Of a stretch of 64,000 nt of DNA, positions 1-64,000 are shown in pieces (positions within the stretch are counted from its first letter, which is position 1; each line of letters starts with the position of its first letter). The position numbers were made by a program, and so were the translations under genes. The DNA is taken from contig CAVPZX010000002.1 in the NCBI GenBank assembly GCA_963710375.1, forward strand, positions 640,001 through 704,000, written 5' to 3'. The notes under the pieces are model-generated. The model did no database searches and had not been told where the DNA came from. It saw only the letters and a program-made list of their open reading frames with translations. This DNA comes from Nitrospirota bacterium (GTDB lineage: Bacteria; Nitrospirota; Thermodesulfovibrionia; Thermodesulfovibrionales; Dissulfurispiraceae).

Positions 1-1346
1 TTGCCGGCGCGGATTTGTCCGAGTGCCTCGGGCGTGACCGTCCCGGTCGAGACGACGTTCCGTTTGCTGTCCACAATTTCGAATCCCTTATTCGCAAGGT
101 AGTCGGGGTCGTGAACAACGTGCGGCACCATCTCTGCCCTCGTAATGGAAGGGGGCACATCCCAATAGGGACGGAAGACAACATACTTCATCATGTCGCT
201 AAACACCGGGGTGTTGTGGTGGCCGTAAGCTTTTCCGACCACGATCTTCATCGTCACTCCGATTTTGATGTCTTTGTCATAGGCACGCAGACGGAACTCG
301 GGGATGTTCGCCACGATTAGCGCTTTTTGATATACGTCCGGCAACCAGCGCCATCGCTCAAGCGTGAGTTGCATTTGCCGAACTCGGCGGCTCAAAGGAA
401 CGTTCAAATCAGCCAGGGTTTGAGCGTCAAGTCGTCCATTCGGATCCCGGCCAAGCCTACGCTGAAAGTTCTTCACAGCGTCCACCAGCGCACCTGCGTA
501 AACAGTTTGATCAGCCGGAACGTTGGCGTCAGCCGGAAGGTCGCCGACCAACCGCAGCAGTCGCGTAAGCCGCGGGACACCGGGATAGGTGTCACCCGGC
601 ACAATCGCTTTCTTCGCGAGCGGGAACTGCTCTCCATCATCTTTCTTCGCCAGTTCGACGTAGGTATTCAGGGCTTGAATCGTTCGACGGTAAGCGGGAT
701 AGGGCGGCTCCACTTGCGCCAGGACGCCGGCAATGTCGCCAGCACCTACAACATGGTCCTTGAGAAATTCAGCCAAATCGTATTTCTTGGATTCATCATC
801 AAGAGCGAAGGCAAAGTGTCTCGGATTTACCTTGCCAATGTGGAGGTCGGAAATATACCTCATCGCGCAAACCGTGAGGGCGAGGTCGAATTTCACAGCA
901 TCCGCCTCGGTCGGCTGCCGCGTCGCAGGTTTGAGTTTTGCCAACCGATCGTTCCACCGGGATCCGTCATAGTCTTCCGCGGAGAGCCCCTTTTGGTCGG
1001 CCTTGAGCAACAGCGCGATTACCTGGCGCGCCTGTGCGGTCGGCTCCATTCCCTTGACCCACCACAATGAATCACCGTTGAACTCGTAGAATTTCTTCAC
1101 GTGCTTGCTGTAATCGCTGAAATCTGGCCAACGCAAATCGGAGAAACTGCCACGGCTAATGGCAGTGCCCAGCCAGGCTTGACCTTCGGAGCTGAGTTCC
1201 AGCGCACTCGCACCTGCAGTGCCGGAAGTTGCAAGATGACTCTCAGCAGAGCTCGCTGAGCCGCATCCAGATCCGCAAAACAGTGCGATCAACACCATGG
1301 GTGCTGAAAGCAGAGGGCCCCACCCCAAAATCGTTAGTTGTTTCAC
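1..1346 (-). CDS. L,D-transpeptidase family protein (YcbB/LdtD-like), runs off the left edge
   Basis: Not in the ORF track (no stop in window). Manual translation from GTG at 1346 gives a hydrophobic N-terminus, then ...WPDFSDYSKHVKKFYE... and VFRPYWDVPPSITRAEMVP, typical of YcbB-type enzymes; same frame at 1346 and 179. Confidence 0.85.
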   Translation of the reverse strand, partial: MKQLTILGWGPLLSAPMVLIALFCGSGCGSASSAESHLATSGTAGASALELSSEGQAWLGTAISRGSFSDLRWPDFSDYSKHVKKFYEFNGDSLWWVKGMEPTAQARQVIALLLKADQKGLSAEDYDGSRWNDRLAKLKPATRQPTEADAVKFDLALTVCAMRYISDLHIGKVNPRHFAFALDDESKKYDLAEFLKDHVVGAGDIAGVLAQVEPPYPAYRRTIQALNTYVELAKKDDGEQFPLAKKAIVPGDTYPGVPRLTRLLRLVGDLPADANVPADQTVYAGALVDAVKNFQRRLGRDPNGRLDAQTLADLNVPLSRRVRQMQLTLERWRWLPDVYQKALIVANIPEFRLRAYDKDIKIGVTMKIVVGKAYGHHNTPVFSDMMKYVVFRPYWDVPPSITRAEMVPHVVHDPDYLANKGFEIVDSKRNVVSTGTVTPEALGQIRAG

Positions 1347-1404
1347 TGAAAAGCCTTAGGCTGGTCGGCATTGGGTTCCGTAGTGGGCATAAGCTCTTGC
1401 GCAT

Positions 1405-1636
1405 TCATTTGGGGCTGCTCCACTTCCAGTGCCGGATTTCCAGCATGTCTTGGCCGTGCTTGTCGATGTGCTGCTTGTGCTCGATCAGCTTCCTTGAACT
1501 GCTGCTTCAGGTAGATACATTTCTCGCCGGTCCGCGGAACGTGGTCGATGGCGTCCATCACCATGTGGAAGAGGTCCAGATCGTTGAGCACCGTCATGTC
1601 GAAGGACGTAGTGATGATGATAATCTCTTTACCCAT
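1405..1636 (-). pseudogene. xfp: C-terminal remnant of phosphoketolase (Xfp/Xpk)
   Basis: ITTSFDMTVLNDLDLFHMVMDAIDHVPRTGEKCIYLKQQFK, then after a frameshift near 1490 KLIEHKQHIDKHGQDMLEIRHWKW: matches the phosphoketolase C-terminus; only about 75 codons remain. Confidence 0.8.
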
Positions 1637-1717
1637 CGCTACTCCTTTCACTCTGGGGGAACAGCTATATTTAATTAACTCCACATAAATTAAGAAGCAA
1701 TTGTTTAGGCTCATTAA

Positions 1718-1763
1718 ATTTTAAGTCGCAAATTGAGAATTGTCAATGTCCCAATTCTCAATT
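1718..1763 (-). promoter_or_regulatory. sigma70 promoter overlapped by a 12-bp inverted repeat
   Basis: TTGACA (1746-1741)-17 bp-TAAAAT (1723-1718); AATTGAGAATTG-N9-CAATTCTCAATT at 1731-1763. Confidence 0.7.
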
Positions 1764-2133
1764 ATGACGGCGCCTTTATAATCTGTCATGTATTTACGAC
1801 CCAAGAACTAAGGGCGAAACTCAAATAACATTGGAAATTTGTACCCTCTTGATTTTTCAGTGCACTCCGCAAGTGAGGGGTGCGCATTTCGGGTCGTACA
1901 CCTCATGACATCGAGGGATATTGAAAGGCACTGTTATAAGTAGAATCTATCGTCAGCTTCAACTTCCTGATGGTCTCAATTAGTCGGTGCAGTCTTGAAA
2001 TGAACCCTGAGCACTTCCATCTGCACCCCTCATCATATTCAGGATACCATCCAGTGAGCGCTCCTGTGCGGATTTAAGATCAAGCTCTCATCACTAAAAC
2101 GTTTATTGTTGCCTTGAGGGACACATCCCATTT

Positions 2134-2543
2134 CTATGAAGAATTGCCTGTGCCGAGCAGGTATGTTTTTGCCTTGTTCACAAAATCCAGGGCTTTGGGA
2201 AATATCTCGTCCACGTCTTCTTTGGTAACTTCAGCCTGTTCCATATAATCGCCTTTTTGTCTGAGTTCAAAAGCTCGATGCAGGGCTATATGGACAAGGC
2301 CTTATCGAAAATACCGCTTTTGATAAATTCCTTGTCGAAGAGAGAAATCGCTCCGGTGTGTTTCGAAGTACCTATCTGCTTTTCCTGTAAAAGAGCCAAC
2401 ACGGTATAAAACATTGCGTAATATAAACGGTTTGTCACGGCCCTATAGCTCATGCCTTCTCTTAGCAAGACTGTCGCCTCCTTGATAGAGTCGTCGGCTT
2501 GTTGAAGTCTGTATTTTATCAGGGGTAGTATTTTTTCATTCAC
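2134..2543 (-). pseudogene. HEPN domain protein (MNT-HEPN pair), frameshifted
   Basis: ORF 2286..2543 has NRLYYAMF and SKHTGAISLF; after an apparent 2-nt TA duplication near 2288 the frame continues LHRAFELRQKGDY... to TAG at 2134. Confidence 0.8.
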
Positions 2544-2863
2544 ACTGCTACTCCCTCGCGATAAACCGTCTTGATGAATACCGACTCGCGGAGCGGGCTG
2601 TTTTTTATGGTATCAATGCTTACAGCTACCGGCACGACAACAACATCTTCTGGAAATCCTGCCTCCCATGCGCATTCGCTTATGAATTTTTCCAGCGCAT
2701 GATCGAGATGCTCAACGACAATGAGAATGTCAAGATCCGACTCCTCAGTGGCACTGCCCCGTGCGCGGGAACCGAAGATCTTGACTTCGTGAACTTTTGC
2801 TCTCTGCGAGACCAGAGACTTGAACTTTTCAGCTATTTTAAGGTCTTTTTGCTGCACGTCCAC
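2540..2863 (-). CDS. Minimal nucleotidyltransferase (MNT) antitoxin-like protein
   Basis: FGSRARG...ESDLD motif; 4-bp overlap with the HEPN gene. Confidence 0.9.
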   Translation of the reverse strand: MDVQQKDLKIAEKFKSLVSQRAKVHEVKIFGSRARGSATEESDLDILIVVEHLDHALEKFISECAWEAGFPEDVVVVPVAVSIDTIKNSPLRESVFIKTVYREGVAV

Positions 2864-3008
2864 CTTCGATTATGCGTTCCTTTTGCTCGCATGATTCAAA
2901 GTTTAACAAAACCATAGTGTTAATACAATGCTCTTTGCTTTTTTTGTCATATATTTTTTCATTCCTAATTTGACTTTTAATCCTGAAATTAGATAACATT
3001 TTAGAACT

Positions 3009-3629
3009 ATGCAAGAAACGGCCTTACAATTAATATTGGGAGCAGGATATGTCGTCAAGGCTGACCTGGCGGTCCTTCTCCTTTTCTCCATTGTATCTTG
3101 GACCATAATATTCCAGAAATGGCGCTATTTTTCAAAAGCTGACAGTGAGAGTTATGCTTTTATGAGAGCCTATGAGTCATCAAAGGCCCCCAAGGACCTT
3201 TATTCTGCATCCAAAAAGTTTACGTTAAGCCCTCTAGCCAGTCTGTTCAGGTCCGTGTTCTCCGAAAAAACCTATACGGAAAAAGAAGAACTCAAGAGGA
3301 TGCTGAAAAGATATTCCACTCTGGAGGCGACCAGGCTCCAGCGCTATCTGAACTTCCTGGCCACAACAGGTTCTACATCACCTTTCATCGGATTGTTCGG
3401 TACGGTGTGGGGCATAATGAACGCTTTCAGGGGAATCGGTACCGCCGGTTCCGCATCCCTGGCTGTGGTGGCGCCTGGCATTGCGGAGGCGCTCATTACA
3501 ACCGCCATGGGTCTTTTGACAGCTATTCCTGCGGTTGTGGCCTTCAACTATTATTTGAGCAGATCAAACCGCATGATTATCGAAATGGAAGATTTCTCTG
3601 AAGAACTTTTCGACTATATTCCAAGGTAA
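3009..3629 (+). CDS. tolQ: TolQ (MotA/TolQ/ExbB family)
   Basis: FLATTGSTSPFIGLFGTVWGIM and APGIAEAL motifs. Confidence 0.95.
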   Translation: MQETALQLILGAGYVVKADLAVLLLFSIVSWTIIFQKWRYFSKADSESYAFMRAYESSKAPKDLYSASKKFTLSPLASLFRSVFSEKTYTEKEELKRMLKRYSTLEATRLQRYLNFLATTGSTSPFIGLFGTVWGIMNAFRGIGTAGSASLAVVAPGIAEALITTAMGLLTAIPAVVAFNYYLSRSNRMIIEMEDFSEELFDYIPR

Positions 3630-3638
3630 CCGTTCAAG

Positions 3639-4040
3639 ATGACACCTACAAGAAGCAGAAACGTCATGTCGGAGATAAATGTCACCCCGCTTGTCAACGT
3701 AATGCTTGTGCTCCTCATCATCTTTATGGTGACTGCACCGCTTCTTCAGCAGGGCATCGATGTGAACCTTCCGCAGGCAAAGGGTAAGAACCTGCCTCCA
3801 GAGGAGAGACTATCCATTGTCATAAAAAAAGGCGGAACAATTTTCTTGAATGACACCCAGATATCTATGGACGACCTTACAAAGAAGCTTGCCGCCGTGA
3901 GCAAGCGGAATCCGGATGTGTTTCTTAAGGCTGACAAGGATGTCCCTTACGGTTTGGTTGTGGAAGTAATGGGTGAAGTAAAGGAGGCAGGGATAGAAAA
4001 GCTCGGAATGATAACCGAGCCCAAAATTTCGCTGAAATGA
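3639..4040 (+). CDS. tolR: TolR (ExbD/TolR family)
   Basis: SEINVTPLVNVMLVLLIIFMVTAP; the conserved TM Asp reads as Asn. Confidence 0.93.
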   Translation: MTPTRSRNVMSEINVTPLVNVMLVLLIIFMVTAPLLQQGIDVNLPQAKGKNLPPEERLSIVIKKGGTIFLNDTQISMDDLTKKLAAVSKRNPDVFLKADKDVPYGLVVEVMGEVKEAGIEKLGMITEPKISLK

Positions 4041-4742
4041 AAGAGCAAGGCGTAGGCGCCGCCATCACTCTTTCTTTTTTCCTGCATGTCGCAATTGTCA
4101 CTATCTCTCTTTTGATAAGCAGAGGACTCTATACACGCAAGCTGGTCCCTACCTATGTCGTATCGCTCGTTTCTCCGTCACAGACCGCAGGGTCGGAAAA
4201 AGTCTCACCGTCCGGCGCAGCAAAGGAGGCTGCAGCTCCGGAGATTGCGAAGCCGGCTGAAAAGCCCAGGGTGGAACCGCACATCGAGACACGGATGAAA
4301 AAAGAGACATACACTACCACAGTAAAAGAGAGGATCGAGGAGGCTCAGGGCTATTCAAAAGCTCGAAAAGCTGATGGCTCTTAGAAAAATTATCGATATT
4401 GGGACCAAGGGAAGTGATCTGCAGTCGAAAACCTCTTCCAGTGCTGCATCGAGGAATAAGATAACAGACAGCGGAGGCGCCAATGCCGGCGGAGGTGATT
4501 ATTATTCTCTGGTCGAAACAAAAATCCGGCAGCAGTGGATATATCCGGAGACGCTTGCTACGGATTTGGAAACTATTATCTCAATCAGGGTCGCTAAAGA
4601 CGGCAGCATTACAATAGAGAAGGTGGAAAAGGGATCAGGGAACCAGCTTTTCGACCGTTCTGTCCTGAGGGCCATAACCATGGCCAGCCCTCTCCCCCCG
4701 CCGCTGAAAGAAATGGAAATTGGATTGCGGTTCAGGCCATGA
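4037..4742 (+). CDS. tolA: TolA/TonB C-terminal domain protein, split by a 1-nt insertion near 4342
   Basis: TM anchor with SxxxH (ORF 4037..4384) plus TonB_C-like domain (4374..4742); removing one G in GAGGCTC joins them (EELRAIQKLEKLMALRK). Confidence 0.85.
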
Positions 4743-4757
4743 AAAAAGTCGGAAAAC

Positions 4758-4907
4758 AGAAGGCTAAGGGCAAAAGGCTAAAGGCTAAAGGTTGAATAAA
4801 AAACAAAAGTTAGATATTGGATTGTTATGTTGCATGTTTTATGGGCTGGCGTCTGTCCTCCTCCTTTTGCCTTTTGCCTTTTGCCTTTCGCCATCTTCTG
4901 CCTTTGC
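4758..4907. repeat. Fold-back element of inverted 7-mer arrays (AAAGGCT / CCTTTTG)
   Basis: Left arm 4758-4791, right arm 4860-4907 (CCTTTTG x3); overlaps the tolB start and signal peptide. Confidence 0.8.
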
Positions 4908-6099
4908 AGATAAAGTTTATATTGACATCACCGCGCCAGGCATTAAAAAGCTGCCTATCGCGGTGCAGGACTTTCCCGGCAAAAAGGAGATTTCCGATAT
5001 TGTAAAAGACGACCTCAACTTTACCGGCCTTTTTGATTGTGTTGACGAGTCTGTCCAGATCGAACACCCTGATCAGCCTTTCAATCCCGTTAACTGGCTG
5101 GGGCTGGGGATCGAACTTGTAGTCAAAGGCAGGGTCTCTTTTTTTGCAGCAGACAAGTTCATCGTAACTGTTTCCGCGTATGACGTCTCTGATGGAAGGG
5201 AAATACTGAAGAAAGAGTATGCGGCTACAACTGAACTGTCCCGTCCAGTCGCCCATTCCATTGCAAATGATATCTATACTCTCCTTACCGGACAGCAGGG
5301 AATATTCAAAACAAAGATCGCGTTTATCGCCGACAAAGGATGGAAAAAGGAACTGGAGTTGATGGATTGGGACGGTCACAGGATACAGGAAACCGCTATA
5401 ACCTCAGACATTTTGATGACGCCGCATTGGTCACCGGACAAGACAAAGCTTCTCTATTCCGCAGAGCGTTATCGCCAGTGGGGAATTTACCTGTTCGATA
5501 TTAATTCCATGAAGGAACGGAGCCTGATGCTGACGAATGGTTTGAATATAGCGGGCAACTTTTTCCCGAACAGTTATGATTTTGTTTTCACATCGTCAAA
5601 AGACCTGAATTACGGCATCTATATTGCCAATCTTAGCAATGTACATGGCAGGAAAATTGTTTCCTCACCCTGGATCGATGTTTCCCCCTCGGTTTCTTCT
5701 GATGGCAAGTCTATCGTCTTTGTTTCCAACAGATCAGGCAATCCTCAGATATACATTGTTGACCGGGACGGCTATGGATTAGGCAGACTGACCTTTCAGG
5801 GCAACTACAACACCTCTCCGGCATGGTCTCCTCAGGGCAACAAAATTGCTTACACAAGCATGATAGGAGGGAGGAACCAGATTTTTATAATTAATGCTGA
5901 CGGCACAAACCCGACCCAGCTCACCGACAGAGGAAACAACGAAAACCCTTCCTTTTCTCCTGACGGCAGATACCTGGCCTTTTCATCGACCATGGACGGT
6001 CCAAAAGGGATTTATCTTATGCGGATTAATGGAGAAGGTGTTCTAAAGATAACACCGAAAAACATGAAGGCGCTAAACCCAAGCTGGTCGCCGATGTAA
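4792..6099 (+). CDS. tolB: Tol-Pal beta-propeller protein TolB
   Basis: VYIDIT N-terminus, PD40 repeats (SPAWSPQG, NPSFSPDG), position after tolQRA; start uncertain. Confidence 0.95.
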   Translation: MNKKQKLDIGLLCCMFYGLASVLLLLPFAFCLSPSSAFADKVYIDITAPGIKKLPIAVQDFPGKKEISDIVKDDLNFTGLFDCVDESVQIEHPDQPFNPVNWLGLGIELVVKGRVSFFAADKFIVTVSAYDVSDGREILKKEYAATTELSRPVAHSIANDIYTLLTGQQGIFKTKIAFIADKGWKKELELMDWDGHRIQETAITSDILMTPHWSPDKTKLLYSAERYRQWGIYLFDINSMKERSLMLTNGLNIAGNFFPNSYDFVFTSSKDLNYGIYIANLSNVHGRKIVSSPWIDVSPSVSSDGKSIVFVSNRSGNPQIYIVDRDGYGLGRLTFQGNYNTSPAWSPQGNKIAYTSMIGGRNQIFIINADGTNPTQLTDRGNNENPSFSPDGRYLAFSSTMDGPKGIYLMRINGEGVLKITPKNMKALNPSWSPM

Positions 6100-6112
6100 A
6101 GGAGGGTGCACT

Positions 6113-6598
6113 ATGAAATTTACCCATTTCAACAAAGAGGGAAAAGCGAAGATGGTGGACGTTTCCGGAAAAGCGCCTTCCATGCGCGAGGCAGTCGCCT
6201 CAGGCTCTGTGCACATGAAGCCTGAAACAATGCGCCTCATCAAAGAGGGTTCCATCCAAAAAGGCGATGTGTTTGGCGTGGCGAGGATTGCAGGCATAAT
6301 GGCAGCCAAAAAAACCTCTGAACTGATTCCAATGTGCCATCCGCTGAACCTGGCATACGCAGCGGTTGATTTCTCTTTTAACGAGAGCGCCGGGACAATT
6401 GACATTAAGGCCACAATAAAAATAACCGGACAGACAGGGGTCGAAATGGAGGCGCTAGTTGCCGTGTCTTCTGCTGCCCTCACTATTTACGACATGTGCA
6501 AATCAGCAGACAAAGAAATGGTCATATCCGATATCATGCTCCTCGAAAAACGCGGCGGCAAAAGCGGGGAATTTAAAAGGAAAGGCAATAGGCAATAG
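6113..6598 (+). CDS. moaC: Cyclic pyranopterin monophosphate synthase MoaC
   Basis: MVDVSGK, LIPMCHPL, TGVEMEAL, IYDMCK motifs; GGAGG SD. Confidence 0.97.
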   Translation: MKFTHFNKEGKAKMVDVSGKAPSMREAVASGSVHMKPETMRLIKEGSIQKGDVFGVARIAGIMAAKKTSELIPMCHPLNLAYAAVDFSFNESAGTIDIKATIKITGQTGVEMEALVAVSSAALTIYDMCKSADKEMVISDIMLLEKRGGKSGEFKRKGNRQ

Positions 6599-6687
6599 GC
6601 TTTGGGCAATGGGCCAAGACAGACAAACATAAAAAGTCTTTTTTCTTTTTCTTTACCTATAGCCTATCGCCAATAACCTATTGCCTT
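6582..6687. repeat. Fold-back element of inverted 7-mer arrays (AGGCAAT / ATTGCCT)
   Basis: aaggcaataggcaataggc...gcctatcgccaataacctattgcctt between convergent genes; contains the moaC stop. Confidence 0.85.
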
Positions 6688-6691
6688 GTTT

Positions 6692-7201
6692 TTATTGATA
6701 CCTTTTGACGCTGAATCGGAATATTTGGACATCCTTATCACCAAGGTCGATGCCTGCCTTCATTTTTGTGATCCTCAATTGATCTTCAACGGTATTGACC
6801 CCCTCCAGGTCGGGAAGCAATAGCCCCCTTCTGGCGCCCTTAATTACAATAATTCCGTATTTTTTGGGATCCAGTTGCGACAGGTCTTTTACCGGTTCGG
6901 GCGCCGACAGGACGTTGACCGAATAGTGGAGCCCTTCCAGTTCGGTTTGGAGCAATGGATGAAATCTGGGGTCTTCTGTAGCAGCAGCAACAGCATTTTT
7001 TACTATTTCCTCGTAGAGGTTCTCTGATGTGGGGAGAAACGTCCCGATGCAGCCCCGCAGATCGTTGCCCATTTTCAGACAGACAAATACACCGTTTCTT
7101 TCCTTCATGTCGTCAGGGACCTCTTCAGGGAGGGGGAGCACTTTTCTGTGGAGTATGTACTCCTCAATAGCCTTCCTGGCAAGCGCGACATACGGGTGCA
7201 T
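6692..7201 (-). CDS. AMMECR1 domain protein (AmmeMemoRadiSam protein A-like)
   Basis: [21 protein letters not shown] motifs. Confidence 0.93.
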
Positions 7202-7203
7202 GG

Positions 7204-8232
7204 CTACTCCTTTCGCTGCATTGCGTATTCAGCCATTGCAAGAAGAGCTTCCTTTCCCTCAGAGTGAGGAAACCCTGCCAGTTCGGACTTTGCCTCTTCA
7301 ACAAGAGCCTCAGCTATGATAAGTGACTCCTCTATTGCATGGTATTGTTCAAACAGCGCCATAACCCTTTGGCGGCCCTCTTCGCTTTCAGCCCGTGTCT
7401 TTATAATGCCCCTGATTTCATCCTGCTCAACATCAGATGCATTTTTAAGAAGATAAATAAGAGGCATAGTGATCTTTCCCTCTTCAAGGTCCTTGCCGAG
7501 CTTCTTGCCGAGGTTTCTCTGGTCAGCAACATAATCGAGGATGTCATCGGCAAGCTGGAATGCTATACCGGTCTTCATCCCGAAGCGGGCCAGCGCCATC
7601 TCATTCTCCTCAGGCTGGCCGGCCAAAATTCCACCTATCCTGCAGGCCGCTGATATCAGGACACCAGTCTTTGCGGCGACAATATCAAAATATTCCTCTT
7701 TTGTTATCTCCGGATCTCCGACTTTATTAAGCTGCAGGATTTCACCTTCCGTCATCCGGGTAGTTGCCTCGGATAGCGCTTCCATTATCTTCTGGTTTTT
7801 CTGGTCAACCGCAATCTTCAGCGCCTTGGAATACAGAAAGTCTCCTACCAGTATGACGACCTGGTTTCCCCAGACAGCGTGTGCAGCAGGCTTTCCTCTC
7901 CTGGTATCAGCGCCGTCTATAACATCGTCATGCAGCAATGAAGCGGTATGTATGGCCTCAATAATTGCCGCAAGCAGTGTGCGGTTTGCCTCCTCATATC
8001 CGCAGAGGTCAGCACTGAGAAGGAGGAATAATGGGCGTATCCGCTTTCCTCCGCCGCTGATGAGATGCTGTCCTATCATAGGGATCAGAAAGACGTTGCT
8101 GCTGAAGATTCCGAGGAGCTGCCGTTCAACGGTCTGCATCTCTTCCGCATAGTGTGAAAAAATATCTTTGATATTCATAAAATTATTAACGTGTCTTACG
8201 TTACCGCCTTGCATGCCGTCATATGCTGTCAT
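7204..8232 (-). CDS. Polyprenyl diphosphate synthase (IspB-like)
   Basis: [15 protein letters not shown] and LADDILD aspartate-rich motifs; alternative start at 8178. Confidence 0.95.
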
Positions 8233-9299
8233 AACGCATCAGGATTCAATCGAATAGATTCCACATTAATACTCTCTTCCGCGAGTTTCTTGATATCCCG
8301 CGGCCTGAATGCCCCCTTTTCGGTAAAAAAGGAGGTGACATATCTGGCCGGAGTTACATCGAATGCCAAGTTTATTACATTAACGCCTAAAGGCGCAACT
8401 CTTTGTCCGCGAATAGTGGTCACCTCGTCAGCGTGGCGTTCCTCGATAGGTATATGCTCCCCGGACTCCATGCCAAAATCAATGCTGCTTAACGGCGCTG
8501 CCACATAGAACGGGATACCGTGCTCCCTGCACAAGACTGCAACAGTGTATGTGCCGATCTTGTTTGCCACATCTCCGTTCCTCGTCGTCCGGTCAGTGCC
8601 GACGATTGCAAGGTCAATGGCACCTTTTTTCATAAGCGCTCCGGCTGTATTATCGGTTATCAGCGTTACCGGTATGCCGGCCTGCATCAGTTCCCATGCT
8701 GTCAGCCGGGCACCCTGCAGTACCGGTCGTGTCTCATCAGCAATTACCTGTATGCGTTTGCCCTGGTCCTTTGCAATCAGCATAGGGGCAGTTGCCGTGC
8801 CGTATCCGCCGGTGGCAAGGCTGCCGGCATTGCAATGTGTAAGGATAGTGTCTCCATCCCTGATAAAACCGGCCCCCCATCTGCCAATCGCCTTGTTTAT
8901 CTCTATATCTTCTTCGAGTATCCTCTTTGCCTCATCGATAAGCAGTTGTTTAACAGCGCTCACCTGCTCGTTTTTTCGAGCGGCGAGCAATCTCTTAATC
9001 CTCTCTACCGCCCACTTTATATTCACGGCAGTAGGCCTTGTGGCAAGCAGGGCATCCATCACCGGCTCAAGCTTTTTTGAAAAATCGTCCATAGTGCCGG
9101 CTTTTATATCCTGTGCCCCGAGTGCTATGCCCATGGCAGCAGCAATTCCGATTGCCGGGGCTCCCCTGATCCAGAGCTTTTTGATACCCTCCGCAACTTT
9201 CAGGTAGTCTGCACATTCTACATAAATCACTTCAAGCGGCAGCCTGCTCTGGTCAAGCATAAAAACCTTGTTATCTTTCCATTCTATCGTGCTGACCAT
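8229..9299 (-). CDS. mtnA: S-methyl-5-thioribose-1-phosphate isomerase
   Basis: IRGAPAIG, TRPTAVN, THCNAG, ETRP, ANKIGT motifs. Confidence 0.96.
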   Translation of the reverse strand: MVSTIEWKDNKVFMLDQSRLPLEVIYVECADYLKVAEGIKKLWIRGAPAIGIAAAMGIALGAQDIKAGTMDDFSKKLEPVMDALLATRPTAVNIKWAVERIKRLLAARKNEQVSAVKQLLIDEAKRILEEDIEINKAIGRWGAGFIRDGDTILTHCNAGSLATGGYGTATAPMLIAKDQGKRIQVIADETRPVLQGARLTAWELMQAGIPVTLITDNTAGALMKKGAIDLAIVGTDRTTRNGDVANKIGTYTVAVLCREHGIPFYVAAPLSSIDFGMESGEHIPIEERHADEVTTIRGQRVAPLGVNVINLAFDVTPARYVTSFFTEKGAFRPRDIKKLAEESINVESIRLNPDAL

Positions 9300-9415
9300 A
9301 TCGAATCTCCAATATATATTTTTTAAAAAAATGTTCCGACAAACATCCTGATAAGAGCATTATTATAACCGTTGTTGCCATGGCAATTCTACACTATAAG
9401 GGGTGTGGTAGTGGA

Positions 9416-10054
9416 TCAGCTTCTTTTTGCTGAGGCGAGAAACCGCTGGGCATTCATCTTTATATCGCCCTCCAGGAGTCCTGAGGACACCGCGACACCC
9501 TCACAGCCTGTTTCAAAGACAGACAGCACATTATCGGGCCTTATTCCACCGATTGCTATTACCGGTATGGTTGCCGCATTCTTTACCGCCCTCAACCCTT
9601 CTACCCCTTTCGGAGTTCCCACCTCTTTGGTTGCGGTAGGAAAGATAGAGCCAAAACCTATGTAATCTGCGCCTCCCCTTTCAGCTTCGAGCGCTTCCTT
9701 AACAGAATGGGTCGAGATGCCGATTATTCTATTGCCCATAATCTTTCTTGCCTCCTTAAGGGGCATGTCATCCTGACCAAGGTGGACTCCGTCAGCATCG
9801 ACGGCGAGGGCAATATCGGCATAATCATTGATAATAAGGCAGGCATTAAACATCCTTGTGATTTCTCTCAGTCTGAGCGCTTCGAAAAAGACCTCTCTGC
9901 GTGTTTTGTCCTTTTCCCTGTATTGTACCCACATGATGCCAGACTCCAGGATTATCTTGACGGTCTTATCGAGAGGGTCAATCCCTGATGTACCCGTTAT
10001 AAAACAGATACGATTGGCAGCAAACTCAAAGCCACTTCTTTCCTCACGTCTCAC
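9416..10054 (-). CDS. thiE: Thiamine phosphate synthase
   Basis: QYREK, IIND, GVHLGQDD, AIGGI motifs. Confidence 0.95.
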   Translation of the reverse strand: MRREERSGFEFAANRICFITGTSGIDPLDKTVKIILESGIMWVQYREKDKTRREVFFEALRLREITRMFNACLIINDYADIALAVDADGVHLGQDDMPLKEARKIMGNRIIGISTHSVKEALEAERGGADYIGFGSIFPTATKEVGTPKGVEGLRAVKNAATIPVIAIGGIRPDNVLSVFETGCEGVAVSSGLLEGDIKMNAQRFLASAKRS

Positions 10055-11432
10055 TGCTCCCGTTTTTCACCACCTCCGCAGTCTGCTCCATGTCACCCAT
10101 CCTGTCAATAAAGTCCGTGCCGAAATTACCCTTTATAAAGTCAGGATGGCTCAAGACTTTCTTGTGAAAAGGAATGGTTGTTTTGATCCCTTCAATAATA
10201 AACATGTCGAGCGCCATTTTCATCTTGGCGATGGCCTCCTCCCTGTTTTTTGCATGGACCACGACCTTTGCTATCATGGAGTCATAGTGTGAAGGCACTA
10301 CCCAGCCGGTATATGCAGCAGTATCGACTCTCACACCAGGCCCTCCAGGCGGTACAAAAAGTGTCAACCTGCCCGGAGAAGGGATAAATTTTTCAGGGTC
10401 TTCAGCGTTTATCCTGCATTCCATGGAATGGCCTGCGGGCTTGATCTGGCTCTGTTTATAGGTGAGAGGGAGGCCTGCGGCTATCTTGATCTGTTCCTTT
10501 ATGATGTTGACACCGGTAAGCTCTTCAGTCACAGGATGCTCCACCTGGACCCTGGTATTCATTTCCATGAAATATATATTTTGTTCCTGATCAACAATGA
10601 ACTCTATAGTGCCTACATTTTTATATTTCAGGGCCTTTGCCGCACGCACTGCAAGGTCACCGAGCTTTTTACGAAATTTCTCTGTCACAACAGGCGAGGG
10701 CGCCTCTTCTATAAGCTTTTGATGCCTCCTCTGCACAGAGCAGTCACGCTCTCCCAGATGAATCACATTGCCCTTACCGTCGGAGACTATCTGGACTTCG
10801 ATATGCCGGATAGATGGGAGGAATTTTTCAAGATACACTTCACTATTTGCAAACGCGCCGAGCGCCTCACGCTGGGCCATATGGAAAGCGGACACTATCT
10901 CATCTTCTTCTGTGACAATCCTCATGCCCCTGCCCCCGCCTCCTGCAGAAGCCTTGATAATCAATGGAAACCCTATCTTCCTCGCCAGTTTGAGCGCTGC
11001 CTCTTCAGATTCCACAGGTCCATCGCTGCCCGGCACAACCGGAATCCCGCGCCGTTTCATCACCTGACGCGCCTTTGCCTTATCGCCGCCCAATCTCATG
11101 CTCTCGGCAGTCGGGCCTATAAAAGTAATGCCTGAGGTGAAACAGGATTCGGCGAACTGCGGGTTTTCGGAAAGAAAACCGTAGCCCGGGTGGATTGCTT
11201 CGGAATCGGTAAGTTCCGCGGCGCTGAGAATTGCCGGGATATTCAAATAGCTATTGGTAGGATTTGCAGGACCAATACAGATGGACTCGTCGGCAACTGT
11301 TACATGAAGGGCCTCGCGTTCGATATCGGAAAAAACAGCGACAGTCTTGATGCCGAGTTCTTTGCACGCATAAATGACGCGCACGGCGATCTCCCCACGA
11401 TTGGCAATCAGTATCTTTTTAAAAAGCTTCAT
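10044..11432 (-). CDS. accC: Acetyl-CoA carboxylase biotin carboxylase subunit
   Basis: ANRGEIA, HPGYGFLSEN, RDCSVQRRHQK motifs. Confidence 0.97.
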   Translation of the reverse strand: MKLFKKILIANRGEIAVRVIYACKELGIKTVAVFSDIEREALHVTVADESICIGPANPTNSYLNIPAILSAAELTDSEAIHPGYGFLSENPQFAESCFTSGITFIGPTAESMRLGGDKAKARQVMKRRGIPVVPGSDGPVESEEAALKLARKIGFPLIIKASAGGGGRGMRIVTEEDEIVSAFHMAQREALGAFANSEVYLEKFLPSIRHIEVQIVSDGKGNVIHLGERDCSVQRRHQKLIEEAPSPVVTEKFRKKLGDLAVRAAKALKYKNVGTIEFIVDQEQNIYFMEMNTRVQVEHPVTEELTGVNIIKEQIKIAAGLPLTYKQSQIKPAGHSMECRINAEDPEKFIPSPGRLTLFVPPGGPGVRVDTAAYTGWVVPSHYDSMIAKVVVHAKNREEAIAKMKMALDMFIIEGIKTTIPFHKKVLSHPDFIKGNFGTDFIDRMGDMEQTAEVVKNGSSET

Positions 11433-11457
11433 ATGTCAACCGGCCTGATCTGATCAG

Positions 11458-11907
11458 CTACCCTGCAGGGTCAAGCAGGAAAAGCGGCTCGCCATATTCC
11501 ACCGGATGCCCGTTTTCGACCAGAATTCTCACCACCACGCCATCAATTTCACTCTCTATTTCGTTCATAAGCTTCATGGCCTCTATGATGCAAAGGATCT
11601 GTCCCTTTTTGACCCTTGTCCCGGTCTCGGCAAAAGGTTCGGCCTCAGGAGAGGACGACCTGTAAAAGGTGCCGACAATAGGAGAGGTGACCGTAAAGAG
11701 CTTTACTTCAGGACCGGGTTCCGATACGAGGTCCACTTTTCCGTGTACCTCTCTCCTGTCAGGCAGAATCGATTGCGGGATCTCAAGGTGACTGAAGAAT
11801 TTTTCACGCCGTATCTTAACTTTAACGCCGTCTTTCTCGACCTGAAGCTCGGTCACGTCTGTATCTTTCAGAAGGCTCATCAGTTCTTTTAATTCCTCAA
11901 GCTCCAT
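11458..11907 (-). CDS. accB: Biotin carboxyl carrier protein
   Basis: EAMKLMN biotinylation motif. Confidence 0.97.
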
Positions 11908-11933
11908 CGGCTCACCTCCATTTGCCCTTTGCC

Positions 11934-12497
11934 TTATTTCACTTTTTCGATATATTCCGACGTCCTCGTATCAATCTTCAGCACATCACCCACCGATATA
12001 TGGAAAGGCACTTTCACCATAAGTCCGGTTTCGAGCTTCGCAGGCTTTGTAGACCCCGATGCGGTATCTCCCCTGAATGCAGGGTCCGTCTCTATAACCG
12101 CAAGTTCGACAAACATCGGCGGCTCGACCGTCATCGGCTGTTCCTTGTAATACAGAATCTTGACAGTCATATTTTCTTTAATGAATTTCTTTACATCGCC
12201 TAATTGTGAGGTTGTCAAAGGGACCTGCTCGTATGATTCGGTATCCATAAAATAGTGCAGGTCTTCCTGGGCATAGAGATACTGCATGTCTTTCTCTTCA
12301 AGGCCCGGAGACTCGAATTTTTCTCCTGACCTGAATGTATCTTCAAGGACGTTCCCGGTCTTCATATTTTTCAGCTTTGTCCTGATTACCGCCCCGCCCC
12401 TTCCCATCTTGACATGCTGAAAGTCTACTATCTCACACGGGTCTCCCTTGTATACTATTTTTGCACCCTTCCTGAATTCACTTGTGCTAAGCAACAA
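11934..12497 (-). CDS. efp: Elongation factor P
   Basis: [18 protein letters not shown] motifs; tip loop KMGRGG. Confidence 0.96.
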
Positions 12498-12506
12498 ACA
12501 CCTCCT

Positions 12507-13580
12507 CTATTTTATTATCTCAAGCTCTCTGCTGAGGCTCGTTAACAGCCTGCCTTTTCGGCCTTTCAAAATCAGCATATCTTCTATGCGTACACCGCCC
12601 AATTTCGGGATATAAATGCCGGGCTCTATAGTAAAGACAAAGCCGTCGGAAAGCCGGTCTCCTTTGGCCCATGACACGCGCGGGGCCTCATGCACATCAA
12701 GGCCAACCCCATGCCCGGTCCCGTGGCCAAAAAACTCCCCGTACCCCGCTTTTTTTATAGTTTCCCTGGCAGCCCGGTCAATATCCTGTGTCTTGACCCC
12801 TGCCCCCACTGCGGAAACCGCTTTTTGGCGCGCATTATTGACAACGGTATATATTTTTATCTTTTCATCCAGACTATCGCCTGCCATAAGCAGCGTTCTG
12901 GTCATATCGGAATAATACCCTTCCGCTTCTCCGCCCCAGTCAATTATAACAAACTCCCCTTTGCCTATTTTCTTTTCAGTTGGCTGCGCATGGGGTTTGG
13001 AAGTATTCTCACCAGAAGCCACTATTATATCAAAAGGTATACTTTTACATCCTTCTCTTTTAAGATGTTCCTCCAGTCTAAGGGAGATGCCCCTTTCCTT
13101 TGCCCCGACTTTTATGAACGGTTTGACTTTAAGAAAAGCGGCTTCAGCTCTTTCTATAGAACTTACTATAGCGCTGATTTCCGTCTGATCCTTCACCTTT
13201 CTCAAATTCTCTATAATGTTTGGATTTGGCTCCAGTGTGACCGGCAAGCCTTTGAGTAATGAATAAAACTCATAGGAGAGCGATGTCTCGAACCCAAGCC
13301 TCTTAATGCCCAATGATTTCACAAGACGCCGGAGCAGCGATATCCTGTTACCTTTTTCAACGCCGGTTTCGCACCCCTTGACCTCTGCCTCGGATTGCTC
13401 CTTATACCTGAAATCGGTAAAAAACAACCCCCTGTCTTTTGTAATCATCACAAAGCCTGATGAGCCGGTAAAGCCGGTCAAGTAGCGTATATTTTTTATC
13501 GCACTGACATATAAAGCATCTATCCTCTTTTTCCTGAGGATATTCTGAACACTTTTTATTCTGATTTCTTGCATTGTCAT
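12507..13580 (-). CDS. Xaa-Pro aminopeptidase (M24 family)
   Basis: YYSDMTRT, GHGTGHGVGLDVHE, TIEPGIY, GVRIED motifs. Confidence 0.95.
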   Translation of the reverse strand: MTMQEIRIKSVQNILRKKRIDALYVSAIKNIRYLTGFTGSSGFVMITKDRGLFFTDFRYKEQSEAEVKGCETGVEKGNRISLLRRLVKSLGIKRLGFETSLSYEFYSLLKGLPVTLEPNPNIIENLRKVKDQTEISAIVSSIERAEAAFLKVKPFIKVGAKERGISLRLEEHLKREGCKSIPFDIIVASGENTSKPHAQPTEKKIGKGEFVIIDWGGEAEGYYSDMTRTLLMAGDSLDEKIKIYTVVNNARQKAVSAVGAGVKTQDIDRAARETIKKAGYGEFFGHGTGHGVGLDVHEAPRVSWAKGDRLSDGFVFTIEPGIYIPKLGGVRIEDMLILKGRKGRLLTSLSRELEIIK

Positions 13581-13589
13581 AATAAATAC

Positions 13590-13696
13590 AGGCTATAGGC
13601 AATAGGCTGTAGGCAATAGGCGATGGGTCACAAAGCAAAGAAACGTAAAGAGACTTTTTCTTTTGCCGATAGCCTATTGCCCATTGTCTATTGCCT
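13590..13696. repeat. Fold-back element of inverted 7-mer arrays (AGGCAAT / ATTGCCT)
   Basis: aggctataggcaataggctgtaggcaatagg...gcctattgcccattgtctattgcct; supplies the last codons and stop of the TPR gene. Confidence 0.85.
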
Positions 13697-14297
13697 CAGT
13701 TCTTATTGCAAATTGTGTTTTTATTGCCTCAAGAAATCTGTCCAAACGCTTTATAATGCTCTGTTTATTTTTTCCCAAAAACCTTATAAGCGCCGATAGT
13801 TCCTCTTTTCTCTGCAGTATTCGCTTGTCATCCGGATTCTTTATCAGCATCTCCTTATACAGTTCCATTGCAGGTGCATAATGCCCAAGAGCTATAAGAC
13901 GCTCACCTTCAACCAGCTCTGATAAGACAGGCTCGGGAAGCTCGGGTACACGGCCTGCCGGGGCTGGGGCATGGTGGAATATGGATATATTGCCGAGCGC
14001 TCTATTTGCTTCGGCAAGCCCTTTACGGGCGAAATTATTGTCGGGGGCTTTTTCAAGCACCTCTGAAAACTGTTCAAGCGCCTCAGCAAATTTATCGCCC
14101 TGGAGATACCATCTGCCGAGCCTAAGCCGTGCAGCAAGGAAGTCCGGATTCTTCCCGATACCGTCAATGAGGAGTTCAACAGCTTCATCGCCCATGTCCC
14201 GTTTCCTGAACTCTTCAGCAAGTGACAAGAAGAGTCTTGAGCCGGGTTGCTGACTCAGCCGCTCTCTAAGTTTCTTAATATAGGTGCTGCTCTCCAT
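13674..14297 (-). CDS. Tetratricopeptide repeat protein
   Basis: Helical TPR-like pattern (FLAARLRLGRWY...EVLEKAPDNNFA). Confidence 0.85.
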   Translation of the reverse strand: MESSTYIKKLRERLSQQPGSRLFLSLAEEFRKRDMGDEAVELLIDGIGKNPDFLAARLRLGRWYLQGDKFAEALEQFSEVLEKAPDNNFARKGLAEANRALGNISIFHHAPAPAGRVPELPEPVLSELVEGERLIALGHYAPAMELYKEMLIKNPDDKRILQRKEELSALIRFLGKNKQSIIKRLDRFLEAIKTQFAIRTEAIDNGQ

Positions 14298-14329
14298 ATT
14301 GATCGCTGCCAGGTCCTCTTATTGTATGC

Positions 14330-15508
14330 CTAACTGTTATACTTTAACTCGAGAATTCTGTCAAATATTGCGCCGGCCACATCCTCTTTATCCATGACCG
14401 GAAGCTTGCGCTCGCGCTCCCTGTCGATGATTACCACCTCGTTGGTATCAACATCAAAACCGGCGTCTTTGCTTGATACATCGTTAAAAACAATCATGTC
14501 GATATTCTTTGAAGTAAGCTTTCTGCGAGCCCTATCAATCCTGGGGCCTGTTTCTGCAGAAAAGCCGGCGGCAAAAGGACGTTGCCTTAGTTTTCCCACA
14601 GCTTCAAGGATATCGGTAGTTTTCAGGAGATTAAGGGAAAATTTATCTTTCTTCTCTATCTTGCTGTTTTTCGATTCGGCCGGCGTGAAATCCGCCACTG
14701 CAGCAGCCATCAGGAATAAAGTTGACATGGGGATATTGTCCATTACCGCCCTATACATGTCCTCAGATGATTCGGCAAAGATAATATCGACACCCGCAGG
14801 AGGCGTTATCGAAACCGGCCCGCTAATCAGAGTAACCTCGGCGCCTCTTCTTCTGGCAATCCGGGCGAGGGCATACCCCATTTTGCCCGAAGACCTGTTG
14901 GTAATATACCGCACCGGATCGAGGTACTCTCTTGTCGGCCCCGCAGTCACCAGCACCTGTTCGCCTGCCAGGTCCTGTTTAGTCAGGGCAGCTATTGCAC
15001 ATTCCAGAATCTTTTCGTTGTCTGTCATCCTGCCTATGCCTTCTTCACCGCAAGCCAGAGGCCCCCTTTCAGGCCCTATAAAGTGTACACCAAGAGAAGT
15101 GAGGTAATGAAGATTTTTCTGAAAGACCTGGTTCTCATACATCCTCCAATTCATAGCCGGAGCCATGATTACCTTACCGTTGAAAGCCAACAGCGTTGTA
15201 CTGAGCATATCATCGGCAATCCCCTGAGCGTATTTGCTTATGCTGTTTGCCGTTGCAGGGGCAACTATAAACAGCTCGGCGCTTGACGGAAGACTAACAT
15301 GAGAAAGCGGGAACTCAAACATATCAGCATAAACATGTTCGCCGGCCGCCAGTTCAACTGAAAGGGGTGTAACAAAACGCTTTGAGGCCTCTGTCATTAT
15401 TACCCTGACAGAGGCCCCTTCCTGTTTCAGTATTTTGATGAGATCAATGGCCTTATAGGCAGCTACACTTCCGGTAATTCCTAAAAGTATAGACTTGCCT
15501 TTAAGCAC
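14330..15508 (-). CDS. coaBC: Bifunctional phosphopantothenoylcysteine decarboxylase/synthetase
   Basis: GSVAAYK, APATAN, PAMN, TAGPTRE, NRSSGKMG motifs. Confidence 0.97.
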   Translation of the reverse strand: MLKGKSILLGITGSVAAYKAIDLIKILKQEGASVRVIMTEASKRFVTPLSVELAAGEHVYADMFEFPLSHVSLPSSAELFIVAPATANSISKYAQGIADDMLSTTLLAFNGKVIMAPAMNWRMYENQVFQKNLHYLTSLGVHFIGPERGPLACGEEGIGRMTDNEKILECAIAALTKQDLAGEQVLVTAGPTREYLDPVRYITNRSSGKMGYALARIARRRGAEVTLISGPVSITPPAGVDIIFAESSEDMYRAVMDNIPMSTLFLMAAAVADFTPAESKNSKIEKKDKFSLNLLKTTDILEAVGKLRQRPFAAGFSAETGPRIDRARRKLTSKNIDMIVFNDVSSKDAGFDVDTNEVVIIDRERERKLPVMDKEDVAGAIFDRILELKYNS

Positions 15509-15510
15509 TG

Positions 15511-15915
15511 TTATTCTTCGCTTTCATCGGCTTCGGCCTCTGCTTCCTCTCCTTCGCTGAACAGATCTTCCAGCGCCTTCTCAGGCGACCCCTTTTCGTG
15601 GAGGTATACCTTGAGGTCTTTCTCAAGTTCTGAGAGGTCTTCCATAGGCCTCCGCTTCTCCTCGATCAGTTTCTTGTAATCGATCTTTTCAGACTTCTCC
15701 TTTGCGGCAATGGCATCGGGGCCGGTCAGGAATTCAATGTGATTGCCGACGGCCTCAAGAAGCGCCATAGTGGTCACTTTTTTTGTCTTTGTCTGGATCT
15801 TTGACGCTGCGCCAAGCGAAAGCTCGCGGGCCCTCTGTGCGGCAATCACTACAAGCCTGTATCTGCTGTCAATCTCCTTCTTGTCATATTCGACAGGCAA
15901 TGATATTATGTCCAC
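15511..15915 (-). CDS. rpoZ: RNA polymerase omega subunit with acidic C-terminal tail
   Basis: SRYRLVVIAAQRAREL; gmk-rpoZ-coaBC order. Confidence 0.92.
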   Translation of the reverse strand: MDIISLPVEYDKKEIDSRYRLVVIAAQRARELSLGAASKIQTKTKKVTTMALLEAVGNHIEFLTGPDAIAAKEKSEKIDYKKLIEEKRRPMEDLSELEKDLKVYLHEKGSPEKALEDLFSEGEEAEAEADESEE

Positions 15916-15916
15916 C

Positions 15917-16573
15917 TTATACTTCCTCCTCCAAAAAGTTTTTCTGTATCCACTCGTGATCGATTCTCTTTACACTCGCCCGTTCCGCTTCAACAATCGA
16001 CACCAGCTCTTTGAACGCAACTTCCATTATATCGTTTACTATAACATAATCGTAACTTTTGTACTCCCTTACCTCCATGATAGCATTTTTAAGCCTTATT
16101 CCAATAACTTCATCCGGATCGCTCATCCTTTCCACAAGTCTCTTTCTGAGCACCTCCATCGAGGGAGGCAATATAAATATATACACGCATCCGCCTTTGG
16201 CGGAAGAAAGGTCCCTTTTTATCTGGCGAGCACCCTGCACATCGATATCCAGAACCGCATCCATTCCGGCGTCAGCCAGCTCTTCTATCCTCTTTTTTGA
16301 GGTGCCGTAATAATTACCGTGCACCTCGGCCCACTCGACGAACACCCCATCAGCTGCCATTGTCTGAAAAGTGTCTTTGTCCACAAACGTATAGTGTACA
16401 TCGTTTATTTCTCCAGGCCTGGGCGCCCTGGTCGTATACGACACAGAATGCCTCACCCCTGGCACAGATTCGCAGAGCTTATTGCACAATGTGGTTTTCC
16501 CGGAGCCCGATGGGCCGGACATTACAAACAGGCTACCCTTCTTCCTCTTCATCCGCAATCGCTTTGTCCCCAT
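15917..16573 (-). CDS. gmk: Guanylate kinase
   Basis: [24 protein letters not shown] motifs. Confidence 0.96.
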
Positions 16574-16823
16574 CCTTTACGCCGGCAACCCGCTGTGATA
16601 TGGTTTCCACCTGAATTGCGGACAATATTATATGGTCGCTGTCGGTAACTATTATAGACCTGGTCTTCCTTCCTTCGGTTGCATCAATGAGTTTACCCCT
16701 GCTGCGCGCCTCTTCCCGCAATTTTCTGATCGGGGAGGATCCCGGATTTATAATTGCAACTACCCTCGAAGAATGTATTACATTGCCGAAGCCTATATGT
16801 ATAAGTATGCCGTTAGTATGCAT
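16533..16823 (-). CDS. DUF370/RemA family protein
   Basis: [17 protein letters not shown] motifs; yicC-DUF370-gmk order. Confidence 0.93.
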
Positions 16824-17672
16824 CTACTGTATATTCTGCACCTGTTCCTTGAGTTTTTCAATACCTGTCTTTATTTCAATAGTTAGATTAATGATCCTAA
16901 TATCATCCACTTTTGAAGCAATAGTGTTTGCCTCCCTGTACATCTCCTGCATAAGAAAATCCAGTTTTCTGCCTATAGCCTCACTGCCCGAGAGGAAGGC
17001 GTTAAACTGCTGCATATGGCTCCGAAGCCGCGCCAATTCCTCAGTAATATCGCTTTTCTGCGCAAGCAAGGCAATTTCCTGTGCCAGCCTGGTCTCATCT
17101 ATTGGTATAGCAGAGGTCAGTTCAGAGACTTTCCTTGACAGCACTTCCTTATGGGTAATCGACATACCGTGAGAAAGCGCTTCCACTTCAGCCCTAAGTG
17201 ACTCTACCCGGCCGGCATGGAACTCTAATTCTTTTCTGAGTGACTCACCCTCTTTCCTGCGCATTTCATCAACACGCGTCACCGCATCACGCAGAGCGTC
17301 ATAAAGGTCATCAGCATTATAAGCGGTCTCTTCGCTGAGCAAAAGCTCCCGGTACCATGACAAAAAACCGATGTCAAGAGATCCGGGAATTGAGAGTGTT
17401 TTCTGCAAATCCAAAATCGTGTCATAAATCTCTCTCGCCAGTTCCTTGTTGGCACGTACCTTAAATTGCCGTTTATCGGTTAGAGATATAGTTACGTCGA
17501 ACTTGCCCCTGGCAAATTGGTCTTTAATCAAGTTCCTGACCGGTATCTCATGCTCCATAAGGAAAGAAGGCATCCTGACGCTGACATCAACATACCTGTG
17601 GTTTAAAGACCGCACCTCGACCTTAAAGCCTTTCCGTTCAGCGGCCCCATACCCTGTCATGCTCTGGATCAA
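16824..17672 (-). CDS. yicC: YicC/YloC family endoribonuclease
   Basis: MIQSMTGYG, GRKLDFLMQEMYREANT, EQVQNIQ. Confidence 0.95.
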   Translation of the reverse strand: MIQSMTGYGAAERKGFKVEVRSLNHRYVDVSVRMPSFLMEHEIPVRNLIKDQFARGKFDVTISLTDKRQFKVRANKELAREIYDTILDLQKTLSIPGSLDIGFLSWYRELLLSEETAYNADDLYDALRDAVTRVDEMRRKEGESLRKELEFHAGRVESLRAEVEALSHGMSITHKEVLSRKVSELTSAIPIDETRLAQEIALLAQKSDITEELARLRSHMQQFNAFLSGSEAIGRKLDFLMQEMYREANTIASKVDDIRIINLTIEIKTGIEKLKEQVQNIQ

Positions 17673-17932
17673 TCCTTCACCCCCGTAATCTTCACCGTCT
17701 TTCTCCTCGATGTCTCGCCCCGCAGTATTGTTATACTGCTTTTCTTTACGCCGTACTGTTCGGCCAAAAGCTCTACAAGCTGCTCGTTTGCAGCGCCGCC
17801 GACAGGAGGAGCTGTAAGTTTGACCTTAAGCATATTGTCCATAACGCCGACAATTCCCCTCTTTGAAGACCGGGGGTCAACTTTAACCTCTATAATTATA
17901 CCATCCCTGGTTTTAGAATAGGGGATATCCAT
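17669..17932 (-). CDS. DUF167 (YggU) family protein
   Basis: APPVGGAAN and GETSRRK motifs; start placed at MDIPYSK. Confidence 0.9.
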   Translation of the reverse strand: MDIPYSKTRDGIIIEVKVDPRSSKRGIVGVMDNMLKVKLTAPPVGGAANEQLVELLAEQYGVKKSSITILRGETSRRKTVKITGVKD

Positions 17933-18797
17933 TTTTTCTTCGGAACCAAGCTTTATAATATACCTCACCTGCAGTCAAGGTTACAACAGTGAGCATGACT
18001 CCACAGATCACATCAATCACATAGTGGTATCTGCAGTAAACAGTGGCAAAAGTCAGGAGCAGCACAGGAGCAATCAGCCACCGGAGCAACTTTCTATCGT
18101 AACGGTATGCCAGTAGAAGCACTAATAGCGCAATCGCGGTATGCCCACTGGGGAATGCATCCCTTTTTACTCCCTCCATCAGATTGAGCATGTTCTGTAT
18201 CGGCCCTGAAACTAAAAAACCATCCAGTTCTTTGTCATAAAGGTGTTGCATTGTGTACCGGGGACCGAGCGCTGGAAAAAGCAGGTAGCCTATGTAAGAC
18301 AGATAAAAACAAAGAAGTATCAGGAAAAGCGATTTCTCAAATGCTTCACTTTTCCCTTTTACTTTTAGTGTAATGCCCAGGATAATGGGAAGAAAATAAT
18401 AGGTTGAGTATGCTACCTCCAGGACATCCGTAAGAAGCGGGCTGATCATCCTTTCAAGAAAAACAGTAGGGTATCCGCCGAAGATGCGATAGTCAATCCT
18501 TATGAGGAGGTAGTCGATATCGTGTGGATTGATGTTATGCACGATTAGTCCCAGGCTGTCAAAGATGATAAGCACACTGAGGACAGGGAAAATCATGTCA
18601 TGCGTCAGCGCTAAAAAAGTATTGGTCCTGCTAAGATAAACAAGAGCAATCTGAAATAAAATTAAAGATGCATAAAGAAGGACAAGATACCCTGCGGACG
18701 GGATGACATCAGAATAAATTACCGACAAAACAAGAAGACAAAAACTGAAAACAATATTAAGAGAATCTGCGGGTCTTAATTTCAGCAGCCATAACAT
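17913..18797 (-). CDS. PAP2/Aur1-like membrane phosphoesterase
   Basis: Multi-TM; PALGPR, FPSGH, RYHYVID motifs. Confidence 0.9.
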   Translation of the reverse strand: MLWLLKLRPADSLNIVFSFCLLVLSVIYSDVIPSAGYLVLLYASLILFQIALVYLSRTNTFLALTHDMIFPVLSVLIIFDSLGLIVHNINPHDIDYLLIRIDYRIFGGYPTVFLERMISPLLTDVLEVAYSTYYFLPIILGITLKVKGKSEAFEKSLFLILLCFYLSYIGYLLFPALGPRYTMQHLYDKELDGFLVSGPIQNMLNLMEGVKRDAFPSGHTAIALLVLLLAYRYDRKLLRWLIAPVLLLTFATVYCRYHYVIDVICGVMLTVVTLTAGEVYYKAWFRRKNGYPLF

Positions 18798-18801
18798 AAT
18801 C

Positions 18802-19347
18802 TCACAGCTTGCTCAGCGCCCGCCTGACAGACTTTTCCTTTTTTGAAAGTTTATAAGGGTTGCCCTTTCCGGCAAAAGCATCTTCGTCATACTCGCCGGA
18901 ATCTTTCCACTCAGCAGTTTCCCCATGTATATCCTCGTCATATCCGGACCCCCCTGCCGTTCCCTCCTTGTTTCCCGCAGCTTTTTCCGACACGATCCGG
19001 ATAAATGCGTCCGATGGCACAGGGATCGAATTTACCGCCCATGCATGGTTAACAATGTCCCTGTCCGAGGTCACAACGATCCATTCCTTCCGATCTTTTG
19101 TAATAATCCTCTTTATAACCTCGTCAGCCTTTTCGGCAAGCTTGGAATAAATGACGGCAACTCCCCCGCGGACCGCTTTGTTCTCATGGCCCTTACCGGC
19201 CTTATAGCCGTCAAATACAATGGTTATATCATGCCCTTTGATCAGCCTATACCGTACCATGAGGTCAATAAGGTCCTCGCGAGCTTTCTCCAGATTGTAG
19301 TGGTCAGGACCTATGATATTATATCCGTCAATTATAATGCTGGAAAT
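18802..19347 (-). CDS. NYN domain (YacP/Rae1-like) RNase, probable ATT start
   Basis: Frame extends 29 codons upstream of ORF 18802..19260 to include IIDGYN; VFDG, ADEVI, VVTSD motifs; GGAGG precedes ATT at 19347. Confidence 0.88.
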   Translation of the reverse strand: MSSIIIDGYNIIGPDHYNLEKAREDLIDLMVRYRLIKGHDITIVFDGYKAGKGHENKAVRGGVAVIYSKLAEKADEVIKRIITKDRKEWIVVTSDRDIVNHAWAVNSIPVPSDAFIRIVSEKAAGNKEGTAGGSGYDEDIHGETAEWKDSGEYDEDAFAGKGNPYKLSKKEKSVRRALSKL

Positions 19348-19367
19348 GGCGCCCTCCCAAAAAAAAC

Positions 19368-19473
19368 CGTGAATCGTGAATCAAAAGACGTGAAAAGTGA
19401 ATAGTGAATAGTAAAGGCCAAAAAAATGCCTTGTAGAATACTTGGTGTCATTCACTTTTCACGTCTTTACACG
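19368..19473. repeat. Fold-back element of inverted 7-mer arrays (GTGAATA / TTCAC)
   Basis: cgtgaatcgtgaat...gacgtgaaaagtgaatagtgaatag...attcacttttcacgtc. Confidence 0.8.
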
Positions 19474-19634
19474 CGGCTGCATGGTCGCTGCCCGATCAGG
19501 CCCCATGTTTCGTCATCGATTTCATTGATGTACTCTGAAAGCATGTAACTCCCGCCGCACTCCAGGCAGCGCAGGATTACCGACTTTCAGCCTATAACAA
19601 GTCTAAGCTCGCCGTTACACTTCCTGCATTTCAT
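19467..19634 (-). CDS. Small dual-CXXC (seleno)protein, 55 aa, UGA at codon 16
   Basis: MKCRKCNGELRLVIG(U)KSVILRCLECGGSYMLSEYINEIDDETWGLIGQRPCSRV; AAGGTAGG SD-like; hairpin right after UGA. Confidence 0.85.
19545..19580 (-). promoter_or_regulatory. Candidate bacterial SECIS hairpin
   Basis: GTAA-TCCTGCGCT-gcctgg-AGTGCGGCGGGA-G-TTAC begins 6 nt after UGA; apical loop starts with G. Confidence 0.65.
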
Positions 19635-19747
19635 GAAAAACCCTACCTTTTGGGCTCACGAGCCCTTATAGTAAAAAATACAGTTTTAATATACCATATA
19701 ATTGTCGGCATGCAGAAACCTCCAAACAATACACTAAGGAGTCGATC

Positions 19748-22437
19748 ATGTCTATAAGAAATCTTGAATCTTTTTTCAATCCCAAAAGGATTGCAGTTAT
19801 CGGAGCGAGCGATGACCCCGCTTCTACAGGATACCTTGTTCTCAGGAACATGATCGGCAAAGGATTCAAGGGAGTAGTATATCCCGTGAATCCTTCGCTG
19901 GAGGCGGTGCAGGGGATACAAGCATACAAATCAATCGGCGAAATCACCGAGCCGGTCGATCTGGCGGTTACGACCGTCGGTATTGACGATATCCTTCCCA
20001 CTCTTGAGGAGTGCGGCAAAAAGCGAGTCAAGGGCGTAGCCATAATATCTCCCGACTTTGAGAGCAAGGTCAAAGACCTGCAGCTTTTGGAATCTCAGAT
20101 CAGGCATCTTTCGTTTAAATATGACTTCAGGGTCCTCGGGCCTAACACGCTGGGATTTATCAGGCCGGGTATAAATTTAAATATGAGCCTCTTTCCCAAA
20201 ATGCCTAAGAAAGGCAACATCGCGTTTATTTCCCAGAGCGCTACACTTGCCACCGCACTCCTGGACAGGGCGGTGAGCAAGAATGTAGGCTTCAGCTATA
20301 TTGTTTCGCTTGGAACGAAGCTCGACCTCGGGTTTTCCGACCTGATCGATTTTTTTGGCGTTGACCCCGGGACGAGTGCCATTGTTCTTTACCTCGAACA
20401 TATCCAGCGGGGACGTACATTCATGACCTCTGTCAGGAGCTTTGCGCGCACCAAACCTATAGTTGTCGTCAAGTCAGGCAGATTCGATATATCGGCACAG
20501 GTGGCACATACACATTCAGGGTTTCCTGCCGGCGATGACAAGGTGTACGATGCGGCAATCAAGAGAGCGGGAGCAGTGCGCATATATGAAACTCTTGATC
20601 TCTTCTATATAGTAGAGACGCTTGCCAAACAGCTCCGCCCGAACGGGAAGCGGTTAGCCATCATTTCAAATGCATGGGCCCCGTCCGTTCTTGCAGTAGA
20701 TGCATTGTTGCGCCTTGATGGTGAGCTGCCCATACTCAGTGAAGAGACCACCGGAAGCCTGAAGCAGGAAGTACCTTCAGTAACACAGCCACAGAACCCT
20801 GTCAGCCTCTATACCGATGCCCCACCTAAAGACTACCTGACAGCAATTAAGCATTGCATGAAAGACCCGAACGTTGATGGTGTGCTGGTATTGCATTCAC
20901 CGTATTTCGGCACTGCCCCGACCGAGACAGCATGGGCAGTCGCGGCAGCATTGCAGGGGAATCCCTTTGTTCCCCTCTTTACCGTCTGGATGGGTGATGA
21001 ACAGGTGCTGTCCGCCCGGGAGTATTTAAACGCAAAGGGTATACCTACCTTTGTCACCCCTGAGCAGGCGGTGAGAAGTTTTATTTATATGTACAGCTAT
21101 GATTATAATCTGCAGCTTCTGCAGGAAACACCCGAGGCGATTCTAAAGGACTTCGCCCCTGATACAGGCAGGACGCTCGAAATCTTCAGAAAGGCATCAG
21201 AGGAAAAAAGATACATTCTGGAACTGAATGAAATAAAAGAGATCCTGCAGGCTTACGGTATTCCACTCATCACAACCAGAAAGACCCTGAGCGAAGAGGA
21301 GGCGATGCAAACAGCCGAAAATATCGGATACCCTGTCGTACTAAAGATAGATTCGGAGAAGATTGTTCATAAGCTGGAGAAGGGAGGGGTAATCCTTAAC
21401 CTTAAAGACAGGTCTTCCGTGCAACTTGCCTTCAGGCAGATCAGGAAACTGGCCGCTGACATCGGGGACCCGGAAGCGCATGTCATAGTCCAGCCGATGA
21501 TCCTAAGACAGAGCTTTGAACTGGCATTCGGCGCCAGGAAAGACCCCACCTTTGGAGCAGTAATCGTTTTCGGTACAGGCGGAGAACTTCTTGAAGCAGT
21601 CGGAGATTATGCGGTAGGTCTTCCCCCGCTCAATCAGATGCTCGCAAGGCGCATGATGGAGGAAACCAGGATTTTCAAATATATGCAGACTCAGGAAGTA
21701 TATAAGGATATGCTGCGATTACTCGAAGAAACACTTGTACGGTTTTCTCATCTTATAGTAGATTTCCCCTGCATAAAAGAGGTGAACATTAACCCCTTCG
21801 TCGTCACCGGCAAAGAGGGGCTGGTCCGGGATGCTGCCATGCTGATCGAAAAAGACCAAATGCAGGAATGTGAACAGATGAAAGACGATATTTGTCCTCC
21901 CCACCTTTCTATCTGCCCCTATCCTTTTAAATACGTCAGAGAGGTCGTGCTCAAAGACGGAAAAGCAGCGGGCATCAGGCCGATCCGGCCCGAAGATGAA
22001 CCGCTCATCTATGACTCTTTAAGTCGCTTTCCGATGACACCATTATGTTCAGATTCTGCCAGCGTCTGACCGATATACCGCATGAACGGCTTGTGCGCTA
22101 TTGTCAGATCGATTATGACAGGGAACTGGCCTTTGTCGCAGTAATCAGGGAAACTCCGGACCGTGAAAAGATCATTGCCGACATTAGAATCATAAAAATG
22201 CCTGACCTTGAAACCGCTGAACTTGCAATTCTTGTGGCCGATGGGTGGCAGGGGCACGGCATCGGCACCATGCTTATGGACTATTGCATCGAGGTTGCCG
22301 CTCAATCAGGAATAAAGCTCATCTGGATGGAGATATTGAAAACAAACTCGAAGATGCTGCATCTTTCTCAGGCAAGCGGGTTTAAGCTTTCCTATGATGA
22401 TGAAGATATGATAAGAGTTACACGCGAGATTAGCTGA
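19748..22437 (+). CDS. Acyl-CoA synthetase (NDP-forming)/GNAT fusion, Pat-like lysine acetyltransferase; 1-nt deletion near 22015
   Basis: CoA-binding, ligase and ATP-grasp domains (19748..22069) and GNAT (22045..22437); restoring GAGCTC gives IRPEDEPLIYELFKSLSDDTIMFRF. Confidence 0.88.
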
Positions 22438-22457
22438 CCCGCGCGTTCCTGTGCGTG

Positions 22458-22486
22458 TTGACAAGACGAATACATTGTGGTAAATT
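22458..22486 (+). promoter_or_regulatory. sigma70 promoter of the NHL lipoprotein gene
   Basis: TTGACA-17 bp-TAAATT. Confidence 0.65.
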
Positions 22487-22551
22487 GGGACGTCGCAAAG
22501 TATGGTTTAATACCCTGATTTATAGAAGAATAAACCAAATAGGAGAATATA

Positions 22552-23655
22552 ATGAAGAGAGGACTGAAAACAGTATTGGTTTTATCTCTATCTTTTATAA
22601 TGTCCGCAGCATTCATACAATGTGGTGGAGGCCACGCTCCGCAAAGTAGTGGCGAATCTGTCAATGGCAGCGGTGCTTCCAATAGCAGCGGCGCTTCCAA
22701 TTCCAGCGGCGCCTCCAATTCCACGATAACACCTACTGTTGGCGCTAATCCAGCCAGCATTGCTATAGACGCCTCCGGTGATGTATGGGTGACAAATTTC
22801 GGCGTCAACAGCGTTACAGAGTTGACCTCTGCCGGGGCGTCCAACAGCACATATGGCACATTATCATTCGGCGGCGCAAGTCCGTTTGGCATTGCCCTGG
22901 ACTATCTGGGCTTTATTTGGACAGCAGACTATGACGACAACTCTGTTACAATGATAGAATTTAACGTGCCCGCATTTAATGCCACGACCTGTCCTAACGG
23001 TTTTCAAGGCTCCGGACAAACTGTGTACCGTAAATTTACCGCTGCCGAAGGCATTGGGACGGGGCCGCACGGTATTGCTATAGACGCCTCCGGCAATATC
23101 TGGGTCACAAATTACGGCACCACCTCAACTGCCGGTACCACTGTTACAAAGATGATCCCGACTTTCAGCCAGTTTTGTTTTACTACGTCCCCGTCTGTAG
23201 TGACTGTGACACCCGCTCCCTCTTCTCCCTTCACAGTCGGCAATAATCCTTATGGCGTTGCTATTGACGCTTACGGCAATGCCTGGGTTTCAAATTACGG
23301 AAGCAACAATGTCACAGAGTTAAGCTCCAGCGGGGCAGTGCTTAATACATATACCGTCGGCATCGGGCCGCGAGGCATCGCCGTAGATCCATCCGGCAAT
23401 GTGTGGGTTGCAAATTTCGGTACAACCACTACGCCGGGCAACACAATTACAGAATTAAACAGTAAAGGGACCTTTCTTAATACATACACAGTCGGATTTA
23501 ATCCGGAAGGAATCGCCATAGACCCATCGGGCAATGTCTGGGTGGCAAATTATTATGCTAACAACACAAATCACCTCACCGGCACTCTAACTTCCTTGAG
23601 AGATACATCACCAGGAACACATTTCTTCCCGTATGCCGGCCCTATTTGGCCGTAA
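22552..23655 (+). CDS. NHL-repeat beta-propeller lipoprotein
   Basis: Signal peptide ending AAFIQC; six PxGIAxDxxGNxWVxN repeats. Confidence 0.88.
   Translation: MKRGLKTVLVLSLSFIMSAAFIQCGGGHAPQSSGESVNGSGASNSSGASNSSGASNSTITPTVGANPASIAIDASGDVWVTNFGVNSVTELTSAGASNSTYGTLSFGGASPFGIALDYLGFIWTADYDDNSVTMIEFNVPAFNATTCPNGFQGSGQTVYRKFTAAEGIGTGPHGIAIDASGNIWVTNYGTTSTAGTTVTKMIPTFSQFCFTTSPSVVTVTPAPSSPFTVGNNPYGVAIDAYGNAWVSNYGSNNVTELSSSGAVLNTYTVGIGPRGIAVDPSGNVWVANFGTTTTPGNTITELNSKGTFLNTYTVGFNPEGIAIDPSGNVWVANYYANNTNHLTGTLTSLRDTSPGTHFFPYAGPIWP
22669..22722 (+). repeat. Three 18-bp coding tandem repeats (SGASNS)
   Basis: agcggtgcttccaatagc / agcggcgcttccaattcc / agcggcgcctccaattcc. Confidence 0.85.
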
Positions 23656-23661
23656 TGATAT

Positions 23662-24942
23662 TTAAGTTCTACCGGCAACTTTAAATGTTGACGCTGCGAG
23701 GCCTTTCAGATACTGTATTCTCTCGCTCACTGGAGGGTGAGAGTAATACAATGCGACATACAATGGGTGAGGATAGAAATTGGAGAGGTTTTCCTCTGAA
23801 AGCTTTATAAGGGCACTCTCCATGCTCCCTGCATCCCCGGTTAGTTCGTATGATGCCAGATCAGCCTCACGCTCATTCCTCCTTAGGAAAAAGTTGCCGA
23901 GCGGCCTCAGCGGAAACAGGAAAATTCCTGAAACAAAACCAAGCAAAAGCAATTTTACAAAAAGCGTATCGGCACCTATTCCAAAGACATGAAGGAGTAT
24001 ATCGCTTTGGATAATCCTATATGAAACATATATACCAAGAAATGAAAATATCTCAAAGACAGCGAGCGTCTTAAGCAGATGCTTCCTTTTCCAGTGGCCG
24101 ATCTCATGGGCAAGCACGGAGAGAATTTCATTGGCGTCCATATGCTCAAGAAGCGTGTCATAAAGGACCACCCTTTTTGTCCGCCCTATCCCCGTAAAGT
24201 AGGCATTCGTGTGCCTGCTCCTTCTTGATGCATCGACCTTCAATATCCTGCTTGCCTGAATGCCGGCCTTTTTTGTCAGTTCAATTATTTTATCCTTGAG
24301 CGTCTCATCCTGAACAGGACTGAATTTGTTAAACAGCGGCTCAATGACATACGGTGCTATATACATAACAATCATGCTGAAAATAAAAAGAAAGCCCCAT
24401 ACCCAGAACCACCAGAAGCGGGGGCTCCATTGAATAAGCGAGAGACCCACAAAAATGACCAATGAGAGCATGACTGTCGATATAAGCAAGGACTTTATAA
24501 AATCCGATATCCAGAGACGGAATGTCATGGTGTTGAACCCATACTTGTTTTCTATTCTGAAGATAGTATGGAGGCCGAAAGGGGTAGATAATATCTCATC
24601 CGTATAATATAAAAGCATAAAAAAGAGCCATCCGGAAAAAATAAAGGCCAGGTTAAGCGACGAAATCCAGGTATTATACCGGTCAAGCAGACCGGCAAAG
24701 ATGAATGCAATGACGACAAGATTTCCGAACAGCGAGGTAACGAAACCGAACATTGCCTTGTCCCTCTCGTAGGCCTGCATCCTTTCGAGCATCCGCTCAT
24801 CGACCTTGCCCTCAAACTCCGGCGGTATTTTAGTGCCGGCTTTCCCCACGTGCCTTAGATTGAGATATTGCACTATGTATTGAAACGCCTCTTCAAGGAT
24901 ATAGAGGAAAAAGATCAAATAAAATACGGATTTAAAGTCCAT
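23662..24942 (-). CDS. M48 family (Ste24-like) membrane zinc protease
   Basis: NAYFTG, LAHEIGH, EREAD, YSHPP motifs. Confidence 0.95.
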   Translation of the reverse strand: MDFKSVFYLIFFLYILEEAFQYIVQYLNLRHVGKAGTKIPPEFEGKVDERMLERMQAYERDKAMFGFVTSLFGNLVVIAFIFAGLLDRYNTWISSLNLAFIFSGWLFFMLLYYTDEILSTPFGLHTIFRIENKYGFNTMTFRLWISDFIKSLLISTVMLSLVIFVGLSLIQWSPRFWWFWVWGFLFIFSMIVMYIAPYVIEPLFNKFSPVQDETLKDKIIELTKKAGIQASRILKVDASRRSRHTNAYFTGIGRTKRVVLYDTLLEHMDANEILSVLAHEIGHWKRKHLLKTLAVFEIFSFLGIYVSYRIIQSDILLHVFGIGADTLFVKLLLLGFVSGIFLFPLRPLGNFFLRRNEREADLASYELTGDAGSMESALIKLSEENLSNFYPHPLYVALYYSHPPVSERIQYLKGLAASTFKVAGRT

Positions 24943-24956
24943 AGGTAATTATATAC

Positions 24957-25192
24957 TAATCCATATTATTCATAAATTTATACGAGGAGCAGGCGGGACA
25001 TGGTGCTGAGCGGACTTTGACAGCCTAAGGGACACCAAGGATGGTGACACAGGCTGTCATAGCCTCGGAGCAAGGCTGGACGCCTTGCGAGAAGACGGGG
25101 TCCCCGAAAGGTCGAAGACCTTTGGGGTGGCAGTTGAGTGAAGCACTGTGGCCTGACTGCTCCTTGTATAAATTTATGAATAATATGGGTTA
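24957..25192. mobile_element. MITE-like palindromic element A (236 bp)
   Basis: About 36-bp terminal inverted repeats with two mismatches, TA at both ends, nested internal hairpins, no ORF. Confidence 0.75.
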
Positions 25193-25237
25193 CGGCTTTG
25201 TTTCCTGTCTTCGGTAATTTGTTACAATAACGACATT

Positions 25238-25879
25238 ATGCTGAAAAGACAGATTGCTGTCGGCGACATACACGGCTGTTTTGATTTGCTCAAAACGCTG
25301 GTCGAAAAAATCATAAGGTTCACGCCTGATGAGGACATGCTCATATTTACCGGCGATTATATAGACAGGGGAAAAAAGTCCAAAGAGGTAGTCCAGTATT
25401 TAAGCGAACTGAAAGAAAAATTCCCCGATAACGTCGTACTCCTCAAAGGGAATCATGAGGACCTTGCCTATAATGCGCTGACAGATCCTGACCCGGAAAA
25501 AGAAATGCTTTTTTGGCGTTTAAACGGAGGCACTGCTACTGTAATCAGCTTCAGCGGCATAAGGAATTCTAGAGAATGCCTCATCCCATTTATCGAATCA
25601 CTGCAGCTTTATTATGAAACCGATACGCACATCTTTGTACACGGGGGCATCCCTCGCGGCAAAGACCTGAGCACCGCCACTCCCGAAGATCTGCTCTGGG
25701 ACAGAGAATTCTCTTATGATGGAGAGAAAACTCTCGTTGTAGGGCACACCCCAAAGAGCATAGTCACCAATTTCAACAGCGGCAAAATAATCTGCGTCGA
25801 TACCGGGGCATATATGACCGGTATCCTGTCTGCCTATGATGTGATTAATAATAAGGTGTATAAAACAACAGGGGAATAG
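25238..25879 (+). CDS. Metallophosphoesterase (PPP/ApaH-like Ser/Thr phosphatase)
   Basis: GDIHG, GDYIDRG, GNHE, GHTP, DTGA motifs. Confidence 0.95.
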   Translation: MLKRQIAVGDIHGCFDLLKTLVEKIIRFTPDEDMLIFTGDYIDRGKKSKEVVQYLSELKEKFPDNVVLLKGNHEDLAYNALTDPDPEKEMLFWRLNGGTATVISFSGIRNSRECLIPFIESLQLYYETDTHIFVHGGIPRGKDLSTATPEDLLWDREFSYDGEKTLVVGHTPKSIVTNFNSGKIICVDTGAYMTGILSAYDVINNKVYKTTGE

Positions 25880-25894
25880 GAAGGTCAGGGTTCG

Positions 25895-26563
25895 CTATTT
25901 CCGGACAACCTGTCCTGTCGGCTCCCATGTGAGGGCCTTTACCGGAGGTGGAGGACGAAAACTCTCTACCAGGTCCCCTATCCTCGCACTGCTGAAATGC
26001 TTTATTCTTATGCCGGCCAGCTGTCCCTGCACAACCTTCTTTACCGCTGTATCTCCTACATGGAGCGACTCTATAGTGCCTTCGAAAACAGGCCCCATGG
26101 CAGAGATAACGCGGAAGCGTTCGCCAATAGAAAAAACGCCTTCCATAACTTCGCATCCAATGATGATACCCTTCCTGCTGCTTTTGAAAAGGGCTATTAT
26201 TTTGCCGGAGCCAATTACCTGCTCCTCTGGAAAATGGGGGACCAGGGCCCCGGCAATAGCCTTGATGTCATCGATGAGATTGTAAATCACATCATAAAGG
26301 CGCACCTCCACCCTTTGCTCCCTTAACAACTTATCCAGGAACGGCATAACGCCGGTCTGAAAACCAATGATGAGCCTGCTTGCAGTCTCGGCAAAAAGAA
26401 CATCGGATTTGCTGATGGCCCCGATGCCGCTGTGGATAACGCTGATATCGACATCGGTCACGGTCAGTGCTGCAAGGCTATTGGTGACAGCCTCCACGCT
26501 TCCGGCTGTATCGCATTTAAGGACTATTTCGAGCTTTGTCTTTTTACTTTGCGGTGGAACCAT
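25895..26563 (-). CDS. Stand-alone IF2 C-terminal (C1+C2) domain protein
   Basis: LEIVLKCDTAGSVEA, IGAISKSDV, VIYNLIDDIK, IGCEVMEG resemble IF2 C-terminal domains; no GTPase domain; start moved from 26632 (inside a MITE) to ATG 26563. Confidence 0.82.
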   Translation of the reverse strand: MVPPQSKKTKLEIVLKCDTAGSVEAVTNSLAALTVTDVDISVIHSGIGAISKSDVLFAETASRLIIGFQTGVMPFLDKLLREQRVEVRLYDVIYNLIDDIKAIAGALVPHFPEEQVIGSGKIIALFKSSRKGIIIGCEVMEGVFSIGERFRVISAMGPVFEGTIESLHVGDTAVKKVVQGQLAGIRIKHFSSARIGDLVESFRPPPPVKALTWEPTGQVVRK

Positions 26564-26569
26564 ATTCAA

Positions 26570-26598
26570 ATCATAGGGCACCAGCCAAGTGCTGTCAA
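26570..26598 (-). promoter_or_regulatory. sigma70 promoter, leaderless arrangement
   Basis: TTGACA-17 bp-TATGAT, 6 nt before ATG 26563. Confidence 0.78.
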
Positions 26599-26604
26599 TT
26601 CCAT

Positions 26605-26786
26605 AGGGCTCGCGAATAAATAACTTGTGCATTCAGGCGCTCAGATTTAGGTCAGATTTGGCTGATCCGACTGAGCAAAACCGCAGGCGTAGCATCGCTA
26701 CGTTGAGGATTTTGCGACTGAGGATCGGGCAAAGCTGGCCTGAAGCTTAGATGCATCAATGTGCAAGTTATTTATTAGCGAGCCCT
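26605..26786. mobile_element. MITE-like palindromic element B (182 bp)
   Basis: TIRs agggctcgcgaataaataacttgtgcatt / aatgtgcaagttatttattagcgagccct; central cgtagc-atc-gctacg hairpin. Confidence 0.75.
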
Positions 26787-26834
26787 TAACCTTTACATTT
26801 GCTCTTTTTTTCATGTATTCTTAAAAACCATACC

Positions 26835-27497
26835 ATGATAGACCTGCATACTCACAGCATATTCAGTGACGGCGAGCTTATTCCAGCTGAACTCATCCGG
26901 CGGGCTGTCGCAAAGGGCTACAGCGCCCTGGCCATTACAGACCACGTTGACCAGTCAAATATTGATTTTATTGTACCCCGGATAGTAAAGGTAATCGAAA
27001 GCATGCGTCAACACCTCCCTATTCCGGTGCTCGCAGGCGCTGAAATAACGCATGTGCCGCCGGCGTTAATACCCGGCATAATAAAAGAGGCCCGGTTGCT
27101 GGGAGCACAAATAATAGTTGTCCACGGGGAGACCATAGTCGAGCCGGTGGCGGAAGGCACGAACAGGGCAGCCATTGAGGGAGGAGCAGATATTCTCGCA
27201 CATCCGGGCATTATCTCTCATGAAGACCTGCTGCTTGCTGCAGATGCCGGAATAACCCTTGAGATAACAGTAAGGAAAGGACATAGTCTATCAAACGGAT
27301 ATGTAGCGAGGCATGCGATGGAAACCGGTGTCCAGTTAACCATAGATACCGATGCCCATTCGCCTTCTGACCTCATTACAAAGGATTTTGCCGAACGTGT
27401 TCTGCTGGCTGCAGGGATTGAAAAAAGAGCAGTTGAGCATATATTTCACCATGCCCGCACGCTTGTTGAAAAGGCGCTTGACCGGGGGCAATCATAG
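26835..27497 (+). CDS. PHP domain protein (histidinol-phosphatase-like)
   Basis: DLHTHS, ITDH, AHPG, DTDAH motifs. Confidence 0.92.
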   Translation: MIDLHTHSIFSDGELIPAELIRRAVAKGYSALAITDHVDQSNIDFIVPRIVKVIESMRQHLPIPVLAGAEITHVPPALIPGIIKEARLLGAQIIVVHGETIVEPVAEGTNRAAIEGGADILAHPGIISHEDLLLAADAGITLEITVRKGHSLSNGYVARHAMETGVQLTIDTDAHSPSDLITKDFAERVLLAAGIEKRAVEHIFHHARTLVEKALDRGQS

Positions 27498-27530
27498 GCA
27501 GTAAATGCTAAAGTCTTAGGAGGTAAATAG

Positions 27531-28253
27531 ATGCCCAAAGCAATTAAAAAAAGGATCTCCAGGAAAACTCAAGGAGATGACAACCTAGGCGAGGCTGTTG
27601 CCGATATACGAAAAAAGTTTCAGTCGAGGCAGAGTACCCTTGTTTATGCACTTCTCATATTTGTCCTGATAATAATAATTGTCGGCGCCTTCGTGCTTTA
27701 CCACCGCGCAAGTGTTGCCAAGGCGGAAAAGATGGAATATGAGGGGTTCAAAATATTCACCGGCATAACTGCGACGCAATATGCTTCACCTGCGGACCGT
27801 TTTAAAGATGCCCTCCAAAAGTTCCAGGCTTCCTTTGCGGTAAGAAAGAGCCCGACTGCCCTTCTCAATATCGCAAACTGCTACTATGAACTGGGCAATC
27901 TCGACGAGACCCTGAAAACTCTTAAAGAGCTGACTGACCAGTACACCGATCCTAAAATTACTTCTCTCGCCTATTATAAGATGGCAATTACCTATATCAG
28001 AAAGGGTGACCTGAACAGCGCCGTGAATACCTTTGGCATTATATCAAGCATCAAGGATGCTCCGCTGCAGGATATGGCACTGCTTGAAAGCGGTAAGACG
28101 TTGGAATCAATGGGCAGAACCGAAGAGGCCAAGGCCAAATATAACGAACTCATTAACAAATACCCAAAATCTCCCCTGGCCGATGAGGCAAGGTGGCGGC
28201 TCAGCAACAAGCAGTCAACCACAGAGGGCGCAGCGAATAACGCGATAAAATAG
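27531..28253 (+). CDS. Membrane-anchored TPR protein (YfgM-like)
   Basis: Basic N-terminus, one TM helix, TPR helices; AGGAGG SD. Confidence 0.85.
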   Translation: MPKAIKKRISRKTQGDDNLGEAVADIRKKFQSRQSTLVYALLIFVLIIIIVGAFVLYHRASVAKAEKMEYEGFKIFTGITATQYASPADRFKDALQKFQASFAVRKSPTALLNIANCYYELGNLDETLKTLKELTDQYTDPKITSLAYYKMAITYIRKGDLNSAVNTFGIISSIKDAPLQDMALLESGKTLESMGRTEEAKAKYNELINKYPKSPLADEARWRLSNKQSTTEGAANNAIK

Positions 28254-28254
28254 A

Positions 28255-28335
28255 AGGGGAGAACCGGAGAATCGGCGAATCGGCGAAAAGTCTTTTGCTC
28301 CGATTCACTCTTTCGCCCCTTCCCCGATTCTTCCT
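28255..28335. repeat. Fold-back element of inverted 8-mer arrays (CGGCGAAT / CCGATTC)
   Basis: ggagaaccggagaatcggcgaatcggcgaaa...ccgattcac...ccccgattcttcc between convergent genes. Confidence 0.75.
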
Positions 28336-28350
28336 ATGCATTCTGTGGAG

Positions 28351-29643
28351 TTAAACGCCTTTGGGGGAGCGTTTGCTCTTGCTGGAATGTTCCCTTTTGG
28401 TTCCTTGATGACGGTCTCCAGGAGATTTTTTATGTGACTTATCTGAAGCCGCCCGGAAATGTTTTTTTGCCGGGAAGTACGCTGCAGGCTGCTTGTAGTC
28501 CTTTACTACCATGTCGTCTTCCACCGGAACAACCGGAATTTTCGCTTTGATATACTTCTCTATGTCCTCGAGGGCATAGACATATTCCTCGCAGACAAAG
28601 CTTATAGCCTTCCCCTCAGCTCCAGCCCTGGCAGTCCTGCCTATACGGTGGACGTAGTCTTCTCTGTCCTGGGGCAGGTCATAGTTGATTACATGAGTGA
28701 CTCCATCAATGTGGAGTCCCCGGCTGGCAACATCAGACGCCACCAGCACAGGAAGGGTCCCTGCCTTGAAACGGGAAACTATATCTGAGCGCTTCCATTG
28801 CGGAATGTCTCCGGTTATGGCGGCTGCTTTTATACCATTCGCCTTGAGCAGTCTCTCAAGTCTCTCGGCAGTTATTTTCATGTTTGTAAAGATCAGGATG
28901 CGGCCGGCTTTCTCGCCGCGCAATATGCCAAGCAGAAGGCCCGGCTTTTCCGATGTCCCCACATGGTAAAGTTCCTGTTTGACCTCTTTCACAGTTATCT
29001 GTTCAGGCGTGATGGAAACCTTTTCAGGAAGGTTCATGTATTCGTAGCAAAGCTCCATAACACGGTAGGACAGCGTTGCTGAAAAAAGCATGGACTGCCG
29101 CTTCGTATAGGGCGACATCCTCCGTAACAGGAAGCGTAGATCTTTGATAAAACCCATATCGAACAAGCGGTCGGCTTCGTCGATCACAAGGAACTCGGTC
29201 TTTTTAAGGTTGTAGATGTTTTGTTTCAGGTAATCGATAAGACGGCCCGGAGTGCCTATGACCATGTCGGCCCCCTGCTTTAGCTCAGCGCGCTGTTTAT
29301 TATAGTCAATGCCTCCATAGATAGGAATTATATTGAATGCGGTGAACTGGCCGAGAAGGAGGGCTTCATCATGAATCTGCGTCACTAGTTCGCGGGTTGG
29401 GGCAATTACGAGAGCACGAGGCGACGAAGCCTGCTTTGGCGGCTGCTGAACAAGCATACGCGAGAAAACAGCGATCAGAAATGCGGCAGTCTTCCCAGTG
29501 CCTGTCTGGGCCTGGGCAGCTATATCTTTCCCGCTCAGCGCATCGGGCAGTGTAGCAGCCTGTACCGGTGTACACTCCAGGAAACCGGCGGCTTTAATGC
29601 CATTAATAACAGCCTCAGGAATACCAAGATTATCGAACAGCAT
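28351..29643 (-). CDS. DEAD-box RNA helicase (RhlB-like)
   Basis: AQTGTGKT, PTREL, DEAD, SAT, HRIGRTAR motifs. Confidence 0.96.
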   Translation of the reverse strand: MLFDNLGIPEAVINGIKAAGFLECTPVQAATLPDALSGKDIAAQAQTGTGKTAAFLIAVFSRMLVQQPPKQASSPRALVIAPTRELVTQIHDEALLLGQFTAFNIIPIYGGIDYNKQRAELKQGADMVIGTPGRLIDYLKQNIYNLKKTEFLVIDEADRLFDMGFIKDLRFLLRRMSPYTKRQSMLFSATLSYRVMELCYEYMNLPEKVSITPEQITVKEVKQELYHVGTSEKPGLLLGILRGEKAGRILIFTNMKITAERLERLLKANGIKAAAITGDIPQWKRSDIVSRFKAGTLPVLVASDVASRGLHIDGVTHVINYDLPQDREDYVHRIGRTARAGAEGKAISFVCEEYVYALEDIEKYIKAKIPVVPVEDDMVVKDYKQPAAYFPAKKHFRAASDKSHKKSPGDRHQGTKREHSSKSKRSPKGV

Positions 29644-29773
29644 ATATTACTATACCTTATAACCGTTGATGGCCGCAAAAAACATGTAAAGCAAGAAAGA
29701 AAACGATGGATATCTTGGAAGCCGGCCACTGCGGGAAAAAATGCCTTTATAAACCCGAACAGTTGAGAGAATG

Positions 29774-31253
29774 CTACGCCCTTTTGGTTTTGCCCCTGCT
29801 TTTGCCCTTTGCTTTAGCTGTCTTTCTTGACAGACCCTTGTGCCCTTTCTTGCGCTCGTGCCCGCCCTTAATTTTTTTCTTATAAGAAACCTTGTGAACT
29901 AATGCCCTGTCATCACGGTCAGGGGAAAATTTTCCCTTGGGCGGAAGCGTTATCATATTGCCTGATCTCAGGTGTTCCAAACCGTTCATAGAGTTCATAG
30001 CTATAATAGTCGAGATGGGTATGCCCGTCTTCTTGGCAATCTTCTTTATAGTGTCGCCTTTTTTCAGTGTATACCGCTCAACGGTAAACCTCTCTTCTTT
30101 GGGTATTGTGGTTAGATTCTTCAGGAATATATCCTTGCTCCCTGCCGGAATTCTTATCGTGTACTCAGCTACGTTGGGTGGTGTACTCCATCTCCTGAGT
30201 TCAGGGTTCGCTTCTCTGATTTCTTTTTCTGTGCACTCTGCACACTTGGCAATAACGTCGATATCAAGCGGCGAGCCGACAGTCACTTCATCATATTCGA
30301 ACGGTTCGCGATAATCCAGGTTATCAAAACCGTATTCCTCTGGGGTATTGGCGATCATTGTAGCAGCGATATAGCGCGGCACATACTGTTTTGTTTCATT
30401 TCGTATCTGCTTCGTGTTGAGAAGCGACCAATAATCGTCCGAATCGCTTTTCCTGAGTGCTTTTGAAATCTTCCCCTCGCCGGCATTATATGCTGCGAGG
30501 GCCAGGTTCCAGGAACCGAACATTTTATAAAGGTCTTTTAAATATTCCGCAGCCGCCTCTGTCGACTTTACCGGGTCTTTCCGTTCATCACGCCACCAAT
30601 CAATTACCAGACCGTAACGTTTCGCTGTGGAAGCAATAAACTGCCATGGCCCTACTGCCCTAGCCCTTGAGTATGCATTAGGATTAAACCCGCTTTCCAC
30701 AATCGGCAGAAACACAAGCTCTTCAGGAAGGTGCTTACCCTTCAGTATTTCTTTCATTATTTCTATGTATTGAGCCGATCTCTCAAGATAAACTGTAAAC
30801 CTTTCTTTTATGCCATCCTTAAAAAGATCGACACTTTTTTCTATCGCTTTCAGAGCTGTTTCGTTTGATGCATATGAATCATCACTGAGCGGGGCTTTAT
30901 TCTTTTCCTTCTTATCATTGTCAGGGACAGCTGCAACAGCCTGCTTATCTACTGCCGGCGCAGGAACGCCCACCGCAGGATCGTTACTCGCATGGTTCAG
31001 TCTGAGGGTCTGGAGAAGAAGGGACATTTTTGTCAGCAGGCGTTTCTGTTGCAGCTATTGTCTTATTTGGTTCAGTCTGAGCGCCCTGTGGTAACTGGGC
31101 GGGCAACACAGGCGCCTTTTCAACGAGATTTTCCTGAAAGTTCTCAGGCTCTGCAGGCCGGGCTTTTGTCACGTCGGCAGTGGCCGGTAAAGCCGCAAAA
31201 ATAAACAAGCCTAAAAAAACTGCCAATACGCCTAAAAAATCAGTTTTTTTCAT
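29774..31253 (-). CDS. MltD-like lytic transglycosylase (SLT + LysM), frameshift near 30990-31003
   Basis: Signal peptide MKKTDFLGVLAVF... in ORF 30984..31307; ESGF, GPWQF, AYNAGE and LysM in ORF 29774..31027. Confidence 0.87.
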
Positions 31254-31330
31254 ACGGATATATTTGTAACCTAAGTGAAATATAAAAGTCAAGAACCCTC
31301 CCGACAATCATCTGGTAAAATAAAAAGAAG

Positions 31331-32497
31331 TTATGCTGCTTCGGCCTTCTGCTTTTTTTTGGCTGCTGCCGCCGCAAGCACGTCTGCTGTATTAAAGGTG
31401 CCTTCAATCGCCTGCACAGGGCATTTTGCTGTGCATATGCCGCAGCCGATGCATTTTTCCTGCGCAATGGTATACATTTTCTTAGGCTCGCCGCTTGGAG
31501 CATTTACCGGGCAAACTTTGGCGCATATCTGGCATCCTATGCATTTGTCGGTAACAACCGCTTTGGGTCTGTAGTGAATAAAATCAATAATTGCATGGGT
31601 GGGACACACATCCGTGCAGAGTCCGCATACCCTGCACTTGGCGATATCGATACGCGAGAGATTATTCTCAATCTTCGGTGCATCAAAAGGACAAACTTTT
31701 ACGCATTTTCCGCATGCGATACAGCCGATCTGACAGTTTTTCCGTACCTCTCCACCCTTGTCCTTTGAATGGCAGGATACGAGCACAGCCTTTGACCCAG
31801 GCAGAACTTCAATGACCCTTTTAGGACATGCTGTCTCGCACTTACGGCACCCGGTACACTTGGCGATATCGACAACGGGCATGTGGGTCTCACTCATGGT
31901 TATTGCGCCAAAAGGACAGACTCGGGCACAAGTCCCGTAGCCAAGACATCCGTAGATGCAAGACTTGTCTCCTCCCCCAGCAAGCACAGAAGCCCTGCAA
32001 TCCTGAACGCCCTCATATTTAAATCTTCTATTCGATTTAGTCCAATCCCCCTGGCACATAATTCGTGAGAATTGGGGTTCTCTTATATCAGCCTTTTTCC
32101 CGGTTATCAATGCTACTGCCTCGGTTCCCTTTGCTCCGGCAGGAATACAGAGATTAGGCGGAACATCCGGGTTATTGACAACTGCCTCCGCGTACTGTTC
32201 GCAGCCTGCATAACCGCAAGCTCCGCAATGAGCATGTGCCAGGACGTCTAACACCTGCGACACCCTCGGGTCGACTTTAACGGCAAATCGTTTTGCGGCA
32301 AAGGCAAGGCCAAGACCGAATACAGTGCTGATGCCGGCGAGAAAAATCAGAGTGAACTTTATTAAAGGAACAATATCGACATGCCCCCCCGTATCCGTAC
32401 CCCCCCCTGCTTCAACATGGGGAAGGATAAAATGAGATATACCTGCAAGCTGAAATATACCCATAAGGTCAGCAATTATTTTTTGAAATTCATGCAT
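31331..32497 (-). CDS. rnfB: Rnf complex subunit B, polyferredoxin type
   Basis: CGACGYAGC FeS motif plus six ferredoxin-type Cys motifs; GGAGG before ATG 32497. Confidence 0.93.
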
Positions 32498-32583
32498 GTA
32501 AGCAACCTCCAAATACTATATTATCCCAAATCCACTTTGCTTTTCTAATTTGCTCCATGCGCTTGACACCGGGCGCACAACTC

Positions 32584-33177
32584 TTAAAGGGTTATCAATC
32601 CTGAGAAGCCGGTAAAGGCCAGTGCTATCAGGGCTGTTACTACGAACGCCATTGGCAATCCCTTGAAAGGAGCAGGGACATCGGCAAGTTCCAGCTTTTC
32701 CCTTATGCTCGCCATTATAATCAGGGCAAGAGCAAAACCGAGACCGGAGCCAAGACCGAAAGCAAGGCTCTGAATAAAGGTGTAATTTTCATCGGCATTG
32801 ATCAACGGCACGGCAAGGATAATGCAGTTGGTCGATATGAGCGCGAGATAGATGCCAAGTTTATAATAAAGAGCGGTAGCCACCTTCCTCATTATAGTAT
32901 CCGAGGCCTGCACCAGGCCGGCAATGACCCCGATAAAGACAATTATCTTCAGGAATGTAATGTCAAGAGGTATCATTACATAATGAAAAATCAGCCAGCT
33001 GACTGCGGCACTGATCATCATAACAGATGTAAAAGTTATGCTCATGCCTACAGCGGTTTCCATTTTCTTTGAAACGCCGAAGAATATGCAGAGACCCAGG
33101 AACCTGGTGAAAACGAAATTATTTATAAGTGACGCCGATACGATAAGTTCAAAAATCCTTGTAAAATCGTGACCCAT
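32584..33177 (-). CDS. rnfA: Rnf complex subunit A
   Basis: NNFVFTRFLGLC, LGIYLALISTNC motifs. Confidence 0.95.
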   Translation of the reverse strand: MGHDFTRIFELIVSASLINNFVFTRFLGLCIFFGVSKKMETAVGMSITFTSVMMISAAVSWLIFHYVMIPLDITFLKIIVFIGVIAGLVQASDTIMRKVATALYYKLGIYLALISTNCIILAVPLINADENYTFIQSLAFGLGSGLGFALALIIMASIREKLELADVPAPFKGLPMAFVVTALIALAFTGFSGLITL

Positions 33178-33196
33178 GTCTCTAACCCCTTTGCCC

Positions 33197-33829
33197 TTAA
33201 TGCGCTGAGCCTGACGGGCTCTTTTTAAAGAATCGGATGTCAATCCAGTTGAAAAACGCCATCAATATCCCGACCGCAAAAAAACCGCCTGCAGGCAATA
33301 TCATAATTAACAACGGTTTTGCATGGACGATTGGGATTCCCCACAACGACCCTTTGCCCAAAAGTTCCCTGAAGAAACTGATTACTGTAAGGGCGAACAG
33401 GAAGCCAAGCCCCATCCCTATGCCGTCGAACATGGACGGCATAACAGTGTTCTTGCTCGCAAACATTTCCGCACGGGCAAGAATGGAAGCGAATGCGACG
33501 ATCAATTGTATATAGAGACCCATCTGCTTGTATACTTCAGGCGTAAATGCATTCATCAGCATAGAGGTGACTGTTACCCAGCCTGAGATAACAAGCATGA
33601 AAATAGGCAGCCTCACTCTGGGGTGAATCACTTTTCGCATAAGGGAGATCGTTGTGTTCACCGTTACCTGAACAAACAATACCGCTACTCCCATCAGCAC
33701 ACCGTTTTCGAGCTTGTTGGTAACTGCAATAGACGGGCAAAGGCTCAAGGCAAGTTTAAAAATAGTGTTGTCTTTAGTAATGCCGTTCTTTATTAATTCC
33801 CAGTAACTAACTCTGCTTGTGCTCGACAT
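33197..33829 (-). CDS. rnfE: Rnf complex subunit E
   Basis: LCPSIAVT, RELLGKGS, LPAGGF motifs. Confidence 0.94.
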   Translation of the reverse strand: MSSTSRVSYWELIKNGITKDNTIFKLALSLCPSIAVTNKLENGVLMGVAVLFVQVTVNTTISLMRKVIHPRVRLPIFMLVISGWVTVTSMLMNAFTPEVYKQMGLYIQLIVAFASILARAEMFASKNTVMPSMFDGIGMGLGFLFALTVISFFRELLGKGSLWGIPIVHAKPLLIMILPAGGFFAVGILMAFFNWIDIRFFKKSPSGSAH

Positions 33830-34397
33830 TCCCTCCGCCTCCTTTTACCGCAGTAATGAGGGCTTCAACCCCATGCTTTACTGCATCTTCGGTAACCGCC
33901 CTGCTCGAAATAGTTGCGCCTGATATAGCCTGTATGTAGTCCTTTGTCTCTGTCTTGACAACCTTCAGGTGATCGAGGTCTTTGTCCTTGAACTGGCGCT
34001 GAAAAGAATCGGTGTCTATTTCATCCCCAAGCCCGGGAGTTTCCTCGTGATGAAGGATACTTATTTTTTCGACCGTGAAATTCTTGTCAACTGCTATAAG
34101 GGTGTTAATATAACTCGAATAGCCCTTGCCATAGGATTGTACTATATATCCGATAATGTTGCCGCCCTTCCTGGCAACAAAATATTCGACATGTTTGTCA
34201 TGTGACATCAAGTCGCCCATCTTTTCAATATTGTCGGCATCCGGAATGAGGTTTTTCAGCGCTGCCTGTTTTTCGGCCTCAGCATTTTTGAATATTATCG
34301 GCGATGTTTTGGCATAAACTGCTGCAAGGATAAGCCCGCCTATAATATATACAATTACAAGATTCAATGTTATTTTGATAATGTCCTTGCCGGTCAT
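33807..34397 (-). CDS. rnfG: Rnf complex subunit G
   Basis: ETPGLG and SGAT flavinylation motif. Confidence 0.95.
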   Translation of the reverse strand: MTGKDIIKITLNLVIVYIIGGLILAAVYAKTSPIIFKNAEAEKQAALKNLIPDADNIEKMGDLMSHDKHVEYFVARKGGNIIGYIVQSYGKGYSSYINTLIAVDKNFTVEKISILHHEETPGLGDEIDTDSFQRQFKDKDLDHLKVVKTETKDYIQAISGATISSRAVTEDAVKHGVEALITAVKGGGGNVEHKQS

Positions 34398-35419
34398 TTC
34401 TTAGTCTCCTTTGCCGGTATTTCTTTTCTGGCGCCGAAGACTTTGGTCCTGAAGCCCCGGTCAATAAGCGGTGAGAAACAGTTCATTATCAGGATGGCGA
34501 ACATGACACCTTCGGGATACCCGCCTTTAAGTCTTATCAGCATTGTCAGGAAACCGCAGCCGACTCCGAATAGAATCTGCCCCCTCTTGACTGAGGGGCA
34601 GGTAACATAATCAGTTGCCATAAAAAAAGCTCCGATAAGCATACCGCCGCTTAAAAGATGCAGCAGCGGGTCCCCGGCAAAGAGCGCGCCTTTTGCTCCG
34701 AACACCCATGCAAGGAGTGCAGCCGTACCCAGAAACGACGCCGGTATTTCCCATGATATATATCCGCGATACAGAAGAAAAGCAGCGCCGATAATCAAGG
34801 CAAACGCAGATGTTTCGCCTATTGAGCCTGCCCGGTGCCCTAAAAACAGCTGTGTGTAAAGATTTATTTTATCTCCAAAAAGCTCCATCAGCTTGGCGGC
34901 GCCCTCTTCTTTCAGGATACCCAACGGCGTAGCTGTGGTCTTTGCATCAAGGCCCACAAAGGCCGCTGTAGGCTCTGTCCAGATGGTCATAAGCCTCGGG
35001 AATGAAATAAGCAGGAATGCCCTCCCGATTAATGCCGGATTGAAGACATTGAAACCGAGTCCACCGAAAAGCTGCTTGGTTATAAGTATCGCAACAAAAG
35101 ACCCTATAATCGGAATATAAAACGGTACTGACGCAGGCAGGTTCATTCCAAGCAGCAGGCCTGTAACAAACGCGCTCCCGTCACTCAGTGTCTGTTTCCT
35201 GTTTAGTATCCGCTGAAACACATATTCAGCGGCCAGAGCACTGATAATAGTAAGGGCGAGGATAAAAGCGGCGCGGGGACCGAAAAAATAGACTCCCATT
35301 ACAGCTGCAGGCGTGAGCGAAGCTGCCACGCTCCACATGATCCTGCTGGTGGTTTCTTCGCTTTTTATATGAGGACTTACTGATATAATTAGTTCGTGCT
35401 CTTTTTTTGCCGTTTCCAT
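34394..35419 (-). CDS. rnfD: Rnf complex subunit D
   Basis: KQLFGGLG, FNPA, TATPL, GSIGETS, FFMATD motifs. Confidence 0.96.
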   Translation of the reverse strand: METAKKEHELIISVSPHIKSEETTSRIMWSVAASLTPAAVMGVYFFGPRAAFILALTIISALAAEYVFQRILNRKQTLSDGSAFVTGLLLGMNLPASVPFYIPIIGSFVAILITKQLFGGLGFNVFNPALIGRAFLLISFPRLMTIWTEPTAAFVGLDAKTTATPLGILKEEGAAKLMELFGDKINLYTQLFLGHRAGSIGETSAFALIIGAAFLLYRGYISWEIPASFLGTAALLAWVFGAKGALFAGDPLLHLLSGGMLIGAFFMATDYVTCPSVKRGQILFGVGCGFLTMLIRLKGGYPEGVMFAILIMNCFSPLIDRGFRTKVFGARKEIPAKETKK

Positions 35420-35437
35420 AAAACTCCTCTCAAACGT

Positions 35438-35537
35438 CAGGTTAAGGCTGAGGTTAAGGTTGAGTCATAAACAAAAAACTAACTGCTGTAAGTCATCAGA
35501 AATGTTTTTATCTTTTCTTAACCTTAACCTTAACCTG
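35438..35537. repeat. Fold-back element of inverted 6-mer arrays (AGGTTA / TAACCT)
   Basis: caggttaaggctgaggttaaggttgag...cttaaccttaaccttaacctg between rnfC and rnfD. Confidence 0.88.
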
Positions 35538-35541
35538 TTTT

Positions 35542-36850
35542 TTACGGTTTTACCTGCGATTTAGCAAGCCTTACCAACTGAACAATAGGCCTCTTTGACG
35601 GGCACACATAGGTGCAGGAGCCGCATTCGAAACAGTCAAAAAGGTCATATCCCTTTGCTTCCTCATAAAATCCCTTTTCAGCAAGTACGCTCAACATCGA
35701 AGGCATCAAACCCATCGGACAAATGTCTATGCATCTGCCGCACCTGATACAAGGGCCAAATTCCTCAGAATGAACAACCCCTTCTTCCGGCAGTACGAGA
35801 ATGCCGGACGTCCCCTTGGTTACCGGGACATCCAGTGAATAGATTGAGAACCCCATCATGGGACCTCCGGATATAATCTTTGCAGCTTCAGATGTGAACC
35901 CGCCGCAATCAGCAATCAAGTCTGAAACAAGGGTGCCTATCTTCACCATAAGATTTTTAGGCTCTTTAATCCCTTCTCCGGTTACGGTCACCACCCGCTC
36001 AATGAGAGGCTTTCCATATCGGGCCGCCTCAAAAACAGCAATAGCGGTGCCGACATTATGCACTAATACCCCGACGTCCATGGGCAGACCCCGTGCAGGC
36101 ACCTCTCTGTCTGAAACAGCCTTGATCAGCATTTTTTCAGCACCCTGCGGGTACTTCACCTCAAGGGCACATACAGTAATGTTCGGCTCTCCAGAGACCG
36201 CTTGCTGCATTGCCTTTATCGCGTCCGGCTTATTGTTTTCTATTCCAATAAAGCCCTTGACCACGTTTAATATTTTCATCAGTATCTTCAGTCCTTCAAC
36301 AATCTCTCCTGGACGCTCCAGCATAAGCCTGTAGTCGGCTGTAAGGTACGGCTCACATTCAGCTCCATTGATGATGACGATATCAACAGGTTTTTCTTTT
36401 GGCGGAGATAGCTTTACGTGCGCAGGGAAGGCCGCTCCTCCCATCCCTACTATGCCGGCGTCTTTAACCTTTCCCTTGAGCCTCTTCGGGGGTAAGCCGT
36501 ATATAGTCCGGATTATCTTTTAGTGAAGCCCATTCCTCTTTGCCGTCATTTTCGATAACAACACATTTTGTCATTTTGCCGGTTGGAAGGGGAAACTCGC
36601 CTATGGCAACCACCTTGCCCGACACCGATGCGTGCACAGGAGCGGACACAAAACCCTCTGGGGCGCCGATAACCTCCCCCTTTTTAACCTCCTGCCCGAT
36701 GACAACACTCAGTTTGCACGGAGCTCCAATATGCTGAGATAGAGGAATGACAACTCTTTTGGGAGGGGTTGCCGGAGAAATGGCTTTATCTTTAGAGAGT
36801 TGTTTCTTGTCGGGCGGGTGAATTCCTCCTTTAAATGTTGCAAGAGACAT
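35542..36850 (-). CDS. rnfC: Rnf complex subunit C, split by a 1-nt insertion near 36481
   Basis: TFKGGIHP, PLSQHIGAP, GMGGAAFP, NGAECEPYLT, two 4Fe-4S motifs; removing one base gives EELKGKVKDAGIVGMGG. Confidence 0.92.
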
Positions 36851-37012
36851 AGAAGGCTCCTCCATTGCAGGGAAGATAAAGTGCCTAATCAACTTTATAG
36901 GCACCCGTTTTGGCGTAAACCTGTAATTTTTAACACGTCGGGACAGAATATGTCAAGCTACCTATGACTTACGGCAGTGAACTGTCTGGAAGCAAGAACA
37001 GTGGCAGTATAG

Positions 37013-40000
37013 TCATTTTGGCGAGGACTTGCCTTTCTTAAACCGTTCGCTCAGGCGTTCCAGAGCAACATAGAATACCGGGACAAAAGGGATAGCCAGG
37101 AAGGTCGATGATATCATGCCGCCAAAAACAACCGTGCCTATGGCCCGCTGGCCTGCCGACCCGGCCCCGAAAGCAATCACAAGCGGCACCACTCCCAGGA
37201 TAAATGCAAATGAAGTCATAACAATTGGCCGGAACCTTCGATGTGTAGCCTCTATTGCGGCTTCCTCTATACTCATGCCTTCACGGTGCATATCCCGGGC
37301 AAATTCCACGATAAGAATCGCGTTCTTGCTCGCAAGTGCAATCATCAATACGAGTCCCACCTGGGTATACAGGTTGTTGTCATAGCCCCTGAACATAGTG
37401 GCCAGAAGGACCCCGACCAGAGCCAGCGGGACAACGAATATAACTGCCGCAGGCGAGGTCCAGCTCTCATACAAAGCGGCCAATACCATAAAGACCAGAA
37501 AAATGGAAAGGGCATATATGAAGTAAGCCTGGGCGCCTACCTTTTTTTCCTGGTAACTTGTGGATGTCCAGTCATAAGCTATTCCATTCGGCAACACTTG
37601 GGCAGCCAGCCGCTCCATAGTGCTGATGGCTTGACCGGAGCTGTACCCGGGAGCAGCAGCCCCAAAAATAGCGGCTGCCGGGTACAGGTTATAGCGGGTA
37701 ATCAACTCAGTGCCCTGGACCTGCTTGATCTCAAGCAGGCTTCCAAGTGGGACCATCTCCCCATTTTGATTGCGGACATTCAGGTTTTTTATGTCCCTGG
37801 GCTGCAGACGATAGCGGCTGTCGGCCTGTACATAAACCTGAAACACCTGGTTATATTTGTTAAACAGGTTTACAAACGAAGACCCCATGTAAGACTGGAG
37901 CGTATTCAGAACATTGGACAATGGGACCTGTAACGACTCTGCCTTGGTACGATCAATATTCAGATATAGCTGCGGGCTGTTCAGGACAAAAGTTGTGATA
38001 AGTCCCCGCAGGGCTGGGTTGGAATTTCCGTTCCGGATAAGTTCGCTTTCGGCCTCATGGAGATCGTTTAGACCAACGTTGCCGCGGTCTTCGACCATCA
38101 TTTGCAGACCACCCGTTTGTCCCAGCCCCCGGATAGGCGGAGGGATCACAATAAAAGCCTGTGCTTCCTGAATTCCGGCAAGCGCCCGGTTGATGTTCGA
38201 GACTATAATATCCTGGCTTAATGAAGAGCCGCGGTCCTTCCAGTCCTTATAAACTACAAATGTCGTGGAAAAATTAGAGACATTGGCGCCGTCCAGAATA
38301 GACAAACCTCCTATATGCACCCAGAAATCAACGCCGGCAGTCTTTTTCAGGATAGTATTAATTTTCTCGGCAACTTCCCTCGACCGGGGCTGTGACGAGC
38401 CTTCCGGCAAATGGGTGACTATAATCCCGTAGCCCTGGTCTTCGGTTGGAAGAAAACCTGTAGGGCGGCTGATAAAAACAAGAAATGTTGCAGTCATTAC
38501 AACGGCAAAGATAACAATAAAGAGGACCGGCCTTTTCACCATGCGTGTAACAGCCAAAATATAGATTCTTGTCAATGACTGAAATGCCTTATTGAATCCC
38601 CGATAAAACCAATTGCGAGGTTTGTCCCCCCGTGGCCTCAACCAGAAGGCGCACTGGACAGGCTTTAATGTCAACGCATTCAGGGCGCTGATAACAGAGG
38701 TAGAAGCGATCACCAGGGCGAATTGCCGGAACAGCTGTCCTGTAATGCCGGGAAGGAAGGCAGCAGGCAGGAAGACCGCAACCAGGGCAAGGGTAATACC
38801 CATTACAGGTCCTGTCAGTTCGTTCATTGCTTTGATCGTTGCTTCTTTGGGCGGCATGCCCCTTTCGATATGGTATGAACTGTTTTCGACAATGACGATG
38901 GCATCATCCACCACAATGCCGATAGCAAGGACCAGGGCAAACAGAGTCAACAGGTTTATGGTGAAGCCCAGAGCAGCTATCGCAATGAAAGCACCGATAA
39001 TGGTGACGGGAACAGTAGTGGCCGGGACCAGTGTAGCCCTGAAATTTTGCAGGAATACGAGGATAACAATCAACACAAGTACCCCGGCTATGAAAAGGGT
39101 CTCATAAACTTTTGAAATGGCCTCCCGTACGAACCTGGTGGTATCGTACCGGATGGCATATTTGAGTCCTTCCGGAAATGTCTGGCTCAAATCGGCCATG
39201 GCCTTATAGACAGTATCGGCAACAGAGATTGCATTTGCGTCCGGCAATGCAAAAACCACTACCTGGGCCGACCTGTGCCCGGTAAATCTCGAATAGAGGC
39301 TGAAATTCTGCTGGCTCAAATCCACACGGCCTATGTCGCGGATCCTCACTATCTGCGGCGCTGGTCCGGGAGTGGTTTTCACAATTATATTTTCGAATTG
39401 GCCCTCACCCGAGAGGCGGCCAAGGGCCGTGACGGTTAACTGCAATGCCTGATTATTCGGCACAGGCGGAGCGCCAAGCTGTCCAGCCGCTACCTGGACA
39501 TTCTGGCCTTGAATAGCGGTAAGGACATCGGCAGGAGTAAGACCGAAAATCTTGAGTCTTTCAGGGTCGAGCCAGACCCTCATGCCATAAGGGCCGGCTC
39601 CGAAGACCCTCACCTGAGCTATACCGGGAAGACGCGCCAGAGGGTTTTGAAGATTGATAATTCCATAGTTTGAGAGGAAAACCGAGTTAAACCGTTCGTC
39701 GTCTGAATAAAGACTTACAACCAGCAAAATATTAGGAGAGATTTTCTTAACGGTGACACCTTGTTGCTGTGAGGCCCCGGGCAGTTGTGCAAGGGAACTG
39801 TTCACCAGGTTTTGTACCAGGGCTATTGACTTATTAAGGTCGGTACCCACATCGAATGTGATCGTCAATGTGTAACTGCCGTCGCTGCCGCTGGTAGAAG
39901 ACATATAAATGGAACCTTCAACGCCGTTGACTGCCTGTTCGATCGGCACTCCAATGGTTTGCGCGACGACTTCGGCGCTCGCTCCAGGATAACTCGTGCT

Positions 40001-40138
40001 GACCTGGATAGTTGGCGGCGCGATCGGCGGATATTGAGCAACAGGAAGGATACTGAGGAATATAAGCCCGATTACTATAGTGACCAATGCTATAACATTT
40101 GCGAAAACAGGCCGTTCGATAAAGAACCGCGAGATCAT
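37013..40138 (-). CDS. RND efflux permease (HAE1 family)
   Basis: MISRFFIERP, GIVVDDAIVIVEN, KNAILIVEFA, RFRPIVMTS. Confidence 0.97.
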   Translation of the reverse strand: MISRFFIERPVFANVIALVTIVIGLIFLSILPVAQYPPIAPPTIQVSTSYPGASAEVVAQTIGVPIEQAVNGVEGSIYMSSTSGSDGSYTLTITFDVGTDLNKSIALVQNLVNSSLAQLPGASQQQGVTVKKISPNILLVVSLYSDDERFNSVFLSNYGIINLQNPLARLPGIAQVRVFGAGPYGMRVWLDPERLKIFGLTPADVLTAIQGQNVQVAAGQLGAPPVPNNQALQLTVTALGRLSGEGQFENIIVKTTPGPAPQIVRIRDIGRVDLSQQNFSLYSRFTGHRSAQVVVFALPDANAISVADTVYKAMADLSQTFPEGLKYAIRYDTTRFVREAISKVYETLFIAGVLVLIVILVFLQNFRATLVPATTVPVTIIGAFIAIAALGFTINLLTLFALVLAIGIVVDDAIVIVENSSYHIERGMPPKEATIKAMNELTGPVMGITLALVAVFLPAAFLPGITGQLFRQFALVIASTSVISALNALTLKPVQCAFWLRPRGDKPRNWFYRGFNKAFQSLTRIYILAVTRMVKRPVLFIVIFAVVMTATFLVFISRPTGFLPTEDQGYGIIVTHLPEGSSQPRSREVAEKINTILKKTAGVDFWVHIGGLSILDGANVSNFSTTFVVYKDWKDRGSSLSQDIIVSNINRALAGIQEAQAFIVIPPPIRGLGQTGGLQMMVEDRGNVGLNDLHEAESELIRNGNSNPALRGLITTFVLNSPQLYLNIDRTKAESLQVPLSNVLNTLQSYMGSSFVNLFNKYNQVFQVYVQADSRYRLQPRDIKNLNVRNQNGEMVPLGSLLEIKQVQGTELITRYNLYPAAAIFGAAAPGYSSGQAISTMERLAAQVLPNGIAYDWTSTSYQEKKVGAQAYFIYALSIFLVFMVLAALYESWTSPAAVIFVVPLALVGVLLATMFRGYDNNLYTQVGLVLMIALASKNAILIVEFARDMHREGMSIEEAAIEATHRRFRPIVMTSFAFILGVVPLVIAFGAGSAGQRAIGTVVFGGMISSTFLAIPFVPVFYVALERLSERFKKGKSSPK

Positions 40139-41271
40139 TTTATTCCCGATCCGTTATCCCGCAGAGGAGTGACCTGGCGTCCGGGCGCCGCTTTTAATAT
40201 ACCGTTGATAATGACCCATTCCCCTCCGTTAAGGCCTTGTTCGATGACCCGCATACTGTCAATCTCAGGGCCGGTTTTAACAGGGCGGCGTTCCACAATA
40301 TGTCTTTCGTTCGCGACCAACACATAATCTCCCTGCTGATCATTACCGACAGCAGTATCAGGCAACAGGAAAGCGGCCTTTTTCTCCAGTGGCACCTTCA
40401 CCCTGGCAAACAGTCCCGGCAGTATCCTCCCTGACGGGTTTGAAAAAACTCCCCTCATCAGGAGAGTGCCGCTGGTGGGAGCCAGGCTGATTGAAGCAAA
40501 ATCTAGGTGGCCCTGGTGCGCATAGTCTTTCTCATCAGTCAACCCGATAAATACCGGCCATTCTTTGGCACTGCCACCTCCGGGGATCCCGTGAGCAATC
40601 TTAATGAGCCGGGCCAAATCCGCATCGCTGATCGTGAAATAAACGTAGATCGGGTCTATTTGGTTGAACTGCGCCAGGACAGAGTTGCCGGCATCTGAGC
40701 CCACAAGGTTACCCGGGTCTTGCAGCCTCCGGTCAATGCGCCCGTCAAAAGGGGCGGAAACCTGAGTATAACTCAGGTTGAGTCTGGCAAGGGCCAGTTG
40801 TGCTTCCGCTGTTTTAAGGTTGGCCATGGCAGCGTCACGCTGGTACTTCCAGTTGTCCACATCGGATTGGGCAGCAGCCTTTTCCGGCAACAGTGCTGAA
40901 TAGCGGATAAACTGACTGCCTGCATATTCCAACTGGGCTTTCAGTGCCAAGACTTGTCCCTCTGACTGCTGAAGACTGGCCTCATATGTATTTTGCTGAA
41001 TAAGAAAAAGCGTTTGCCCTTTTTTGACTATTTGTCCATCATGAAAAAAGACCTTTTCAAGGTATCCCGGCACCCTTGCGACCAGTTGCACGGTATTAAC
41101 AGCCTGGGTATTTCCGCTCAGTTCGAGATAGTCGGTCACTATCCTCTGCTCCGGCTGTTTTACCGTAACTTTGGGTGGAGGAAAAGTCGGCGCGGCTTGT
41201 TTTGCCCTGCACCCTGCAATAAGGATAAAAACAATCAACGCGCTCCAGCATGCAATTTTTATGATCTTCAC
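40135..41271 (-). CDS. RND periplasmic adaptor (MFP) lipoprotein
   Basis: LIAGC lipobox, ARVPG, APFDG motifs. Confidence 0.95.
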   Translation of the reverse strand: MKIIKIACWSALIVFILIAGCRAKQAAPTFPPPKVTVKQPEQRIVTDYLELSGNTQAVNTVQLVARVPGYLEKVFFHDGQIVKKGQTLFLIQQNTYEASLQQSEGQVLALKAQLEYAGSQFIRYSALLPEKAAAQSDVDNWKYQRDAAMANLKTAEAQLALARLNLSYTQVSAPFDGRIDRRLQDPGNLVGSDAGNSVLAQFNQIDPIYVYFTISDADLARLIKIAHGIPGGGSAKEWPVFIGLTDEKDYAHQGHLDFASISLAPTSGTLLMRGVFSNPSGRILPGLFARVKVPLEKKAAFLLPDTAVGNDQQGDYVLVANERHIVERRPVKTGPEIDSMRVIEQGLNGGEWVIINGILKAAPGRQVTPLRDNGSGIK

Positions 41272-41293
41272 GCTCGGTCTCCTTTATCGTCCT

Positions 41294-42859
41294 CTACCAA
41301 TCCGGGGGCCGGATTGAGGGCTTGGGATCAGTCAATACAGGAGGATTATATGATGCAGGCGCGAGCAATTCGCCCCAGTTAGTGCGCTTAGCCATTTCCT
41401 CCTTGATAGCGGGAGGCACCAATTCCTTGCCTTCACGGATTTCCCAACCCCCGCCCAGAGATCTATAGACTCCAACCAACCCGCTCGAAATGCTGCCCAG
41501 AGCAACAGCAAGGTTGTCCTGCTCATTCAAAAGACTCTGTTGTGCAACCAGCACAGTAGTGAAGTCAATGATACCTTGCCGATATTGTTTGGCCGCAAGA
41601 TCAAGGGCCTTCCTGGCAGCTACAGTGCTGAGGGCCAAATACTTGGCCCGTTCCTGGCCCCTCAGAAAGGCAGACAGATTATCTTCCACATCCTGTTGCG
41701 CTCTCAAGACAGTGTTTTGATATGTGATAAGCAATTCCTGGAACCTGGCATCCTGAGCACGGACATTATTCGTGATCTGTCCATAATTAAGAATATTCCA
41801 CTGGAATGAAGGGCCTGCCTGGAACATGCGGTTTTTCCACTGGAACATGTCGGGGAGTCCGGATCGATCAAAATTGGATGACAGGAAGCCAAACATCCCG
41901 CTCAGGGAGAAAGCTGGATAAAGGTCAGCTTTGGCCACCCCGATCAAGGCTGACTGAGCAGCTGCCTGGTACTCCGCACTCCGAATATCCGGTCTGCGCC
42001 TGAGAAGGTCGGCAGGAATACCCGCAATTACCTGGGGCGGCGAGACAGGGATTTCAGAAGCCCCCTTGATTAAATCCGCCAGGTCCCTGGGCGCAATTCC
42101 CAGCAATACGCAAAGGGCATCCTCCTGCTGCCGCAGTTGGGTTTCCAGCAGAGGAATGGAAGCAAGGGTGTTGTTGAGTACTGTTTGGGCTTGCTCCACA
42201 TCCAACTGAGTAACTGTGCCAAAACGTAATCTGGCTTCGGCTATCTTCAGACTCTCTTTTTGGGTTTCCACATTTTCTCTGGCAATGGCAAGCCGTTTTT
42301 CGAGCGTCCTGATCGCAATATATGAATTGGCAACATCTGCCGTAAGGCTGACCATGGCATTATCGTAATCGGCGACTGTGGCAAGCCACGTGGCATTGGC
42401 CGACTCGATCGACCGCCTGAACCTTCCCCAAAAATCGAGTTCCCAACTTGCGTTAACCCCTATTTGGTCCTGGGAATATACGGGAATAGCCTGGGGAGAA
42501 GATTCACTTGTCCTGATACGCTCCACAGAACCTGAAGCCTGCTGGGTCTGAGGAAAGATATTCCCTATGGCAATGCCGAGTTGGGCCCTGGCTTCCAGTA
42601 TACGAATTCCTGCAATCCTCAGCGTGAGGTTTTCGCGGTATGCGCGGTCAATAAGCCGGTCCAGGAAAGGGTCGTTGAATACCTTCCACCATTCGCGGTA
42701 CTCCACGGACCGTTTTCGCAACCGCTCGTCTCCAGACTCTATCCAGTCCGGCGAAACCAGACTATCCGGCCTCTGGAAATCCGGCCCCACCTTGATGCAA
42801 CCGGACAGCAGAAAAACAATGATGAGAGCAAGTGTAAGTAGTCTACCTGATAGGAACAT
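41294..42859 (-). CDS. RND outer membrane factor lipoprotein (NodT/OprM family)
   Basis: LSGC lipobox, WELDFWG, LLRRRPDI, LGGGW; start placed at 42859. Confidence 0.94.
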   Translation of the reverse strand: MFLSGRLLTLALIIVFLLSGCIKVGPDFQRPDSLVSPDWIESGDERLRKRSVEYREWWKVFNDPFLDRLIDRAYRENLTLRIAGIRILEARAQLGIAIGNIFPQTQQASGSVERIRTSESSPQAIPVYSQDQIGVNASWELDFWGRFRRSIESANATWLATVADYDNAMVSLTADVANSYIAIRTLEKRLAIARENVETQKESLKIAEARLRFGTVTQLDVEQAQTVLNNTLASIPLLETQLRQQEDALCVLLGIAPRDLADLIKGASEIPVSPPQVIAGIPADLLRRRPDIRSAEYQAAAQSALIGVAKADLYPAFSLSGMFGFLSSNFDRSGLPDMFQWKNRMFQAGPSFQWNILNYGQITNNVRAQDARFQELLITYQNTVLRAQQDVEDNLSAFLRGQERAKYLALSTVAARKALDLAAKQYRQGIIDFTTVLVAQQSLLNEQDNLAVALGSISSGLVGVYRSLGGGWEIREGKELVPPAIKEEMAKRTNWGELLAPASYNPPVLTDPKPSIRPPDW

Positions 42860-43099
42860 TATAAGGTCCTTTGCCAAATCAATTTCAGTTGCAATTATAG
42901 CTGCGAATTGAATTGATGTCAACGCGGGACTGCCTGAGAATACAACCGCTTTATGCGATAAAATATGAACGTTAAACTGATAGGAAAAGTGAGACATTTT
43001 AAAGTCAACTACTCACAGTATTGTAGCATAAGAACAACTTTGTTCTAAAAGTCGGGGAACAAAAAAGTGGGTATTTTTTAAATTCAACTAATTATAAGC

Positions 43100-43115
43100 T
43101 GGCAAGTTTTTTGCT
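43100..43115 (+). promoter_or_regulatory. sigma54 (-24/-12) promoter
   Basis: TGGCAAGTTTTTTGCT: GG-N10-GC, about 45 bp upstream of the P-II ATG. Confidence 0.75.
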
Positions 43116-43161
43116 TCTCAAAGCTTGCATCAAAATATGGCTGATCTAAAAGGAGATCACT

Positions 43162-43503
43162 ATGAAAAGGATTGAGGCAATTATACGCCCCACCAAGGTA
43201 AACCAGGTATGCGCCAGTTTGGAAAAAGTCGGCTATTCGGGCGTCACGATTTCAGACGTTGAGGGTCACGGAAGCCAAAAGGGTAGTACTGAACGTAAGG
43301 CACGCGGCATAACGCACAGAGTGCCTTTCGTGGTGAAAAAGAGAGTAGTATTGGTTGTAAATGACAAAGAGGTTGACGGCATTATGAAGGCTATTCGCGA
43401 GGCGGTGTGCACCGGCAAGATTGGGGACGGTAAGATATTCGTTTCATCAATAGACAATGCCATGAGGATAAGGACAGGCGAGACCGGAGAAGCCGCAGTC
43501 TAG
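43162..43503 (+). CDS. P-II family regulator with atypical T-loop
   Basis: MKRIEAIIRP, TGKIGDGKIFV, RIRTGE; AGGAG SD. Confidence 0.93.
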   Translation: MKRIEAIIRPTKVNQVCASLEKVGYSGVTISDVEGHGSQKGSTERKARGITHRVPFVVKKRVVLVVNDKEVDGIMKAIREAVCTGKIGDGKIFVSSIDNAMRIRTGETGEAAV

Positions 43504-43529
43504 AAAAACGGAGATCATGAAGGTGGGTC

Positions 43530-43679
43530 ATGGATAAATACATTGATGGTCTGTCATGGGCGGCGGTGAATGTCTGCAACTTGAAGTTGCCCCTTGGGCA
43601 AACGTCTGCTTATTACGCTTTGGCAAGTCTTATGATTATTGCAAGCATTTTGTCGCTTCTTATCAATAGCAAGCCGTGA
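43530..43679 (+). CDS. Small single-TM protein, 49 aa
   Basis: MDKYIDGLSWAAVNVCNLKLPLGQTSAYYALASLMIIASILSLLINSKP; AAGGTGG upstream; below ORF-track cutoff. Confidence 0.5.
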   Translation: MDKYIDGLSWAAVNVCNLKLPLGQTSAYYALASLMIIASILSLLINSKP

Positions 43680-43708
43680 CATCATAACCTGCCGAATCGC
43701 TTTTATTC

Positions 43709-43742
43709 TAAAAAAAAGGGCCCGGTTTCAGCCGGGCCCTTC
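43709..43742 (-). terminator. Intrinsic terminator of the rRNA operon
   Basis: AAGGGCCCGG-ctgaaa-CCGGGCCC followed by a long T run on the minus strand. Confidence 0.9.
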
Positions 43743-43750
43743 TAATTTGA

Positions 43751-43866
43751 TCCGGCAGCGTCCTACTTTCCCGTGACCTCGCGGTCAAAGTATCATCGGC
43801 CTTGGAGGGCTTAACTTCCGTGTTCGAAATGGGAACGGGTGTGACCCCTCCGGTATAACCACCGGA
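43751..43866 (-). rRNA. rrf: 5S rRNA
   Basis: CCCGTTCCCATTTCGAACACGGAAGTTAAG and GGGAAAGTAGG on the minus strand. Confidence 0.95.
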
Positions 43867-43938
43867 AAATATATAATAACAAACTAATATCTATAAGTGC
43901 AACAAAAAATTTTGACAAGCAGGGGAGAAGAAGTAAAT

Positions 43939-46987
<3,049 letters not shown>

Positions 46988-47043
46988 TTCTTCTACTTCT
47001 CTCTCTTCCCCTGCATTGTCAAAGATCAATATCTATAAAACTT

Positions 47044-47119
47044 TGGTGGAGGTGAACGGGATCGAACCGATGACCCCCTGCTTGCAAAGCAGGTGCTCTC
47101 CCAGCTGAGCTACACCCCC
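47044..47119 (-). tRNA. tRNA-Ala(UGC)
   Basis: GGGGGTGTAGCTCAG...TTGCAA...TTCGA...CCA, 76 nt. Confidence 0.97.
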
Positions 47120-47123
47120 GAAT

Positions 47124-47208
47124 AAAACCAGGTTAAGGTTAAGGTCGAGGTAAGAAAAAAATAAACTCTGTTTTCCTCATGTCTTAACCTTAACCTTTGC
47201 CTGGTTTT
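47124..47208. repeat. Fold-back element of inverted 6-mer arrays between the two tRNAs
   Basis: aaaaccaggttaaggttaagg...cttaaccttaacctttgcctggtttt. Confidence 0.85.
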
Positions 47209-47210
47209 GA

Positions 47211-47287
<77 letters not shown>

Positions 47288-47290
47288 ACA

Positions 47291-47413
47291 AGCGTCTTCG
47301 TAAAAAATCCATATGCTGCGTTGCGCTGCATGCATCGTCACTGCGACGTACCATCAGCACGCCTCATTCCTCAGCATTTGCGCAGCTTGCCTATGGACTT
47401 TTTACGAGACCCT
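47291..47413. mobile_element. MITE-like palindromic element C in the 16S-tRNA spacer
   Basis: TIRs tcgtaaaaaatccata / tatggactttttacga with an internally paired core. Confidence 0.7.
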
Positions 47414-47456
47414 ATTTATCTAAATCATGCGTGACGAACTACGATTATCTTTCCTT

Positions 47457-48983
<1,527 letters not shown>

Positions 48984-49057
48984 TTTCCTGAATTTTCAAA
49001 ATCGAAGCTTTGTTACTGAAGCATTTTGTAGTTCATCACGCATGTATTTAGCAATTA

Positions 49058-49104
49058 TCAAAGAGCGAGTAAATAAATTAGCTCATTTTACAACTTTTTG
49101 TCAA
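49058..49104 (-). promoter_or_regulatory. rRNA promoter and boxA
   Basis: TTGACA-18 bp-TAATTT followed by GCTCTTTGA; overlaps the last codons of the kinase gene. Confidence 0.7.
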
Positions 49105-50106
49105 GAGTGCACTATAAAAGATAACAATTGCTTCTGTTCCCTTGTCTGATTTGATTTCGAGGGTTCCTCCAAGCTGTCCTGCTAAAATATCGACAAGCTG
49201 AAAGCCCAGGGTGTCCGCCTCCCTATAATCAAAACCTTCCGGCAGGCCGACACCGTTGTCTTTGATTATCAGTGTGTAGGTGCCGTCAGTATTCGTAAAA
49301 TTGATGCTTAATACCCCTCTTCCATTTTTAGGGAAAGCGTGTTTGAAGGCATTTGTGAGGAGTTCGTTGATTATCAGGCCGCATGGTACGGCTGATTCAA
49401 GGTCAAGTTCAATGTCCCCAATGTTGATTTCTGTGGTGATTGCACTCGTATCTATCCGGTACATGCTGATGATATCTAAAACCATTGACTTGATGTAGCT
49501 TTCAAAATTAATGGCTGATAAATCTTTTGTCTGATAGAGCTTTTCGTGAACAAGGGCCATGGACCTGACCCTCTGCTGGCTTTCTTCAAAGAGGGATTTC
49601 ACACCGGCGTCCTTTATTTTTCTGGCCTCTAAAGAAAGGAGACTTGACACGACCGCCAAGTTGTTCTTTACCCGGTGATGGATTTCCCTGAGAAGTATTT
49701 CTTTTTCTCCCAGAGATTGCGATAATTCATCGGTCCTTTCCTCAACACGTTTCTCAAGCTCATTGTGGGATTGGAGCAGTGAGACATGCAGGTGTTTGAG
49801 CCGCATGAGAAGCACTGATACTCCCCATCCTCCACATATTCCCGTGATACGGTTTACCGCGGAATGCATTAAAGGTGTGCTATCGCTATACGCATGGGGA
49901 AAAAACAAACCTGCGGCAGTGAGCAGTGTAACGATCACAGAGTATAAATAGGGCCGCCTGGCAGACTGGTACATGAAAAACAAGGGAATAAGGTAGAGCA
50001 CCCATGCGTCATACCACAAGGGAGATTGAAGATCGATCATGAATATAACGGCGGTCATAAGTACGCCGATGATAATATTTTTTTCTTTAAAAAAAATTAA
50101 CGACAC
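49078..50106 (-). CDS. Membrane-bound sensor histidine kinase (HisKA_2 type)
   Basis: EIHHRVKNNL H-box, NELLTNAFKHAF, DNGVG; N-terminal TM helices; start uncertain (50106 or 50058). Confidence 0.9.
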   Translation of the reverse strand: MSLIFFKEKNIIIGVLMTAVIFMIDLQSPLWYDAWVLYLIPLFFMYQSARRPYLYSVIVTLLTAAGLFFPHAYSDSTPLMHSAVNRITGICGGWGVSVLLMRLKHLHVSLLQSHNELEKRVEERTDELSQSLGEKEILLREIHHRVKNNLAVVSSLLSLEARKIKDAGVKSLFEESQQRVRSMALVHEKLYQTKDLSAINFESYIKSMVLDIISMYRIDTSAITTEINIGDIELDLESAVPCGLIINELLTNAFKHAFPKNGRGVLSINFTNTDGTYTLIIKDNGVGLPEGFDYREADTLGFQLVDILAGQLGGTLEIKSDKGTEAIVIFYSALLTKSCKMS

Positions 50107-51149
50107 GAATTGTTCTCCAGTTTCACAGTTGACCTGCCAGCCTTTAATTGCCCGCATGCCGCCGATATATCCCGCCCTTTGCTCTTTCTGATGATAGCCG
50201 TAATGTGTGCACTCAACAGAATATTCTGAAATTCCAGCACACTCTTTTCATCGGGCCTTCCGAAGTCCGAACCGGGATAAGGGTTGAATGGTATAAGATT
50301 CACCTTCGATGGAATTCCTTTTAAAAGATGTATAAGCCTCTTTGCATCCTCCTGCGTGTCGTTGACATCTTTTAAAAGGACATATTCAAAAGTGATCCTC
50401 CCCCGTGCCGGAAGGGGGACTTTGCGGCATGCGTCCATCAGGGTTTTGAGCGGCCATGTCCTGTTCACCGGCATTATATAATCCCGCACCATATCGGTCG
50501 TGGCGTTAAGAGAGACTGCAAGCTTCACCTTTGCAGCTTCGACTGCGAGTTCAGGGATTTTAGGAGCTATCCCCGATGTGGAAAGGGTAATCCTCCTGGG
50601 AGATATTTTCATCCCTCCTGTTATTCTCCTCAGGGCCTCGACAACATTACCAAAATTCGCCAGTGGCTCTCCCATGCCCATAAAAACGATATTGGTAATC
50701 TTTCGCGGCTCGATCAGCCGGCTCACAGCAATAATCTGATCCACTATCTCATGGGGTTGTAGGTTCCGTTTAAGCCCCATTGTGCCTGTAAGACAGAAGC
50801 TGCAGCCCATGGCACACCCCACCTGAGAGGAAATGCACAGCGTCAACCGGTCTTCATCCGTAATAAGCACGCTTTCAATGCTTTCGCCGTCTTCAAGACC
50901 GAAGAGGTATTTTTCTGTCCCATCCCCGGATGCCTTCCGTTCAAGTACTTCAAGATTACTTATAAATGCCTTCTCAGCAAGCCTTTCACGCAGCTCTTTT
51001 GAGAGTTCGGTGATGTCTGAAATAGAACTGACATGCTCTTCGTATATCCAGTGCAGAAGCTGCTTTGTCCTGAATGAAGGCAGTGCCGATTCCCTGATGA
51101 AGGATTCCAGTTCCTGTTTTGAGAGGGCTTTGAGGTTGATTTTAGGCAT
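50097..51149 (-). CDS. rlmN: 23S rRNA/tRNA m2A methyltransferase RlmN
   Basis: CISSQVGCAMGCSFC, MGMGEP, AACGQL. Confidence 0.97.
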   Translation of the reverse strand: MPKINLKALSKQELESFIRESALPSFRTKQLLHWIYEEHVSSISDITELSKELRERLAEKAFISNLEVLERKASGDGTEKYLFGLEDGESIESVLITDEDRLTLCISSQVGCAMGCSFCLTGTMGLKRNLQPHEIVDQIIAVSRLIEPRKITNIVFMGMGEPLANFGNVVEALRRITGGMKISPRRITLSTSGIAPKIPELAVEAAKVKLAVSLNATTDMVRDYIMPVNRTWPLKTLMDACRKVPLPARGRITFEYVLLKDVNDTQEDAKRLIHLLKGIPSKVNLIPFNPYPGSDFGRPDEKSVLEFQNILLSAHITAIIRKSKGRDISAACGQLKAGRSTVKLENNSCR

Positions 51150-51185
51150 TAATCATATTTTTTTGCCAGGTGCTTAAAGATGGTT

Positions 51186-51214
51186 AAAAAAAGGGGGAAC
51201 ACAGCGCCCCCCTC
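51186..51214 (-). terminator. Intrinsic terminator after ahcY
   Basis: G-run/C-run stem followed by T7 on the minus strand. Confidence 0.7.
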
Positions 51215-51223
51215 CCGGTTGAT

Positions 51224-53649
<2,426 letters not shown>

Positions 53650-53749
53650 TGCTCACCTCCGGTGTTATATTAAGAACACAGTGCTCTCAAAATCTGGAAT
53701 TTTTATAATATCACCTGACCTGCGCACAATACAATAGCCGAACTGGCGT

Positions 53750-54772
53750 CTAATGCGCCCTCTTAATAAGCTCCTCGGCAATTTGCACAGCATTTAACGC
53801 AGCTCCTTTTCTCAGGTTATCAGAAACAACCCACATATTGATCCCGTTTTCAATAGACTCGTCCTCCCTGATCCTGCCGACAAATACGTTGTCCTTGCCG
53901 GCTATTTCAACGGGAATAGGGTACACATTCTTTTCCGGGGCGTCAAATAGTGTAATGCCGGGGGCATTTGAAAAAAGCTCGCGGACCTTCTGCGGAGTGA
54001 TTTTTATTTTAGTCTCTATGTTCAGCGATTCGGAATGTCCCCTGAAAACAGGCACTCGAACAGTTGTAGCCGTCAGTTTTATCGAATCGTCGCCCATAAT
54101 CTTTTTGGTCTCGTTGACCATCTTCATTTCTTCCTTTGTATAGCCGTTTTCGAGGAATTTATCTATGTGCGGCAGAACATTGAATGCAATCTGGTGCGGA
54201 TAGACGTTGCACCGGATCTCCCTGAAACTGAGCATATCCGTTGTCTGCTGCAGGAGTTCATCCATGGCTTTCTTGCCTGTCCCTGAGACCGCCTGAAAGG
54301 TGGTCACCACCACCCTCTTTATTGTTGCCGCGTCGTGAATGGGCTTTAGCGCTACTACCATTTGTATCGTCGAGCAGTTGGGATTCGCAATAATCCCCTT
54401 ATGCCATTTAAGGTCATGAGCGTTGACCTCAGGCACCACAAGCGGAATCGCAGGGTCCATCCTCCATTGACTGGAATTGTCCACGACAATACATCCTGAT
54501 CGCGCTGCGATGGGCGCCCATATTTTCGAACGTTCTGCGCCGGCAGAGAAAAGCGCAATATCGATCCCCTTGAATGAATTTTCACTGAGGGTCTCGACAG
54601 CGATATCCTCTCCGTTGAATTCGAGCGCCTTCCCTTCAGACATTTCCGAAGCAAACAGCCTCAACTTATCAACCGGAAACTTCCTCTCCTCAAGCACCGA
54701 AATCATCTCGTTGCCCACTGCGCCCGTCGCGCCCACCACTGCTACGACATATTTCCCTTTTTCCTTTAACAT
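53750..54772 (-). CDS. asd: Aspartate-semialdehyde dehydrogenase
   Basis: GATGAVG, ANPNCST, DNLRKGAA. Confidence 0.97.
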   Translation of the reverse strand: MLKEKGKYVVAVVGATGAVGNEMISVLEERKFPVDKLRLFASEMSEGKALEFNGEDIAVETLSENSFKGIDIALFSAGAERSKIWAPIAARSGCIVVDNSSQWRMDPAIPLVVPEVNAHDLKWHKGIIANPNCSTIQMVVALKPIHDAATIKRVVVTTFQAVSGTGKKAMDELLQQTTDMLSFREIRCNVYPHQIAFNVLPHIDKFLENGYTKEEMKMVNETKKIMGDDSIKLTATTVRVPVFRGHSESLNIETKIKITPQKVRELFSNAPGITLFDAPEKNVYPIPVEIAGKDNVFVGRIREDESIENGINMWVVSDNLRKGAALNAVQIAEELIKRAH

Positions 54773-54819
54773 CTAAATGCTCCTATCCCCTGGTATTACT
54801 GCTACGCTGTAAGTCTTGC

Positions 54820-55323
54820 TCATACTGCTGCTCCTTTCATACGCCTCTTTGTCCACTCGATCAGCCCACCGGCGCCTATCAGTTCCTGCATAAACGGCGG
54901 AATCGGATTCGCGGTATATTGTTCGCCGGTAGAGAGATTCTTAATAATTCCTTTATCCGCATCGATTTCTATTATTTCACCTTCCCTGATTTTCTCAGAT
55001 GCCTCTTCGGACTCAAAGATCGGCAGCCCTATATTGAAGGAGTTGCGGTAGAATATCCGCGCAAAGCTCTTTGCAATAACCGCCTGGATACCCGCAGCCT
55101 TTATAGCAATGGGCGCATGCTCCCGTGAAGAACCGCAACCGAAATTTTTGCCGGCAACGATGATGTCGCCTGCCTGTACTTTAAGAGGAAAGTCCTTATC
55201 AGCATCCTCCATAAGATGGCGTGCAAGCTCGCCGGGATCGGATGTGTTAAGATATCTGGCCGGAATAATCGCATCAGTATCTATATCGTTCCCAAACCTC
55301 CAGACCTTTCCTTTCAATAACAT
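54820..55323 (-). CDS. leuD: 3-isopropylmalate dehydratase small subunit
   Basis: [30 protein letters not shown]. Confidence 0.94.
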
Positions 55324-55398
55324 GGCAAACCTCCGATTGCTTTTTGAAAACTTATTGTAATAAACTTTATATTATACCGTGACGTTCAATAATTTTCT

Positions 55399-56337
55399 AT
55401 GAAAAAAGTAATCCTCCTCCTCGGTCCAACGTGCGTCGGGAAGACAGCCGTATCCCTTGTGCTTGCCAAGGCCCTGAATTCGGAAATCATAAGCGCCGAT
55501 TCCATGCAGATTTACAAACATATGGATATAGGGACAGCCAAACCGTCGGCTGAGGAACAGCGGCTGATAAAGCACCATATGATCGATATAGTCGAGCCTT
55601 GGGATTTCTACAGCACAGGGGAGTACATCAAGGACGTTCAGTCTGTTGTTTCAGCACTCCACAGCCGGAAAAAAATTCCACTTGTTGTCGGAGGCACAGG
55701 ACTCTACATCAAGTCCATGACGCGTGGTATTTTCAAGGGACCTTCGGCTGACTGGGAGATGAGGAACGCCTTTCTGGATGAAGAGCGGGCGAAAGAGGGA
55801 TCTCTTTACAGGCGCTTGATGTCACTTGATCCGGCGGCTGCTTCAAAAATAATGCCCGCTGATACGAGAAGGACAATAAGGGCGCTGGAAGTATTCATGA
55901 AAAGCGATACGTCCCTGTCGGAGATGCACCGGACAGCAACCAATCCCCTTCCCTATGAATTCATAAAAATTGGGATCACAAGGGAGAGGAAAGAACTTTA
56001 CAGTATGATCGATGCCAGGATCGATGCAATGATGGAGCAGGGACTTCTGGAGGAGGTAAAAGATGTTATGCGGATTATTAAGGAGCATGGGACCAAAGCC
56101 AATTTGGCGTCCTATCCCTCTATGCAGGCCATCGGCTACAAAGAACTAACAATGTATTTTGACGGCGATATCTGCCTTGATGAGGCAATCAACCTTATCA
56201 AGCAAAGCTCCCGCAACTATGCCAAAAGGCAATTCACATGGTTCAAAAAAGAGGAAGGGATTCAGTGGATCGATGTGACAGGAACTCATGATGCAAATGA
56301 AATATTTCAAAAAGTGAAAGTATCCAGCCTCATCTAA
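55399..56337 (+). CDS. miaA: tRNA dimethylallyltransferase
   Basis: GPTCVGKT, DSMQIY, GGTGLY, YAKRQFTW. Confidence 0.97.
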   Translation: MKKVILLLGPTCVGKTAVSLVLAKALNSEIISADSMQIYKHMDIGTAKPSAEEQRLIKHHMIDIVEPWDFYSTGEYIKDVQSVVSALHSRKKIPLVVGGTGLYIKSMTRGIFKGPSADWEMRNAFLDEERAKEGSLYRRLMSLDPAAASKIMPADTRRTIRALEVFMKSDTSLSEMHRTATNPLPYEFIKIGITRERKELYSMIDARIDAMMEQGLLEEVKDVMRIIKEHGTKANLASYPSMQAIGYKELTMYFDGDICLDEAINLIKQSSRNYAKRQFTWFKKEEGIQWIDVTGTHDANEIFQKVKVSSLI

Positions 56338-56360
56338 CCTCTCACCTCTCTCCTTTTGTG

Positions 56361-57389
56361 CTATTGCTCCATCCTCTGTTCAATGCTTTCCATTACCATC
56401 AAAAGCAGCGCAATAACCAGCGGACCTGCAACAAACCCTATTAAACCGAAAAGATGGATTCCTCCGAGCACTCCAAAAAAAATCAGAACTGTATGGATCT
56501 TGGCCCGCTGGCCTATTACTTTGGGTCTCAGTATATGGTCGATTATTCCCACCAGGAAAACAATGGCTATAACCGCCATAATTACACCCTTGATAAAAGA
56601 TCCCGTTAAAAAGAGGTAGACAGTAACCGGTCCCCAAACTGTAAAATCGCCGAGTACCGGAATAAAAGAAAACACCGACATGGCAAAACCGAGCAGTATA
56701 GGAGACGGAACACCCAGGAAATAAAATGCGCTTCCGCCGATAATCCCGTGTGCCAGCGCAATCATTACTCCCCCGTATATGGTTGAAACTATGACCTCTC
56801 TTATTCTCAAAAAAAGCCGGTTTTTCTGTTCATCAGGCAGCGGCAGCAGCCTGTATATTCGAGCAATAAAAATTTGCCCGTCACGTAGAAGGAAAAAAAT
56901 TGTAAAAAGCATCATGAAGTAGTCAACAAATGCATGGACCGCACCAAGAGCATGCTCCTGGAACAGCCGCATCAGGCTCTTCTCAATGCTTTCGGCAAGT
57001 CCACGCAGAATGTCATATATGCTATCAACAGGCACATCCAGCAGCCGGGCAATGCTTGCAAGCATATCTTTAATATTGGCGTTTCCGAAAAACATAGCTG
57101 TCATGCCGCGTTCATTGAGGTGAGCGATTACCGCTTTGATCTCCATGGCTAACAAATAAGTAACATATGTTAACGGCCCGATGAAAAGAAGAAAGGAAAT
57201 AATGACCATAACGGCTGCAGCAATGGATGAACTTTTGATCTTTACACGAATGGACTCATATACAGGATATAAAACGATCGAAAATATCACGGCCCAGCAG
57301 ATAGCAGGCATGAAAGGTAAAAACATATTGTAAGCAATATATACGAGCCCCGCAACCAGGGTATAAAAGAGAAAAGTTTTTTCTTTCAT
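56361..57389 (-). CDS. AI-2E family transporter
   Basis: Multi-TM; IDHILRP and GFVAGP motifs. Confidence 0.9.
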   Translation of the reverse strand: MKEKTFLFYTLVAGLVYIAYNMFLPFMPAICWAVIFSIVLYPVYESIRVKIKSSSIAAAVMVIISFLLFIGPLTYVTYLLAMEIKAVIAHLNERGMTAMFFGNANIKDMLASIARLLDVPVDSIYDILRGLAESIEKSLMRLFQEHALGAVHAFVDYFMMLFTIFFLLRDGQIFIARIYRLLPLPDEQKNRLFLRIREVIVSTIYGGVMIALAHGIIGGSAFYFLGVPSPILLGFAMSVFSFIPVLGDFTVWGPVTVYLFLTGSFIKGVIMAVIAIVFLVGIIDHILRPKVIGQRAKIHTVLIFFGVLGGIHLFGLIGFVAGPLVIALLLMVMESIEQRMEQ

Positions 57390-58414
57390 AACCTTACCAA
57401 TCCGCTCATCCTTACCCCGACAAGCCTTATTTTCTTCTTCAGTTCGAATCTGCCAAGACAGTAGAAGGCGGCCTTCCGAATAACTTCCAGGCTATCGGTC
57501 GGGTCCTCGAGTGTCGTGGCTCGCGTCTGAGTCTTGAAATCGCTGAACCGTATCTTTACGGTAACATTTTTGGCCCTATACCCTCTATCCTTCAACTCTG
57601 CCACAGTCTCTCTCGTCAAGTCAGCCAAGTGCCTTGCAATGGTCTGCCAATGGTCGGTATCGGTCTGGAAGGTTGTCTCCCTGCTTATGGACTTGGGTTC
57701 CCAGTGCGTGACGAGGGGGCTTTCATCTATGCCCCGGGATGCTTCATAAAGGTAATGTCCGTAAGATGTTCCGAAATGCTCCAACAATTTTTCGAGCGAT
57801 ACAGCCGCCAGTTCCCCTATGGTATTGATTGACAGTTCTTTCAAATATGCCTCTGTCCTGGGGCCTACACCCCAAAGTTTTCTCACCTGCAATGGCCATA
57901 TACGGTTCTCTATATCCCCGTCTTTAATAATAGTCAGTCCATCAGGTTTTTCCATGTCCGAGGCTATCTTTCCGAGAAGCTTATTCGGGGCAATACCGAT
58001 GGAACAGGTGAGCCCTGTGGCAGCTCTTATCCGCTCTTTGATTTCCTGAGCTACTTGCTCCTGCGGCTTGTCGATATCAGAGAGGTCGAGAAAGGCTTCG
58101 TCTATCCCGACATCTTCCATCACAGCGCTGAACTCTTTAAGGACTATTTTTAATGCCTCGGATACTCTGGAATACTCTTCAAAGTCCACAGGCAGGAAGA
58201 CGGCATTAGGACAGAGCTTATGCGCTGTTCTCAGCGGCATGGCGGAATGGATGCCATACTTCCGGGCCACATAATTGGCAGTTGAAACTACGCCTCTCTT
58301 CAAGGGGTCTCCCGACCCGCCTATCACCACTGGTTTATTTTTCAATTCCGGATGCCTTTGTTCCTCTACCGCAGCAAAAAAGGCATCCATGTCCAGGTGG
58401 AGGATACGTCTCAT
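57386..58414 (-). CDS. dinB: DNA polymerase IV
   Basis: HLDMDAFFAAVE, GIDEAFLD, KPDG. Confidence 0.96.
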   Translation of the reverse strand: MRRILHLDMDAFFAAVEEQRHPELKNKPVVIGGSGDPLKRGVVSTANYVARKYGIHSAMPLRTAHKLCPNAVFLPVDFEEYSRVSEALKIVLKEFSAVMEDVGIDEAFLDLSDIDKPQEQVAQEIKERIRAATGLTCSIGIAPNKLLGKIASDMEKPDGLTIIKDGDIENRIWPLQVRKLWGVGPRTEAYLKELSINTIGELAAVSLEKLLEHFGTSYGHYLYEASRGIDESPLVTHWEPKSISRETTFQTDTDHWQTIARHLADLTRETVAELKDRGYRAKNVTVKIRFSDFKTQTRATTLEDPTDSLEVIRKAAFYCLGRFELKKKIRLVGVRMSGLVRL

Positions 58415-58470
58415 GGAATATTATAAGCTACAATGCAGGTCTATGTGCATTACTGTGATACAATTTAGAC

Positions 58471-59196
58471 ATGCCTGAACTGAGAATCGGCTGCAGCGGA
58501 TTTAATTACCGGCATTGGAAAGGGACCTTTTATCCTTCTCATCTGCCGCAGAGGAAATGGTTTGAGCATTACTGGACGGCCTTTAATACGGTTGAATTGA
58601 ATGTAACGTTTTACAGACTTCCGCTTGCGGGTACATTTGACAAGTGGCGTGATGAAACTCCTGCTGACTTTGCATTTTCATTAAAAGGCAGCAGATATAT
58701 ATCCCATGTGAAAAAGCTTTTAGACGCTAAAGAGCCTTTGGAACTGTTTTTTAAAGGGGCATTACGGCTAAAAGGAAAATTAAAGGTTATCCTTTGGCAG
58801 TTCCCTCCGGGGTTTAAAGCAAACATTAAAAGGCTGAAAATATTTCTCGAATTGCTTCAGACATACCCAATCGGAAACACCCTTGAATTCAGGCACGAAA
58901 GCTGGATAACTGACAAAGTAATTGATCTTTGCAAAGAATATAATACAAGTCTCTGCATGGCTGACTGGCCTGAGTTCATTGATGATCTACCTGTTACCTC
59001 TGATTTTGTTTACATAAGGAGGCATGGCCAAGGCGGCAGCTATGATGCCTGCTATCCAAAAACAAAACTTCAAAAAGATGCGAGAAGAATAAAAAGCTAT
59101 CTGGAGGATGGGAAAAATGTATTTATTTACTTCAATAACGACTATAGCGGCTATGCTCCAAGAAATGCAACAGAGTTGCTTGATATGGTGAGATGA
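58471..59196 (+). CDS. DUF72 domain protein
   Basis: IGCSGF, VELNVTFYR, QFPP, EFRH, YFNND. Confidence 0.93.
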   Translation: MPELRIGCSGFNYRHWKGTFYPSHLPQRKWFEHYWTAFNTVELNVTFYRLPLAGTFDKWRDETPADFAFSLKGSRYISHVKKLLDAKEPLELFFKGALRLKGKLKVILWQFPPGFKANIKRLKIFLELLQTYPIGNTLEFRHESWITDKVIDLCKEYNTSLCMADWPEFIDDLPVTSDFVYIRRHGQGGSYDACYPKTKLQKDARRIKSYLEDGKNVFIYFNNDYSGYAPRNATELLDMVR

Positions 59197-60920
59197 AAAA
59201 CCAGGAAATCGCAAAAATATTCAATGAAATAGCTGACCTTCTGGAGCTGAAAGGTGAGAACCCGTTCCGCATTAGGGCGTATCGCAGGGCAGCACTGAAT
59301 ATTGAGGGCTTGACAAAAAATATCGAAGAGATTTCTCATGAGGATATTCTGAATATTCCCGGAATCGGCCAGGACCTTGCTAGCAAGATGGAGGAGTACA
59401 TGAAGACAGGTATGATACAGGCATATGAAAAGCTTAAACAGGAAATACCCGGAGGATTATCCACTCTCCTTTCCATACCCGGACTTGGGCCAAAGACATC
59501 TAAATTGCTTTATGAAAAATTAAAAATTACAAACATCGAAGAACTCGAAAAATTTGCATCGGAGCATAAACTGGCTGGCTTGCCGGGGATAAAGGAAAAG
59601 ACGGAAGAAAATATTTTAAAGGGGATAGATATGCTGAAAAGGGGTAGGGAGCGTCAGCCCCTTGGCAAGGTGCTTCCTGTTGCAAAGGACATCCTTGGGT
59701 ATCTTAAGGAAAAAGCCCCTGTGGAAAAAATCGATCTTGCAGGGAGTTTAAGGAGATGGAAAGATACGATCAAAGATATTGATATCCTCGCAATGTCAGA
59801 CGATCCAAATGAGGTGATGAACGTATTTGTACATCTTCCCAATGTAAAAGAAATATTGATGCACGGACCAACAAGGTCCAGCATAATAACTCAGCAAAAC
59901 CTTCAGGTGGATTTAAGGGTTGTTGAAAGGGAATCTTATGGTGCTGCACTCACATATTTCACCGGCAGCAAGGCACACAACATAAGGCTCAGAGAGATGG
60001 CTATAAAGAAAGGGCTAAAACTAAATGAGTACGGAATATTCCGTGAAAAAAACAACAAACGGGTGGGAGGCGAAAGGGAACAGGATGTTTACGCGATATT
60101 GGGACTCCCATATATCCCACCTGAACTAAGGGAAGACCAGGGAGAGATAGAAGCAGCCCTGGCAGGAACACTTCCCAGCCTCATCACCGTAAAGGATATT
60201 AAAGGGGACCTCCATGTCCATTCCAGGTGGAGCGACGGCAGCAATTCGTTTGAAGAACTTGTAGAGGCCGCCCGGAAACACGGCTATGACTATTTTGCAC
60301 TGACTGATCATTCCCGCGGCCTTGCTGTGGCAAGAGGGCTGACAATCGAAAGGCTTATGGATCAGAAAAAAGAGATTGATGCGCTAAACAAGAAACTTAA
60401 GGGCTTCAGGATACTCCAGGCAACTGAGGTCGATATAAAGGGCGACGGCACGCTTGATTTCCCCGACGATGTTTTGGAAAAGCTCGATCTTGTCGTCGCA
60501 TCCATACATTCAGGCTTCAAACAGTCAGCGCAGCAACTTACCGGACGTATGGTTGCAGCAATGAAAAACCCTTACGTCAGCATCATCGGACATGCCTCGG
60601 TCAGGCTCATCGGCGAGAGAGAGGCATATGAGCTTGATATGGAACGCGTGTTAATGACCGCAAAAGAAACAGGCACTGCTTTTGAAATAAATGCCTACCC
60701 GCTGCGGCTTGACCTCAACGACACTTTTGCCAGAAGGGCAAAAGAAATGGGAATCCCCATAGTAATAAGCACTGACGCCCATACCATCGATCAGTTTGAC
60801 TATATGAGTTACGGAGTCTCCATCGCCAGGCGGGCGTGGCTCGAAAAAGGGGATGTCGTAAATACCTTTGGACTGAATATGTTGCTCAAGAAGCTTAAGC
60901 CCCACAAAGAACGTGAATAG
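59193..60920 (+). CDS. polX: DNA polymerase X / PHP exonuclease
   Basis: GSLRR..DID, FTGSKAHN, PPELRE, DLHVHS, TDAH. Confidence 0.96.
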   Translation: MKNQEIAKIFNEIADLLELKGENPFRIRAYRRAALNIEGLTKNIEEISHEDILNIPGIGQDLASKMEEYMKTGMIQAYEKLKQEIPGGLSTLLSIPGLGPKTSKLLYEKLKITNIEELEKFASEHKLAGLPGIKEKTEENILKGIDMLKRGRERQPLGKVLPVAKDILGYLKEKAPVEKIDLAGSLRRWKDTIKDIDILAMSDDPNEVMNVFVHLPNVKEILMHGPTRSSIITQQNLQVDLRVVERESYGAALTYFTGSKAHNIRLREMAIKKGLKLNEYGIFREKNNKRVGGEREQDVYAILGLPYIPPELREDQGEIEAALAGTLPSLITVKDIKGDLHVHSRWSDGSNSFEELVEAARKHGYDYFALTDHSRGLAVARGLTIERLMDQKKEIDALNKKLKGFRILQATEVDIKGDGTLDFPDDVLEKLDLVVASIHSGFKQSAQQLTGRMVAAMKNPYVSIIGHASVRLIGEREAYELDMERVLMTAKETGTAFEINAYPLRLDLNDTFARRAKEMGIPIVISTDAHTIDQFDYMSYGVSIARRAWLEKGDVVNTFGLNMLLKKLKPHKERE

Positions 60921-61000
60921 TGAATGGTGAATAGTGAACAAAAACAGACAAAGATAACTGCATACTTTTCAATTCACCATTCACCATTCACCTTTCACGT
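60911..61000. repeat. Fold-back element of inverted 7-mer arrays (GTGAATA/GTGAATG vs ATTCACC)
   Basis: acgtgaatagtgaatggtgaatagtgaa...ttcaccattcaccattcacctttcacgt; contains the stop codons of both convergent genes. Confidence 0.9.
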
Positions 61001-61783
61001 TTTATACTTCCTGAAATACGAGGCCAAAACCTTCTCTACATTCTGTATAATGCTATCCTTAGCGTTTATTATATAAATCTTAGGCATGTCGCCGGTGATA
61101 TCCACTATCTCGAAAAGCTCCTTTTCCATCCTTTCCACCGCGGGCGGCGCCGTGAACCTCCTCCTCAGTTCTTCTTCGAACATTGGAACCATTTTATCCT
61201 TCATGCGCAGCTCGGTATCCATGAAAAAGACGGATATCTCGGGCACCAGGTAATAAACCCTGTCGAGAAATGCCTTCACTTCATTCTGGTATATCTGTTT
61301 CGGGGGCGAAGACTTTATTTCCATGTAAAGGATAGACCCGTCGATCTTTGCCAGGAGATCATAATCGCCTCCTATTGCAGGCCGCTTCATCTTGACTCCC
61401 CAAACAGCCTCAGTCGAAAGTTCCCGCCTGAAGAATTCAGCCACAAACCATTCCAGTGTGGTGCCGAAACTTTTGATCGGACCATTTGCCAGAATATAGG
61501 CATTATCCCCGCAGGCGATAAGACCGATCTTCGACAAATAGGTTATATACTCTTGCGTAACTTCCCTTGTGGCATACCGCACAACCTGCGCAGCTGTAAA
61601 TGACGGCTGATGTTTGATAATGTCGCGCAGAAAAAGCCTGAAGGAATATTTCTTGAGCATCTCATAATACCCGTCAAGAAATTTTTCATCCGGGACCATG
61701 AGGTCATCGCGGGGTTCTTTCTTGTAAATAATGAAACCCCGCCTTTTGAGCACTACCGAAAGAGGAGGGGTAAGCTCGTGCAA
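60995..61783 (-). CDS. Hypothetical protein with PD-(D/E)xK-like motif
   Basis: LEWFV, GDYDLLA, LYMEIKS; the frame extends about 23 codons upstream without a standard start. Confidence 0.7.
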   Translation of the reverse strand: MHELTPPLSVVLKRRGFIIYKKEPRDDLMVPDEKFLDGYYEMLKKYSFRLFLRDIIKHQPSFTAAQVVRYATREVTQEYITYLSKIGLIACGDNAYILANGPIKSFGTTLEWFVAEFFRRELSTEAVWGVKMKRPAIGGDYDLLAKIDGSILYMEIKSSPPKQIYQNEVKAFLDRVYYLVPEISVFFMDTELRMKDKMVPMFEEELRRRFTAPPAVERMEKELFEIVDITGDMPKIYIINAKDSIIQNVEKVLASYFRKYKT

Positions 61784-61848
61784 GGACTTCCTGAGCCGAC
61801 TAATTTCCGCCCTGAGGAGTTCGATCTCCTGATAGAGTTCTTTAACCT

Positions 61849-62241
61849 CTAAACTATTTTTACCAGTACCCGTCTGTGCCTCGGCCCGTCAAACTCGCAA
61901 AAATAAATGGACTGCCATGTGCCCAGGAGAAGTTTGCCATCTTCAATCAAAATAATTTGTGCGGACCCTACAAGCGTAGATTTTATATGGGCCGCAGAGT
62001 TCCCCTCCATGTGATTATAATCTCCCTCAAAAGGAACCAGCCGGTTCAAGGATGCGATGATGTCTCTCTTAACAGCCGGGTCAGCGCCTTCATTAATGGT
62101 AACTCCTGCAGTCGTATGCGGAACATATATATGGCACACGCCCTGCTGAACACCCGATTCTTTTATAAGTGACCTTATATCTTCCGTTATATCAATAAAT
62201 TCCGTTTTGGACTTGCTTTTGACATTCAGTGCCTTAGACAT
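61849..62241 (-). CDS. yjbQ: YjbQ (UPF0047) family protein
   Basis: PHTTAG, NEGADP, AHIKS, LGTWQ, EFDGPR. Confidence 0.94.
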   Translation of the reverse strand: MSKALNVKSKSKTEFIDITEDIRSLIKESGVQQGVCHIYVPHTTAGVTINEGADPAVKRDIIASLNRLVPFEGDYNHMEGNSAAHIKSTLVGSAQIILIEDGKLLLGTWQSIYFCEFDGPRHRRVLVKIV

Positions 62242-62695
62242 TGCGAAGTTCCTCCCTGAGATGCCGGACCGTTTTTTTTAATACTGGATGCCATTTGTCA
62301 GGTGCTATCTCAGAAAGCGGAAGAAGTACAAACTCCCTCTTCTGAAGCAGCGGATGAGGAATACAGAGGTCCTTTTCAGTAATAATCCTATCATCATAAA
62401 AAAGGATGTCAAGATCAATGCAGCGCGGCCCCCAGCGCTCCGCCTCCTGCCTTCCCATTTTCTTCTCAATACATTTAAGGGTAGCCAGTGCGCTTTCCGG
62501 ACACAGGTCTGTTTCAGCGATTACCGCCATATTTAAAAAGGGGGGCTGTTCTTTCACTCCCCACGGCTCGGTCTCATAAAGTGAGGATTCTTTTGTTACC
62601 ACAATGCCGCTTTCGTTCATCAGCTTTACAGCATGCATGCAATTGGCCCTTCTGTCCCCCATATTCGAGCCGATCCCAATATACACTGTAGCCAT
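62234..62695 (-). CDS. folK: 6-hydroxymethyl-7,8-dihydropterin pyrophosphokinase
   Basis: GIGSNMGD, FLN, WGPRCIDLDIL, PHP, REFVL. Confidence 0.96.
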   Translation of the reverse strand: MATVYIGIGSNMGDRRANCMHAVKLMNESGIVVTKESSLYETEPWGVKEQPPFLNMAVIAETDLCPESALATLKCIEKKMGRQEAERWGPRCIDLDILFYDDRIITEKDLCIPHPLLQKREFVLLPLSEIAPDKWHPVLKKTVRHLREELRNV

Positions 62696-62715
62696 CTCAA
62701 ATCCGTCTTGATGCG

Positions 62716-63882
62716 CTATAACGCGTTTTTTATCCTATCCAGTGCCTCTTCAATCCTTTGCGTTGACTGCGTGAGTGCAAAACGTATATACCCCTCTCCG
62801 GGCGCGCCAAAGCCGACGCCAGGTGTCACAAGCACTCCTGTTTTTTCGAGTAAATGCGCTGCAAAGACAGTAGAATTAAAACCGGAAGGTACCTTCGTCC
62901 ATATGTAAAACGTCGCTTCGGGTTTTTTAAGCTGGAACCCCAGTCCAGTGAGTCCATTAAAAAGTATGTCCCTGCGTTCCTGGTAGGTATTCCTGATCCA
63001 TGAGAGCATATTTTCGTTTGTTTTAAGCGCTGCAGCCCCAGCCTCCTGGATTGCCTGAAAGACACCCGAATCAAGGTTCGTCTTGATCTTCCCAAGCCCG
63101 GCTATAACATCCCTGTTTCCAACGGCAAACCCAATTCTCCATCCTGTCATGTTGTACGTTTTCGAGAGAGAATGGAATTCTATGCCTACCTCCTTGGCCC
63201 CATCAAGTTCGAGGAAGCTCAACGGCTTCTTACCGTTGTAATATATTTCGGAATATGCGGCGTCATGACAGATTATTATGTTATTTTTTTCTGCAAACGA
63301 AATCGCCATCTTAAAAAAATCTCTCCGGCCCACCGCAGCAGTTGGATTATTGGGATAATTCAAGAACATTAGTTTCGCGCGCTTGCAAACCGAATCGGGA
63401 ATTACATCGAGATCCGGAAGGAAATCGTTCTCCTCCAGGAGCGGCATAATGTACGGCTCCCCCTCGGCAAAGACCGTTCCCACCGGGTAGACGGGATAAC
63501 CGGGTGAAGGCACAAGCACCACATCGCCTGGATTGATAAAAGCCATGGGGATGTGACCGATGCCTTCCTTGGAACCGATCAACGATATAACCTCTTCCTT
63601 CATGTCAAGGTCTACATTGAACCGCTTCCCGTACCATCCTGCAACCGCCTCCCTGAATAACAGCATCCCCTCATAAGAAGGATAACGGTGGTATTCGGGA
63701 TTATCCACCGCATTTTTCATTGCATCGATTATATGTCCAGGCGTGGGTATGTCGGGGTCTCCAATGCTGAGATCTATGAGGTCAACTCCTCTTGAGACAG
63801 CCTCCTGTTTCATCCTGTCAATTGAGGCAAAAAGATATGGGGGCAAGCTCTTGACACGGTCTGCAAGCTGGACTTTAATCAT
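62716..63882 (-). CDS. dapL: LL-diaminopimelate aminotransferase (class I PLP aminotransferase)
   Basis: LPPYLFA, GSKEG, NYPNNPT, HDAAY, SLSKTYNMTGWRIG. Confidence 0.88.
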   Translation of the reverse strand: MIKVQLADRVKSLPPYLFASIDRMKQEAVSRGVDLIDLSIGDPDIPTPGHIIDAMKNAVDNPEYHRYPSYEGMLLFREAVAGWYGKRFNVDLDMKEEVISLIGSKEGIGHIPMAFINPGDVVLVPSPGYPVYPVGTVFAEGEPYIMPLLEENDFLPDLDVIPDSVCKRAKLMFLNYPNNPTAAVGRRDFFKMAISFAEKNNIIICHDAAYSEIYYNGKKPLSFLELDGAKEVGIEFHSLSKTYNMTGWRIGFAVGNRDVIAGLGKIKTNLDSGVFQAIQEAGAAALKTNENMLSWIRNTYQERRDILFNGLTGLGFQLKKPEATFYIWTKVPSGFNSTVFAAHLLEKTGVLVTPGVGFGAPGEGYIRFALTQSTQRIEEALDRIKNAL

Positions 63883-64000
63883 TAATTATTCCTTTATGTT
63901 TTATCTGGGACAAATGAACAGTACTAAGAAAAAGGGCTTTGAGTCTTTCTTTATAAATATTGCTTAATAGCCTTGCTTTTGCTGCTTTGCAGGTTCTACA

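Follow-up and report, generated by a model that had tools for sequence, protein, structure and literature searches.

Introduction

In Coxiella's 23S rRNA intervening sequence (IVS), one of the closest described systems, heptamer repeats precede the gene for S23p and RNase III cuts at the first repeat, and S23p itself is argued to be probably unexpressed and decaying (PMC4990558, in the parts of that account drawn on here). The family to which S23p belongs (TIGR02436/S23p) is widespread and has solved structures, with no function assigned. The entry 2GSC holds five chains, and the same parts of PMC4990558, citing Lin 2006, give a homopentamer. In the portion of the Avd study used here, five protomers of Avd bind flipped-out bases of an RNA stem-loop (10.1101/2023.10.23.563531; 8UB7). 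Bacterial tandem repeats of 6-9 nt have been without an accepted origin or partner; in the words of one report, "no mechanism is evident" (PMC4679880).

Here we follow up a set of fold-back elements in a 64,000-nt stretch of a Nitrospirota genome (the window). A first-pass annotation, made from the letters alone, had taken them for possible empty, non-autonomous forms of a spreading element and/or double-stranded RNA processing sites. Our literature searches found no published description of this class of element.

Results

Nine fold-back elements in the window

All nine elements of the first-pass annotation were confirmed in position and in architecture: a tandem arm rich in purines is followed by a spacer, A-rich in its first part and T-rich in its second, and then by the reverse-complement arm (Table 1). 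When folded as RNA and compared with 200 dinucleotide shuffles, eight of the nine had z-scores of -4.5 to -11.0; the element at 28255 is weak (z -2.2), with 3 of 200 shuffles equally good. The elements are not assembly artefacts, because contigs from other runs span those at 13590 and 46576 (X3 contigs from another study, 0 differences), 28255 (X2 and X3 contigs) and 35438 (an X2 contig with one gap). Contigs of near-identical strains show elements intact, with the proviso that contigs drop rare variants, and joints that skip elements derive from runs containing relatives.

Table 1. Positions of the elements and of two host genes in the window.
Feature	Position	Strand	Remarks
Gene-less element (4758 element)	4760..4892		7-nt unit, family 7; 18 nt past TonB-domain stop
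tolB-like host gene	4792..6099	+	N-terminal signal peptide read through 4758 element
Gene-less element	6582..6687		7-nt unit, family 6; supplies moaC stop; convergent junction
Gene-less element	13590..13696		Family 6; between TPR gene (stop within element) and M24 peptidase gene
Gene-less element	19368..19473		7-nt unit, family 4; gives stop of short upstream minus-strand ORF
Gene-less element	28255..28334		8-nt unit, family 10; immediately past TPR-gene stop; weakest of nine
Gene-less element	35438..35537		6-nt unit, family 12; within rnf-type operon, 6 nt past RnfC-like stop
23S rRNA intervening sequence (46576 element)	46565..46712	-	Outer stem plus family-12 arms 46597-46622 and 46655-46680
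Host 23S rRNA gene containing the intervening sequence	43937..46987	-	
Gene-less family-12 element	47124..47208	-	Between two spacer tRNAs (Ile, Ala; read from anticodons)
Gene-less family-4 element	60910..61001		Gives both stops of convergent pair: PolX-like gene, 262-aa ORF

The remark that such elements often supply stop codons was fair, as the stop lies inside the element at four of the seven non-rRNA sites (6582, 13590, 19368 and 60911) and, genome-wide, 66 of 156 nearby stops fall within an element. At 4758, the coding sequence of the TolB signal peptide lies in the spacer and the right arm. The element at 46576 has the features of a 23S IVS: its 138 nt stand where the hairpin at positions 274-295 of Rfam RF02541 would have a 6-nt loop, with a long bounding stem, and it is missing in some relatives. 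An identical copy occupies the second rrn operon. The nine elements differ as a set from ORF-bearing IVSs, since none of them holds an ORF and one of nine lies in 23S rRNA.

A genome-wide class with at least ten repeat units

The genome-wide scan for tandem and inverted repeats that the annotation had suggested gave at least 246 loci as the union of a de novo and a relaxed scan, a floor because the scans recovered merely four and six of the nine window elements. Of the 190 elements in the de novo scan, 186 have the purine arm first; part of the contigs gave 101 elements as they stand and none once shuffled (1.29 Mb). From the relaxed scan came 236 arm pairs purine-arm-first and one reversed, with 0-1 in each of three shuffles. 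Spacer halves are 45% A, then 46% T. The earlier estimate of four or five units was too low: clustering, with two related 7-nt words merged in family 7, yields at least ten unit families. Their units have invariant cores and 1-3 free positions, in the same pattern in both arms, and mirrored units match slightly better within than between elements in 2/7 families only.

In 150 of 173 cases, the start of the arm lies between -30 and +20 nt from a stop, and this placement persists in long spacers (23/35, 11.3 expected). Junctions with elements are co-oriented (135), convergent (19) or divergent (23) at the genome average (2282/349/345), and the enrichment at convergent junctions that would mark intrinsic terminators is absent (19/177 vs 349/2976 junctions). 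Elements also lie within operons, within 23S rRNA and between tRNAs, and 12 ORFs contain them in frame. No G-U bias was found on the transcribed strand (99 vs 83, p 0.27), a result that is neutral to negative for selection at the RNA level, and outer-flank complementarity exceeds permutation in just 2-3 of five families. One long-gap pair considered as a cargo-bearing copy (C2:426695-427386) consists of two separate elements with an ordinary nucleotidyltransferase-like ORF in between, which is not cargo.

Four-helix-bundle genes lie among the arms

Six genes of this genome score over the TIGR02436/PF05635 cut-offs (82-120 bits against 24; 86-126 against 33.8), and such arms accompany every one of the six, with a unit that differs from gene to gene, in two simple arm-gene-arm loci and four compound arrays. 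In this genome (G000) the six are at C5:373453, C8:73121, C5:318234, C5:269669, C5:208077 and C5:281051. The six proteins are 18-37% identical to one another, and the similarity of their units is at most 0.15. The one protein modelled (pLDDT 96.7) has a four-helix-bundle fold like Xcc0516 and BT_0352, with a TM of 0.93 to 2GSC and 0.81 to Avd 4DWL, which upholds the fold link to S23p and to DGR Avd; the cargo protein has no HUH/Tyr domain. A second cargo type that had been proposed, GxxExxY, is absent (0 TIGR04256/PF13366 matches in the 98.8% complete genome). Four of the ten unit families have no cognate gene in this genome, and spacers overall are not enriched in cognate-gene remnants (19/58 vs 11/40, and similar).

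Across taxa, a strong array is present at 163 of 220 four-helix-bundle loci, compared with 10/346 control windows, and an inverted pair at 121 of the 220; this set leaves out L007 (a sub-cut-off kinase match), L229 (genome G186) and partial or duplicate proteins. A same-strand upstream ORF ends near the arm in 116/138 cassettes, 77 of them within -30..+20 nt. Cassettes and gene-less copies alike begin at the upstream stop, and the cassette gene mostly has the orientation of the host gene that ends there. None of the 220 loci lies within rRNA, which is often unassembled. TIGR02436/S23p was found in 27/41, 61/351 and 45/121 genomes searched.

Unit similarity climbs with protein identity. Between nearest neighbours from different groups (Nitrospirota relatives, a Gammaproteobacteria-class sample and a Cyanobacteria-phylum sample), it is 0.088 vs a null of 0.038 (p 0.0002, 105 loci), where p-values for word against clade overstate because kin are not independent; many close cross-group neighbours at 60-64% identity carry unlike units. 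Cross-phylum pairs with 65-75% identity are close to saturation at fourfold sites (0.30 vs 0.25 expected), yet the unit is common to 75% of 53 pairs, against a background of 1.3%. A collection scan contributed 80 loci, all of one clade because it used a single-protein query, and 44 of the 73 used are from Acidobacteriota. Two censuses of 41 genomes found a unit abundant mainly where its cognate gene is present. The first counted 9-170 family-12 matches in the six genomes with a family-12 clade gene and at most three in 31 of 35 others, with G003 and G001 holding 62 and 46 matches and no family-12 cognate gene. In the second, the five genomes richest in first-look candidates are the five with the family-4 cassette.

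Orthologous junctions in relatives

The suggested comparison of orthologous junctions, with unanchored cases dropped, showed that none of the nine sites is fixed: relatives are empty or carry the same unit or another, and this turnover extends to the element inside 23S rRNA. Among eight relatives at the 4758 site, three carry another unit, one the same, and four are short or decayed. At 6582, G003 has a related but altered unit in both arms. The 13590 element is the same in G005, changed in unit in G003 and G001, empty in G007 and a remnant in G009; the 19368 site is the same in G003 and G005, has another unit in G001, is empty in G009 and has another insertion in G007. The 28255 site is decayed in G003 and has another unit in G002, the remaining five comparisons not being anchorable. 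At 35438, there are other 7-nt units in G003 and G006, a 6-nt variant in G002, and a short or empty junction in 5/8. The 47124 site has another unit in G003, is empty in G005, and has the same unit or a variant in G006 and G007, while 60910 is empty in one G006 locus and matched at 81% in another. At the 23S site, G002 and both G003 operons carry other units, G001 a native 16-nt hairpin, and an X8 contig the outer stem without arms.

In G003, a species ~88% identical, both arms switch word together at 6582 and 35438; spacers at word-swapped sites are not clearly homologous. Orthologous junctions come in three states: gene-filled, gene-less and element-free. The element at G000 C5:326743 has no gene but still matches the same-site G002 cassette for 11 nt across the start codon, and in this three-state comparison C5:328251 has another unit and the element is absent at four sites. 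Relatives have an array in 10/27 comparisons at G000-occupied junctions vs 12/177 at G000-free ones; eight of the ten scored as a different unit, two of these eight being merely a related variant. In all, 13/45 junctions were ever occupied, and gaps of at most 10 nt occur at 12/23 never-occupied vs 2/7 ever-occupied junctions. Nested insertion, hinted at by single sites, was set aside as a general route, second-family leftovers (7/236) being at background (77/2755).

Search for signs of mobility

No recent identical pairs of elements were found in the genome except the two rrn copies, and the best spacer similarity exceeds 0.5 in only 4/55 and 6/40; some family-4 spacers recur at distant loci with 60-66% similarity. 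The elements lack the near-identical copies of a classical MITE, whereas the ordinary MITE-like repeats of the genome have them. Target-site duplication, sought as 3-5 nt direct repeats in five families, is not above permutation, with element ends uncertain. The genome has no reverse transcriptase, and so no DGR in the sense of a reverse transcriptase plus an Avd over the cut-off. Its single Y1 transposase gene, a candidate mover, has its own terminal repeats and is not flanked by these arrays. Neither a mobilising enzyme nor a polymerase partner was found in the genome. That the elements spread is something we infer.

Discussion

The proposal of empty, non-autonomous forms is well supported by the six genes with arms and by junctions that are empty, gene-less or gene-filled, GxxExxY cargo being the part that fell away. 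Fixed sites and a lack of cargo-bearing copies, which the first-pass annotation held would count against it, are not what we see. We give a probability of about 0.6 to the following reading: a selfish cassette without a promoter has a protein that reads its own word, and the elements are its non-autonomous relatives that lack the gene. This best reading generalises the ORF-bearing 23S IVS. Also in its favour are the arrays at gene loci across taxa, the agreement of word with protein clade, the two censuses and the placement of arms at stops. Weighing against it are the scarcity of recent identical pairs, the negative results for target-site duplication, reverse transcriptase, a mover enzyme, G-U bias and gene remnants, the unit families and genomes with a word and no cognate gene, the unlike units of many close cross-group neighbours, and the argument that S23p is probably unexpressed and decaying in Coxiella (PMC4990558). 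Like Xcc0516 and Avd, the protein would assemble into a ring of five subunits. By analogy with Avd this ring may recognise 3-5 of the units in the folded arms, and the likeliest place for this is a transcript hairpin. RNase III could cut the long stem, as it cuts the Coxiella IVS, and the stem would hence be tolerated in 23S rRNA. Gene-less copies would arise via internal deletion, would spread or be kept in trans while the cognate gene is resident, and would decay afterwards, with the cutting and joining step presumably borrowed from the host. The elements may also be double-stranded RNA processing sites, to judge by the Coxiella precedent (the part of PMC4990558 cited above) and the 138-nt 23S hairpin-loop insertion.

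A DNA-level route is rather unlikely in our judgement. On this REPIN-like route the arms would fold in single-stranded DNA, the ring would be a specificity adaptor, and a host or IS nuclease would cut out and reinsert the hairpin without target duplication, so that the stop-codon position mirrors merely which sites are tolerated. This would suit the single profile of both arms, the lack of G-U bias and of target duplication, the average junction classes and the short gaps of never-occupied junctions, and several group-specific enzyme-repeat pairs per genome are the REPIN-RAYT pattern (PMC3116915, in the sections used here). The protein, however, has no HUH/Tyr domain, the Y1 gene is unflanked by arrays, stop proximity holds in long spacers, and the closest structural relative with a known ligand, Avd, binds RNA in the portion of that study used here. 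In-place rewriting, by which arms at a fixed junction would be converted or resynthesised to the resident protein's word with no refilling by mobile copies, is favoured by the joint change of both arms at 6582 and 35438, the excess of relatives' arrays at occupied junctions, nearly unique spacers, mirrored units barely better within than between elements, and second-family leftovers at background. We nevertheless think it quite improbable, since few tolerant junctions with fast turnover fit these data too, family-4 spacers recur at distant loci as copies would, swapped-site spacers are not clearly homologous and no polymerase partner was found. It is likewise doubtful that each paralogue is a programmable specificity ring which draws on a host polymerase or repair enzyme to put its own tandem word, newly or in place of another, on both strands of stop-codon junctions and RNA hairpin loops. 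If true, repeats would be written as a protein specifies, with neither transposase nor reverse transcriptase, and the heptamers of cyanobacteria, Beggiatoaceae, Bacteroidota and Xanthomonas would be accounted for.

Strong hairpins past stops, with A-runs before and T-runs after, could also serve the host as regulatory sites or as bidirectional terminators, with a resident regulator reading them, the gene being autoregulated via its own arms and nothing selfish; a regulatory network, along with a mobile protein that binds the repeats, has been put forward by MacGregor (PMC4679880). Convergent junctions are not enriched, elements lie inside operons, in frame inside ORFs, inside 23S rRNA and between tRNAs, and no site of the nine is conserved, which makes this very unlikely. 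Ordinary slippage repeats arising from hairpin-forming mutation, with the gene link as hitchhiking, would explain why unit counts vary, and in PMC4692102 inverted heptamer pairs count as simple sequence repeats unlinked to mobile elements. Such an origin is scarcely credible given the polarity of 236 to 1, position-specific degeneracy and a unit retained across phyla despite saturated synonymous sites; the array counts at gene loci and controls, with the cross-phylum sharing of units, already largely refute it.

The cassette reading would give the orphan TIGR02436/S23p family a testable job and supply a source for the long-unexplained 6-8-base repeats of bacteria. Linking the two makes both a single binding experiment, for which the six proteins and words of this genome form a natural 6 x 6 specificity matrix. 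Should the pairing prove real, the family comprises small rings with differing sequence preferences and is a source of rapid change in stops, signal peptides, protein linkers and rRNA.

Comparison with known systems

The heptamers of Beggiatoaceae, Cyanobacteria and Bacteroidetes (PMC4679880) resemble these elements in being dispersed, intergenic and of 2-6 copies, with patchy cross-phylum spread and a mechanism not known, as do the inverted heptamer pairs of Xanthomonas, 70 of them in Xcc (PMC4692102). We compared these through the papers' text, and neither main text contains "helix bundle"; the Beggiatoaceae word is present in the arms of four-helix-bundle loci L088 and L232. Avd (4DWL, 8UB7) shares the fold and, in the portion of the work used here, is a precedent for a pentamer that reads an RNA stem-loop. 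Unlike Avd, four of the six proteins score 28-36 bits against the NF033474 cut-off of 80 and two have no match, and there is no reverse transcriptase here.

REPIN-RAYT systems, in the sections of PMC3116915 drawn on, likewise comprise hundreds of extragenic inverted doublets with a spacer; within a genome these fall into several groups by sequence, and each group goes with a single-copy gene of its own, which its members flank. Our elements share this doublet form and the cognate-gene groups, without a flanked HUH/Y1 gene: their partner protein is a four-helix bundle and lacks the HUH-tyrosine domain, and the arms are tandem 6-9-mers, not palindromic REPs. Also close are the ORF-bearing 23S IVSs of Coxiella burnetii and Leptospira, which in the parts of PMC4990558 considered have a PF05635/TIGR02436 ORF within inverted repeats and tandem heptamers just upstream of it; the 46576 element also sits in a 23S hairpin loop. 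In contrast to the IVSs as described there, that element is inserted close to model position 280 instead of in helix 45, relatives differ in its word, nearly all copies lie outside rRNA and are gene-less, and six paralogues with six words coexist in one genome.

Results

Elements in the window and the genome

All nine fold-back elements claimed for the window in the first-pass annotation were found and matched their description. RNA folding z-scores for eight of them range from -4.5 to -11.0, with element 28255 the weakest at only -2.2. The window corresponds to C2:640001-704000 of G000. In this 3.19 Mb genome (98.8% complete), a de novo scan returned 190 elements, 186 of them purine-arm-first, and none in shuffled contigs. 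A relaxed scan returned 236 arm pairs purine-arm-first and one reversed. The union of the two is 246, and since each scan overlooks some window elements, the real total must be higher. The four or five repeat units first proposed gave way on clustering the de novo set to ten families with at least three members, plus four leftover elements.

Features of the window and of two loci elsewhere in G000 (elements by start coordinate)
Position	Feature	Unit	Remarks
4037-4742	TonB/TolA-like gene		broken into two ORFs
4758	element, family 7	7 nt
4792-4900	TolB signal peptide		encoded by spacer and right arm of an element (loci L164, L167, L170, L176 compared)
6099	junction		arm-free; arrays in 3/7 relatives, words differing
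6582	element, family 6	7 nt
11907	junction		arm-free; arrays in 3/5 relatives, words differing
13590	element, family 6	7 nt
19368	element, family 4	7 nt
24957-25192	MITE-like family		29 loci in G000, 17 near full length
25895-26632	245-aa ORF		matches only IF-2 domain PF11987; adjoins MITE-like repeat
26605-26786	MITE-like family		33 loci in G000, 26 near full length
28255	element, family 10	8 nt
35438	element, family 12	6 nt
46576	element, family 12	6 nt	in 23S rRNA
47124	element, family 12	6 nt
47298-47407	MITE-like family		in rRNA spacer; 22 loci in G000, 18 near full length
60911	element, family 4	7 nt
C2:220024-220350	single Y1/RAYT-like transposase gene (L285)		bounded by its own ~25-nt inverted repeats
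C5:211000-218000	TPR-containing genes (L009)		in-frame, tandemly amplified family-1 arrays; higher-order period ~42 nt

Placement statistics rest on our own gene calls (2985 genes). Arms start within -30 to +20 nt of a stop codon in 150 of 173 cases; for long spacers this holds in 23 of 35, against 11.3 expected, and gene-bearing cassettes are placed like gene-less elements. Twelve elements lie in frame within ORFs, 23 occupy divergent junctions, and 7 adjoin tRNAs. The distribution over junction types matches the genome background, which argues against a reading as terminators. At the TolB site, three species build the hydrophobic stretch of the signal peptide from three different words (repeat units), and short versions in relatives G001 and G008 resemble old arm remnants.

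The three MITE-like inverted-repeat families are of an ordinary kind and unrelated to the tandem arms. Contigs from two other sequencing runs (X3, X6) are one base shorter at 4342, so the split TonB/TolA-like gene is probably an assembly indel. The 245-aa ORF is possibly a partial paralogue.

Four-helix-bundle genes among the arms

Profile searches with TIGR02436, and likewise with PF05635, placed six genes over the cut-off in G000, none of them within the 64-kb window. The suggestion that copies elsewhere enclose four-helix-bundle ORFs was borne out: each of the six is set among arms, in a simple arm-gene-arm layout at two loci and within compound arrays at the other four. The other suggested cargo, a GxxExxY ORF, was not found in this 98.8% complete genome. 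The one protein modeled (pLDDT 96.7) resembles Xcc0516 (TM 0.93) and Avd (TM 0.81), in line with the proposed kinship to DGR Avd, and also matched BT_0352. The six loci carry words of families 6, 4, 12, 1 and 11 and of a subtype merged into 7; their proteins are 18–37% identical and their unit profiles dissimilar. Families 2, 3, 5 and 10 have no resident cargo gene in G000, and words of families 2 and 5 border four-helix-bundle genes in relatives (L063, L074). Genes near the cargo loci, where looked at, include sugar-nucleotide and polysaccharide functions.

Words follow their proteins

The survey set of 220 distinct full-length loci drew on G000 and its relatives (66), a single cross-phylum clade (78), five named genomes (19), the class Gammaproteobacteria (28) and the phylum Cyanobacteria (29). 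A strong array is present at 163 and an inverted pair at 121 (control windows, 10/346), with opposite arm order at a few (L208, L215, L283). Two loci, L088 and L232, in or near the clade of L016, have arms with the Beggiatoaceae heptamer given in PMC4679880.

Words group by clade on the tree of the 66 proteins. Kin are not independent in these pairing statistics or in the census below; with that proviso, among 189 loci with arrays, similar units occur in 1–2% of pairs below 50% protein identity, 47% at 60–70% and 93–100% above 70%. Cross-group nearest-neighbor unit similarity is significant and modest (0.088 vs. 0.038 under the null), many pairs being unlike. As a saturation control, 361 cross-phylum pairs (Acidobacteriota left out) had fourfold-site identity of 0.27 against 0.25 expected, and 37% had a unit in common; for the 53 of these at 65–75% identity the figure was 75%, over a background of 1.3%. 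Because the word is kept while synonymous sites saturate, beyond what linkage alone explains, we infer that this non-coding word is under constraint linked to its protein.

In a census of 41 genomes, family 12 gave 170, 53, 47, 40, 14 and 9 matches in the six holding the clade gene; 62, 46, 13 and 6 in G003, G001, G025 and G006, where no gene was found; and at most 3 in each of the remaining 31. First-look candidates for family 4 numbered 73, 60, 35, 33 and 32 in five cassette-bearing genomes and at most 17 in the other 36; scored matches were 40, 35, 24, 5 and 2, and at most 5, respectively.

Turnover at orthologous sites

Orthologous junctions, which the first-pass annotation proposed comparing for empty sites, do vary: at least one relative differs at all nine window sites. 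In an automated count over 45 gene junctions, the six occupied in G000 were compared with relatives 27 times and showed an array 10 times; the 39 free ones were compared 177 times and showed one 12 times, spread over seven junctions. Among sites that are gene-filled in relatives, G000 has at L056 a same-family gene-less element with an 11-nt match spanning the start codon, at L028 a gene-less element with another word, at L027 a gene-filled site whose word differs and whose protein is 58% identical, and at L043, L063, L066 and L080 no element. The 60911 region occurs twice in G006 (L186, L195), once with the element and once without; this bin may mix two organisms.

Element 46576, alone among the nine an intervening sequence (IVS) by position, puts 138 nt in place of a 6-nt loop at model positions 274–295 of 23S rRNA, which we take to be helix 15. 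Its word is of family 12 in G000, G005 and G007 and another in G002 and G003, whose two operons differ from each other. The insertion is missing in G001, and a contig from a further run (X8) has its outer stem with the arms absent.

Discussion

The arms look as if they are read unit by unit rather than made by simple fold-back copying: units combine invariant cores with one to three free positions at frequencies equal in both arms, and only in two of seven families are mirrored units more alike inside an element than between elements. Two precedents lead us to favor a selfish cassette working on RNA hairpins. Avd binds a single RNA stem-loop by holding its flipped-out bases with five protomers (bioRxiv 2023.10.23.563531), and in the Coxiella IVS heptamer repeats precede S23p, with an RNase III cut at the first repeat (PMC4990558). 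By analogy, and with a probability of roughly 0.6, the elements belong to a promoterless selfish cassette whose four-helix-bundle protein would form a putative word-specific ring on the RNA hairpin of the arms, gene-less copies being served in trans by the resident cassette protein.

Two results count against an RNA step: the elements lack a G-U bias, and the search of G000 for a reverse transcriptase gene came back negative. Mobilization of the elements as DNA hairpins is unlikely in our estimate. Ordinary transposition is opposed by the failure to find target duplications, young identical copies or a transposase for the elements, and rewriting of the arms in place appears less probable still than DNA hairpins.

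The elements lack the defining features of MITEs and of diversity-generating retroelements. In the open-access literature, to which our search was confined, we found no published account of this element class; supplements of PMC4679880 and PMC4692102 list repeat-adjoining genes, among which four-helix-bundle genes might appear under different names. In working the system is like REPIN-RAYT (PMC3116915), without the features that define it, and with the S23p IVS (PMC4990558) it has the protein family and arm design in common. To these G000 adds six protein-word pairs side by side and a single 23S site within which words are swapped, along with the saturation control and both censuses.

Follow-up and report, generated by a model that had tools for sequence, protein, structure and literature searches.

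Can the two C-terminal domains of bacterial initiation factor IF2 persist as a protein of their own, and what might such a protein do? The question is raised by a short gene within a 64,000-nucleotide stretch of a Nitrospirota genome (Dissulfurispiraceae; GenBank assembly GCA_963710375.1, contig CAVPZX010000002.1, positions 640,001 to 704,000), referred to here as the window. An earlier sequence-only reading had proposed that this gene encodes a GTPase-less IF2 paralogue of altered ligand specificity, translated from an apparently leaderless mRNA, with a degraded infB duplicate as the competing possibility.

The gene, its neighbours and its start

The gene (25895..26563, reverse strand) is defined by its open reading frame, Pfam and TIGR profiles, homologues and dN/dS. 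The frame, 26563-25895, has 222 codons and no internal stop, as first read. The sole Pfam match of the 222-residue product is PF11987 (IF-2), at residues 6-101, and the IF2 profile TIGR00487 covers it only through profile positions 384-578 of 587, with 156 bits against a cut-off of 424. Both the GTP_EFTU G domain and domain II are absent from the chain by these profiles: it carries only the C-terminal IF2 domains, C1 and C2, followed by a family-specific W-x-P-x-G tail. The segment reported to have changed from SLKRFKDD...ECG to SLHVGDTA...LAG has indeed done so, the genome's own IF2 reading SLKRFKED...DCG.

The flanking genes, a convergent metallophosphoesterase gene and a divergent PHP gene, are not nusA or rbfA and place the ORF outside any nusA-infB-rbfA context, in agreement with the first reading. 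The full infB expected elsewhere is present (G000:C4:254154-256544, 797 aa), followed by an rbfA-like ORF, and its product is 38.6% identical to the 222-residue protein over 197 residues. No nusA-sized ORF lies directly upstream of infB in the region G000:C4:252060-257023, where the order appears to be a clpX-like ORF, a reverse-strand ORF, infB and the rbfA-like ORF. A split IF2, with two genes making up one factor, was rejected for this genome: its IF2 is intact, and the seven further translational GTPases it encodes are all full length. Elsewhere in the window, a 773-aa ORF, which we take to be acyl-CoA synthetase-like, is overlapped at its end by a 130-aa ORF in another frame, presumably acetyltransferase-like (19748-22437); the two may be one frameshifted gene.

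A longer, 245-aa reading from the ATG at 26632 was also rejected, since that start sits inside a 190-bp palindromic repeat (26605..26787, no strand assigned). The repeat resembles MITE or REP elements, has 26 near-full copies genome-wide at 85% identity or more, and folds into a hairpin of -100 kcal/mol (z -11.2). It is missing from the equivalent place in loci L082-L084 and is regarded as an upstream insertion, not part of the gene. Rfam gave no match at E<=1 over 25500-27000, the repeat included.

Immediately ahead of the 222-codon frame lies a sigma-70-type promoter, TTGACA-17-TATGAT (26570..26598, reverse strand), which matches the consensus at 11 of 12 positions and is the best of nine sites in 2.5 kb, where 3.3 are expected. 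It ends 6 nt before the ATG, as originally noted, and is real and conserved, recurring in close homologues. With the ATG at +7 and no Shine-Dalgarno sequence (duplex -2.8 kcal/mol), the gene is predicted to give a leaderless mRNA. The special meaning attached to this start found no support in a survey of 94 family loci, 87 of them with enough upstream DNA. A strong promoter (at least 10/12) was found in 20 of the 87, and in only seven of these 20 does the ATG lie 6 nt downstream; close relatives have the same promoter but AGG in place of the ATG, and start 15-112 nt later. Within the genome itself, 37 of 3727 long ORFs have a strong promoter 5-8 nt before their ATG, against 11.6 expected (p ~2e-9); judging from their N-termini, they appear to include argS, tpiA, dnaE, hisD, glgC and lexA. 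Because so few homologues share the layout and so many ORFs of the genome have it, the leaderless start, although credible, is not a trait of the whole family and is ordinary for this organism; it lends no support to feedback through the level of IF2.

A conserved family with a patchy distribution

The protein belongs to a family of its own kind. In a homologue search, the 120 best of 944 matches were proteins of 174-321 aa, 56-94% identical to the query, so that same-length homologues do exist in other genomes; the named ones come from Dissulfurispiraceae and Thermodesulfovibrionales, and database labels read hypothetical or IF-2. In a full HMMER scan no full-length IF2 appears before rank 22, where the first one scores 177 bits; the short proteins ranked above it reach 306. 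We examined 94 family loci, 14 from genomes and 80 metagenomic. The stretch from the VLKCD motif to the stop measures 207-216 codons in 91 of them, and in 91 an in-frame stop closes the reading frame no more than 155 codons ahead of the first conserved motif, the remaining three running off the contig. Since a G domain and domain II would need about 300 codons upstream, these 91 loci encode stand-alone C1-C2 proteins. When genome contigs were scanned with a pattern from the single protein, the 80 loci listed were all ordinary IF2 (34-39% identity). Phage records gave 22 matches, the best 10 of which show 30-36% identity, the level of ordinary infB.

In a FastTree phylogeny of 64 family and 103 IF2 sequences (196 columns), all 64 family members fall into one clade with support 1.0 and a stem of 0.65. 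This clade is not nested in the IF2 of the host lineage, and its sister group is left unsettled by the tree. The family is under purifying selection, with dN/dS of 0.11-0.36 (median 0.20) over the 211 of 4095 pairs whose dS lies between 0.1 and 1.2. Absence of the G domain, monophyly and selection together bear out the proposed GTPase-less paralogue, and the neutral decay that would mark an infB duplicate falling apart is not seen. One genus member does carry a copy with two frameshifts (L090, G005:C10:30972-31620), either a pseudogene or an assembly error, and it speaks for a decaying fragment or artefact. Against the selection, the fixed length and closed ends, the fully supported monophyly outside the host's IF2 and the conserved promoter, that explanation is scarcely credible for the gene studied here.

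The family is patchy in Nitrospirota and Desulfobacterota. The gene is carried by 8 of 10 genomes of the genus, by 13 of 61 relatives (own genome included; one copy frameshifted and one cut by a contig end) and by 3 of 301 genomes across the phylum; atlas clusters and one named match extend the family to Desulfobacterota. A full infB is visible in 11 of the 13 carriers, the other two being 81% and 88% complete. Genomes are larger among the 13 carriers, with a median of 3.3 Mb, than among the 48 non-carriers, where it is 2.3 Mb, a comparison among kin that are not independent.

Neighbouring genes recur only within clades and are otherwise scattered and metabolic, and among the 73 of 119 flanking ORFs scanned there was no family-wide translation gene. 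A conserved operon was accordingly rejected, the neighbours being clade-specific. Five loci (L115, L117, L123, L133 and L156) have an RNA helicase gene as their immediate upstream neighbour in the same orientation; three of these helicases are of the HrpB type and two of the DEAD-box type, a weak hint of an RNA-metabolism context. In the group L158-L189, a small Rho_N-domain protein is encoded upstream in 10 loci of one clade (for example L162:529-843), and two unannotated conserved ORFs lie downstream in nine.

Conserved fold, new tail and altered pocket

The AlphaFold model of the protein (pLDDT 89.6, pTM 0.59) recovers C1, helix H12 and the C2 barrel as in IF2, and its best structural matches are all IF2 or mitochondrial IF2 (mtIF2). 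The orientation of C1 relative to C2 in the model is uncertain. C1 (domain III) together with helix H12 occupies residues 10-109 (26237..26536, reverse strand), as delimited by PF11987 and structural alignment, and its model superposes on IF2 domain III with 1.7-1.9 A rmsd over 102-104 residues. It keeps K16/D18/G21/E24, G48, D54, F68 and Y94. In Pseudomonas aeruginosa IF2, V676, G677 and Y723 stack on the sarcin-ricin loop and H43 in the compact state (PMC9192638, in excerpt); their equivalents are retained as V/I47 in 90%, G48 in 100% and Y94 in 99% of the family, and those of the compact-state contacts R700, R742 and D784 are lost.

The family-specific tail, residues 213-222 (25898..25927, reverse strand; W213, P215, G217), is delimited by conservation and pLDDT. 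Of 333 family proteins, 319 have a W-x-[PA] tail, which neither of two sets of full-length IF2 shows (0/99 and 0/90). That the tail folds back onto C1 is predicted from its pLDDT, which drops from 92 with C1 to 69 without, where its strand vanishes, the two models using different alignments (66 and 64 rows). Neither model, full-length or C1-less, has a helix after the barrel. Covariation in 333 sequences (effective 144), a noisy signal, links the tail to C1 through S51-Q218 (z 5.6) and E214-R84, and to C2 through G217-A124 and P215-I187, and was for that reason not counted as proof.

Both surfaces by which C1 faces the G domain are conserved although the G domain is gone (K16, D18, G21, E24, D54, A58 and Y94, 94-100%), which raises the possibility that the paralogue is an exchangeable module: it would dock in trans on the G domain of the IF2 made by the same cell, replace or displace the C1-C2 of that factor, and thereby inhibit it or retarget it to another tRNA. 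A predicted complex with residues 294-585 of that IF2 scores 0.36, against 0.02 for the best of three controls; at least 94% of contacts recur between runs and the pLDDT of the partner is 81. The support is weak: 116 of the 157 solved pairs and 2 of the 215 mismatched ones reach the mark for such predictions, but only 18 solved pairs and both mismatches do so at 0.60 or below. Resemblance to solved full-length IF2 would, moreover, be expected to give a pass, and the IF2 used had its own C1-C2 removed, whereas in the cell the tethered C1 would compete. The C-terminus of mtIF2 sits beside the catalytic His (PMC7287080, in excerpt), an analogy for the tail that favours docking; E52 replaced by K (76%) on one face, and a genome in which no G domain is orphaned and all seven other translational GTPase matches are full length, tell against it. 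On this evidence docking on the G domain is improbable. More so, and very improbable, is its elaboration into a swappable specificity module, in which the docked protein, its tail clamping C2 to C1 as in mtIF2, would redirect initiation to a non-formylated or alternative tRNA; if true, it would give the carrier anaerobes a second initiation route.

Of the columns that are at least 85% conserved in IF2, the family has lost 11. Along with the long stem branch, the scattered metabolic neighbours and the patchy distribution, these losses would suit a fold repurposed outside translation, where it might bind another RNA, some metabolite or a partner protein. At 35 columns, however, a residue at least 90% conserved in the family is that of IF2, many of them at the tRNA pocket and at rRNA contacts, and we regard repurposing as doubtful.

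The C2 (domain IV) beta-barrel, residues 113-203 (25955..26227, reverse strand; model and alignment counts), has a basic beta1-beta2 loop and a family-specific SAMGP hairpin. The loop, which cradles A76, carries K127, R130 and K131 in 97, 96 and 89% of the family; the median net charge of C2 is +4 in the family and 0 in IF2 (+2 against -1 for the protein and IF2 of this genome), and the median whole-protein pI is 9.2. The fMet-A76 pocket was compared in sets that dereplication had reduced from 241 to 127 family members and from 136 to 120 IF2 sequences, using as reference numbering the 12 pocket residues of Escherichia coli IF2 listed in PMC4783127. By that list five of the 12 are kept: F804 (98%), I812 (100%), C815 (98%), S844 (98%) and G862 (98%), the last a position at which larger residues block ligand binding in IF2. 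Elsewhere H stands in place of R846 (94%), I in place of R847 (89%) and K in place of F809 (89%), while F848 becomes G or E, E860 becomes Q or K, C861 becomes V or A, and K849 is variable; several of the replacements (H, I and K) are thus themselves fixed. Of the five Geobacillus stearothermophilus pocket residues, two are kept and three lost. In alignment, then, the floor of the pocket is kept and the wall that cradles fMet is rebuilt, and the suspected change of pocket takes concrete form in new conserved residues at Arg847/Phe848 and Glu860/Cys861. In all, 21 positions are at least 90% conserved in the family in a residue found in under half of IF2.

Could the protein nonetheless still bind fMet-tRNA and tune initiation by feedback through its leaderless mRNA? 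The strong promoter with its ATG at +7, the IF2 dependence of leaderless translation (PMC4611024, in excerpt) and the five retained pocket residues would fit. The family-wide loss of R847, F848, E860 and C861, the three lost G. stearothermophilus positions, and a leaderless layout confined to seven of 20 strong-promoter homologues and common genome-wide make this distinctly improbable.

Proposed role and known relatives

The reading that we tentatively favour, at somewhat less than even likelihood, is a GTP-independent factor that docks at the ribosomal site of IF2 and holds a tRNA end other than that of fMet-tRNA. The protein would be an ancient partial duplicate of IF2, made of C1, C2 and a new tail and acting as an accessory translation factor without GTP. 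C1 would dock it in the place of IF2 on the ribosome, and the rebuilt C2 pocket would grip a tRNA 3′ end, not that of formyl-Met-tRNA but perhaps that of an unformylated or uncharged tRNA. Since it has no GTPase to eject it, the protein might act in slow-growing anaerobes as an initiation brake or placeholder. In IF2, R847G weakens fMet-tRNA binding and rescues a GTPase-dead factor (PMC8709274, in excerpt); loss of the Arg847 contact may be what spares the fMet-tRNA pool from a C1-C2 fragment. A missing formylation pathway was rejected as the driver: fmt and def are both present in the genome, so no formylation gap explains the need for a paralogue.

Several points weigh against a ribosomal site. 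IF2 contacts the 30S subunit through domains I-III (PMC4783127, in excerpt), and two of these three anchoring domains are missing from the paralogue; the conserved residues may serve folding; and the gene is absent from 48 of 61 relatives and from 298 of 301 genomes of the phylum. The missing anchors would equally suit a protein that binds tRNA ends off the ribosome. It would use C1 and the tail as a scaffold and protect or store a single class of tRNA, whether uncharged, unformylated or one particular aminoacyl-tRNA. Isolated C2 binds the end of fMet-tRNA by itself, without the ribosome (PMC4611024, in excerpt), and here the pocket floor is kept and C2 is more basic. Such a free binder is nevertheless unlikely, in that conservation is as strong in C1 as in C2 and extends to surface residues which in IF2 touch rRNA or the G domain, and both domains occur in every full-length member (207-216 codons, 91 of 94 loci).

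We found no published description of the C1-C2 family in the literature, subscription papers and supplements such as the gene tables of PMC4342817 aside. No duplicate of bacterial IF2 is reported in the accessible parts of two surveys (PMC1780047; PMC4342817), nor is the family mentioned in those of a 2026 preprint on IF2 extensions (10.64898/2026.02.08.704698). The family drops both the GTPase and the grip on fMet, and as a natural, stable C1-C2 variant it offers a test of what fixes formyl-Met specificity. Sulfur-cycle anaerobes may have in it a new translation factor, a candidate of moderate value until its ligand is shown.

Three known systems provide the closest comparisons. With bacterial IF2 (InfB, TIGR00487) the paralogue shares two folds in the same order, the pocket floor, several rRNA contacts and 21-43% identity (median 33%). 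It differs in having no N, G2 or G3 domain, in the replaced fMet-cradling residues and more basic C2, and in the new SAMGP hairpin and W-x-P-x-G tail. IF2 is universal, single-copy and encoded beside rbfA, whereas the paralogue is patchy, non-essential in distribution and located outside the infB operon.

Mammalian mtIF2, whose C-terminal tail has Trp-x-Pro, is aligned by phmmer to query residue 215, beyond any bacterial IF2. It is, in contrast, a full GTPase and is only 24-27% identical; because this is below the identity to bacterial IF2, the likeness of the tails is probably convergent. The C-terminus of mtIF2 is anchored while domain IV moves (PMC7287080, in excerpt), and the same is predicted for the tail of the paralogue.

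Finally, domain IV of archaeal and eukaryotic IF5B and domain II of EF-Tu are homologous barrels that hold non-formylated aminoacyl-tRNA ends (PMC4236685; PMC9226500, both in excerpt). Some family members match PF14578 or PF03144, but structural alignments give only 18-28% identity to IF5B domain IV and 10-16% to EF-Tu domain II, and those barrels are always attached to a GTPase. The a/eIF5B profile TIGR00491 scores 34 bits against 156 for TIGR00487, and the helices that follow domain IV in a/eIF5B are absent. The 222-residue protein descends from IF2 without itself being an IF2.
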